Of a stretch of 64,000 nucleotides of DNA, positions 1-64,000 are shown piece after piece; positions within the stretch are counted from its first letter, which is position 1, and each line of letters begins with the position of its first letter. The notes under the pieces are model-generated. The model saw only the letters and a program-made list of their open reading frames with translations, was not told the origin of the DNA and did no database searches. The position numbers and the translations under genes were made by a program. The DNA comes from Mobula hypostoma (Eukaryota), in NCBI RefSeq assembly GCF_963921235.1, contig NC_086103.1, positions 9,114,001 to 9,178,000 of the forward strand, read 5' to 3'.

Positions 1-1123
1 GAGCTCATGGCATTGGGGGGAGGATATTGACATGGATAGAAAACTGGTTGGCAGATAGAAAGTAAAGGGTAGCAGTGAATGGGTGTTTCTCGGAATGGCA
101 GGTGATGACTAGTGGGGTGCCACAGGGCTCGGTATTGGGACCTCAGCTGTTTATGATTTACGTCAATGATTTAGAGGAAGGCATTGTGAATAACATCAGC
201 AAGTTTGCTGATGATACTAAGCTGGGTGGCAGTGTGGCATGTGATGAGGATATTAGGAGAATTCAAGGTGACTTGAATAGGCTGGGTGAGTGGGCAGAAA
301 CTTGGCAGATGGCGCTTAATGTGAATAAGTGTAAGGTTATTCACTTTGGGAGCAAGAACAGGAAGGCAGATTATTATCTGAACGGTGTGGAGTTAGGTAA
401 TGGAGAAATACAAAGAGATCTAGGAGTACTTGTTCATCAGTCTCTGAAGGTGAATGAGTAAATGCAGCAGGCAATGAAGAAGGCTAATGGAATGTTGGCC
501 TTTATTATAAAGGGAATTGAGAACAAGAGCAAGGAAATCCTTTTGCATTTCTACAGGGCCCTGGTGAGACCACACCTGGAGTATTGCGTACAGTTTTGGT
601 CTCCAGGGTTAAGGAAGGACATCCTGGCCGTGGAGGAGGTGCAGCGTAGGTTCACTAGGTTAATTCCTGGGATGTCCGGACTGTCTTACACAGAGAGATT
701 AGAGAGACTGGGCTTGTACACGCTGGAATTAAGGAGATTGAGGGGGGATCTGATTGAGACGTATAAAATTATTAAGGAATTGGACAAGATAGAGGCAGGA
801 AATATGTTCCAGATGCTGGGAGAGTCCAGTACCAGAAGGCATGGTTTAAGAATAAGGGGTAGGTCATTTAGGACAGAGCTGAGGAGGAACTTCTTCTCCC
901 AGAGAGTTGTGGAGGTGTGGTACGCGCTGCCTCAGAAGGCAGTGGAGGTCAATTCTCTGGATGCTTTCAAGAAGGAGCTAGATAGGTATCTTATGGATAG
1001 GGGAATGAAGGGTTATGGGGGCAAGGCAGGAACCGGGTATTGATAGTAGATGATCAGCCATGATCTCAGAATGGCGGTGCAGGCTCGAATGGCCGAATGG
1101 TCTACTTCTGCACCTATTGTCTA
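1..1123 (+). mobile_element. CR1-type LINE, 3' part of ORF2 (RT and C-terminus) plus 3' tail, with an internal stop; cut by the window edge
   Basis: ORFs 75-461 and 462-1043 contain GVPQGSVLGP, KFADDTKL and [13 protein letters not shown]; 3' stem-loop GGTGCAGG...GGCCGAATGGTC...CTGCACC near 1075-1113. Confidence 0.93.
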
Positions 1124-1821
1124 TCAAGTGTTTGCTCAGTTTTAGCAAAGTGGTTAAAGTTTAGCAACAGTATTAATACAGAAAATAGAGGCGATTCAAG
1201 AATATTATTCTCAACTATAAAACGACTGTTGAAACCTGTACCACGTAGAATGTCACCTGTCAAGCATATGCCACAGAATGTGAGGATTTCGCAATTCTTT
1301 TTATTAACCAAGTTTTTTTCATTCAGGAGAATATAGCTTCAGATACTGCTAACATCTGCAGCAAATTTCTTAGGATGACGGCTACCATGTAAAAATTTAC
1401 ATGTATTTCTGATTCAGAACTCCATAAGAAAGTAGCAAAGAGTAAATGGTCTACTTGTTGTCTCTACTCTGCCCTACCACACTTTTTAACGACTTCTTTA
1501 GCAGTGTTTTCAGTTCTGTTAGGAAAATTACTAAATTATTAATACTTGGGCTGCCTGCGACGATGGTGGAGGCGGATACGATAGGGTCTTTTAGGAGAGT
1601 TCTGGATCGGTACATGGAGCTTAGAAAAATAAAGGGCTGTGGACAATGTTCCCTCTAATTTTTAGTAGTCAGTGTGCGCAAAAATCTTACGTTGTGCAAA
1701 TTTTTCTCCTGTGACAAAATAAGCGTGCACTGAATGCACACATGGGACAGTTTATGTAGGTTTACAAAATATTTGACATAAAACTGCACAGAATAACAAC
1801 AAAATAACATACAAATTTAAG

Positions 1822-2292
1822 TCACACACACAAAAAATGCTGGTGAACACAGAAGGCCAGGCAGCACCTATAGGAAGAGGTACAGTCGACGTTTCGGGCC
1901 GAGACCCTTCGTCAGAACTAACTGAAAGAAGAGATAGTAAGAGATTTGAAAGTGACAGGGGGAGGGGGAGATCCGAAATGATAGGAGAAGATAGAAGGGG
2001 GAGGGATGGAGCCAAGAGCTGGAAAGTTGATTGGCAAAAGGGATACGAGGCTGGAGAAGGGACAGGATCATGGGACAGGAGGCCTAGGGAGAAAGAAAGG
2101 TGGTGGTGGGGGGGGGGGAGCTCAGAGGATGGGCAAGAAGTTATAGTGAGAGGGACAGAGGGAGAAAAAAAGAGAGGAAAAAGGGGAAAGAAAAATATCA
2201 TAATAAATAAATAAATATGGGATGGGGTACGAAGGGGAGGAGGGGCATTAACGGAAGTTAGAGAAGTCAATGTTCCTGCCATCAGGTTGGGG
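1822..2292 (-). mobile_element. Penelope-like retroelement 3' end (pseudo-LTR) inserted in the hAT
   Basis: Closely similar to 46759-47182, which lies next to a GIY-YIG ORF; includes the ORF's final codons (QPDGRNIDFSNFR*). Confidence 0.8.
1883..1920 (-). ncRNA. Minimal type I hammerhead ribozyme motif (Penelope-associated)
   Basis: Minus strand UAGUU-CUGACGA-A-GGGU(CUCG)GCCC-GAAA-CGUC^GACUG: intact catalytic core, helix II, palindromic ACGU helix III, helix I UAGUU/GACUG. Confidence 0.7.
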
Positions 2293-5200
2293 ATATTTAA
2301 TTTTTATCATATTTAAGTCACTCAGCTATTTTTTCTCTCTCCTGTCTTTGGCATTTACCCATTCTTTGTAAACTCTATCTCGACTAATAGAACTTCTATC
2401 CCATTGATAGCTTTATCCAAATGACATTCACCTGAACGGTTTCTCAGCTTGTACTTGAGTTGATTCATTAGGCTAAAAGCTCGTTCACAGTCCGCACTGG
2501 ACGCAAGAAAGGTTCCCCCAATGTCCCATCAACTGTGCAAGGTCGCAAAACTGTTCATTTTGAAGTACAAATGCCACCATTTGAACAAAGTTTGAAATTT
2601 AATTTTTTCTTGCACGGAAAATTTGAAATCATTAAACTGTGTGACTATTACAATATTTTCAGCTAGAAAATCATGATATTTTAGACATAAGGCATTAATT
2701 TGTTCATCGCCAAATGTGAAGTCACAATCTGAAATTGCAGAGAAGTCAAAAGTTGACCAATCTTGTACCTCAACTTTAATCTGCTCTGGGATTGATCGTT
2801 TTTGCTGTAGCTCATCTGCACTCAACCGTAACAAGCGTAGCACTCCTGTAACGGGTAATGACGGGTTCCGTTGCCTGAGCTTTTGTACACCATCCAGATA
2901 CGATTTACTTGCCAAATGACGCTTCAAAACTCAAGTTTCCAAATATCATCCTACTTCTTTCCACCAGCAAATTCTCCAGCAACTTTCGCACCACGACAAT
3001 ACAAACAGATAACTCCAGTTTCCGAATCATACATAAATATTTCTCATAGCTGAACGATCATGACCTCATGAGCTTTCGGTGTAACAGTTTCTACTGTTTT
3101 GTTAAGCCATTCAACTTTAAACAAATTTGCAGTTCTTTTGCGCTTCACGCCCTTCGCTTCTTTTGAATTCGACATAGTGAATCAATATTTTTTTCCAATA
3201 AAAATTCAGTAAGCTATCTACAGGATTTGAAACAGATCTTTGTAAACTGTACAATATGAACATTGTCCGCCAAACAAGGCTGCCGTGGTGATGCAGCTGT
3301 ACAAACTGGAACAAGAAAGGTGAGGTGATGTAAATTAGTGACGTGCATTGTGGCATTTGAAAAACCGACTAACTAGTTAACAGAAACAGCTAGTTAAAAG
3401 ATTATCTTCAATAAGTATAATTATTAACTACTACATTATTTCAGGTAACTAACCTTTTGTGCGCACATTAATTTCCTTTGTGCGCTGGTTGAAAAACGTG
3501 TGTGCGCGCGCGCACACGCGCACAGCTTAGCGGGAACTATGGCTATGGGTAACCCTAGGTAATTTCCAAAGTAAGTACATGTTGGGTACAGCATCGTGGG
3601 CCGAATGGCCTGTATTGTGCTGTAGGCTTTCTATGTTTCTATGTTTCTATCTATTGAAACTCGTGTTTTTCCAGATGCCTTCGAACAGTGGCTGTCAAAC
3701 GCTATTTAAGAAGCGATAGTGAGGCACCAGCTAACTGTAGGCCTACACCAAATATTCCCTTCCTAAACAAGATTCTTGAGAAAGTCATTTCTCAACTCAA
3801 CCAGCTCAACAACTTTATGAATGAGAACAAAACTCTAGAAAAAATTCAGTCAGGATTTGAGCAACCCATAGCATAGAGGAGACCCATACCGAAGTTGTCA
3901 GAGACCTTAGGTTTAGCATTGATGCCAACAGAGTCTCAGTTCTAATTCTTCTAGATCTAAGTGCTGCCTTCGACAAAATTGACTACGGCATTTTTCTGGA
4001 TCGCCTTGACTCTTGAGGAATGGATTGGTCTCTTCGTGCCCTTAATTGTTTTTTTCACATATCTTAAAATTTTTGTTTGTTAGTCTTGTAGCCAAATTTT
4101 CTAAGAGATACAATGTACCTTTTGCTGTTACTCGGGGAAGCTGTCTTAGTCCCTTACTCTTCTCCTTATATATACTTGCCTTAGGAGACATAATTAGAGA
4201 GCATAAAATTGATTTCCACAGTTATGCAGATGATACACAATTGAATATCTCGGTTGAGCCTAATAATAACATCCTATTTTTTCTACAATAAACTAATGGA
4301 TAAGCCCTAATTTCCTATAATAAAATGAAGATAAATGAAGATATAACTGAAATGCCTTTGGTTGGTCTCAAAATCAAAAGAGATAAACTTCCGGATAAAC
4401 TTGGCTCCCCTTGTAAAATCGGAAGTAACAAGCCTTTGTGTTGTCCTTGATTCAGATTTGAGTTTTAAATCCCGCATAAAGAAAGCGACCAGAGCAGTAT
4501 TTCTACGTCTAAGAGATATTGCAAAGATACGTTCACTTCTGTCACACAATGATGCTGAAAAGCGAATTCAATTGACTAGATTACTGCAGTGCAGTTTTTC
4601 CAAAATAATCCATTGCCTAACTTCAAATTATTCAGAACGCCGCTGCTGTACTTTAAAGCCAAATCCAAGACGAGGGAACATATCACTACCGTACTAGCTA
4701 CTCTGTATTGGCTTTCTGTACTTTATAGAAGTGATTTTGATGTTCTCTGTCTTGTTTTTAATGCTCTTAATGGTCTAGAACCGGTGAACATCGCAAAATC
4801 GTCTTCGCTTTATAATCCTGCTCGAGCTTTTAGTTCTTCTACTGCCAGTCTCTTAGATTTAAAAAACCTTCCACAAAAGATAATTGGCAGGTTAGCTTTT
4901 TTGAGCTATGCTTCTAAACCGTGGAATTCAATACCTAAAATTATAAGAGATGCAGACTCATTAGACAGTTTTAAATGCCAACTGAAAGCTAATTTATTTA
5001 ACGGTGTTTTTAAAATCTTTTTGTCTTTTATTTTCATGTTTGATTTTATTTTCATGTTTATTATTTTCATTTTATTTTCCTGTTTATACTTACAACCCAT
5101 TGTAAAGCACATTGAACTACACCCAGTGTATGAAAATTGTTTTTATATATAACGTTATTATTATTCAAAAATAATGTGCATCAAATACCGAGTAGAATAA

Positions 5201-5799
5201 CCAAATACACAACCCACGAGAACTTCGATAAAATTCATATAGGATATACAGGCGAAAGAGAATCACGTGGGATTCCAGAAACTGGTGTAGCAATCACTTT
5301 TTTTTAAATTAAGTGCAATCGTGAACAATAGTCAGATCAGAAATGCTGATCAAGTCAACTAGTTCCCGAAGAGAACTCTGATATGCCAATCGGATGGTTC
5401 ACTGCTGCTCAGCGATAGAACACAAAACAGGCACAAGGGTTACTAGCCCCTGTACCCCAGAAACACACCTGAGCGGTGCGGCGGAGGTATGTGCTATGCA
5501 TGACCTGATCTGAAAGCATCATGATGACTCTTAACAGATCGTGTTCCCGGTGGAACAGCTTAGTCAAGGACGGGGTGATCAGTACAGATGGACAAATTAC
5601 ACCTCCACTACCCCTAATTTTGTACTGGACCTACAAAATCCTGAAAAAAATAGAATAAAAAGCAACAGGTAGCAAATGGATATGAGGATCGAAATCAATA
5701 CGCACAACGACATTTTGATGCAGAAATTAAATTCGTCCCATTAAAAAGCAATGCCTCGAGTTTCCAAAAACAATTGTTTTCTTCTGCGAAGTAACTCAC

Positions 5800-8247
5800 C
5801 TCATTACTTGCATTGCAGCTGTAGATCTCAGAGCTTACCCTTCCTGCACTTTCTTTCGCAAGAGTTGCTTGCTCTGCACAGGAATTTTCTACAGGTGGTC
5901 CACGTTTGTGCGGGGCCGTGAATTCTTTCTTTTCGGACTGCAACGTTGAACACGACTCGTAACGGAAACTCTGAGAAAGTGGATCACCTCCAAATACCTC
6001 AATATAGTTCGGTGGTATATGAAGGCTTCTACTGGCCTTTTGAGTTCCATTTAGGAAATTCCTTGTTTTCCAACAGCAACAGATACTCGGAGAGCTGTAA
6101 TGGCACCACATTCCATTTCTGTTATTATAAACATTGATAGCAAGGATAATTAAAATTACTAGAAAAATAACAGATGTCGTTCCAAATGTTATGACCAAAT
6201 AAAGATTCAGATCAGGGAAGAACTCACGATCTTTACTTAAACTGGTAGCACTGGTGATCGTTTCGGCCCCTGCCATAGATATTACTATAGTTACTGTGGC
6301 TGAGAGTGAGGGCCTTCCATTATCTTTTACAACAATTACCATTCGTTGTTTAGAAGCGTCCTTCCTTTGTATACTACGGATAGTCCAAACTTCACCAGTG
6401 TCCGCTGAAATAGTAAACAAATCGCGATGTGTAGCCTGAAAAATGTGGTAAGATAGGCGGGCATTCTGACCAGCGTCGGCGTCAGTGGCTGACACTTTGA
6501 CCACGAGGTATCCAGGTTCAGCAAACCTGGATATTGTCTCCATTACTGTTGACCCATACTCGGGTAGAGGATGCACGATCACTGGGGTATTATCGTTCTC
6601 ATCAAGGATAACAACATCGATTGTAACGTTACTGCTGAGGGCTGGGACTCCAGAGTCCTGCACCTGAACTTGAATCTGGAAGCTTTTCAATTTCTCGTAA
6701 TCAAACGATCTTTGAGCAAAGATGACACCACTCTTTGAATTGATGGAGACAGACGAGGCGACAGATAAATTCAGAATAGTAAATTTCAGTAGGGCGTTCT
6801 GCCCAGTATCTGGATCGAAGGCTGTTAGAGAGAATATGGAACCCCCAACAATGTTGTTCTCCATAATATTTGCCGTGTACCGAGACTGTGTAAAACTTGG
6901 AACATTATCATTTACATCTGAAACTTCCACGCGGATTGTTTCCTTAGAGGTGAGGGGAGGATTCCCTGCATCTCTACAGGTTACAGTAATGTCATACCTA
7001 GAGATAGTTTCGCGATCCAGCTCATGTTGTATCAGCAGTTTCCAATTATTCTTCACCGGGGAATCTAACTTAAAGGGAACTTTATTCGGAATTTGACATT
7101 GCACTTGCCTATTGTGCCCGGAATCCTTATCTTCTGCATTGAGAAGGGCGACAATAGTTCCCACTGGGGCATTTTCTGGCACAGCATTCGACATGGATGT
7201 CACCGTAAGTTCAGGAGCGTTGTCATTCACATCGATTAAATCCACCAGCACATCGCAGCGCCGAGACATTGCGGGTTGACCATTATCCACTGCTTGAATA
7301 TTGATTACAAAAGTCTTTCTTTGTTCATAGTCCAAGTGATCTTGCAGTCTAATTTCACCAGTTTTGGAATTCACACGTACTAACGCACGGACCTCAGCTG
7401 AATTATGGCTGCTGAGGGCATATGTTATCTCTCCATTTGTACCATCGTCCAAATCAGTGGCGTTTAACGTGATAATCAGCGTTCCTATGGGAACCGATTC
7501 TAACATATTGACCTTATAAACTGACTGTGAGAAAACAGGAGAGTTGTCATTCGTATCCTTCACTATGATTATTATCTGTGCAGTGCCTGATCTCACCGGG
7601 ACTCCGCCGTCTTCAGCAAGTAGCGTTAACTGATGCGTCGATATCGTTTCTCTGTCCAAACCCCTCTGCAGAACTAACAACGGTAACGCTCCTATTCTAT
7701 CGCGTTCTTCTATGTCAAGAATGAAATATTCATTGGGAAGGAGCTGATACGTCTGCAAGGAGTTAGCTCCAATGTCCGGATCGTGCGCGGTATCGAGGGG
7801 GAATCGCGCTCCCGGTGCCATCATCTCTGAGATTTCCAGTCGGATCTGACTGTTGGGGAAACTGGGAGCGTTATCATTTACATCGAGAATCTCCACTTCC
7901 ACCTGGTGCAGACCGAGGGGATTTTCAAGCACAACGTTAAATGATAAAACGCATTCGGTGCTCGGCCCGCAAAGTTGTTCCCTGTCGATATTTTCATTCA
8001 CAAACAAAATCCCGTTCTCCAAATTAACGTCAACATACCGTTTCCTCCGATTGGGCGACACCCGCAATCTACGAGCTGACAGCTCCTTTAAATTTAACCC
8101 CAAATCAATTGTAATATTCCCAACAAAGGCACCCAGTTGCAATTCCTCGGGAACAGAATAACGAATCTGGCCACTAACAAAATCCAAACGGGTAAACAAA
8201 CAGCAGAAGAGCTGATATTTTACTAACCAGTGTATATTATCTCTCAT
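5800..8247 (-). CDS. Clustered protocadherin variable exon V1 (subfamily A), 816 codons to the splice donor; unspliced ORF runs to 5695
   Basis: Signal peptide, QIRYSVPEE start of EC1, C-x5-C in EC1, six DxNDN/DRE/AxDxG repeats, TM helix, cytoplasmic PPNY motif; phase-0 donor GAG|GTGAGT with GT at 5799-5798. Confidence 0.96.
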
Positions 8248-8419
8248 TTCCAGGACAAATCATTCCAATGGTTTCGACCCGAGACAATGCCTTTTCACAG
8301 CGGTTTATTTAACTGGGAGCAATGCGATGCAGAAAATATTTGTACGTTTTTTATATTTCCTCTATTTTTTGGATTGCTATTTTCTCATTTTTCTCCAATT
8401 CGAAACGAGCCGTGTGTAA

Positions 8420-8650
8420 ATCCTCCGGTGCTGCCTGGTATCCTGTTTTTACGGCGTCTGATCATACGTGATGGCGGCTGCGTGTTGAAGGGGGCTGTGC
8501 GGATCACCACTTGCAGCTCAGCTTCTGATTGGTGAACGGTGCAGCTTTCATATCTGGCCAATTAGAATTCAGCTAATTTCTTAAAGCAAGTGATATTCCA
8601 TTTGGCGCAGAGTTGTTACATTTAAGAGTGCACAATTGAAATTAATTTCA
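8420..8650 (-). promoter_or_regulatory. Conserved promoter of V1
   Basis: Blocks shared with all seven paralogs: GTCTGA, ATGGCGGCTG, GGGGCTGTGCGGATCAC, ATTGG 8528-8532, CCAAT 8558-8562, TTTCTTAAAGC, GCACAATT. Confidence 0.8.
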
Positions 8651-9854
8651 GCATTCTAGATGATTCAGAGTTTTACAGATACTTGGCTTCCGAATCATAG
8701 TTTCACATACTCAATGCAGTAAATACCTTAAGATCAACTGTTGGAAAATATCTTCAGGAACAAATAAAATTCAAAAAAGTATCTGCTCTTGCTGAGAATC
8801 TAATTATAGAAATGTTCTATGTATATATTTTTATCATCTTTTAGAGTCGTTACAAGCTAGTAGTTAATACTCATGGAACTATTTCGCACACCTCCCTTTA
8901 TACAGACCCAACCAGAAACAAATATAGAACTGTAAGTTGAATATTAATAATAGCTTTTCATAATGTGAAGATTTCCATGTATGTACTCTCTATGGTCTTT
9001 TGACGAAGCAAAGGCTAATGAAACCGGCGTTGTTTTAAATGTAAATTGGAATGCCATCATGTCTATAATTAAATCCCTTTCCTGTCCCGATATCTGACGA
9101 CATCGAAGACTATCACTGCAGAACTGAATGGAGGTAACCTGTACAATGCCACTCCACTGACTCGAAATTCAATATTCTCCTATGTACTTTAATATGCTCT
9201 GGTTTCATTCCTGTTCTACCTTTAACTTTGACTGGGAATTATATATCACATTTCCTTCACTAATCCTGGACCTAAACCTTCGAACTTTTACGCAATAAGT
9301 TTACGGGAGCTGTCTCAACACAACGGACTCAGTGATTCGTGGAGGTGTCTCCTCACTTCTTCTCCAAGGGCAACATGGATGAGGGAAACATTAGCCTTGC
9401 ATGCAACACCCATATCCAGGATACAAAGAATCACAACGTTGATATCGAAGAAGGTTAATCCCCAAAGCAAACCATATCTTAATTAATTAATTAATTGTTT
9501 GGGAATTGGCGTGGAATTTTCCATCTCGAAGACTTCCGAAAAAAGCAGCTCAATATTATGTGCGTGAATGTTCGCTGTTGACCACACGATGTTAATTTGT
9601 ATTTAACATTCGTCAGATAAGTAGATAGTCCGTAGTTATTTGGAACAAGCTCAACACAATGCTTAAATATTTTACAAGTACTCGAATATGTAAATATAAA
9701 ATCACCCGGAATACTCAAAACCATTCATTCAAAGCCTTCATCCTGATTAGCAGTACATAAAATGCCTTAAATATTTATTCAGTCCATCACAGAATGCACT
9801 GGAATAACTCACTGATCTTTCTCCCAGTTCTCTCTCAGATCTGGATAATTGTTT

Positions 9855-10420
9855 TGTAAGACGTCGGTGAGGCCTAATTTGGAGTATTGTGTGAAGGTCT
9901 GCTCACCTGCCGACAGGAAAGATGCAAATAAGTTTGAAAGAGTTCAGAGAAAGTTTACAAGGATGTTGCCAGGTCTGGAGGTCAGGTCTGGGTTATAAAG
10001 AAAGATTGAATAGGTTGGGACTGTATTCCTCAGAACGTAGAAGGTTGAGAGAAGATTTGCTAGCGCTGTACAAACTAATGAAGGGATATAGAAAGGGGAC
10101 ATGCGAGCAGGTTTTTTCCATTGAGTTTGGGGTGGGACTACAACCAGAGTTCATGGGTTAAGAGCGATATGTGCAAAGTTTAAGGGGGAAATGGGGGTAA
10201 ACTGCTGCATTCAGAAGATTGTGAGCATTGAATGAGCTGCCAGCACAAGTGCAGGATGCGAGGACGAAATCGACGTTTGAAGTTTGAATAGGTATATGGA
10301 TAATAGGCTATGGTCCCGGTGCGGTTCGATGGGAGGAGGTGGTTTAAATGGTCTTGACCTGGAAAACGGGCCGAAGGGCCTGTTTCTGTCCTCTACTTTT
10401 CTATGAAGCTATGACTCTAA
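9855..10420 (+). mobile_element. Decayed CR1 LINE 3' fragment
   Basis: LVRPNLEYCV-like and ERLNRLGLYS remnants; 3' GGGCCGAAGGGCCTGTTTCTG. Confidence 0.75.
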
Positions 10421-11383
10421 TAAAGAAATGTGAATGCACAAGGAAATAACAGCATGACAAATCCCTTGTATTGCTAAGACATACCTCACTATTTATTAGA
10501 AACTTGTGAATGAGCTATACATACGTTGGCTGTCACAAGATGCATATTTGGCTTCTATGGTGTTTTAGCGCTTTCGGTACACTTTAGCCACTAAAAAGGA
10601 GGCAATCAGAGTCTTGTTGGAACAATCTCTGTTAGACTGATTACGTAACGCCGATAGTATATGCAGAGTTAATTAATGTCAAAATCGACACTCTGGCTCA
10701 GTAGCAGATAATTTAGATTCAATACATAGTTTAGATACTAAATAATAATCCAAAATATTTTGAGATACTGATCATCTCAAGCAGCCCTGATGGAGACAAA
10801 CTGAAACATAGTATTCCGGAATGATCACCCTACATCAAGGTTCGATTTAAGGTCATTGAACGAAACGTGGACGCTTGATTCTCGCTCCACAGATGTTGCT
10901 GTAATTTCTGTACATCAAGCTCGTTTTGATTTCCGCTTTTCAGCGGCGGCATGATTATTTCCTTCAGCTTTTAAATACAAGTGACTTTAAAAAACCGAGA
11001 AGAACTGTTACTCTCCAATGACGTGCTCACAGTAGGTTACGCTCAGCGGTATGCTCCTGGGTTTCGCCAACAGATCTAAAGTATGACTGTAGTAAATGTG
11101 GAGCAGTTTAACCTCCCTCGCCCCCCCCCCACCTCCCCGCCACCAAGAACTGCGATTAACCTCACTTGAGAGAAGACTGTGGGCTTCCAGGACTTTGTGG
11201 AGCAACGCATTGGAATTACATGCAATCCTCCAGAATTCTGAACAGTTAAATAAAAAAATATGCACGACAGGTAGGGTTGCGAATCATGAACCAATAATAC
11301 TTTGACGGAGAGTTCAAGCAGTCCCAGGATATACAATGGCCAGAAAATCAAAACGACTTACTTTCTTTTGCGAATTAACTCAC

Positions 11384-13816
11384 CTCATTTCGCGTATTGC
11401 AGCTGTAGATTTCAGAGTTTACCATTCCCGCACTTCCTTTCCCAAGAGGTTTCTGCTGTGCATAGGGAATATCTGTAGACGCTCCACGCTTGTGGGGTGT
11501 CGGGAATTCCCTCTTCACTGACCGCAAAGTTGAACATGACTCGTAACGGTAGCTCTGAGAAAGTGGATCTCCTCCGAACACCTCAACATAGTTAGGCGGT
11601 ATCTGAAGGCTTCTACGAGTTTTTTGAGTTCCATTTAAGTTCCTTGTTTCCAAACAGTAACAGACATTATATTGGCATCTAATTCCGTTACTGTTATTAT
11701 GAACTTTAATAGCAAGGATAATTAAAATTATGAGGAAAACGATAGATGTTCCTAATGCGATGACGAAGTAAAGGTTCAGTTTAGGGGAGAACTCGCGATC
11801 TTTGCTTAAGCTGGTGGCACTGGGGATCTTTCGACTTCCTGTCACAGATATTGCTATGGTTACCGTGGCTGATAGTGAGGGTGTTCCCTTATCTTTTACG
11901 ACAATCACCAGCCGTTGTTTTGTAGCATCCTTACTTCGAATACCACGGATAGTCCAAATATCACCAGAGTCTGCAGAAATCGTGAACAGATCGGGATGGG
12001 TAGCTTGAAAAATGTGGTAAGACAGATGGGCATTCTGACCAGCGTCGGCATCAGTAGCAGAGACCTTGACCACAAGATATCCAGGTTCAGCAAACCTGGA
12101 TATTGTCTCCATTACTGTTGACCCATACTCCGGTAAAGGATGTATAATCACCGGGGCGTTATCATTCTGATCAAGGATAACAAAATTAACAGTAGCGTTA
12201 CTGGCGCGGGGTGGGACACCGGAATCCTGAACCCTAATGTATATCTGGAAGTTTTTTAACTGCTCGTAGTCAAAGGATCTCTGAGCAAATATGACACCAC
12301 TCTGCGAGTTAATGGAGACATACGAAGCTACGGATGAATCCAGGATAGTAAAGTTCAGTCGGGAATTCTGTCCTGTGTCTGGATCGAAAGCTTTCAGGGA
12401 AAATATGGAGTCCCCAATAACGTTGTTCTCCATAACATTTACCGTGTATGCAGGCTGCGTAAATCTTGGCGCATTATCATTTACATCTGAAACTTCCACC
12501 TGGATAATTTCCTTAGCTGTGAGGGGTGGACGCCCTGCATCTGTGCAAGTCACCGTAATGTCATACCTAGAGGTAGTTTCATGATCCAGCGCATGCTGAA
12601 TAAAGAGTCTCCAATTGTTTTTCACAGGGGAATCTAACTTAAAGGGAAGATTATTCGGAATTCGACATCCGACATGCCCATTTTGCCCAGAATCCTTATC
12701 TTCCGCACTGAGGAGGGAGATAATGGTTCCCACTGGAGCATTTTCTGCCACGGCATTTGACAGGGACGTCACTGACAGCTCTGGAGCGTTGTCATTAACA
12801 TCGATAACACCCACAAACACATCACAGTGCTGGGGCATTGGGTAAGGGCCATTATCGATTGCTCGCAGATTAATCATAAGTGCTCTGCTTTTCTCATAGT
12901 CCAACGGTCCTTTTAGTTTGATTTCACCAGTTTTGGAATTCACACCAACTAATTCGCGAACCGCAGCTGAGTTATGGCTGCTGAGGGAGTACGTTATCTC
13001 TCCATTCGGGCCATCGTCCAAATCAGTGGCGTTTAACGTAATAATCAGAGTTCCTATGGGAGCTGATTCCAGCAGATTGACCTTATAAACCGACTGGGAG
13101 AAAACAGGAGAGTTGTCATTAGCATCGTTCACTGTGACTGTTACCTGGGCAGTGCCAGATTTCGCAGGTACCCCGCCGTCTTCAGCAAGTAGCGTTAACC
13201 TATGGGTCGATATCGTTTCCCTGTCCAATGCCCTTTGCAATACCAATACTGGGAACTTCCCTATACCATCGTGTACTTGTACGTCGACAATAAAATATTC
13301 ATTGGGAAGGAGATGGTATGTCTGCAAGGAATTAGTTCCAATGTCCGGATCTTGCGCGGCCTCGAGAGCGAATCGCGCTCCCGGTGCCATAATCTCTGAG
13401 ATTTCCAGTCCGGTCTGGCTTTCAGGAAAATTGGGAGCGTTATCATTTACATCGAGAATCTCCACTTCCACCTGGTACAGACCGAGGGGATTTTCAAGCA
13501 CAATGTTGAATGATAAAACGCATTCGGTGCTTGGCCCGCAAAGTTGCTCTCGGTCGATTCTTTCATTCACAAATAAAATCCCATTCTCCAAACTGACGTC
13601 AACATACCGCTTCCTCGGACTGGGCGCCACCCGTAATCTGCGAGCCGACAGCTGTTTTAAATTTAACCCCAAATCAAGCACGATATTCCCAATAAAAGCA
13701 CCTACTTGTAATTCCTCGGGAACAGAATAACGAATCTGGCCACGAACAAAATCCAAATGGGCAAACAAACAGCAAAACAGCTGATATTTCACCAACCAGT
13801 GTATATTATCTCTCAT
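11384..13816 (-). CDS. Clustered protocadherin variable exon V2 (subfamily A), 811 codons to the donor
   Basis: Six cadherin repeats, TM and VCD in ORF 11375-13816; phase-0 donor GAG|GTGAGT with GT at 11383-11382. Confidence 0.96.
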
Positions 13817-13989
13817 TTCCAGGAGAAATCATTCCAATAGTTTCGACCAGAGACAAAGCCTTTTAGCAGCGATTTAGGCAAATGATAATTTGCGATGCGG
13901 AAAACACCAGCCCCCTTTTTACGATATTCTCTGTTATCTGCATTGAAATGTTCTTACGTCGTCTCCAATTTGAAACGAACTGTGTATAA

Positions 13990-14220
13990 ATACTCCGGTG
14001 CTGCTTGCTATACTGTTTTCACGGCGTCTGAGCCTAAGCCATAGCTGCTGGGTACTGAAGGGGGCTGTGCGGATCACCAGTCACACCTCAGCTTCTGATT
14101 GGTCGATAATGCAGTATTCATATCTGACCAATTAGAATTCATCTGATTTCTTAAAGCAAGAAGTGCTCAATTTGGCGCAACTTCTTACATTTAATAGTGT
14201 ACAATTGAAATTTGTTTCAG
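13990..14220 (-). promoter_or_regulatory. Conserved promoter of V2
   Basis: GGGGCTGTGCGGATCAC; ATTGG 14098-14102; CCAAT 14128-14132; TTTCTTAAAGC; GTACAATT. Confidence 0.8.
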
Positions 14221-14850
14221 CATGCCAGATTATTTTGATTTCTGCGGAAATTTCAGTCCTTGATTGTCATTTCAGAAACTATCATACAGTGAATATCTTA
14301 AATGACAAACACGAGATAAAACCCCGAGGATCGCAATCAAATTCAATCAAGCGACTCCTCTTGCTGATAATCAAATGACATGCGGGATCCATATATATTT
14401 GTTACATCATGGGTTTACAATGGTGGGCACCTACTAATTAATTCTTATCGAACCCTGTCAACGCCCACCAAATAAAGTAAAAGAAAAAGAAGAGAAAAAT
14501 TCCTTTACCAGGATGAAAAATCTCTCTTTGCAGCAGTTTTAAACGAATATTTGTATAGCCAAAATATGTTTCTGTCCATAATAAATAGCCGAGTAAATTT
14601 GTTTGTCTATAGCTTTTTATAATTTAAATGTTATCAATGAAATGCTTCCGGTTGTCGTTACGTCAAGCAAAAGCTAATATTTTTGCCTCTTCGTAAAATT
14701 TCAGCCAGAATTCCACAATGTCTCTGTTTAGTCCTAATATCAAATGTGATCTATTGCTGTTACTAAAGAAATGAATGGAAACTTAATCGATAGACGCCGC
14801 TCTACTGAGGCAAAAACTGATAGTCACTAAGGTACTTTAACTTTCTCTGG

Positions 14851-15089
14851 TTCATAGACCAGCAGATCTTGCAATTTTAATTCCTCAGTTTTCGAATTCA
14901 CGCCATCTACTTCGCGAATTTCATCTGAGTTATGGCTGCTGAGGGCAGAAGTTTTCTCTCCATTCGGGCCAGCATCCAATTAGTGGCGTTTAACGTAATA
15001 ATGGGAGATACTATGGAAGCTGATTAGAGCATAGTGACCTGATTACAGCAACTACGAGAATACAGGAAAATTGTCATTCGCATCATTCA
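14851..15089 (-). pseudogene. Relic fragment of a lost protocadherin variable exon (EC2/EC3 junction and first part of EC3)
   Basis: Minus strand reads NDANDN.PVF...(stops, frameshift)...LDAGPNGEKTSALSSHNSDEIREVDGVNSKT and aligns to V2 ~12895-13131. Confidence 0.85.
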
Positions 15090-16105
15090 AAGTGATTGTG
15101 AAGACCACAATCTGTGTGGATTGGTAATAACATCTCCACCTCACTGACAATCAACACTGCGCATCTCAGAGATGCGTGCTCAGCGCACTGATCCGCTCTC
15201 TCTGGACCCATGACTGTGTGGCTAGGCATGGTTCCAGTGCTGATCATACAACCATGTTGGCAGAATCTCAGATGGTAACAGCGGGCGCACAGAAGGGAGA
15301 TATACCAGCTGGCTGAGTGGTGTCGCAGCAACAACCTTGCACACATTGACAATAAGACCAAAGAGCTGATTGTGCACATCAGAAAGAGTAAGACGAGGAA
15401 ACATGAACCAATACTCACAGAGGAATCAGAAGTGGAGAGAGTGAGCAATTGCTAGTTCCTGGGTGGCAACATCTCTAAGGATCTATCCTGGTCACAACAT
15501 ATCGATGCAGCTATACAGGAGGCAAGACTACGGTTATATTTTATTAGGAGTTTGAGGAAATTTAGTTTATCACCTGAAATACTCGAAAACTTCTACCGTG
15601 GAGAGCATTCGAACAGGCAGCATCACCGTCTGGTATGGAGGGAGGGCGGGAGTGGTGGTGGGGGTTACTGCATAGGATCGAAGTAAACTGCTGAAAGTGT
15701 TTATATTAGTCAACTCCATCATGCGTACCACCCTGTGTAGTATCCAAGACAAGTTCAAGGAGTGCTGCCACAGAAAGGCGGTGTCCATCATGCCCTTTTC
15801 TCATTGTTACCATCAAGAAAGAGGTACAGAAGCCTGAAAGCACACATTCAGCGTTTCAGGAACATTTTCCCCTCTGCCATCCAATTTGTAAATAGACATT
15901 GAACCCATGAACATTACCTCACTCGTTCTTTTATTTCTGTTTTGCAATACTTACTTAAAGTTAACCTTTTAATATACACGTGTATACTTGCTGTAATTCA
16001 GCTTTTTTTCTATATTTATCATGTGCTATCATGTATTGTAAAGTTAACATATTTCACGACATATGCCGGTGATATTAAACCTGCTTCTGATACAGATTCT
16101 GATCA
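15090..16105 (+). mobile_element. Decayed Rex/Babar-like non-LTR retrotransposon 3' portion
   Basis: RT C-terminal remnants (EWCRSNNL, KTKELIV, FLGGNISKDLSW); ends GATATTAAACCTG...GATTCTGA. Confidence 0.65.
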
Positions 16106-16849
16106 TGTAAACGCACAGCATGCAAACGCACTCCAAAAACAAAAGCTGGAGTGATTGACTGTGTTCAAAATGTAATGCAGAATGCAATCCATTAAGTGTC
16201 TTCCTTTTAGCGAAGTGAATAGAACAGTAACTTGTAGAATACTTCGCTAGTAACTCAAAAATCAATATTCTTTGGAGTACTTTAATATTCTCTGCTTTCA
16301 TCCTTGTTATACGTTTAGCTTTGACTAGGAATCATAAATCACAATTGTTTCACTGCTCCTAAATGGAGTTCTTGGAACTTCTTCTGCAGTAACTTTGCAG
16401 GAGATCCACCACCTCATTGCTTTATAATGATGTCTCTTTGCCACTTTCCTAAAGGCCTCGTCGGATGGGTAACACTAGCCTTACCGATGACACCCACAGC
16501 ACTATACAAAAAATCATAACTTTCTGCTACTCTGTAAAGCAAAGCATCACTTCAGTAATTCCTTAGGGTTCTGAGTAGACGCTTCCATCTCGGACACTTC
16601 GTAAGCTATATTCCAGCATAGTATTATAATTGGGAAAGTTTGGTATTGACCACACGATGCAAATTTATATTCAACATTCCCTAAATAGGCAAGCTATCCA
16701 TACTCACATGAAAGAAGCTCCACAGAATACTGTTGCTTTGACTTGTAACTCAGGAAGCACTCCTATATAGCAGAATTGCTTGCCATTGCCCATTCCGAGC
16801 AACCACTTCTCCTCGAGTTAAGTCAACGGTGCCATCATTGATGTCACAT

Positions 16850-17883
16850 GCAGTGACTAGTGGGGTACCGCAGCTCAGTGCTGGGACCCCAGTTGTTTAC
16901 AATATATATTAATGACTTGGATGAGGGAATTAAATGCAGCATCTCCAAGTTTGCGAATGACACGAAGCTGGGCAGCAGTGTTAGCTGTGAGGAGGATGCT
17001 AAGAGGATGCAGGGTGACTTGGATAGGTTAGGTGAGTGGGAAAATTCATGGCAGATGCAATTTAATGTGGATAAATATCAGGTTATCCACTTTGGTGGCA
17101 AAAACAAGAAAACAGATTATTATCTGAATTTTGGCCGATTAGGAAAAGGGGAGGTGCAACGAGACCTGAGTGTCATTATACACCAGTCATTGAGAGTGGG
17201 CATGCAGGTACAGTAGGCGGTGAAAAAGGCGAATGGTATGCGGGCATTCATAGCAAGAGGATTCGAGTACAGGAGCAGGGAGGTACTACTGCAGTTGTAC
17301 AAGGCCTTGGTGAGACCACACCTGGAGTATTGTGTGCAGTTTTAGTCCCCTAATCTGAGGAAAGACATTCTTTCCATAGAGGGGGTACAAAGAAGGTTCA
17401 CCAGATTGATTCCTGGGATGGCAGGACTTTCATATGATGAAAGACTGGATCGGCTAGGCTTATACTCTCTGGAATTTAGAAGATTGAGGGTGGATCTTAT
17501 TGAAATGTATAAAATCCTAAAGCGATTGGACAGGTGAGATGCAGGAAGATTGTTCCCGATGTTGGGGAAGTCCAGAACGAGGAGTCACAGTTCGAGGATA
17601 AAAGGGTAGCCTTTTAGGACCGAGATTAGGAAAAGCTTCTTCACACAGAGAGTGGTGAATCTGTGGAATTCTCTACCACAGGAAACAGTTGAGGCCAGAT
17701 CATTGGCTATATTTAAGAGGGAATTAGATATGGCCCGGCTAAAGGGATCAGGGGGTATGGAGGGAAGGCAGGTACAGGGTTCTGAGTTGGATGATCCGCC
17801 ATGATCATACTGAATGGCGGTGCATGCTTGAAGGGCCGAATGGCCTACTCCTGCACCTATTTTCTATGTTTCTATGTTTCTAT
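16850..17883 (+). mobile_element. CR1 LINE, 5'-truncated, relatively young copy
   Basis: SVLGPQLFTIYINDLDEGI/KFANDTKL; (CTATGTTT)n tail at ~17860-17883; closely matches 30040-31080. Confidence 0.92.
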
Positions 17884-19113
17884 TCGCATTTTCACAAAAT
17901 ACTGGTTTGACAACTTAAGTGCTATAGTTATGACGGATTTTTGTTGTTCCTCTAGCCTTCTGAAAATTGAAAGCCACAAATCAGTTTTTTGCTTGAATAT
18001 TTAATATCTACCCGAATATCTAACTGTGTCATTACACATAACACTCAATACCATTCAACGCAAAACCTTCATCCTGATTAGCAGTACGGAAAAGTCATTC
18101 CACTGCAGAATTCGCTAGCCTAACTCAACTTTCTCCCAGACCTGGCCAATAAAGGAATGTAAATGAACTAGGCAGGAACTGCACGGCAACGTCCCATGCC
18201 CTACTAAGACATACCTCTCTATGTATCAGCAACATTTGAAATTGCCGCATGCATACATTGGCTTTGATAAGAGACCGTATATTTTGATTCTGTGGGCTTT
18301 GGGAGCTCTCCGTAGACCTTCACCAATAAGAAGGAGGTACTCAGAATCTTGTTGGAATATATTCTCTTGCATTAAACTGGCAACTCCCTGAGCATAGAGA
18401 GTTCCATAACGCCTAGTACGGAAGGTCTAGGCTCATTTGTAGCAGATAATGTACTGTGGATAATTTAGATACGAATTAAGGAACCAAAATGTATTGAAAT
18501 ACTCATCTTGTCAAGCAGCACCGCCGAAGAGAAAACCAAATATAAATTTACAGACTGATCAACTTACATCGAATTCGAATTTAAGGTTAACGGCTGGAAA
18601 CGTGCAGCCTTGCTTCTCGCTTCTGAGATGTCGCAGCAATTTTTGCATTACGTACAGTATTTACGCTTTGCAGCACCTACGTGCCTCCACGCCCCCACCC
18701 CCCAGATTTGAAACACGTGGCGACCGTCGGAATCTGGGAAAAACTGCTGCTTTCAACGGAAGCGCTCAGAACAAGGATGTTCACCAGTTTACTCGCAGTT
18801 TTTGCACGATACTGAAAATATAAAGTGTAGGGAATATAGACAAGTTTTACCTCACACAGACCACTACGATAAACGTCAATTGCGATAGCAATTCTTTACA
18901 GAATCACGTGAGCTTCCGGGATCTGGTGCAGTAATGCGATGACAATATATTTAATGTTGAAAGAATTCAAATAGATTAAAAGGAATATATGGAAATTAGG
19001 CATTTGGCTCAAAACCACTATGCACAAAATGCTTTGACCTAGATAATAATTCCGGCCCCTTAAGCGCATTCGCCCTAAATTCCAAAACTATTTTTTTTTG
19101 CGAAGTAGCTCAC

Positions 19114-21546
19114 CTCGTTCTTTGTTTTGCAACTGTAGACTTCAGAGTTTAACATGCCAGGGTCTTCTTTCACTATGGATTTCTTTTGGCTGCAGGGAAC
19201 GGATGAAGATGGTCCGTGCGGGGTTGCAAAGTCTCTCTTCATGGTCTGCAAAGTCGAACACGACTCGTAACGGAAACTCTGGGAAAGTGGATCACCTCCG
19301 AATACTTCGACATAGTTCGGAGGTATCTGAAGGCTTCTACTGGCTTTTTGAGTCCCATTTAGAAAGTTGCTTGTTTCCAAACAGTCACAAACATCGCATT
19401 GGCATTCCATTCCGTTTCTATTATTATGAACTATAATAGCAAGAATAATTAAAATTACGAGCAAAATTATAGATATAGACCCTAACGCTATGACTAAGTA
19501 AAGGTTTCGTTTGGGAGAGAACTCACGATCGTTGCTTAAGCTAGTGGAGCTGGAGATCGTTTCACTTCCTGACACAGATATCACTATGGTTACTGTGGCT
19601 GAAAGCGAGGGCGTTCCGTGATCTTTTACGACAATCTCAAGTCTTTGCTTAGAAGCATCCTTGCTCTGAATCGCTCTGATAGTCCAAATTTCACCGGTGT
19701 CTGCTGAAATAGTGAAAAGATCACGATTGGTAGCCTGAAAAATGTGGTAAGACAGCCGAGCATTCTGACCAGTATCGGCGTCAGTAGCCGAGACCTTGGC
19801 AACGAGATATCCAGGTTCAGCAAACCTGCTTATTGTCTCCATTACGGTTGACCCATACTCGGGCACAGGATGCACGATCACCGGGGGATTATCGTTCTGA
19901 TCAAGGATATTAACATTGATTGTAGCGTTACCGGCCAGGGGTGGGACTCCAGAATCCTGAACCCTAATATATATCTGAAAGTTTTTTAACTGCTCGTAGT
20001 CAAAGGATCTCCGAGCAAATATCACACCACTCTGCGAATTGATGGAGACATACGAAGCTGCGGATGAATTCAGGATAGTAAAGTTCAAGCGGGAATTCTG
20101 TGCCGAGTCTGGATCGAATGCGTTCAGAGAGAATATGGAATTCCCAATGGCGTTGTTTTCCATGATATTTGCCGTGTATGTAGGCTGTGTAAAGCTTGGG
20201 GCATTATCATTTACATCTGAGACTTCCACATGGATCGTTTCCTTTGATGTGAGGGGAGGGCTCCCTGTGTCCATGCAAGTTAGAGTGATGTCATAACTCG
20301 ATGTAGTTTCGCGATCCAGCGAACGCTGTATAAGCAATATCCAACTGTTAGTTATGGACGAATCTAACTTAAAGGGAAGTTTATTTGGAATTTGACATTG
20401 TACTTGCCCATTTTGCCCAGAATCTTTATCTTCTGCGCTGATAAGGGCGACAATAGTTCCTACTGCAGCATTTTCTGCTACGGCATTTGCACTGGATGTG
20501 AAGGTCAGCTCGGGAGCGTTGTCATTCACGTCCATTACATCCACCAGCACATCACAGTGTTGGGACATCGTGGGATGACCATTATCGATTGCTTGAATAT
20601 TAATCATAAATGTTCTTTGCTGTTCATAGTCCAACCGTCCTTTCAGTCTGATTTCACCAGTTTTGGAGTTCACGCTAACTAAGTCGCGAACCTCAGCTGA
20701 ATTATGGCTGCTGAGGGCGTATATTATCTCTGCATTTCGACCATCGTCCAAATCAGTGGCATTTACCGTGATAATCAGTGTTCCTGTGGGAGCCGATTCC
20801 AAAATATTGACCTTATAAACCGACTGCTGGAAAACAGGAGAGTTGTCATTCGCATCGCTCACCGTTATTGTTGCCTGGGCCGTGCCCGATTTCACAGGGA
20901 CTCCGCCGTCTACGGCAACTAGAGTTATCTGATGGGTCGATATCCTTTCTCTGTCCAAAGCCTTTTGCAGCACCAATAACGGGAACTTCCCTATACCATC
21001 TCGTACCTCTGCATCAAGAACAAAGTAATCATTGGGAAGGAGCTGGTATGTCTGTAAGGAGTTAGTTCCAATATCCGGATCGTGCGCAGCTTCAAGGGGA
21101 AATCTCGCTCCCGGTGCCATAATTTCTGAGATTTCCAGGCGTATCTGGCTTTTAGGGAAACTGGGAGCATTGTCATTTACATCGAGAATCTCAATTTCCA
21201 CCTGGTGCAGAGCGAGGGGATTTTCAAGCACAACATTGAATGTTAAAACGCATTCGGTGCTCGGCCCGCAAAGTTGTTCCCGGTCGATTCTTTCATTCAC
21301 AAATAAAATTCCATTCTCCAAATTTACGTCAACATACCGACTCCTCGGACTGGGCGCCACCCGCAATCTTCTAGACGGTAGCTGCTTTAAATCTAACCCC
21401 AAATCAATTGCGATATTCCCAACAAAGGCACCCAGCTGTAATTCCTCGGGAATAGAGTAACGAATCTGCCCAGAAGCTAGATTCCAACGACAGAACAAAG
21501 AGCAAAACAGTTGGTATTTCAATAGCCAGTTTATATTATCTCTCAT
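19114..21546 (-). CDS. Clustered protocadherin variable exon V3 (subfamily A), 811 codons to the donor
   Basis: ORF 19075-21546 with six cadherin repeats, TM and VCD; phase-0 donor GAG|GTGAGC with GT at 19113-19112. Confidence 0.96.
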
Positions 21547-21719
21547 TTCCAGGAGAAATCATTCCAATGGTTTCGCCCGGATGCGAAATCTTTTTTTTAT
21601 TGCGGTTTCAATTATAACGGATAAATTCATGCAAAAAATATCTGTACCTTTTACCAAATTTACTCTTCTGTTTCTATTGAAATGCTCTCATATTGTCTCC
21701 GGTTTGAAACAAGTAAAGG

Positions 21720-21945
21720 CTCTGTTACTGCTGGCTCTGCCGTTTTCACGGCGTCTGATCTTACGCGAAGGCAGCTGGGTATGAAGGGGGCTGTGCAGAT
21801 CACCAGTCACATCTTAGCTTCTGATTGGTTGACAAGGTAGCACTCATATCTGCCCAATTGGAATTCAGCTCATTTCTTAAAGCAATAAGTCGTTAATTTG
21901 GCGCTCGGCCGTTGTATTTATTACTGCACAGTCGAAATTGCTTTT
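21720..21945 (-). promoter_or_regulatory. Conserved promoter of V3
   Basis: GGGGCTGTGCAGATCAC; ATTGG 21824-21828; CCAAT 21854-21858; TTTCTTAAAGC. Confidence 0.8.
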
Positions 21946-22209
21946 AGTATTTCAGACCTTTCAGACTTTTACGGGTATTTTTCCCCAGAACCACGGTTTC
22001 AACAATTACGGCACAGTGAATCTGTTGCAGATAAATTGTAAAGAAAAAAAACCCTTTGGAAAGTGATTAAAGTTAACTACATAAATCCTTTTGCAGAGTT
22101 TCTAATTAAATGCATGCTACATGTAGAGTGTTACATCGTGATATTACAAACATTGTCACCTGTTAATACTCATTGAACAATCCTGTCGCACTTTCCAACA
22201 GACCAAAGC

Positions 22210-23425
22210 AATTTTCAATATTTATATAAATGAAAAGTTTCTAAATATCAAAGAATTTACCATAAAGAGCAGTAAACAGTAAAAACTAAATCAAATCAAT
22301 ATTTGATGTGTCTACCCTTTATATTTCATATTGCATCAGTTCTCTTAGGTATAGTGCCGTGCAGTTTTATAAAAATAGGGGCTGATAGGTTGCTCCAAGC
22401 ACCTGGGAGAACTTGCCACAATTCAACAACAGACATTGGCTGTCTCACTGACTCCTGTATATCCAGGTAATATCTCACAGCCTCGATGACGTTGAGATCA
22501 GGGCTCTGTGGAGGCCATACCAACCGTTGCAGAATCCCTTGTTCTTCATTTTCGCTGAAGATAGTTCCTTATGATCTTGGTCGTCTGTTTGGGGTTATTG
22601 TCCTCCAGCAGAATGAAGATGGGACAGATCGGGCCAGCCTACGGTATTGCGTGATGGATGAGAATCTAGTTGTACTTCTCAGCATTGAGGATTCGAATAA
22701 CTCTGACTAGATTACCAACTCCATCTGCAGAAATACAGCCATAAACCTGCAGGGAACCTTGGGCGAGCTTCTTTTCTGGCTGTAGACAATCATCCATGTA
22801 GCGCTCTCCAGCTCTTCCACTGACAAACTGATTTCTATCTGAGCCAAAATTGTTAAATTTTGACTCGTCAGCCCAGAGTACTTGCTGGCATTGATTAGCA
22901 CCCCAGTGCTGTGTTTTTGTGCGTTGGCGAGACTCTTGGCTTTGTTTCCACTTCGGAGGAATGGCTTTTTGGCATCAACTCTTCCATGGAGACCATTTCC
23001 TACAAGACTTCTCCAGACTGTAGAAGGTGGTACTTTGGGTTCTTGTGGTTTCTGTGAGTTCACAGCTGATAGCAGTTTTGAACTTCTTTCAATTTAGAAT
23101 GGACGTCAGATTAATATATCATTCATCTGCTGCGTTCAGCTTCTGTGGCGGACAAATACGTTTCTGGTCCACAGCCTTTTTCGTTTCTTTGTACTCTTTA
23201 AGAAGAGTTTTGACAGCACACTTTGAAACTCTTGTCGGCCGTGAAATTTGTGTTTGGGAGAAACGTTGCTGATGCACGATGCCCACCTTGTGTATTGAAT
23301 AGCTATGGGGTAAGAATTGATGATCTAAACGTTAACCTGTCACATATGTCTCAGCCTCACCTTTTAGTCTAGTTGACTTTCGCCCAATTTGATTACTTCT
23401 ACACTCGTTTCTGTTTCAATTAATC
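22210..23425 (-). mobile_element. Decayed Tc1/mariner transposon
   Basis: Transposase remnants WPPQSPDLNVIEAV (ORF 22326-22523) and GLHGRVDAKKPFL (ORF 22707-23063). Confidence 0.8.
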
Positions 23426-23429
23426 AAGT

Positions 23430-25055
23430 ATATTAGATGTTTCAGAAAGGACAGGGAGGGAGGCAAACCAGGCTTTAGATGTTTCAGGAAGGACAGTGAG
23501 GGAGGCTTCATAGGTGGGGGCGTGGCACTGTTGATCAGAGATATTGTCACGGCTGCAGAAAAGGAGGAAGACGTGGAGGGGTTGTCTACGGAGTTTCTGT
23601 GGGTGGAAGTTAGGAATAGGAAGGGGTCAATAACTCTACCTCGTGTTTTTTATGGACCACCCAATAGTAACAGGGACATCGAAGAGCAGATAGGTAGACA
23701 GATACTGGAAAGGTATAATACTAACAGGGTTGTTGTGGTGGAAGATTTTAATTTCCATAATATCGATTGGCATGTCCCTAGAGCGAGAGGTTTGGATGGG
23801 GTGGGGTTTGTTAGGTGCGTTCAAGAAGGTTTCTTGACATAATCTGTGTGCAGTTTTGGTCACCTAATCTGAGGAAAGACATCCTTGCCATAGAGGGAGT
23901 ACAAAGAAGGTTCACCAGATTGATTCCTGGGATGGCAGGACTTTCATATGAAGAAAGACTGGATGAACTGGGCTTGTACTCGTTGGAATTTAGAAGATTG
24001 AGGGGGGATCTGATTGAAACGTATAAAATCCTAAAGGGATTGGATAGGCTAGATGCAGGAAGATTGTTCCCGATGTTGGGGAAGTCCAGAACAAGGGGTC
24101 ACAGTTTGAGGATAAAGGGGAAGCCTTTTAGGACCGAGACTAGGAAAAACTTCTTCACACAGAGAGTGGTGAATCTGTGGAATTCTCTGCCACAGGAAAC
24201 TGTTGAGGCCAGTTCATTGGCTATATTTAAGAGGGAGTTAGATATGGCCCTTGTGGCTACGGGGATCAGGGGGTATGGAGGGAAGGCTGGGGCGGGGTTC
24301 TGAGTTGGATGATCAGCCATGATCATAATAAATGGCGGTGCAGTCTCGAAGGGCCGAATGGCCTACTCCTGCACCTATTTTCTATGTTTCTATGTTTCTA
24401 TAATATGCAGATACGCCTTCAAGAGGAGAGGTTGTACTTGACCTGGTATTGGGAAATTAACCTGGTGAGGTGTCAGATCTCTAGGTGGGAGAGCATTTTG
24501 GAGACAATTCTATCTCATTTACCACAGCATTGGAGAACGATAGAAACAGACAAGTTAGCAAAGCGTTTAATTGGAGTAACGGGAAATATGAAGCTCTCAG
24601 GCAAGAACTTGGAAGCATAAATTGGGAACAGATGTTCTCAGGGAAATGTACGGAAGAAATGTGGCAAATTTTCAAGGCATATTTGCGTGGAATTCTGCAT
24701 AGGTACATTCCACTGATACAGGGAAAGGATGGTAGGGTACAGGAACCGTCGTGTACAAAAGCTGTTGTAAATCTAGACAAGAAGAAAAGAAGAGCTTACG
24801 AAAAGTTAAAAAAACTAGGTAATGATAGAGATTTAGAAGATGATGAAGCTAGCTGGAAGGAGCTCAAGAAAGAAATTAGAAGAGCCAGAAGTGGCCATGA
24901 GAAGGCCTTGACGGACAGGATTAAGGAAAACCCCAAGGCATTCTACAAGTATGTGAAGAGCAAGGGGATGAGACGTGAGAAAATAGGACCATTCAAGTGT
25001 GACAGTGGAAACGTGTGTATGGAGCCGGAGGTGATAGCGGAGGTACTTAATGGGT
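23430..25055 (+). mobile_element. Old CR1 ORF2 (endonuclease and tether region) interrupted by a younger CR1
   Basis: GGGVALLI, FYGPPNS, DFNFHNIDW and CVQEGFLT, resuming after 24400 as YADTPSRGEVVLDLVLGN...ENPKAFYKYVKSK. Confidence 0.8.
23844..24400 (+). mobile_element. Young 5'-truncated CR1 nested in the older CR1
   Basis: CVQFWSPNLRKDILAIEGVQRRF ORF end; (CTATGTTT)n tail; short (A)TAAT target duplication. Confidence 0.9.
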
Positions 25056-25325
25056 AAATGGCAAATATTCTGCATAATTTTCACTAAAAGTAAAGCTAAT
25101 GTGATCGCCATGTCAAGAATGTAAACTGCAATGCCATCAGATCTACCACTAAATCTATTTCAAGATCTGATAAGACGCCACCTATAGGCCTTACTCCAGA
25201 AATGAATGCAAAATTATTTTGTAGTATGCTACTCCACTGACTCACAACTCAATATTGACTTGATTTGTTTCACATACCCTGGTTTTACTACTGATGTACG
25301 TTAAACTTTGTCTAATGATCATATA

Positions 25326-26858
25326 CAATGCCTTGAAAAAGTATTCAGGCTCCACAACTATTTTCACAATTTGCTGTCCAATTTTCTAAATTTAAAATAC
25401 CTTGTTGCGATTTTTAGCTCATCCAAAAACGATCATTATGCATCATGTTAAATCAAAAGCAAAATTCCAAACCATGTCAACAATTTACTAACAATTAAAA
25501 CCAAAACATTTGAGGCTGATGAAAATATCAACCGCTTTGTAATTACTAAGTTAATTTTCCTCAGGTGCAATCCTGTATATTATCTTAACCACTCACCCAA
25601 TTTGCAGATGTAGAAAATTGGAGGAAATACCCCCTCTCTGTAAAAGGTATGACAGATTTTCAGTAGACCAAACCAAAACTGAAGACAAAAGAGCATTCGA
25701 GCCAGTCAGTGAAATGATAATAGGGAAGCACAAATATGGGAAAGAACATGACCATCTCATAGGCTCTGAACATACCTTGGAGCTCAATGAGGTTCATCGT
25801 GGAAAAAGTGGGAAAAATTATGAAACCTCAGCCAAACTGCCTAGGTCAGGTCCATCTCCAAACTTAGTTGTTGGAGAAGAATGGCACTTGTAAGAGAGGC
25901 CACAGTAACGCTGATTGAGTGATCTGCAGAAATCAGTGGATGCAAATGGAGATGAAGGTCATAGTTCCACAATCTCTATAACCTTGCATAAAAGAGGGTA
26001 TTTATGGAAGTGGCAAGGAAGACTCTTTGGCTAAAAAATGCGTATCCTTGCTCGTAAAGACTTTGAAAAATACTTAGCATATACTGGAGAGATGTGGAAG
26101 AAGGTCCTGCGGTCGGATGAGAATAAAGTGGAAATATTTGGCCTCGTCAATACGTGTGGCGTAAATCTAATATTGTGAATTATCCAGGTAGCATTATCCA
26201 TACTGTAAAGTATGGTCGAGAAAGCATCATGTTATGGAAATGTTCTTCAGCAGCTGGGATTAGAAATCTGGTCAGGATTCATGGGAAAATGAATGCTGCT
26301 AAATACAGAGGTATCCTGGATAAAAATCTACCAGCCTCTGACAGAAAACTTTAACTAGTGGGGGGAAGTTAGTCTTTCAGTAGGATAACGACCCAAAGGA
26401 CACAAGTATATCAACCATGGAGTGGCTGCAAATGAAGGAAATTGGTGTCTTTGAACGGCCCAGTCAGCGACCTGACCTTAAACCGATCGGACACCTTTGG
26501 CAAGACCTCAAGATTACTGTCCTTCGCCACTATCCAACTCACCTGTCACAGCTTGAGCAATTTGCAAAATCTCACCCCATCACGTTGTGCAAAGCTGAAG
26601 GAGACATATCCAAGAAGAGTATTGACGGTAATAGCTGCGAGTGGTGGTTTAATTATGCGCTGAGCAAAGAGAGATGAATACTATTGAACTGCTGACATTT
26701 GATTTTGAATTGTTATTTTTTCGTGCTTTGCAATTTTCCCTGTTTTGGGGCTCTACTGGGATAAAAGAGCGTACAATTCAAAAATAAAAATTCTCAGTTA
26801 AATTGATAAAAAGTTTGTGAACAAAGGGCTGAGGTTGAATACTCTTCAAGGCATTCTG
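25326..26858 (+). mobile_element. Near full-length decayed Tc1-like transposon
   Basis: TIRs CAATGCCTTGAAAAAGTATTCA and TGAATACTCTTCAAGGCATTCTG; transposase remnants KVLRSDE, HTVKYG..SIMLW, DNDPK, PSQRPDLKPIGHLW. Confidence 0.85.
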
Positions 26859-27879
26859 TCGCCATTTTTTTACTGTTAGCAGATAGAAATCTTGGAATTT
26901 TTTACGCATAAAAATTCTGTAAGAACGCAGGCCTGAATGGTTCACGAGGCTGTTTGTAATCTCTTTCAAGCACAACGAGCAATGCACAACACTCTGACTA
27001 TGGCACCCATAATCAAAATACAAAGATACTTTTTACATTGATGGTTAAATCCCAAAATTATCAACAGAATGGCACTGATTTCCAAACACTGGATGAAAAC
27101 TCAAGCATTTCGAAATGCAATGATCTAAAACTGAAGTAATTTACTTATAATTATGCGTTGGGTTGCGGTATCCGACTCCGTTACATTATTAGAAAGAAAG
27201 TGAATTATGTTGACGGCAGCGGCTCTGCATGTACCTTTAAAAACATGCGCAGAACTTTCGAATGAACGTATAACAGTTAAGAGTACAGACCACATTAACT
27301 TTATTCAAGACTACTTCAGGTCTTTTAGTTTTGACAATCCAATAGGTCCTATAGGACATCTCAAGAGCACTTTTCCAACAAGAGCTAACTCCTGTATTTT
27401 TAATGTGATTCAGTAAACATCGTAGTCAATTTGTGTGCCAACGATTCCCCAAACATCATTGTGATACTGGTCAAATTATCTGCTCCTTTGGTTGAATTTA
27501 TAATTACTGCTAATTATATTCACCATGGATGTTACCTTTCGTTTTTCTCCAATCAGCGCAACCGCCCATCTCAGAGATGAAATGATGCACCACCATCTTC
27601 TCCATAAGTCGGCATCTATCCATCTGCCCATCTATCTGTCGCTTCTTTTTAGATACAGTTACAGGTTTATAACGCGTTCCAGACAAATGTAAGTAGCAAA
27701 AATATACATTAACGTGTCACTAGAAGACTGGACGTGTTTACATCAGACCATCAGTCTGTATATCTATGCACCTATCTCATCTGTCTTTTATATCTAACCA
27801 TGTATCTGTATTTATATAAGTACCTATCTATGTCTACCTCTGTCTTTCTACTATTATCTATCTTTAACTGTCCATCCAG

Positions 27880-28372
27880 AGTAGCACACACAAAATGCTG
27901 GAGGAATTCAGTATATCAGGTAGCGTCTTTGGAAATGAATGAACAGTCGCTGTTTCGGGCCACGACCCTTCCTCAGGATTGGAAATGAAGGGGAAGAAGC
28001 CAGAATAAAAATGTGGAGGAGGAGAAGGATGACTAGCCAGAAGATGATGTGTGAAGCCAGTTGTGTGGGAAAGGTAAAGGGCTGGAGAAGAAGACATCTG
28101 ACAGGAGAGGAGAGTGGACTATGGAGGAAGGAAAGAAGGGGAGGTGGTGAGCAGGTGAGGTGAAGAGGTAAGAGGTCAGAGTGGGGAATTGAATAGGTAA
28201 GGGTGGAGGAAAAACATACCGGAAGGAGAAATCGATGTTCCTGCCGTCAGGTCGGAGGTTACCTAGAAGGAATATGATGCTGCGCCCCCACAGTGAGTGT
28301 GGCCTCATCGTCATCTTTCCCTTAATCATTTTCATAGATACTGCCTGTCCGCTATGCTCTACCAGCATTATA
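27880..28372 (-). mobile_element. Decayed Penelope-like 3' fragment with a short inverted pseudo-LTR piece
   Basis: FLLGNLRPDGRNIDFS remnant; degenerate hammerhead at 27944-27980; 28325-28370 is the reverse complement of ~27890-27940. Confidence 0.65.
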
Positions 28373-28799
28373 GCTCTGTCAGCTGTCCATAGACTCATTA
28401 ACATACATTTTTGATGCCTAGAATGCGTGCTAAACCCGTAAACGTATCTAAAAGCAAGACCATGACATCTTGGGAAACTCGTCATGAAAAACATCATGTG
28501 TGGAGCTAGGACCAGTGCTATATATCATGGCTCAATTTCCATTGGTCTGCAGTGCAAACTGGCAAAAACAATCATGTTAGTTAGTGCACTGAGCATAGGT
28601 TTTTTGGCTGGTGACATGAGAGCAAAAACATCTCTGTTGTAGGACAAAGTATTTGCTGTGTTGGTCACATAATTGCTTTTACTGCCGCCTAAGGGACGTA
28701 TGGATGTGTGGAAATAAACGCTGAGGGATAAGGAATATAGAGGAGATTAAAAATAACGTTATCACAGTAAAGTACAGATTAAGCCAGCTGTTGGAAATC

Positions 28800-31081
28800 T
28801 AAAAGGTTCTGAACTTAAAGAGGGGTAACTTTGAAGGTAAGAGACGTGAATTAGCTAAGATAGACTGGCAAATGACACTTAAAGGATTGACGGTGGATAT
28901 GCAATGGCAAGCATTTAAGGATTGCATGGATGAACTACAACAATTGTTCATCCCAGTTTGGCAAAAGAATAAATCAAGGAAGGTAGTGCACCCGTGGCTG
29001 ACAAGAGAAATTAGGGATAGTATCAATTCCAAAGAAGTAGCATACAAATTAGCCAGAGAAAGTGGCTCACCTGAGGACTGGGAGAAATTCAGAGTTCAGC
29101 AGAGGAGGACAAAGGGCTTAATTAGGAAGGGGAAAAAGATTATGAGAGAAAACTGGCAGGGAACATAAAAACGGACTGTAAAAGCTTTTATAGATATGTA
29201 AAAAGGAAAAGACTGGTAAAGACAAATGTAGGTCCCCTGCAGACAGAAACAGGTGAATTGATTATGGGGAGCAAGGACATGGCAGACCAATTAAATAATT
29301 ACTTTGGTTCTGTCTTCACTAAGGAGGACATAAATAATCTTCCAGAAATAGTAAGGGATAGAGGGTCCAGTGAGATGGAGGAACTCAGCGAAATACATGT
29401 TAGTAGGGAAGTGGTGTTACGTAAATTGAAGGGATTAAAGGCAGATAAATCCCCAGGGCCAGATGGTCTGCATCCTAGAGTGCTTAAGGAAGTAGCCCAA
29501 GAAATAGTGGATGCATTAGTGATAATTTTTCAAAACTCGTTAGATTCTGGACTAGTTCCTGAGGATTGGAGGGTGGCTAATGTAACCCCACTTTTTAAAA
29601 AAGGAGGGAGAGAGAAACCGGGGAATTATAGACCGGTTAGCCTAACGTCGGTGGTGGGGAAACTGCTGGAGTCAGTTATCAATGATGTGATAACAGCACA
29701 TTTGGAAAGCGGTGAAATGATCGGACAAAGTCAGCATGGATTTATGAAAGGAAAATCATGTCTTACGAATTTCATAGAATTTTTTGAGGATGTAACTAGT
29801 AGAGTGGATAGGGGAGAACCAGTGGATGTGGTATATTTGGATTTTCAAAAGGTTTTTGACAAGGTCCCACACAGGAGATTAGTGTGCAAACTTAAAGCAC
29901 ACGGTATTGGGGGTAAGAAACATAGAAACATAGAAACATAGAAAATAGGTGCAGGAGTAGGCCATTCGGTGTGGGTGGAGAATTGGTTAGCAGACAGGAA
30001 GCAAAGAGTGGGAATAAATGGGACCTTTTCAGAATGGCAGGCGGTGACTAGTGGGGTACGGCAAGGCTCAGTGCTGGGACCCCAGTTGTTTACAATATAT
30101 ATTAATGACTTGGATGAGGGAATTAAATGCAGCATCTCCAAGTTTGCGGATGACACGAAGCTGGGTGGCAGTGTTAGCAGTGAGGAAGATGCTAAGAGGA
30201 TGCAGGGTGACTTGGATAGGTTGGGTGAGTGGGCAAATTCATGGCAGATGCAATTTAATGTGGATAAATGTGAAGTTATCCACTTTGGTGGCAAAAATAG
30301 GAAAACAGATTATTATCTGAATGGTGGCCGATTAGGAAAAGGGGAGGTGCAACGAGACCTGGGTGTCATTATACACCAGTCATTGAAAGTGGGCATGCAG
30401 GTACAGCAGGCGGTGAAAAAGGCGAATAGTATGCTGGCATTTATAGCGAGAGGATTCGAGTACAGGAGCAGGGAGGTACTACTGCAGTTGTACAAGGCCT
30501 TGGTGAGACCACACCTGGAGTATTGTGTGCAGTTTTGGTCCCCTAATCTGAGGAAAGACATCTTTGCCATAGAGGGAGTACAAAGAAGGTTCACCAGATT
30601 GATTCCTGGGATGGCAGGACTTTCATATGAAGAAAGACTGGATGAACTGGGCTTGTACTCGTTGGAATTTAGAAGATTGAGGGGGGATCTGATTGAAACG
30701 TATAATATCCTAAAGGGATTGGACAGGCTGGATGCAGGAAGATTGTTCCCGATGTTGGGGAAGTCCAGAACGAGGGTTCACAGTTTGAGGATAGAGGGGA
30801 AGCCTTTTAGGACCGAGATTAGGAAAAACTTCTTCACACAGAGAGTGGTGAATCTGTGGAATTCTCTGCCACAGGAAACTGTTGAGGCCAGTTCATTGGC
30901 TATATTTAAGAGGGAGTTAGATATGGCCCTTGTGGCTACGGGGGTCAGGGGGTATGGAGGGAAGGCTGGGGCGGGGTTCTGAGTTGGATGATCAGCCATG
31001 ATCATAATAAATGGCGGTGCAGGCTCGAAGGGCCGAATGGCCTACTCCTGCACCTATTTTCTATGTTTCTATGTTTCTATG
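28800..31081 (+). mobile_element. CR1 LINE, ~2.3-kb 5'-truncated copy with a largely intact RT
   Basis: ORFs 29258-29941 (KSPGPDGLHP, PGNYRPVSLTS, YLDFQKVFDKVPH) and 29969-30982 (QGSVLGP, FADDTKL); stem-loop and (CTATGTTT)n tail. Confidence 0.95.
29916..29969 (-). mobile_element. ~54-bp CR1 3' tail inserted antisense into CR1 ORF2
   Basis: (AGAAACAT)3-AGAAAATAGGTGCAGGAGTAGGCCATTCGG is the reverse complement of the tail at ~31032-31080. Confidence 0.85.
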
Positions 31082-31757
31082 TAAAACAAAAGTGTCTGGT
31101 GGAAGTGCTCAGTTAACCATCCTACATTAGGTAGGTTTGCAAGAAATTGTTGAGCTACATACCGAATTCAAAGATTAGAATATGCCTGGATGGAAGATTA
31201 GATGGTATTCTTCGACAATACGCAAAACTTCGTTCAGAGCTCAGTGTAGTGGAATGCAGAATAAAAGTGAAGAACGCCTGTAAGCTCGTGACACTGGAAA
31301 GGACTTAAGTGAAGAACTGTGCACTCATTCTACGTTAATATACCCCATGGTAGAGGAGACCAAAAAATGAGCTCAGAGCACAATGTATCAGATTGGAAGA
31401 ATTATAAAGAAATTGTACACTCAACTGGAAAAACTGTTCCAGGCTTAAATACTAGTATGTTACCAACTGATTTGGAGGAAAGAATGTTAGGAAGAAGAAT
31501 TACACAAACTTCTAAAAACCAGGTCTTCTAGAAAATAATTTAAAGTTATTTGGGAATATATCGGAATTATATATAATAATCATCATTGAAAACATCACAC
31601 TAGACAGAAAAGTAATCTAGAAAGATTTATCAAAGAGTATTTCCCGTTAAGCTACATCGTTCATACTATTTATCTTAATAAACTGGTACCCATCTAAACT
31701 GCTTGTAATTTCAAGCCAAACCTATCAGGTTTTTCAGTCTGGTTCAAATTGCCTCAC

Positions 31758-34217
31758 CTCAGGAATGCTGTTTTTTTCAGAATCCTCCATTGCAATATTT
31801 CCTTTACTGACAGATTCGTTCAGAACAAAGTTCTGGTCTGCACATGACCTGTTCCTGCTGGAGAGTGTGAAATCCCTTTTGGTAGACTGCAATGTCGAAC
31901 ATGACTCGTAACGGAATCTTTGGGAGAGAGGATCGCCCCCAAACACTTCAACATAGTTTGGTGGTATCTGAATGCTTCTACTGGCCTTTTGAATTCCATT
32001 GAAACTATTTCTTGTTTCGAAGCAACAAAAGGAGCTCAGGTAGTGATGCTGGCAGACCGCACCTTTCCTGTTTTTGTGAACTTTAATGGCGAGGATGATT
32101 AACATTATAAGGAAAATGCTAGATATTATTCCCAAGGCTATAACCAAGGAAAAGCTCAGTTCAGGAGGGACTCTGGGATCCACCGAAGAACTGCTGACCC
32201 TAGAGAACGTTTCAGTATCAGTCCCAACCACAGATAATACAATCGTCACAGTGGCAGAAAGTGGTGGTATTCCATTGTCTTTTACCACAACCACTAGTCT
32301 TTGATTAGGGGCATCCCTGTTCACAATTGGACGGATAGTCCAAATTTCGCCAGTCTCTGCCGAAATGGTAAAAAGATTATGATGTGTGGCTTGAAAAATC
32401 TCATAAGAGAGTCGAGCATTCTGACCCGAGTCTGCATCGGTGGCTGATACCTTGACAACCAAGGACCCCGGTTCACTGAACCTGGATATTGTTTCTATTG
32501 CTGACGACCCGTATTCGGGTAAAGGATGCACAATCACTGGCGCATTATCATTCTGATCCAGGATAACAACGTTCACTGACGCATTGGTCGTGTGAGGTGG
32601 CGTACCAGAATCCCGCACTTGAACTTGAATCTGGAAGTTTTTCAATTGTTCATAGTCAAAAGATCTCTGAGCATAGATAACACCACTTTCTGAATTAATT
32701 GAGACATAGGAGGTTGTTGAGAAATTGTGAACTTGAGAGTCCAAGATAGAAAAGTTCAGTCGGGCGTTCTCTCCAGCGTCTGTATCGAAGGCCGTCAGTG
32801 AAAATATAGAGGACCCGATAACGTTGTTTTCCATAACATTTGCTGTGAATACTGGGCGAGAAAACCTTGGTGCGTTATCATTTACGTCTGAAACCTTTAC
32901 TCCGATGGTTTTCTTGGAAATGAGGGGAAGGTCCCCCGCATCCGTGCATGTAATAGTAATATCATACCTGGGATTGCTTTCGCGGTCGAGCGGGTGCTGT
33001 ACAAGGATTCTGTAGTAGTTCTTTAAAGATGAGTCCAGCTTAAAGGGTAGTCGATTTGAAATTTGACAACGCACCTGACCATTTTTTCCAGAGTCTCTGT
33101 CCTCTGCAGTAAACAGAGCCACTACACTGCCAAGCGGAGCATCTTCCGAAACAGTCGCAGAGGAAGACCGCAATATCACCTGCGGTGCGTTATCATTCAC
33201 ATCAATCACTTCAACAAATACATCACAGTACTCGGGAACAGCGTTAGAACCCTTATCTGTCGCTTGTATTTTTATCTCAAAAACGTTGCTTTCTTCGTAG
33301 TTCAGGTTCCCCTTCAGCCTGATTTCACCAGTTTTGGAATTCAGATCAAAAAGTTTACGAGCAGTCGAAGAGATATGGCTACGAAAAGAATACACTATCT
33401 CTCCATTGAGGCCATCGTCTAAATCAGTTGCGTTCAATGTAATAATCAGGGTCCCTTTTGGTGCAGATTCCAATAATCTGACTCTGTAAACCGACTGGGA
33501 GAAAACAGGCGCGTTGTCATTAACATCCTTCACTGTTACTATAATTTGCACTGTGCCCGATCTCGGAGGCAATCCGCCGTCTTCTGCCGTTAACGTTATA
33601 CTATGCGTTGCCAGTGTTTCTCTGTCCAAAGGTTTCTGTAACAACAATACTGGCCACTTGCTCTTTCCACGTCGTGTTTGTACGTCCAGACTAAAATAGT
33701 CATTTGATTGTAAACGGTAGGTTTGTAAGGAGTTTGTCCCAATGTCCGGATCGTGTGCTGGTTCAAGAGGAAAGCGCATTCCGGGTCCTGCAAGCTCTAT
33801 AATTTCAAGATGAAGCTGGCTTTTCGGGAAACTGGGGGCATTATCATTTTCATCGAGAACCTCCACTTCCACCTCGTAGAGGCTCAGGGGATTTTCAAGC
33901 TCAATTTCCAACGATAAGCGGCAATCGAGATTCGACCCACAAAGCAGTTCCCTGTCGATAATTTCTTTCACAAATAAAGTTCCATTCCGTACATTTACGT
34001 CGAAATACTGCTTCCGTGGACTGGGCGCTATCCGCAATCTGCGAGACCACAGCTGCTTCACATCTAAACCTAAATCGGCTGCGATTTTCCCAACAAAGGC
34101 TCCCGGTTGGAGTTCTTCAGGAACAGAATAACGAATTTGACCGGACACAATATTCGACAGCCAGAACACGCAGAGCAGCAATTGGCATTTTAGCAACAAA
34201 TATACTTTGTATCTCAT
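31758..34217 (-). CDS. Clustered protocadherin variable exon V4 (subfamily B), 820 codons to the donor
   Basis: ORF 31734-34217; six cadherin repeats, TM, VCD; phase-0 donor GAG|GTGAGG with GT at 31757-31756. Confidence 0.96.
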
Positions 34218-34399
34218 TTCCAGTAGAAGTCATTCCAATGGTTTTAAGCCCAGACAGTATTCTATTGTCCTTTTAGCAGTGATTCAATGATAAATAGGAC
34301 AAACGGCACAAGGCATATTTGTACCTCTTGCCAATCGCCCGAATTATTTCAATCAAATACTCACATTTCCTTACAGATGCGAAATGATTCGTGCAACAA

Positions 34400-34625
34400 T
34401 CCCACCGAGCTGCAGGCTACCCAGTTTTCATTGTGTCTGATCTAACGTGATGGTTGCCGTGCCGTAAAGAGGGCTGTCCGGATCACTAAACACATCTCAG
34501 CTCCCAATTGGTGTAGAAGTGTATTGATATTCCACCAATCAGGATTTATGACGTTTCTTAAAGCTAGCAGGGCTTAAAGTGGCCGAGAACGTGCGATTTG
34601 TTGTTGCACAATTAAAATTATTTTC
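34400..34625 (-). promoter_or_regulatory. Conserved promoter of V4
   Basis: GGGCTGTCCGGATCAC; ATTGG 34507-34511; CCAAT 34535-34539; TTTCTTAAAGC; GCACAATT. Confidence 0.8.
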
Positions 34626-34761
34626 ATCCTGTGGATATATATGTCTTGTTCCGTTTACTCTTCGGCCCATCCGAGTTGTCAGAATCCATGTTTGGAGTAA
34701 TGTATCAAAGAAGAAGTGTGAAGAAGCTGTGTTTCGTACACGCAACCCTGGAAAAAGCCCT

Positions 34762-35922
34762 GGTTACATGCAAGCAACACTGTAAAAGTATCAGCAGCAA
34801 TAGAACACACCTGGAGTCTGTTTTTGATGTTAAAATCCACTATCTTTATTAGTAACTACTAAATATAGTAACTTAATCAGATGATCAAAAGTTAGCACTG
34901 TTATGCATTTATAGGTATATAGATAAAGTTACAAACTTATTGAAGATCAGGTGGCAAGAGTTAAAGTCTTACGATGGTATGTACGAAAGTTCAGTTTAAT
35001 CCTCAGGTTAATTAATGCAAGATATTTTCAATCCAAAGACGAATGTTGTGAGAAGGCAATTACGTCGATATTCCGCAGTTTCCACGACAGCAATACAAAA
35101 TAACAATAGCAGTAGGGTTCATCTCCGAAGTTGTTCCACTCCACACACTAAGTATCACCAACAGTAGCTTATCACAAAGGGGACCATCTTCAAGGTAACC
35201 ACCACTCAGGTAAGGGTAGACACACAGGTAGATTCCACGCGGTGACAGAATGCGATAGCCACTTATCCAGTTCCACGACATACGAAATAACTCCTACAGT
35301 GATTTCCCACAGGAGGCCTTTGTTCAGTGAAATACCACACCCAGACAAAGACGTGATACAGACGTGGTATTCACAAAGGCCTCCACTCACCAGAGAACCC
35401 ACTCCTGTGGATTAACTACGTGACAATCACATTTTCGTATTTGAATGGAATCAAACTCGCCCTTATGGGCTACTTGGAGAGAGTCCAAACAGTGACCTCT
35501 TTGTCGCTAGGTTTCTTCTGTTTCAAACCGACCTCTCCCCTCGTCTCTACAAACTTCTAATAGTTGCAGCACTTGTGAGAGTCAATTATCAATAGTCTGG
35601 ATCGATCTTAACTCACCCCTTCTGGTCTACTGAAAGTATAAACCAGCGACCCAACCTACTGGTGTCTTTCATTGATCGAAACCATCTCGACTCTGACATG
35701 TGTGTGTCTGTAAGAGGATCATCTGAGCTTGCTTATTCAAAACAAGCTGCATGAAACCATAAACATTCATTGTCCATCAAACATCTCCACCTCTGTCACC
35801 ATAGTAACCAAGCAATTTTGTAGTCATTAGAAATCCAACAGTGTCGAAAAGTCAGTCTATATTCTCTCAGCGTTTTAAACTGACAATCCACAGAAAAAAA
35901 TGAACCCTGGGGGTACATAGCA
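34762..35922. mobile_element. Probable solo-LTR-like insertion upstream of V4
   Basis: ~1.15 kb missing from the paralogous region upstream of V5 (homology resumes at ~35925 vs ~45910); ends in GGGGTACATAGCA; no coding evidence and the left boundary is uncertain. Confidence 0.35.
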
Positions 35923-37264
35923 GCTGTTAGTGAGAGGGAGAATTTATATAAGCAACATTATTGGGCTGAAGGATCCCATTTTACTTCTGATAAATGCACG
36001 GTTTTCTTTCCTGAATATCCACCCATCTCTGGCTCTTGGTTATGTCGCTAGATATGCAAAGCTCTCTCTGTGCCCTCAAGAAGGGATCATCGCCTGACCG
36101 TACTGAGTTGTTATAGTTTTCAAACATATAGTTATCTGGAGAATTTACCGAAATGAACAGACCCTAATGTGGAAGTATGAAGTGCTGGAGATCTGAAAGA
36201 AAGAAAATGCTAGAACAAGTGACTAGATTCAGGACCTTCGGCGGGATGAGAAATGTTCCACTTAAAAAAAACGTGTTGAGAACATAATTAATTGAATGCA
36301 TAGCATTAATTCGTAGAATATCATTATTATTGTCTTTCATGGCTTGAAAACAGGTACCCCCTTAACAGCATTTACAGTTTTTTATCAACTATAGTTTCAC
36401 TGTGACCAGGTTATTTCTGTTTATTGTGCGTTGTAAACTGCAGTCAGCTGTTCACGTCAAATGGTATTTACCTATTTAGAAAACAACAAATGTAATATCT
36501 ATCAGTGATTTTATTAGGTGACATCATTCCAATGGCTGAGTCCTATTGTTTATGTAAATTTACAGACATCATGAATTCCTTTTTGTCACTGGCCAAGATT
36601 TATTTATGGTTTAATTTTGCAGACAATTTATCTGGTAAAGCGAGTGCAACCCAAAGGCTGCAGATTTGAAGCACAGAGCGCCAGAACTAATAAATAAATT
36701 TCGGTGGTTATCATCATGCAGAGAATGGAGAAGGAAGTTTGGGTATCCTTATTTTAATTTCAGCCTCCAGTGAATTCCAACAGTCTATTTTGAAATTCAA
36801 ATAGAGGTGAATATAAAACTTAAATTTGCGAAAAGTGAAGTAAATCGACCGAAACTTGCTGTTCCAGGGTTGCTACTAGAAATTGGCATTCATTTTGTAT
36901 TCTTGTTAGCTGACTTTAAAAATTGGAAACCGTTATTTCTAAAATATATACTATAGATATTATATGGATGTGGGAAAGATGGTGCCGGCGTGATTCAGCG
37001 ATTTTCTGGGAGACTGGAGTCCCGGACGTATAACCGACACTGCCATTGCTGGAGCGGACTCGGGGCCGGATCGAAGAGGCAAGGCCCGAGTCTGTGCCCG
37101 AGAGGAAGGAACGAGCCGACGCTTGGCCGATTTAATCGCCAGTCCAGATTGAAAGTCGGGGTGTCGCTTCGGGGGCGGGGGACGGCTAGTGTTAAGCGTA
37201 AAATGACGCTTTTCCATTAACGAAGTGAACTTTAAGAAAGGGGAATTTCGCAAACATCTTCAAT

Positions 37265-37744
37265 CAAAAACATTGCTGCACGTCTCAAGATTGCAAAGGA
37301 CCAACTTGATGTTCTTCAATGGCTGAGCCAAAGACCGGACCTTCATCCTGTAGAAAAGCAAGCAGTTCATACAAAGAAGCCCACAATCATCGCAGAGTTG
37401 CAGCAGTTTTGTAAGGGGGAATGGCCTAAGATTCCTCAAAGACGATATGAAGGACTTATCAGCAGTTACCAGAAATGTTTGGTTGAAGTTATTGCTGCAC
37501 AAGGGAGTCAGGCCAGTTACTGAATGCAAAAGTTCACATACTTTTTCCAACAAATGCACGTAATATTTGAGCATTTTTCTCAATAAATAAATGAACAAGC
37601 GTAATATGTTTTGTGTTATTTATTTAATTAGATTCTGTTTATCTAGTTTTAGGACTTACGTCAGGATCTGATCACATTTTAGGTCATATTTTTGCAGAAA
37701 TAGAGAATATTTTACAAGGTTCACAGAATTTCTAGCACTACTGT
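37265..37744 (+). mobile_element. Tc1-like transposon, right end
   Basis: WLSQRPDLHPVE remnant; right TIR-like GGTTCACAGAATTTCTAGCACTACTG followed by TA. Confidence 0.7.
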
Positions 37745-38949
37745 ATGTAACCTGAAAATAAATTTTACTTCCAAATGTCACCACATTGACCATTATTATT
37801 CAAAGAGCTCACACACTCATAAGGCACTGAATCAGAGCGTGTCGCCCATCGTGTCCATATCCAGCATAAATTATGAATCTACATTAATTTAATTTACAAA
37901 GACTTCAGTGGGTGGCAATTCAACTGCTCATATAAATACTTTTTAAGGATGTCATATACCCATTCCCACCACGTGCTTAGGCAATGCATTCCAAATTCCC
38001 AGCACCCTCTGAGTGAAAAAAAATCTTCCTCAAGTTCCCTCTAAACACCTTTGATGTTTCCATGAACCTATAGATCTGACAGTTCTGATATGGGGAAAAT
38101 TTTGTTGCTATCTATCTAGTTCACCCTCTCCTTAATAACGTATAACTCAATCAAGCCAACTCAATCTCCTCAATTCTACGGACAATACGACCAGACTCTC
38201 CAGTTTTAAGTTACTACTGAAACTCTCTGCACCTGATAACATCGTGCTGAAATTACCCTGCACCTCTCCATTGCAGTCACGGTCCTCTTATTGTGCGGTC
38301 AATAGAAATGATGCAGTAATCCAGTACTGTAAGAAGTGGTACGATAACCTTCATGTTCTTATATGATATGCCCTGGCAAGGGGAGTCAATAATCCCACAT
38401 GCATTTTTTCGCCATTTATCCACTCATGCTGACAACTTGAATAATACTTCGACTTGTTTGCCAAAGTTCCTGTCTTTCACAATATTTCTGATTGCCTCAT
38501 ACAGTCCATAGCCTTGCACTTATCTGCAGTAAAAGCTATATGCCGTTGTTCTGCTTAATTAATGCTTTCACAAGAATAATTAAAAGTATAAGTCTTATTC
38601 GGTAAAATATCATAAGACTGATCAGTTGCCAATGACACTACAGTAACTGGATTGCATTATATTATAGTTGTCTTTATGGGCATGTTTACTGCAACATGCA
38701 CCAGGGCAATGATCTCCGATCTACTTGTTGGAACTCATTTCCAAACACTGGGTGAAAAGAGTGAAAGTTAATTAAGCTGAAGACAAGTGTTTTGTATATA
38801 AACATTTAACACCATGCGCAGAATATCTCGCATGAGCGTATAATTGCCGAGTCCACTGCATCTTGCGTGTCGGCGATACTATAGGTATAATAGGACATTC
38901 TAGTCATCATGCAATCTGATTTTCTTTGAAATAAAAGTACTGTATAATA

Positions 38950-40070
38950 GAACATTAGAACAAAGTTTTTGACAAGAACAGGTCCTTCCGTCCAACAAGG
39001 TTTATCAAGTTCCCATTCACATATTGTGTTGAAAGAACTGTCCAGTTTAGATTTGAAACTCTCTGAGGTACTACTCTAAATTACACAACTAGATAGTTTG
39101 TTCCAGGTGTCCACAAGTCGCTGTGATGCTTCCTGATATATGTCTGAAATCCCTCCTTAACCAGTCTGCCTCTACCTAGGGCCCCGTGTCCGTGATGATG
39201 GGCGAATTTTGGAGTAGCAGCTGGCATCCACTTCTCACCCTTAAGGATTTTTAACACTTCTATCATGACTCCTCTTATTCCACGTCTACCTCAACTGAAA
39301 AAATTTAATTCTTTCAATCTTTCTTCATAGCTCCTTCCCTGCAGACCTGGAATGCGTCTAGACGCCATTCACCGGACTCTCTTCAGTGTCTTCACATCCC
39401 TCTCAGAATATGAAGACCAAAATTGTACACAGTATTCAGGCGTGGAAATGAATAAACTAGCGCATTATACAGCTTGAGGAGAACTTCTCGAGTTGAACTC
39501 GATTCAGCGCTTTATATAGGCCAGGATTCTATTAGCCTTCTTAATCGCCTCCGTGCATTGTCCAGGTCTTGATACTGATGAGTCTACCTGGACGCCAAAA
39601 TCCTTCTCATTCAGTGCACTTTCTAACCCAAGACACCCCCCCCCCATTGTATAGTTATACATAATCTTTCTACTTCCTATATGTAATACTTTAAAGTTAC
39701 CTACATTAAAAATTGTCTGCCTTCATTTGGATTTTGTTCAGATCTAACTGTATTGATTCTGCTGCCTGCATGTTATCAGCCCGTCTCCCTAGTTTTCTGT
39801 CAGCGGTAAACTTTACTAGTTTATTTCCCATGTGTTATTCAAATCATTAATATAAAATAAAAACAGCAGCATTACCAAAACCCATTACCGTGGAACCCAC
39901 TTTTAACATCTTCTAGGTGTGAAACGATCCTCTCTCCATAACTCGTTGTTTTCTGCTTTTCAGTCAATTCTGCACCCATCCGCACACCTTACACTGAGTT
40001 CCTACCTCCTGTAATTTGATTATTAACCATTCGTGCAGTACCTTGTCAAAGGCCTTCTGAAAGTTTGATT
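38950..40070 (-). mobile_element. Decayed CR1 LINE
   Basis: Minus-strand FQKAFDKV (~40040-40063) and MIEVLKILKG remnants; tail-like TAGAACATTAGAACA at the left end. Confidence 0.7.
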
Positions 40071-40424
40071 CTCCAACCCACTGATATTTGAGTCCCCTAC
40101 TATTACTACTACTTTTTTACAGCAGAGTTTAGTTTAGGATTAGAGAGGGCCCTGTGGGGCTCCTCTCTGCTGCTTACCACCCCATTGTTTTCAAGGTCGC
40201 CGTACATTTATGATGGATGTCATCTTTGCTTTTTCACCAAGCAGCTCAACCGTCCACCACAGACACGAAAGGGTGCACCAAGCATAGTCGCCTCAAGGAG
40301 ACGGAATTTATCTATCTATCTATTGCATCTTTTTAGATACCGTTTACCGGTTTAAAACGCGTTCTGGACAACTGTATACAACAAAAAAGTACATTATCTT
40401 GACTCTGGACGACTGAGAGGGTAT

Positions 40425-40832
40425 CTATCTGGGATGGCCAGTGATGTTGTGGGGATGGAACTGGACTCTCTGACGGAGGTGTCTGAAAAGAGGATGCTGT
40501 CCAAGTTGCATGCCATCTTGGACAATGTCTCCCATCCACTGCATAATGTACTGGTTAGGCACAGGAGTACATTCAGCCAGAGACTCATTCCACCGAGATG
40601 CAACACAGAGCGTCATAGGAAGTCAATCCTGCCTGTGGCCATCAAACTTTACAACTCCTCCCTTGGAGGGTCAGACACCCTGAGCCGATAGGCTGGTCCT
40701 GGACTTACTTCCTGGCATAATTTACATGTCACTATTTAACTATTTATGGTTTTATTACTATTTAATTATTTATGGTGCAAGTGTAACGAAAACTAATTTC
40801 TCCTGGGATCAATAAAGCATGACTATGACTAT
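40425..40832 (+). mobile_element. Rex-like non-LTR element 3' fragment
   Basis: ASDVVGMELDSL...HPLHNVL...TERHRKSILPVAIKLYN; AATAAA followed by an (ATGACT)n tail. Confidence 0.7.
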
Positions 40833-40944
40833 CTATCTATATAATCTGTCACCGTCATCTGAGGCAAATTACTGTACATTGTTGTTGCGCAGAGTTGGTG
40901 GAACTCGTTTACCTGTAAACTGTATCTAAAAGTGTTATTAAGAA

Positions 40945-41556
40945 GGCGTATGGGTTGTCAACCATGGGACTCAGTTCAAGAGCCGTCAGGTAATGTTACA
41001 GCCATATAAGTCCATAGTTTTACCCACTTGGAGTATGGTGTTCAGTGTAGGTCACCTCACTACACGAAGGATGTGGATACTATAGAGAGAGTGCAGAGGA
41101 GATTTACAAGGATATTGTCTGGATTGGAAAGCATGCTTTATGAAAACAGGTTGAATAAACATTGCCTTTTGCCCTTGGAGCGACAGAGGATGAGAGGTGA
41201 CCTGATAGAGGTGTATAAGATGATGAGAGGCATTGATCGTGTGGATAGCCAGAGACTGAAATGGCTAACATGAGGGGCATAGTTTTAAGATGCTTGGAAG
41301 TAGGTACAGTGGGGATGTCAGAGATAAGTTATTCACACAGAGAATGGTGGGTGCGTGGAATGCACTGCCAGCGACGGTGGTAGAGGCAGGTAGAATAGGG
41401 TCTTTTAAGAGACTCTTAGATAGGTACATTAAGTTTAGAAATGTAGAGGGCTATGCAGTAGAGAAATTCTAGACAGTTTCTAGAGTAGGTAACACGGTCG
41501 CACAACACTGAGGGCCGAAGAGCCTGTAAGGTAATGTAGATTTCCATGTTCTATGT
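40945..41556 (+). mobile_element. Decayed CR1 3' fragment
   Basis: LEYGVQCRSPHYTKDVDTIERVQRRFTR, MRGDLIEVYKMM and AWNALPATVVEA. Confidence 0.8.
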
Positions 41557-42069
41557 AAAAAGAAGAACAGGAAATCTGGGTCAACGCGCCAGGGAAAACT
41601 GTATGTGTGGAGAGATGACCAATGTTAATGATTTAGTCTTATTGGTGTGCAGAGCAACAGGGAAAAAAAATCAAGCACGTTTTCAGGTGCACAGTGTTTG
41701 GATAGGATGAATGAGGACGCGAGAGCACAAGTCATCTCTGTTGTAGGACAACATCCTTGAGTTAGTGACAAAATAGCTTTTACTGCTAAGGGACGTATGG
41801 AGGCATGGAAGTAGATTACGAGAAATAAAGGTACATACAGTGGATTTAAAAATAATGTTGGATCAGTAAAGTACATAATAAAGCAGTTGTAAATCTGAAG
41901 ATGAAGCATGTGGTGGAAGTACTCAGTCGGTTATCAGAAGAGAGAAATATCGAGTAGATATTGCAGGCTCATCTCCACATATGTCAGACAAGGGATAGCT
42001 GTGTAAAATTACTGTTTTGCATATTGAATCTAAGGGTTGGAATGTGCCTGGACAGAAGTTGTGATGGTT

Positions 42070-42600
42070 TCTATATACACATCATTCTACAGATGCGCTG
42101 TAGGGAGCATCCTGACAAGCAGCATCATTGTATGGGATAGAATTCGCACTACAACCGGCAGGAAGGCTTTACAACTGGTAGTCAAATCTGCCAAACGCAT
42201 CGCCGGCACCAGCCGACCAGCTATCAGGGATTTATATAACATCATGAAGGATCTGACCCTCTCTGCTCATGGACTGTCCCACTCACATCAGGGAGGACTC
42301 TACGTAGCATCCATGGCAGGAACACCCGACTCATAAACTGTTACTTTCCCCAAGCAGTAAGGCTGATCAACAACTCCAACCATTTACACATCGCTCCACA
42401 TCCCCAACCACCATGACTTTATTATTCCCTGTCAGACACTCCATCGCAAAGCGTCAGTTTATGGGTGATAAATCTACGTTCATACGGCATCCTACGAATT
42501 TATATTTACTGTGTTTTATTGTTATTGTCTTTCTTTATCTTATTGTGCTTATTTTAGGTTGCATCGGATCAGGAGTAACAATTATTACGTTCCCCTCTCC
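42070..42600 (+). mobile_element. Decayed Rex/Babar-like 3' fragment
   Basis: FYRCAVGSILTSSIIVW...RKALQLVVKSAKRI. Confidence 0.6.
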
Positions 42601-42890
42601 TGGAGGAAAGAATATCAGAAAGGAGTAACCATACCTCGAAAAATCAAGGCGATGTCAAGAAAGGTTTGTAACTCTTTGGCATTATATTAGAATTATATAT
42701 CATTTTTGTCTGCAAAACATCACACGAGACAAAAAAAAAAGTAATGTCAAACAGATTTAACAATGAGCGCAGTGTTTCTCTTTAGTACACGATTCACCCT
42801 GTTTATCTTAATATACTGGTAGCTATCCAAATTCTTGTGCTTTCCAGCAAAACTTTAAAGATTTTCGCTCTCTGTTTTAAATGACCTTAC

Positions 42891-45350
42891 CTCAGGAACG
42901 CTATATTTTTCAGAATCCACCATTGCAACATTTCCTTTACAGGCAGATTCGTTCAGAACAAAATTTTGGTCTGCAGAGGATCGACTGTTGATGGATACGG
43001 TGAAATCCCTCTTGGTAGACTGCAATGTCGAACATGACCCGTAACGGAATCTTTGTGAGAGAGGATCGCCCCCAAATACTTCAACATAGTTTGGTGGTAT
43101 CTGAAGGGTTTTACTGGTCTTCTGTATTCCATTCAAAGAGTTTCTTGATTCAGAGCAACAACAACTACCCAGAGAACGGTGCTGGTATACCATCCCTTTC
43201 CTGTTTCTGTGAACTTTAATGGCTAGTATGATTAACATTATGAGGAGTAAGCTAGATATTATTCCCAAGGCTATAACCAAAGAACGGCCCAGTTCAGGAA
43301 TGCTCCCCGAATCTGCTGATGAGCTACTGACACCGTAGAACGATTCACTATCAGTCCCAACCACAGATAATAATATAGTCACGGTGGCAGAAAGGGATGG
43401 TATTCCATTATCTTTTACCAAAACCACCAGTCTCTGATTAGAAGCGTCTCTGTTCAATATTCGACGGATAGTCCAAACTTCACCAGTGTCTGCAGAAATG
43501 GTAAAAAGGTTGCGATGTGTGGCTTGAAGAATCTGATACGAGAGTCGAGCATTCTGACCCGAGTCTGCATCGGTGGCAGAGACCTTGACAACCAAGGAGC
43601 CAGATTCGGTGAACCTGGATATTGTTTCTATTGCTGACGACCCGTATTCGGGCAAAGGATGCACAATCACTGGTACATTATCATTCTGATCCAGGATAAT
43701 AACGTTCACTGACGCATTGGTCGTGTGAGGTGGCGTACCAGAATCCCGCACTTGAACTTGCATCTGGAAGTTTTTCAATTGTTCATAGTCAAAAGATCTC
43801 TGAGCATAGATCACACCACTTGCTGAATTAATTGAAACATAAGAGGTTGTTGAGAAATTCTGAACCTGAGACTCTAGGATAGAAAAGTTCAGTCGGGCGT
43901 TCTCTCCAGCGTCTGTATCGACGGCCGTCAGAGAAAATATGGAAGCTCCAACAACGTTGTTTTCCATAACATGTGCTGTGTACACTGGGCGAGAAAACCT
44001 TGGCGGGTTGTCGTTTATATCTGAAACCTCTACTCGGATGGTTTTCTTAGAAGTGAGGGGAGGCTCCCCTGCATCCGTGCATTCAATAGTGATATCATAC
44101 TTGGGGTTGTTTTCGCGGTCGAGCGGGTGCTGCACGATAGTTCTGTAATAGTTCTTTAAAGACGAATCCAGCTGAAAGGGCAGTCGATTTGAAATTTGAC
44201 AGCGTACCTGACCATTTTGTCCGGAATCTCTATCCTCTGCAGTGAACAGAGCCACCACACTCCCAAGCGGAGCGTCTTCCGAAACAGTCGCAGAGGAAGA
44301 CCGCAATTTCACCTCCGGTGCATTATCATTTACATCGACAACTTCAACCAATACATCACAGTATTCAGGAACAGCGCCAGGACCCTTATCCGTCGCCTGT
44401 ATGTTAATCTCAAAGACGTTGCTTTCTTCATAGTCCAACTTCCCTTTGAGTCTGATTTCACCAGTTTTGGAATTCAGATCAAAAAGACTGCGGGAAGTCG
44501 AAGACATATGGCTACGGAAGGAATACATTATCTCTCCATTCAGCCCATCATCCATATCAGTAGCGTTTAATGTGATAATCAGAGTCCCTTTTGGTGCAGA
44601 TTCCAATAATCTGACTCTGTAAACCGACTGGGAGAAAACAGGCGTGTTGTCATTAACATCCTTCACTGTTACTACAATCTGCACTGTGCCCGATCTCGGA
44701 GGGAACCCGCCGTCTTCTGCCGTTAACGTTATACTATGCGTCGCCATTACTTCTCTGTCCAAAGGTTTCTGTAACAACAATACTGGCCACTTGCCCTTTC
44801 CACGACGCATTTGTACGTCCAGACTAAAATAGTCATTTGATTGTAAACGGTAGGTTTGTAAGGAGTTTGTGCCAATGTCCGGATCGTGCGCAGGTTCAAG
44901 AGGAAATCGCATTCCGGGTCCTGCAAGCTCTATAATTTCAAGATGAAGCTGGCTTTTCGGAAAACTGGGGGTATTATCATTTTCATCGAGAACCTCCACT
45001 TCTACCTGATAGAGGCTCAGGGGATTTTCAAGCACAATATCCAAGGATAAGCGGCAGTCGAGATTCGACCCACAAAGCAGCTCCCTGTCGATAATTTCTT
45101 TCACAATTAAAATCCCATTCTCCAAATTTATGTCGAAATACTGCTTACCAGGACCGGGCGCTACCCGCAAGCGGCGAGCCGACAGCTGCTCCACATCTAA
45201 ACCTAAATCGGCAGCGATTTTCCCAACAAAGGCTCCCGGTTGTAGTTCTTCAGGAATAGAGTAACGAATCTGACCATACACCATGTCCAATAGGCAGAAT
45301 ACACAGAACAACAATTGGCATTTCAGCAACCAATATATTTTATATCTCAT
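42891..45350 (-). CDS. Clustered protocadherin variable exon V5 (subfamily B), 820 codons to the donor
   Basis: ORF 42855-45350; phase-0 donor GAG|GTAAGG with GT at 42890-42889. Confidence 0.96.
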
Positions 45351-45539
45351 TTCCAGCGGAAGTCATTCCAAATGTTATAGGCCCAGGCAGTATTACGTAT
45401 TATCCTTTCTGCAGTGCATAAGTGATAAACAGTGTGTGAGAGAGAGAAAAAGAAACGATACAGAATAGATCCGTACCGCTTGGCAATCGCTCGAATTATA
45501 TCAATGAAATGGTCGTATTTCTTTACAATGTGAGAGGAC

Positions 45540-45760
45540 TCGTGGAGCTGCTGGCTATCCTGTCTTCATTGTGTCTGATCTGACGCAATGGTTGCTGTGT
45601 CGTAAGGAGGGCTGTCCGGATCACTAATCACATCTCAGCTCACGATTGGTGGAGAACCTCATTGATATTCGAACCAATCAGGAATCTGGTCGTTTCTTAA
45701 AGCTAGCAAGACTAGAAGGTGAGGAGAATATGATATTTATTGTTGCACAGTTATATTTTA
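45540..45760 (-). promoter_or_regulatory. Conserved promoter of V5
   Basis: GGGCTGTCCGGATCAC; ATTGG 45645-45649; CCAAT 45674-45678; TTTCTTAAAGC. Confidence 0.8.
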
Positions 45761-45861
45761 TTTTAGCCTGTGGATATCTATTTTCTGTTCTTTTTACAGT
45801 TCTACTGATCCGAGTTATCAGTATCTATGTTCAGATTAATGTATTAAAGGGGAAGTATAAA

Positions 45862-45907
45862 GAATGGCCTACTCCTGCACCTATTTTCTATGTTTCTATG
45901 TTTCTAT
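45862..45907 (+). mobile_element. ~46-bp CR1 3' tail insertion
   Basis: GAATGGCCTACTCCTGCACCTATTTT(CTATGTTT)2CTAT, matching the tail of the young CR1 copies. Confidence 0.85.
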
Positions 45908-46806
45908 AACTTGTTCATCAGAGGAAAGGTAATATAAGCAACATTGTTGAGCTGAAGGATTCCATTTTATTTATAATACTTATATATCATTCATTCTTGA
46001 ATTTCCCACTATTATTAGCTGTTGATTGTGGGTCTAGAAATCAAAATTATTTCTGTGCATTCAAGAGGAAATCATCACTAGATTTTATGAAGCCATTCTA
46101 GCTTTCAAACAGAGTTATTTCGGTAATTTACCCAAATAATCAGACTCTAATTGGGAAATATCATGTGCTGGAAGTATGTAAGACAGAAAATGCTAGAAGA
46201 AATTCTTGACGTTGAGCGAGAAGACAACGGTAACACTTAAGAAAAGCTTGTTGAAACCCTTAGGTTTATGAATGCTTAAGTTCAAAATTTCTAATGCCAC
46301 TTCCTGTACACACGTGTAGAGGTGAAATAATTGCTACCCTGGATCCGATAGAGAACAAAAATGCAAAAAACGTTTGGAAGTCGAATAAATTGCATTGATT
46401 GCTAGTATATCACTGTTTTCTTTTATAACTTGGAAACAAGTACCTTCATGAACTCAATTTTCAGGTTCATTACTACCTTGAACTTCATTACGACCAGGTG
46501 ATTTCTGTTTACTCTGTGTGTTGTAAACTGAAATCCTCTGTTCACGACAAAGTTTACATATTTAGCGAAACCACTTCTATTTACTTATGTAACACCTATC
46601 AGTGGTTTTATTCGATGCCATCATTCCGAAAGACTGTGTCCTATCTTAATTTTGTAAATTCATACCCATCGTACATTCGTTTGTGTCATTGGTCAAGATT
46701 CATTCATAGCTTAATTCTACGGTCAATTCATATGGCAAACTGACTGTTGCCCAGAGGTAACACACATCAACGTTGCTAGTTAATGCAGCATCTCTAGGAA
46801 GAGGTA

Positions 46807-46844
46807 CAGTCGACGTTTCAGGCCAAGACCCTTCGTCAGCACTA
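46807..46844 (-). ncRNA. Minimal hammerhead ribozyme motif (one mismatch in helix I)
   Basis: UAGUG-CUGACGA-A-GGGU(CUUG)GCCU-GAAA-CGUC^GACUG. Confidence 0.6.
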
Positions 46845-48168
46845 ACTGAACGAAGAGATAGTAAGAGATTTGAAAGTGGGAGTGGGAGGGGGAGATCCAA
46901 AATGAGAGGAGAAGACAGGAGGGGGAGGGATGGAGCCAAGAGCTGGACAGGTGATTGGCAAAGGGGATATGAGGGGATCATGGGACAGGAGGCCCAGGGA
47001 GAAAGACAAGGGACGGGGGGAAACCCAGAGGATGGGCAAGGGGTATAGTCAGAGGGACAGAGGGAGAAAAAGGAGAGCGAGAGAAAGAATGTGTGTATAA
47101 GAGTAAATAACAGATGGGGTACGAGGGGGAGGTGGGGCATTAGCGGAAGTTAGAGAAGTGAATGTTCATGCCGTCAGGTTGGAGGCTACCCAGACGGAAT
47201 ATAAGGTGTTGTTCCTCCAACCAGTGTGTGGCTTCATCTTTACAGTAGAGGAGGCCGTGGATAGACATGTCAGCATGGGAATGGGATGTGGAATCAAAAT
47301 GTGCGGCCACTGGGAGATCTTGCTTTCTCTGGCGGACAGAGCGTAGGTGTTCAGCAAAGCGGTCTCCCAGTCTGCTTCGGGTCTCGCCAATATATAGAAG
47401 GCCACATGGAGAACACCGGACGCAGTATATCACCCCAGCCGACTCACAGGTGAAGTGTCGCCTCACCTGGAAGGACTGTCTGGGGCCCTGAATGGTGGTA
47501 AGGGAGGAAGTGTAAGGGCATGTGTAGCAGACGTTCCGCTTACAAGGATAAGTGGCAGGAGGGAGATCAGCGGGGAAGGATGGGGGTGGGCGACGACGAA
47601 TGGACAAGGGAGTCGCGTAGGGAGCGATCCCTGCGGAAAGTGGGCGGGGCGGGGGGGGTTGGGGGTAGGGAAAGATGTGCTTACTGGTGGGATCCCGTTG
47701 AAGGTGGCAGAAGTTACGGAGAATAATATGTTGGACCCGGAGGCTGGTGGGGTGGTAGGTAAGGACCAGGGGAACCCTATTCCTAGTGGGGAAGCGGGAG
47801 GATGGAGTGAGAGCAGATGTGCGTGAAATGGGGGAGATGCGTTTGAGAGCAGAGTTGATGGTGGAGAAAGGGAGGCCCCTTTCTTTAAAAAAGGAGGACA
47901 TCTCCCTCGTCCTGGAATGAAAAGCCTCATCCTGAGAGCAGATGCGGCGGAGACGGAGGAATTGCGAGAAGCGGATGGCATTTTTGCAAGAGACAGAGTC
48001 AGAAGAGGAATAGTCCAGATAGCTGTGAGAGTCAGTAGGCTTATAGTAGACATGCCAATCACCTGTCCAGCTCTTGGCTCCATCCCTCCCCCTCCTGTCT
48101 TCTCCTATCACTTTGGATCTTCCCCTCCCTCTCCCACTTTCAAATCTCTTACTATCTCTTCTTTCAGT

Positions 48169-48206
48169 TAGTCCTGACGAGGGGTCTCGGCCTGAAACGT
48201 CGACTG
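48169..48206 (+). ncRNA. Minimal hammerhead ribozyme motif in the inverted pseudo-LTR
   Basis: UAGUC-CUGACGA-G-GGGU(CUCG)GCCU-GAAA-CGUC^GACUG; helix I UAGUC/GACUG; predicted cleavage after 48201. Confidence 0.7.
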
Positions 48207-49189
48207 CACCTCTTCCTAGAGATGCTGCCTGGCCTGCTGCGTTCACCAGCAACTTTGATGTGTGTTGCTTGAATCTCCATCATCTGCAGAATTCCTGTTG
48301 GTTGCCCAGAGGTCAAAGGCATGGCTAATTAGTACCAGAATTATCCTCATATGAACGGATGAAGTGATTTTCGTTGGTTACATTTCAAATGGCTGCGTCA
48401 TATCTGCTTTGCGTAAACTGATACCCACCATGCAGTCGTTTCTGTCACTGGTTAATCTTTATTTATGCTTTGCAGGGAATTTTCTGGTGAATTTGGTCTA
48501 ACTCAGAGGACATAGGCAAGAGTCAAATTCCACCTGATTTAATAAGTAACCTTTGGTGGTTATCTTCATGCGTAATACTGAGGGAGGCATTTAGGGGTGC
48601 TTGTTTTAATTTCATCTCCTAGTGAGTTCTGGGTAGTCTATTTTGGAAAAAGAGGACCATACTAATTGGCTTGTAGCAAAAAAAATTGCGGTGAGTGTGG
48701 TAAGTGAAGTTGTGAAATAAAAGAAAACCAGCCGAAATTTGCTGTTGAATGTTTCTACTTGAACATGTTATTCATGATCTCAGTGCTCGTCTATTGAAAT
48801 CTAGATACCAAAAGCAACCATTTTGGTTACCTTCAGTAATTCGGATGCCACTGCTCATGCAAGGCCCCTGAAAGTTTTGATGCCCAGTTAAGCTTTGACA
48901 TTTGTGATATTTTCCAATTTACTTTTTGTATAGCAGTCGGCTCTCGTTGAAATCTAGAAGGTTTAAAATTGATAAATTTCTTTTTAAAGACTAAAAAGGG
49001 AAATTAGCAAACGTCTTCGGTCCAAATCTATTCCACATTGAACTAAATCGAAATATTCCTTGATTTATATTAATAACACGGAAATAGCATTGAAGCCAAA
49101 TAGGAGTGGCAGCCACTCGTGCTGATTTCCCATAACTTTTTACAACATGTAGAACACTGGTCCGTATTATGACTGAATGTTAATTACAT

Positions 49190-51085
49190 TGGGGTAAAGG
49201 GAAATACAGAGGAATGAGAAAGGCGTTGGCCAGAATTAATTGGAAAAGAACACTGGCTGGGATGACGACAGAGCAGCAATGAGTGGAATTTCTGGAAGCA
49301 AATCCGAAGGCACGTGATATATACATCCCACAGAGGAAGAGTATTCTGAAGGAAATATTACAAAACCATGGCTAATAAGAGAAGTCAAAGCCAACATAAA
49401 AGCCAAAGAGAGGGCATATAATAGAGCAAAGATTAGTGGGACGTTAGAGGGTTGGCAAGATTTAAAAAAGAACAGCAGAAGGCATCTAAATAGTCATGAA
49501 GAATGTAAAGATGGAATGCGAAATTAAGCTAACCAATAATATTAAAGAGGATACCAAAGGTTTGGTCAGACACATGATTAAATAAGCCGTAGTTAGCATG
49601 GTTTCCTCACGGGGAAGTATTACCTGAGAAATCTGTTCGAATACTTTCAAGAAACAACGAGCAAGATAGACAAAGGAGAATCGGTCCTTGTTGTGTACTA
49701 CGATTTTCAGAAGGCCTTTGACAAGGTGCCACATATGAGACTTCTTAACAAGCTACGAGCCAATGGAATTACAGGAACAATTCTAGCATGGATAAACCAG
49801 TGCCTATTTGACAGGCAAAGAGTGGGAATAAAAGGAGCCGTTTCTGACTCGCTGCCGGTGACTAGTGGTGTTCCATGACGATCTGTGTTGGGACAGATTC
49901 TTTTTATGTTACATGTCAATGATTTGGATGATGTAGTTGATGGCCCTCTTGCCAAGTTTGCAGATGACATGACGGCAGTTGAAGTGACAGATAGTTTGGG
50001 GGAAATAGAGATGCTACAGAAGGACAGACAGATTAGGAGTATGGGCAAAGAAAGGCAGATGGAATATAGTGATGGGAAGTGTGTGGTCACACACACACTT
50101 GAAATGAAATGAAAGTGTTGACTATTTTCTAAATGGAGAGAAAATGCAAAGAGTTGAGACGCAAAGGGACTTTGGAGTTCCTGTCAAGACAACGACCAAC
50201 AGGCTCCGGGACAGCTTCTTCCACCAAGCCATCAGACTGATGAACTCACGCTGATTTGAGTGTACTCTATATTACATTGACTGTTCTGTTTATTATAAAT
50301 TATTATAAATTACTATGATTGCACATTTAGTTGGAGACGTAACGTAAAGATTTTTACTCCTCATGTATGTGAAAAATATAAGAAATAAAGTGAATTCAAT
50401 TCAATTGTGCAGGATTCCCTGAAGGTTAGTTTGCAGGTTGAGTCTGTGGTGTGGATGGCAAAAGCAATTTTCGCATTCATTTCAACAGGTCTAAGAGATA
50501 AAAAAAAACCAGCATGTAATGTTGAAACATTATAACACACTGGTGAGGCCTCACTTGGAGTATTCTGAGCAGGTTTGTGCCCCTTATCTTAGAAAGGACG
50601 TGCTGAAACTGAAGAGGTTTCAAAGGAGGTTCACAAAATTGATTCCAGGATTGAATGGCTTGTCATATGAAGAGCATTTGATGGCTCTGGGGCTGTATTC
50701 ACTGTAGTTCAGCAGAATGAGGAGTGACCTTATTGTAACCAACCGAATGGTGAAAGTCCTTGATACAGTGGACCTGGAGAGGATGTGTCCTATGGTGGGA
50801 GAGTCTAAGACCAGAGGACACAGGCACAGAATAGAAGGGTCTCCTTTAGAAGGGAAATGAGGAGGAATTTCTTTACCCAGAGGGTGATGAATCTGTGGAA
50901 TTCTTTGCCATACTCCTCTGTGGAGACCAAGTCTCTATGCATATTTAATGCAGAGATTGAGAGACGCATGATTGATTAGGGCATGAAGGGACATAGGGAG
51001 AAGGCAGGAGATTAGGGCTGAGAGCAACATTGGATCAGCCATGATGAAATGGCCTAATTCTGCTATATCTTATGGTCTTATCATC
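49190..51085 (+). mobile_element. Decayed CR1 LINE carrying a ~220-bp unrelated retro-tail insert at ~50187-50405
   Basis: YDFQKAFDKVPHMRLL, PVTSGVP, KFADD and [12 protein letters not shown]; the insert ends AATAAAG(TGAAT/TCAAT)n. Confidence 0.8.
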
Positions 51086-51354
51086 TTATGGTAACAACAA
51101 AACATACAAAACTGATCACACTACCGAGATGAAGCTTCTTGGTTCACTTTTAAATTTAATCTCAAATCTAAAATATTCATTGCTGTCTCCAAAGAGTGCA
51201 TTGTAGAAATTTATCCCAGATGCTTCAAGAGAATCTTCTAAATAATTGCGCATGTAACCCAGGTAGATCAACACAACATAAGTGTAATACCAAAGCGTAT
51301 CAAAGACTTCTTTCAACCAGCGTTTTCTGACATTATGTCAACATCTCAGTACAA

Positions 51355-51491
51355 TAAAACGCAAACACGAGGAAATCTGCAGATGCTGGAATTTCAAGCA
51401 ACACACATAAAAATTGCTGGTGAACGCAGCAGGCCAGGCAGCATCTATAAGAAGAGGTACAGTCGACGTTTCGGGCCGAGACCTTTCGTCA
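51355..51491 (-). mobile_element. Short Penelope pseudo-LTR fragment truncated within the hammerhead core
   Basis: Matches 46759-46840 and the reverse complement of 48175-48300; minus strand reads UGACGAAAGGUCUCGGCCCGAAACGUCGACUG. Confidence 0.75.
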
Positions 51492-53205
51492 TGATCTTTC
51501 GTTCATGGCACGAGAAACCCATTTGTGTAAAAAGCCAGAGCTACAGAAACGGCGACAGAAACTCCAAAAACTCCTCTTCGGAAGAGAGTTAGAACCTTCG
51601 TCTAAATGGGCTATATCTGGGCAAAGACTGGGCCAGGACAGAGGAATCCGGCGAGTTGCTTTCGGTTGGCTATGCCCCAGTAGGGGCGATGGGCTTAAGT
51701 TTAAAAAGTGTCATTATAATCACAAGCAAGACTCCAGAAAATGCGCACGAGCGGACTGACACCACATTGACCGTGATTATTCAAGAAGATGGTCATGTTA
51801 GTCATGGCATTGAAGCAGACTATTTCGCCCATCGGATCCATATCATATCTATGAGCAAATTAATATTTACATTAATTATATTTACCACGACTGGCTCTGC
51901 GGTCTTCCGTGGTTTGTGTCATTCAAGTGCTCACAGAGATATTGGTTAATTGTTGCCACGTACCTATTTCCACCACCCACCCAAGCAATGCATTTCAAAT
52001 TCCTAACTTCCTTTGAGTGCAAAAAAAAGGTCTTCTTTACATTCTGGCTCAGCTTCTTTGACATTTCCGTAAACCAATATCTTCGGCAGTTCTGTTATGG
52101 GGAAAATGTTCTTACTACCTACACAGTTCGCCTTCCACTTATTTGCATAAATCTCAAAGAAGCCCCCACCCTCGCCCAGCCTGCTCAATTCCAATGAAAA
52201 TATGCCCAGACTCTTCAGTTACTTGTTAGGACTGAAACTCTCTGCCTCAGGCAGCTTTATGTTGAAATTTGTGCTGCCACCTTGAATGTCACTCGACTTG
52301 TTTGCTAAGGTCACCATCTTTCACTATATTCTGTATGGTATTACCATTTATTTTGTCGACCCTGCCTTTACTGGTCGACTCAATATGCATCGCCTTGAGT
52401 AAATTCAAATTGCCATTGCTCCGCCTCATTAATGTATTCTCAATATCAAATGTAGATAAAAATACGACCCCGGTCTTATTCGGTGAAATATCCTGCGACT
52501 GGTCATTAGTCAATCAAACTACAGTATCTGGATTCGAAACACATTTCCCTAATTCCAGTTGTTCTGCCCAATTCCACAACTTGAATGATTGTTTAAATGC
52601 AATCATACTGAGCACAGGAGTCGTTCAAAACTTCTTACGGCGGGTGGAGAAATGTGTTAACGTTTCAGTATGAGCATTTTTCATCGACTTCTTTATCGGT
52701 CTAGAACGTTAGCTCTAATTTCTCCCAACGTGGAGGTTGCTGAGAATGTTCCTACTTCCTCGTTTTATTTCAGGTATCTTTGATTTCCGAATACAACGAG
52801 TGAATAAATCTCGTGTGACCGAAAAGCGGCACCAAAACCATTTTGCTCATACCTAACCAAGGGGTTTAAGCAACCAAAACATTTTTTTTTCTTCAAAGGC
52901 AGTGTTCATAGTGCCTGGAACATACTTATTCAGTAATTTACTACAAGTTAATTTTAACGCAATTTGTTATCACAATAAATTCTAAACGGCCTAGAACCTC
53001 CCCCCACACAGCCTCTCACAGAGAGATCAAGCAAGTGAAACAATCCCATTAAGCAATTAGAATATTATTCGATCACTGCGTCCACACTGAGATTGTGAGC
53101 GTAACATTAATTTCATCATAGTACAGTGATCACAATGACCCAAATGTTTGCATGATAATCAAATTAAATAGTTAACGATTTCGATTCTCTTCAGTAACTC
53201 CTCAC

Positions 53206-55668
53206 CTCAGTGCTTACATTGTAATTGCTCTCCTCTGGCTTTATCATTCCTGCATTCTCTTTCGCAACAAACTTCCGCTGGTTGTAACGCATATCTGTAG
53301 ACAACCCGCAAGTTTGCGGGATCGCGAGGTCTCTCTTCACAGACTGCAACGTTGAACACGACTTGTAACGGAAACTCTGGGAAAGTGGATCACCTCCGAA
53401 TACCTCAACGTAGTTCGGTGGTATCTGAAGGCTCCTGCTGGCCTTTTGAATTCCATTCACAGAATTCCTTGATTCCAAACAGCAACAGGTAGTCAGAGAA
53501 CTGTATCGACATCCAGCACCGTTTCTTGTTTTATGAACCTTAAACGCTAGGATAACCAAAATAATTAGGAAAATCAGAGAAGTTGTTCCTAAGGCGATGA
53601 CCAAGGAGAAGTTCAAATCGGGCGCAAAATCGTCCTTTTTAGGTAAACTGGTTGCACTGGACATCGTTTGGCCCCCTTTCACAGATAATAATATGGTTAC
53701 AGTTGCAGAGAGCGAAGGCGTTCCATTATCTTTCACGACAATCATCAGCCTTTGTTTGGAGGCATCCTTGTTCTCAATACCGCGGATAGTCCAAATTTCC
53801 CCTGTATCCGCTGAAATTGTGAACAGATTGCGATGAGTGGCTTGGACAATCTGATAAAATAGACGAGCATTCTGACCGGCATCGGCGTCAGTAGCAGATA
53901 CCTGGACAACGAGGTGTCCAGGTTCAGCAAACCTGGATATCGTCTCCATTACTGTTGACCCATATTGGGGCAAAGGATACACGATGACTGGAGCGTTGTC
54001 GTTCTGATCAAGGACAACAACATCTACAGAGGAGTTGCTGCAGAGGGGCGGGGTTCCAGAATCCCGCACCTGAACATAAATTTTGAATTTTTTTAATTTC
54101 TCGTAGTCAAAAGATTTCTGAGCATATATGACACCACTTTGTGAGTTGATGTAGATATAAGAGTCAATAGAGAAATTCTGAACATGAGATGGCAGGATGG
54201 AAAAGTTCAGACGGGCGTTCTGTCCTATGTCGGAGTCAAAAGCAGTTAACGAGTATATAGAAGCCCCAATAACGTTGTTCTCCATGACATGCGCAGTGTG
54301 TACTGCTTGTAGAAATCTCGGAGCGTTGTCATTAACATCTGTAACATCTACTCGAATCGTTTCTGTGGACGTTAGATTAGGATACCCTGCATCCGTACAT
54401 GTTATGGTAATGTCATACCTGGAAGCAGTTTCACGATCCAGCGATTGCCGTATAAGCAGCCTATAAAAGTTTTCTACAGACGATTCGATTTTAAACGGCA
54501 GTTGGCTTGATATTTTGCATTGCACTCGCCCATTTTGTCCAGAATCTTTGTCATTTACGCTGAGTAGTGCCACTATTGTCCCAACTGAGGTATCCTCTGG
54601 CACTGCACTTAACGTAGACGTTAACTTCATGTCAGGAGCATTGTCATTCACATCGACAACATTCACCAGCACATCACAGTGCTGTGGTATCGCGTAAGGG
54701 CCATTATCGACTGCTTGTATATTAATCTCAAAAAAATTATTTTGTTCATAGTCCAAGTGTCCTTTCAATCTGATTTCTCCGGTTTTTGAATCGACACTAA
54801 ATACTTCGGGAATATTTTTAGAACTGTGGCTGCTGATGGAATACGTGATCTCTCCATTTGGTCCGTCATCCAAGTCCGTGGCGTTTACTGTCATGATGAG
54901 GGATCCTAATGGAGCCGTTTCCAACAGACTCACGGTATAAACGGACCGCGAAAAAACAGGAGAGTTGTCATTCGCATCCTGCACTATGATTGTTATCTCG
55001 GCCTTGCCCGATTTCATCGGAACTCCGCCGTCTTCGGCTAAAAGCGTTAACTGGAGACTGGTTACTGTTTCTCTGTCTAAAGGGCTCTGCAACATCAACA
55101 CCGGTAGCTTCCCTTTCCCACTGCGCTCCTGTACATCAAGAATAAAATATCGATTGGAAAGGAGCTGGTATGTTTGCAAGGAGTTAGTTCCAATATCAGG
55201 ATCGTGAGCGGCCTCGAGGGGGAATCGCGCTCCCGGTGCCATAATTTCTGAGATTTCCAGGCGCATGTGGCTTTCAGGGAAACTGGGAGCGTTGTCATTT
55301 ACATCGATAATCTCCACTTCCACCTGATACAGACCGAGTGGATTTTCAAGTACAACATTCAAGGATAAAATGCAATCGTTGCTCGGTCCGCAAAGTTGTT
55401 CCCGATCGATTCTTTCATTCACAAATAAAATCCCATTCTCCAAATTTACCTCAACATACTGCTTCCTCGGGCTGGGCGCCACCCGCAATCTGCGAGATGG
55501 CAGCTGCTTTAAATCTAACTCCAAATCAATTGCGATATTTCCAACAAAGGCACCCAGTTGTAATTCCTCGGGAACAGAGTAACGAATCTGCCCAGAAGCT
55601 AGATTCCAACGACAGAACAGAGCGCAAAACAGTTGGTATTTCAACAGCCCGTTTATATTATATCTCAT
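53206..55668 (-). CDS. Clustered protocadherin variable exon V6 (subfamily A-like), 821 codons to the donor
   Basis: ORF 53191-55668; phase-0 donor GAG|GTGAGG with GT at 53205-53204. Confidence 0.96.
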
Positions 55669-55844
55669 TTCCAGGAGAAATCATACCAATGGTTTCAACC
55701 GAGACAATGCCTTTTAACGGCGATTTAATTTAGATGGGACAAATATGACGCTGAATATATCTATACCTTCTTCGAAATTGCAGTAATATTTTCATGTAAA
55801 TGTTAACATGTTGTCTTCTATTCGAAGTAAATCGCACACAGACC

Positions 55845-56060
55845 TTCCCGATCTGCTGTTATCCAGTTTTCACGGCGTCTGAACTTAGAAGATGGCGGCT
55901 GCATATTTAAGGAGCTGTGCGGATCACCAGGCACATCTCAACCTCTGATTGGTGAACAACATTGCATTCATATCTGGCCAATGAGAGTGCAGCTCACTTC
56001 TTAAAGCAAGAAGTGCAGAATTTGGTTCTAATTTTTGTTGCACAATTGAAATTCCTTTGA
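55845..56060 (-). promoter_or_regulatory. Conserved promoter of V6
   Basis: AAGATGGCGGC (YY1-like); GCTGTGCGGATCAC; ATTGG 55948-55952; CCAAT 55978-55982; TTCTTAAAGC; GCACAATT. Confidence 0.8.
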
Positions 56061-56454
56061 GCAGTTTGCATCGTTCAGATTTCTGTGAAATGGTTGCTTT
56101 AGAACCGAATTTTCAGGAACAAAGGCACTAAATACTTTAAAGGTCAGGTATCAAAACAATAGCGGTGAAAACCATGATCATATGCAGTAATGTATCTGCA
56201 TCACAATTTTTCAACTATAATCATCAATTAATTAATAGTCTGTAAAACTGTTGTTGCATGTCATTAGCATCAATAACAAAATAATATATTAATTTATTTT
56301 ATCAAAATGAAAAAGTTTTCTGCATTATGTATAAATTAATCTGTTTTTCATCATTCTCATAGTACTTTATTTTCATTTCTGAAGTCTCAGTAGAACTACA
56401 GTTGCTTATGTCCCTTAGCTCATCAATTAACTTTTATTTGTAGTTTATAATATT

Positions 56455-57140
56455 TCAAGTTTGAACTTTCAAAATAAATTCATTATCAAAGTACGTAAGC
56501 GTCATCATATATTACTCTGGGAATAATTTCCATGCAGGCAATAACAATAGGACAAAGAAATAAAATAGAGTCTTTGAAAAGCTATATTCAATCAAAAATT
56601 TACAAAAAAACAATGTACAGCAACCAACAACAAAGACAAACTGTGGAAATAAAATAGCAAATAATAAATTAATAAACAGACAAATAAATAAATCGTTAAA
56701 TAACAAGTAGGTTAACAAATAAATAGATAGATAAATTAGCAAACACATGAATAGATGATTAAATAAGTAAATGAATGAACGTATTGATGAATAAATGAAT
56801 GAATAGATAGATAGTATTAACAACATGAGTTGTAGAGTCCAGGAAAGTGGGTCTGTGGAATCAGTTTAGAATTGAGGTGAGGGAAGTGCGTTGACGCTGG
56901 TTTATGAGTGTGATGTTTGAAGGGCAATAACTGTTCCTCAACCTGGTGATGTGGGACCTAAGGCTTCTCTACCTCCTTCCCGATGGCGAAGGCAAGAATA
57001 GAAAATGGCCTTGACGGTAGGTGTCCTTGACGATGGGTATTGCTTTCTTAGGGCAATTCTCCTTGCAGATATGCTCAAAACGGTGGAGCTTTTTATCCCT
57101 GTGATGGACTGGGCTGTATCCAGCACTTGTGGTAGGCTTT
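56455..57140 (-). mobile_element. Decayed Rex/Babar-like 3' fragment containing an (AAAT/AGAT)-rich simple repeat
   Basis: VLDTAQSITG remnant (ORF 56938-57231); low-complexity sequence at 56650-56820. Confidence 0.55.
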
Positions 57141-57299
57141 TCCCATTGTTATTCCGCTGATCTAGTAGCAACCCGAGTAAATTATACAACATGATAAGTC
57201 TCTTGTGGCAATCGGTGTCACTATTTACCATAATTTAAAAAAAAACGCTGCATAAAGTATTTGAAATGAAAAGGGTCATGTTTCTGAGATATTTCCAGA

Positions 57300-58130
57300 T
57301 TTACAGCAGACATGGAAAGAAAATAGAAATGTCAGCAAGCATGCCTGACCAATCGCAATTGTGGGCATACGCTTCGTATTCTTTTATTCCATGCCTGTTT
57401 GAGTATCTGTCTCGTCGTCTATTAAACATTGCTATCATATCCATTCCTTTTAAGTCCATCGTTTTTTAGTTACAAGTATCTACAATTCTCTGCGTAAAGA
57501 CCAAAACTTGCCCGCAAATACTCTTTGAACTTTTCTCAAGTCCCCAGCATCTGAAATCAATGGCCTCCAGTATTTGATATTTCCACCATTTGCAGCACTC
57601 TGCCAATGTATTGTAATTAGCTCACTCATAATGTTATATGTTTCTATATAATTGTCTCTCAGCCGCTGGTACACAAGAAAAGGAATTCCACGTTTGTCAA
57701 GCATCTCTCATAGGTCATTTACTTTAAGCAATTCTATGCAAAACTTTGGCAAATGTCTGCTGCACCATTTCCAAAAGGTCAGCACCTTTCATAGTTTGCC
57801 GAAGGGAACGCCAAATAATTTTATAAATTTGTCCGATATTAAATTTTACACATACGACACTTTTTCTGACTTTTTTCCCCATTATTCCACCTAACCAATG
57901 ATAGACGCAATGTAAATGCCTTCAGTAACACTTGCACGTTTCCTGTTCCAGGGAATTAAGTATTTCCTCCCCAAAATTCCTCTAAACGTCAGTGATCCTA
58001 AACTAAGGATCCTCTTATTTGAACGTCATACACATCTGGTTTAAATTCCATCTTACACTTCTTCTTACAACTTTCCATGTGATCTATATCATGTAACTTT
58101 GTCACCATCCATATCTCCAAATTTCCGTCA
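57300..58130 (-). mobile_element. Highly decayed CR1 fragment
   Basis: QRLRDNYIETYNIM remnant, equivalent to RRLRGDLIETYKI. Confidence 0.5.
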
Positions 58131-60402
58131 CTCTACGTGTCGTCTAAAAACTCACGAATCAAAGCAATTACCAGATCAATATTTCGTTGCTGGATGTATA
58201 ACTCATTTCGAAAACTTAACAATATTCTGGACAAATCTTCCAACTTAATTCGTAGTACATAATATTTGTTAGACAATCTCCCAGTCCACAGTAGCATGTA
58301 GAGCAATATACAACCATTCAGGAGAATGCACAATACTCCTATTACGTGCTTACGAAGAGACAATAGACTTAGAGCACCAGGATAAATATGCCACATTTCC
58401 CTGACTAAAAAATATACCGTTGCCTCTTCATAATTATAGAGTCAAAAACTCTAGGACTCACTCAACGACCCTCAAATGTGAACATCTTTATCATAATGAC
58501 TATGGTTGGTCAAAAAAGCATTCACATCTACGTCCCAAGGAGAATTATCTATGAGGCAAAAGAGAAGAACAGTCTTCGTGATCCATTTCCAAACCCAGAA
58601 GACAAATATGCATATTTCTATTGGCTTGACAGTAAGAAAATTCTGGACATTCAAATGTTAAACCGTGGCATCGAAACCTGTTAAAGTGTTTAGACCAGAA
58701 ATTAATTATTCTGAAGACAAGCGCTCTGTACTTACGTGGTTACTTGCATGAATATAATGTCTTGCAATTCGTAGAAGACAATGCGAAGATCAAATAAAAC
58801 TTTTAAAAGGCTTCCAATAAGGACATCCCAATGCATCTTGCAAACAATATTTTGAGGTATTATCATGTCATCACTGTTGCAGTTCGGGAAATACAATATC
58901 CAGCTTGTGTGTAACCAGTCCACTAAACTACAGTCGGATAGTGATCAGAAACAGCTTTAAAAACACTATTTTTCTGTCGATCATTTTTCTGCTTCTTTTC
59001 GAGAAAGGGTGTCAACGTTTAATCATGCTCACCTCAAAGAAGAAATGGTGCATGGAAGAGAGATCGAACGTAAAAGATGTTACCTCGAATGCCATTGTTT
59101 TCGCAACATTTGCCTAGATATTTTTATTGGCACATATGTCTTGATTAAATTTTAAACGAATTTAAACGCTGAAAAAAAAGAAGCATGGAGATACTCAGCA
59201 GGGAACATAACATTCATTGAGAGGGGGAGCAATATTTATGTTTTGGGTCGATGACTTTATATTGGAGAAGATGATGAAACAGCCATTTTAGGTTTATTAT
59301 GTTTGAGGTGGGTGATCGACTGGGAAGTAAAATGATAAGAGTTCAGGATAGCTCAGTGATTGCAACCAAAAGTTGTTCACGTGCTAGCAAGACATGCAGA
59401 AGCGGCAAGGTTTCAAATGGAGACCATTAAACTTTGGAAGAACAACTGAGGAAAATTCACAGGAATAAATGTGATGGAACTGGGAAAAACTGCAGACATG
59501 GCTCTCTTGAAATCTGAAATAAAAGAGTGCATAGGATATAACCAACATATCAAGCAGCATCTATGGAGAGAGAAAAAACTTGAGTTATACAGCTGCAGAT
59601 AAATGTTTCTAGATAAATATTGATACGGCGCATGTAATACAAAAGTACAGCATGAAGAATAATTCATTGAACTGCATAATGAGTAACAAGAGCTAAATCA
59701 TGTAGGAATGAAATATATGGTTTATTCCCCCGTTAAGGTTAAGTTTCTTAGGAATAATGAAGTTATACAAAGTCAGAACTAGTGTACAATGCATAAGTAA
59801 AGAGAACGACATCTGGGGCTAAGACACCTCTAGAGACTAATCACGAGAATTTAAAACGGGTATTAAACAACGATATTAAAATTGAGTCTTGATTCAGGTT
59901 TTGATTAGAAACTTTGACACTTTATTTGCTCCCACAGATTCATCTTGAACACTGAGTTCTTCCAACAGATTGTCTGTTAACAGGAAGTATTTTTCAATGT
60001 GGTCACTCAAACTACATTCATATTTGTCATTTTAAATGAAACCACATTGCGAGCACGGAATACAATGCACTAGACTGGAAGGAGAATGTGAGAATTGCTT
60101 TTTACCGGGAGGAATGTTTGGGTATAAGAACGGGTGTATAATCTACTGACCTATAGCTAAGTATGGTATTAACAGGGATTAAAACGCCTCTAAAAATATG
60201 AAAAGTATGGAAAACATTGCTGTATCTAGGACATAATATGGTGACATAGTTACTGACCCATAAAACAAACGATAGTATCTTTTGGAAATAGAATGGTTAC
60301 ACAAAATAAGATTCCCACACGGTATATGATGATAATGTGGTAGCACACCTGTACACAAACAGAACATTTGAAGATTATATTCTCTGCTTAAAATTTCCTC
60401 AC

Positions 60403-62862
60403 CTGGGCCACACTGTATTTTTCAGACTTCACCATTTCATTGTTTTCTTTCACGATAGTTTCGCTAAGCACATAATTCTTGTCCGCAGATGTTCTACATG
60501 TGTTGGGTACGACGAAATCCCTCTTGTTAGACTGCAATGTCGAACATGACTCGTAACGGAATCTCTGAGAGAGCGGATCGCCCCCAAACACTTCAACATA
60601 GTTCGGTTGTATCTGAAGGTTTTTACTGGCCTTCTGAATTCCATTCCAAGAATTTCTTGATTCAAAACAACAACAAGTACCCAGGGAATAGTGCCCGTGG
60701 ACCATGCCATTCCTGTTTAAATGAACTTTAATGGCAAGGATGACTAAAATTATGAAGAGAATGCTTGATATTATTCCCAAAGCTATAACCAAGGAAAGAC
60801 TCAGTTCAGGTGTGTACCTCGGATCTGAGGACGAGCTGCTGACGCTTGGAAATGATTCAATATTTGTTCCAACAACAGATAATACTATAGTCACAGTGGC
60901 AGAGAGTGATGGGATTCCATTATCCTTTACGACCACCACCAGCCTTTGATTAGAGGCATCCCTGTTCAGAATTCGACGGATAGTCCAAACTTCACCAGTG
61001 TCTGCGGAAATAGTAAAAAGATTATAATGGGTGGCCTGAAAAACTTGATAAGAGAGTCGAGCATTTTGACCAGAGTCGGCATCGGTTGCCGATACCTTTA
61101 CAACCAAGGATCCAGGTTCTGCAAACCTGGATATTGTTTCTATTGCTGTTGGCCCGTATTCGGGTAAAGGATGTGTAATCACCGGAGCATTATCATTCTG
61201 ATCAAGGATAACCACGTTCACTGAAGCATTATCTTTCAGCGCTGGCTCCCCAGAATCCCGCACTTGAACATGAATCTGGAAGCTTTGCAATTGTTCATAG
61301 TCAAAAGATCTCTGAGCATAAATGACACCACTCGAAGAATTAATTGAGACATACGATCTTATTGAGGAATTATGAACCAGGGACTCAAAGATAGAAAAGA
61401 TTATTTGAGCATTTTCGCCTACATCTGAATCAAAGGCTGTCATAGCAAATATGGAAGTCCCAACCACGTTGTTCTCCATAACATTCGCTGTGTATACAGA
61501 GCGAGAAAACGCCGGTGCGTTGTCATTTATATCTGAAACCTCTACTCGGATGGTTTTCTTAGAGGTGATTGGAGGGTCTCCCGCATCCGTACATGTTACA
61601 ACAATATCGTATTTTGATGTGTATTCGCGATCCAATTGATTTTTCACAAGAATTCTGTAATAGTTCTTTATAGAGGAATCTAAATTGAAAGGCAATTGCT
61701 TTGGAATGTGACATTGTACTTGACCATTTTGTTCGGAATCACGGTCTTCTGTACTGAAGAGAGCCACGACTGTCCCAAGTGGTGCATCCTCAGAAACAGT
61801 GGCTTGCAATGATCGCAAATTTACCTCAGGCGCGTTATCATTCACATCGATAACGTGAACCATTACCTCACAGTACTCGGGAACAGCGCCAGAACCCTTA
61901 TCCATCGCCTGTATGTTAATCTCAAACGCGCGGTTTTTTTCATAGTCCAAGTTCCCTTTGAGTCTGATTTCACCTGTTTTGGAATTCAGGTCAAAGAGCT
62001 CACGAGAAGCGGCAGAAATATGGCTACGGAATGAGTATAATATCTCTCCATTGAGGCCATCGTCCAAGTCAGTCGCGTTCAATTTGATCACCAGGGTTCC
62101 TTTCGGTGCAGATTCTAACAGACTGATTCTGTAAACCGGCTGTGAGAAAACAGGCGCATTGTCGTTAAAATCCTTCACTGTGATTATAATCAGAGCAGTC
62201 CCTGATCTCGGCGGCAAACCGCCATCTTTAGCTGTTAACGTCACATTGTGCGTTGGTATCGTTTCCCTGTCCAAAGGCTTCTGTAACAATAACACTGGCC
62301 GTTTTCCCTTCCCGCTACGCCTTTGCACGTCCAGTGTAAAATACTCATTTGGTTCTAGCTGGTAGGTTTGCAAAGAGTTTGTGCCAATGTCAGGATCGTG
62401 CGCGGGTTCAAGAGGAAATCGCATACCCGGTGCTGCAAGCTCCATGATTTCAAGGCGAAGCTGTCTTTTCGGGAAACTAGGAGCATTATCATTTACATCC
62501 AGGACCTCCACTTCCACCGGGTGCAGGTTTAGGGGATTTTCAAGCACAACTTCCAACGATAAGCGACAATCGGGATTCGACCCACAAAGGAGTTCTCTGT
62601 CGATAATTTCTTTCATAAATAAAATCCCATTCTCCAAATTTACGTCGAAATACTGCTTCCCAGGACCGGACCCTATCCGTAAACCTCGAACCGACAGCTG
62701 CTTCACTTCTAAACCTAAATCGGCTGCGATTTGCCCAACAAAGGCTCCTGGTTGCAGTTCTTCAGGAACAGAATAATTGATCTGACCAGATACAACATCC
62801 CACCGGGAGAACGCACAGAATAATAATTGCAAATTTACCAGCCAATATATTTTATATTTCAT
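60403..62862 (-). CDS. Clustered protocadherin variable exon V7 (subfamily B), 820 codons to the donor
   Basis: ORF 60388-62862; phase-0 donor CAG|GTGAGG with GT at 60402-60401. Confidence 0.96.
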
Positions 62863-63049
62863 TGCCAGGATAATTCATTCCAATTGTTTCATGCCCCGAT
62901 TATTTCCTTCATTTTCCTGTGGAGCAGTGAGCCGGCGTTAAATAGAACAAAATAACTACACAAAGAAACTCGTACCTTTTACGTATCTCAAAAAAAATCA
63001 TTCGTATACTCGCATTTTGCTTAAATTTGGAAGAGCATTACTGCCGAAA

Positions 63050-63275
63050 TTCCACGGAGCTGCTGGTTATCCCGTTTTCACTGTGTCTGATCTTCCGTGA
63101 TGGCGGCTGAGTCATGAAGGGGGTTGTACGGATCACTCATCACATCTCAGCCCCCGATTGGTGGAGAAACTTATTCATATGCACCAATCACGATTCTGCA
63201 CATTTCTTAAAGCGAGCTGGGAAAAAAAGGTGCACAGAATTGTATTTATTGTTGTACAATTAAAATTTCTTTCTG
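63050..63275 (-). promoter_or_regulatory. Conserved promoter of V7
   Basis: GTGATGGCGGCTG; GGGGTTGTACGGATCAC; ATTGG 63157-63161; CCAAT 63184-63188; TTTCTTAAAGC; GTACAATT. Confidence 0.8.
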
Positions 63276-64000
63276 CCTCTGGATATTACTTTTTTGTTTG
63301 GTTTTGTGTTCTGCTCATCAGGTTTCTCAGAATCTGTATTCAAATTAAAATATTAAACACTAAGTATGAACAAATTGTTTATGAGGCGACAAAGCTGCAT
63401 TGGACTCAAAAATCTAACCCCAAATTTGACACAGGTATATTATTCTTTCCTCAACTTACAACCATTTTGAGCTCTTGATTATGAGTCTACAGAGCCATGG
63501 TATCGCTTGGCATTTAATCAGGAATTATATTTTCAATTTACTGTCATGGTCTGCATTTCGAGTGACAAATATGGGTACGATTTACCCAAATGAACAAACT
63601 TAAAGTAGAAATGTAAAATATTGAAGCTTTGAAAAAGGACCGCAAATACTGGAAGAACTACATATGTTTGGCAGCGTCTGCGAGAAGGAAAATGTACCAC
63701 TTTCAATAATTTGCTGAAAACATTAATATTGGAATATATGACACCAATATTCGAATATATAAGACCTGAAGTTTGTGACCAGTACAAAGAAGCCGGCAGG
63801 AAAAATCATGGTGGACACTACCCACGCAACTGCTGCCTTTTCGAAAAATTTAGTTTTGGACATCTCTATAGGGCGTTTAAAAATAATACTTAAGTCCATC
63901 TTAAAAGTTTCTTCGCTCAAAGAGTTAATATAATTAACGATTCCATTTAGAAACTCCACCCCCTCCATCTATTACCTCAGTCACTGCACTGAACTGTAAA

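Follow-up and report, generated by a model that had tools for sequence, protein, structure and literature searches.

A conserved upstream ATG in the leaders of nu-like clustered protocadherins of sharks and rays

Out-of-frame upstream open reading frames (uORFs) that overlap a main ORF repress it, and ribosomes pass them by leaky scanning; uORF2 of ATF4 is the textbook case. In mammalian clustered protocadherins, a conserved element lies upstream of each variable exon, with one promoter per exon. Current accounts of how clustered protocadherins are expressed invoke almost only promoter choice and chromatin looping.

The locus analyzed here resembles the overlapping-uORF class in several respects. 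A leader AUG lies out of frame with the main start codon, the ORF it opens terminates within the main coding sequence, its conservation exceeds that of neutral sites and a purine is present at its -3 position. It differs in that the module, known here from sequence and RNA, is common to all the paralogous first exons of a tandem array instead of belonging to a single gene. Compared to ATF4, a mere 16 nt separate the two AUGs, too little for delayed reinitiation to distinguish them, and the overlap with the main ORF is only 9-14 nt; ATF4-like delayed reinitiation is thus unlikely, though short uORFs exist further upstream. Repression by overlapping uORFs is a known mechanism and what would be new is the gene family, for which no description of it is known; among papers mentioning both protocadherin and uORF, none dealt with uORFs of clustered protocadherins. 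The impact is limited by the textbook nature of the mechanism and by the distribution of the nu-like family, which to our knowledge is absent from mammals and teleosts.

Seven nu-like protocadherin exons and their upstream ATGs

The window, i.e., the whole stretch of DNA analyzed, comprises 64,000 nt of Mobula hypostoma (GCF_963921235.1, NC_086103.1:9,114,001-9,178,000). It contains seven protocadherin variable exons, all on the minus strand, whose main ORFs encode 813-850 aa and start at the second coordinate given: V1 (5695..8247, 850 aa), V2 (11375..13816, 813 aa), V3 (19075..21546, 823 aa), V4 (31734..34217, 827 aa), V5 (42855..45350, 831 aa), V6 (53191..55668, 825 aa) and V7 (60388..62862, 824 aa). 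The N-terminus of all seven is a signal peptide, MR(D/Y)(N/K)I..., and relatives carry Pfam families Cadherin_2, Cadherin and Cadherin_C_2. Their best named relatives were elephant-shark protocadherins nu (58-61% identity), and the window exons formed one clade with the elephant-shark nu exons (support 100/98). The nu-like clustered protocadherin assignment is further based on a large variable exon with signal peptide, cadherin repeats and membrane-proximal domain, arrangement in a tandem array and shared constant exons. Names of the elephant-shark nu subcluster follow its database records, from B0YN86 to B0YNA1 (Yu et al. 2008, as cited in PMC2926608).

A preliminary description of this DNA had claimed an out-of-frame ATG at exactly -16 in all seven protocadherins. 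We reproduced this in seven of seven exons, with every uORF coordinate and peptide and on the minus strand; these counts come from one paralogous array and are not independent, so the cross-species tree is the real test. In each exon, the uORF lies out of frame, terminating downstream of the main AUG. Six uORFs consist of 8 codons and close at +9..+11 of the main ORF, namely MICPGNER in V1 (8237..8263, with the upstream ATG at -16 and TAA as stop codon), MISPGNER in both V2 (13806..13832) and V3 (21536..21562), MTSAGNEI in V5 (45340..45366), MISPGNEI in V6 (55658..55684) and MNYPGNEI in V7 (62852..62878). As also claimed, the uORF of V4 (34117..34233) is extended to 38 codons: main codon 3 is TAC and not TAT, and the usual TAA is missing.

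The purine described at -3 of the upstream ATG is a G in all seven exons, and G was never present at +4, making the context adequate but not optimal. Contexts of the upstream and main AUGs are nearly alike (G-n-A-AUG and G-A-A-AUG, respectively). Each leader contains one to five further upstream ATGs, and the uORF at -16 is therefore not the sole barrier to scanning. A 22-nt motif occurs only at these seven sites in the 64 kb, compared to 0.66 expected by chance.

The supposition that the upstream ATG is part of the mature mRNA leader was borne out by RNA contigs that extend unbroken to between -197 and -240, by silent intergenic DNA and by splicing to a constant exon. The V1 leader was found in RNA at 8248..8487 (-), with contigs of run X1 extending to -240 and those of run X2 to -201, and its uORF lies within RNA contig 8144-8487. 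For V2, whose uORF lies within RNA contigs 13809-14013, a contig was collinear from the coding sequence to -197. At its other end, it terminates at the GT donor of the exon (after 11380) followed by 19 letters matching the first constant exon of Pristis; a variable exon joined to constant-exon letters indicates spliced mRNA. In addition, all sampled words of V4 from -215 to +30 (100%) were found in run X1. RNA depth was zero in intergenic regions 8700-9699 and 10500-11299. As contig ends are not transcription start sites, some transcripts could start downstream of -16.

Conservation of the upstream ATG

Occurrence of the upstream ATG was assessed in an elasmobranch sample of Mobula-like, Pristis, Chiloscyllium and Rhincodon sequences. 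Among 22 related exons of these four elasmobranchs, 20 had an ATG at -16, one had it at -15 and one had lost it. By taxon, it was present at -16 in 7/7 Mobula-like, 9/10 Pristis, 2/2 Chiloscyllium and 2/3 Rhincodon exons, with the third Rhincodon ATG at -15. Carriers included a subfamily of only 58% protein identity, and all of them fell into one clade of the protocadherin tree. In one of two chimaera (elephant-shark) nu exons, an ATG was found in similar sequence, ATGTTTGGACGGTGGCGATG, albeit at -17 instead of -16 and opening a uORF of 29 codons; the other has GGG where the ATG would be. Intact-ORF exons without the ATG were Pristis L001:10001 and Callorhinchus L007:15725. The five teleost exons examined and two further types of chimaera exon also lacked the upstream ATG, and what had been proposed as a cluster-wide feature of clustered protocadherins was seen in the nu-like family alone.

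In a 21-exon tree, changes in the three ATG columns numbered 0, 1 and 0, and the -3 G of the upstream ATG did not change. On the same tree, the mean was 5.75 changes for 48 four-fold sites in these exons, every one of which changed more than once, and leader columns -18, -13, -12, -9, -8 and -7 changed 3-6 times each. The ATG is the best-conserved triplet of the leader and is equaled by no other. The comparison with neutral bases across other chondrichthyan clusters, which the preliminary description had put forward, thus found the ATG evolving far more slowly than four-fold sites. These alignments support purifying selection on the upstream ATG across sharks and rays.

Spacing, which had been described as invariant, and overlap were largely but not strictly maintained: the -16 position holds in the 20 exons mentioned above, with one shift and one loss, and two uORFs stop before the main ATG. 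Overlap with the main ORF was found in 19 of the 21 elasmobranch exons with an upstream ATG (20 at -16 and one at -15), including V4 and a Rhincodon remnant. The two exceptions were Pristis L003:13610 (stop at -4..-2) and Rhincodon L005:10001 (ATG CAT TGA). In 18 of 21 intact exons carrying the upstream ATG, the uORF stop is located 9-14 nt past the main AUG. Residues 2-4 of the uORF peptide vary freely, as expected for a peptide-independent uORF. As regards possible selection for the synonymous T of the TAA, this base was present in 19/21 exons, compared to a background of ~0.54-0.61, although the exons are not independent. This T was also kept where the upstream ATG was lost or shifted, so the stop codon may be a by-product of conserved residues Y/D-K/N.

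Start-codon competition and alternative readings

The explanation we consider best, and to which we give an even chance, is start-codon competition through an overlapping uORF that would dampen protein output from nu-like protocadherin mRNAs. The upstream AUG is in the mRNA and is conserved, together with its -3 G, far beyond neutral sites; we infer its use in initiation and a lowered output. In this mechanism, scanning ribosomes entering a leader of ~200 nt would first reach the selectively kept AUG, located 16 nt ahead of the main one, where some of them would initiate. These ribosomes would read 8-9 out-of-frame codons, terminate 9-14 nt into the stretch coding for the signal peptide and thereby bypass the main AUG without producing protocadherin, even if a few might move back a short distance after termination. 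Protein would come only from ribosomes leaking past the upstream AUG. The predicted outcome is a low translational yield in every isoform of the family, dependent on the stringency of start-codon selection and independent of promoter choice.

A more tentative extension, which we regard as possible but doubtful, is that the fixed two-AUG module (16 nt apart, with matching contexts and an upstream frame ending just past the main AUG) serves as a family-wide translational gate in all isoforms of an ancient protocadherin family specific to chondrichthyans. Its yield might be set by stringency (eIF1/eIF5) or by neurite signals, equally for all isoforms and on top of stochastic promoter choice, and the additional invariant bases might dock a factor influencing AUG choice. 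If start-codon competition is true, a module that is present in all members of one subfamily and predates the split of sharks and rays, perhaps also that of chimaeras, would add a translational layer to protocadherin expression. Paralogues with a lost ATG, an ATG shifted by one base or an altered uORF stop provide a clean natural experiment.

The upstream ATG is part of a conserved leader island, located in V1 at 8248..8283 (-), or -36..-1 (consensus GAAAC..TTGgAATG..TT...CTGGAAATG), and at +1..+36 beyond the other six start codons. Invariant or nearly invariant positions are -27..-24, -21, -19, -17, -11, -10 and -6..-1, with freely varying positions interleaved. Several invariant bases have no role in a uORF, namely T at -11, CT at -6/-5 and AAAC at -27..-24. 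Given such bases besides the ATG, sequence comparison suggests that the 35-nt island could be a binding site as well or instead. The ATG would then be conserved within a motif and not as a start codon. The motif could be recognized on the leader by an RNA-binding protein or, ~180 bp downstream of the start site, by a transcription factor on DNA, and such binding may coexist with the uORF. Interleaving of invariant and free positions as in a bipartite motif, an imperfect direct repeat within the island (TGGAATGA and TGGAAATGA, 16 nt apart) and restriction of the island to the seven start sites in 64 kb are all consistent with this reading. However, the ATG survives 1-nt indels (-15 and -17) that a rigid bipartite site would poorly tolerate, the conserved bases matched no motif by inspection alone, and start-codon contexts require just such bases as the invariant G at -3 of the upstream ATG and the invariant G-A-A preceding the main ATG. 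We therefore regard a sequence-specific site as a reasonable but less probable explanation than start-codon competition. One specific form of it had been proposed earlier, a TEAD/MCAT site (CATTCC) that overlaps a CCAAT box in reverse orientation, and six of the seven window exons indeed read ATTGGAATG on the sense strand. This alternative failed across species, where both GGAATG and ATTGG vary while the ATG stays. The G at -18 was present in only 17/21 exons, V6 has T at -17 and reads GGTATG with no TEAD core, and either GAAATG or GCAATG stands in Pristis L003 and Rhincodon exons. ATTGG was missing in Chiloscyllium, Rhincodon and the Pristis L003 subfamily, and a CCAAT box (NF-Y) here would also lie ~180 nt downstream of the RNA start.

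The direct repeat, together with the confinement of all carriers to one protocadherin clade and the two exons whose ORFs are intact in spite of a lost ATG, could also be taken to mean that the upstream ATG is a functionless relic of an ancestral duplication of the start region, carried along by descent and gene conversion. We consider this very improbable: a single ATG change in total stands against the multiple changes at every four-fold site of the same exons, leader positions between the two ATGs are near-neutral, so that homogenization cannot explain selective retention, and the ATG was kept in sharks and rays alike. Hardly more probable is a uORF that is translated without repression, either because the ribosome backs up and reinitiates at the main AUG or because the 8-residue peptide is itself the product. 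The short distance between uORF stop and main AUG in most carriers would suit the former, and retrograde ribosome movement has been documented for stop/start pairs within ~20 nt, mostly in viral RNAs (PMC10275272). Yet a TURBS-like structured element is required in the documented cases and conserved structure was not found here, the 38 codons of V4 and the two non-overlapping cases break the arrangement, and variability of peptide positions 2-4 argues against a functional micropeptide.

Start-codon competition was also set against several smaller alternatives, which were rejected. RNAalifold predicted 0 conserved pairs across 21 sequences, three of four single leader folds were no different from shuffles (Z -0.4, -1.2 and +2.2; the remaining exon had Z -4.9), and Rfam gave 0 matches in the window. 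A hairpin sequestering the upstream AUG was suggested by a partial palindrome in clade A, GAAACCATT-GG-AATGATTTC, but was not kept in other clades. The in-frame TGA that ATGA supplies to the main frame, pointed out in the preliminary description, is present in the window exons; other species do not keep it (ATGT in sharks and ATGC in L003 exons), and it is not the reason for conservation. Productive reinitiation downstream was dismissed as most of the AUGs that follow are not in frame.

A promoter-like block upstream of the leader

Further upstream, V1 has a promoter-like block at ~8437..8617 (-), corresponding to -190..-370, in which two CCAAT boxes are accompanied by a C-rich motif and by TCAGAC, which resembles an initiator. 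The other six exons each have an equivalent block upstream. The earlier remark that the 5′ region further upstream aligns poorly is true for about -150..-40, whereas the block at about -370..-190 is strongly conserved. As with mammalian clustered protocadherin promoters, each window exon thus has its own CCAAT-bearing block, with RNA starting just 3′ of it and splicing to shared constant exons. This promoter-like block is separate from the island that contains the upstream ATG.

Protocadherin array and distribution of the upstream ATG

The minus strand of the window carried seven ORFs of 813-850 aa in head-to-tail order, each with an N-terminal signal peptide (MRDNIHWLVKYQLFC..., MRYKIYWLLKCQLLF...) followed by GQIRYSVPEE. 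Their nearest relatives were batoid and shark models named "protocadherin ...-like" (60-79% identity), and elephant-shark protocadherins named nu were 58-61% identical to them. These ORFs are the variable first exons (V1-V7) of a clustered protocadherin array. All seven had an out-of-frame upstream ATG (uATG) 16 nt 5' of the main ATG, from which positions are counted below. The 22-nt motif GNWATGNNTNNNNCTGGMAATG was present at the seven starts only in the 64 kb, with a chance expectation of 0.66. The preliminary description had reported this spacing and reading frame together with the uORFs, and we reproduced all of its coordinates and peptides (MI(C/S)PGNER*, MTSAGNEI*, MISPGNEI* and MNYPGNEI*), including the exception of V4, in which main codon 3 is TAC instead of TAT and the uORF has 38 codons.

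We compared loci of Pristis pectinata (L001, L003 and L004), Chiloscyllium punctatum (L002), Rhincodon typus (L005), Callorhinchus milii (L007) and the teleost Danionella (L006). The ATG was at -16 in 9 of 10 Pristis exons (L001:10001 reads AGG), in both Chiloscyllium exons and in two of three Rhincodon exons. One of these Rhincodon carriers is a degraded exon remnant (L005:36755-36790), in which the uORF MFHTGNEI* is intact and only about 68 residues, at 38% identity, could be aligned. The third Rhincodon exon has a 1-nt deletion that places the ATG at -15 (ATG CAT TGA). All four exons of Pristis L003 had the ATG despite only about 58% protein identity to V1; three of their uORFs overlap the main ORF and have 9 codons, and the remaining one has 4 codons and stops at -4..-2. 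Two ORFs of 590 and 408 aa located between variable exons (L001:28571 in Pristis and L005:21858 in Rhincodon, both minus strand) were unrelated to cadherins and are possibly of mobile-element origin.

In the chimaera (Callorhinchus milii), a nu exon (ATGTTTGGACGGTGGCGATG) had an ATG at -17 that opens a 29-codon ORF, and a neighbouring nu exon had GGG where the ATG was expected. No such upstream ATG was present in two other chimaera exon types, and no ATG was detected within about 90 nt of the start in five teleost exons. In the protein tree, all ATG carriers fell into a single clade (100/98 support), which included the chimaera nu exons, and homology of the chimaera ATG to the elasmobranch uATG is plausible. 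Most simply, the uATG would have arisen once, at the base of the nu family, and later been lost twice and shifted by 1 nt twice. Judged from limited outgroups, the uATG is confined to the nu-like family, in cartilaginous fishes, and is not shared by clustered protocadherins at large.

Conservation of the uATG and alternative readings

Parsimony changes were counted on a tree of 21 elasmobranch exons. As the neutral reference we took 48 four-fold degenerate sites in codons with invariant first and second bases. These sites had a mean of 5.75 changes, and none had one or fewer. The three uATG columns had 0, 1 and 0 changes, so the ATG is better conserved than neutral bases, a point on which the preliminary description had made its reading depend. 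Within the uATG context, G at -3 had no changes and A at -1 had one, whereas leader columns -18, -13, -12, -9, -8 and -7 changed 3-6 times, near the neutral rate. Among leader triplets the uATG was the most conserved, and only the main ATG surpassed it. Gene conversion does not account for this pattern, as its homogenising effect would have extended to the four-fold sites and to the leader bases in between.

The preliminary description had offered a TEAD or CCAAT site as a DNA-level explanation, which did not survive comparison, since GGAATG and ATTGG vary across exons and species. Only 17 of 21 exons have G at -18; V6 reads GGTATG, L003 and Rhincodon read GAAATG or GCAATG, and ATTGG is missing from the sharks and L003. 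The in-frame TGA supplied by ATGA is likewise not a conserved feature, as sharks have ATGT and L003 exons have ATGC. In two of the latter (L003:6330 and L003:13556), where the C leaves no in-frame TGA, the stop-to-stop ORF reaches 30 and 18 codons 5' of the homologous start via additional in-frame ATGs, which could mislead gene models (products of 1063 and 1007 aa). No conserved RNA structure was found in the leader. A micropeptide function appears unlikely because uORF residues 2-4 vary freely. It is possible, although we consider it doubtful, that the conserved leader stretch containing the uATG (the island, -36..-1) also, or instead, binds a protein, at the DNA or the RNA level: T at -11, C at -6, T at -5 and AAAC at -27..-24 equal the ATG in invariance and are not needed by a uORF. 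Such a site would be compatible with the uORF reading.

The comparative evidence suggests a conserved uORF that overlaps the main ORF. Elements of this kind are known, but this gene family is, as far as we found, new for them. Our literature search found no report of a uORF in clustered protocadherins; papers naming both protocadherin and uORF concerned other topics, and no paper on uORFs was found that named "clustered protocadherin". The feature is genuine and ancient and lends itself to clean tests; its translational role is putative and the subfamily is missing in mammals, which makes it of moderate interest.

Leader transcripts and upstream anatomy

Collinear RNA contigs, silent intergenic DNA and splicing to a constant exon show that the uATG is part of the mRNA, as the preliminary description presumed. 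Contigs of four public RNA runs were placed on window 8100-14099. The V1 leader was covered by two contigs: one identical to the window over 8144-8487, extending from coding sequence to -240, and another, derived from a second, slightly diverged organism, spanning 8226-8448, up to -201. For V2, two runs covered 13809-14013, up to -197. All sampled words of V4 -215..+30 were present in one run (X1). Intergenic regions 8700-9699 and 10500-11299 had zero depth in all four runs, which excludes contaminating DNA or uniform read-through. The V2 contig departs from the window at 11380, at the exon's splice donor AATGAG|GTGAGT (window 11378-11385), and 16 of the 19 contig letters beyond it match the first constant exon of Pristis (L003:22769), which encodes QPNTDWRLSQ and has a 3' splice site just before it; this contig therefore represents spliced mRNA. 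Because contigs span from coding sequence to -197..-240, the leader is about 200 nt long with the uATG inside, a length taken from contig ends rather than from mapped cap sites, so that some transcripts, a minority, may be shorter. Between V1 and V2, window 9700-10400 had word depth up to about 1400 in all four runs, with many joints and loose ends, and looks like an expressed dispersed repeat.

Alignment of -400..+150 across exons revealed three zones. A promoter-like block on the minus strand at about -370..-190 of each exon (about 8437-8617 for V1; Mobula-Pristis identity 0.71-0.86) contains two CCAAT boxes (ATTGG, CACCAATCAG), a C-rich motif GGTGATCCGCACAGCCCCCTTCA and an initiator-like TCAGACGCCGTGAAAAC, and RNA contigs of the second, slightly diverged organism terminate just 3' of it. 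The middle zone (-180..-37) is poorly conserved (0.45-0.70), and identity in the island (0.77-1.00) is at least that of coding sequence (0.72-0.90). Poor alignment further upstream, noted previously, is therefore true of the middle zone but not of the block. Each window leader has 1-5 other uATGs, all of whose ORFs stop before the main ATG. A second, partly conserved uATG (aaATGagaa) occurs at -141..-153 of V1, V3, V4, V6 and V7 (V1: 8388), with uORFs of 1-5 codons in these five of seven leaders.

Proposed start-codon competition

The uATG and the G at its -3 are kept together, and its context appears adequate but leaky, because +4 is never G. The main ATG has an invariant G-A-A directly 5', and this combination fits two competing start codons. 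Under standard scanning rules, a share of scanning ribosomes would initiate at the first AUG, translate 8-9 codons and terminate 9-14 nt beyond the main AUG. Out-of-frame overlapping uORFs are typically repressive and bypassed via leaky scanning (PMC10275272). With AUGs spaced by 16 nt, a ribosome on either would occlude the other. Unlike in ATF4, with its delayed reinitiation, such reinitiation would not discriminate between AUGs this close. Forward reinitiation would be unproductive, because most of the AUGs that come next lie out of frame.

Two intact exons have no ATG. Overlap with the main ORF is not obligatory, given two non-overlapping uORFs and one 38-codon uORF. The T that creates TAA is present in 19 of 21 exons, compared to a background of about 0.54-0.61, and is also retained where the uATG is gone, so that the stop position may merely reflect the conserved residues Y/D-K/N.
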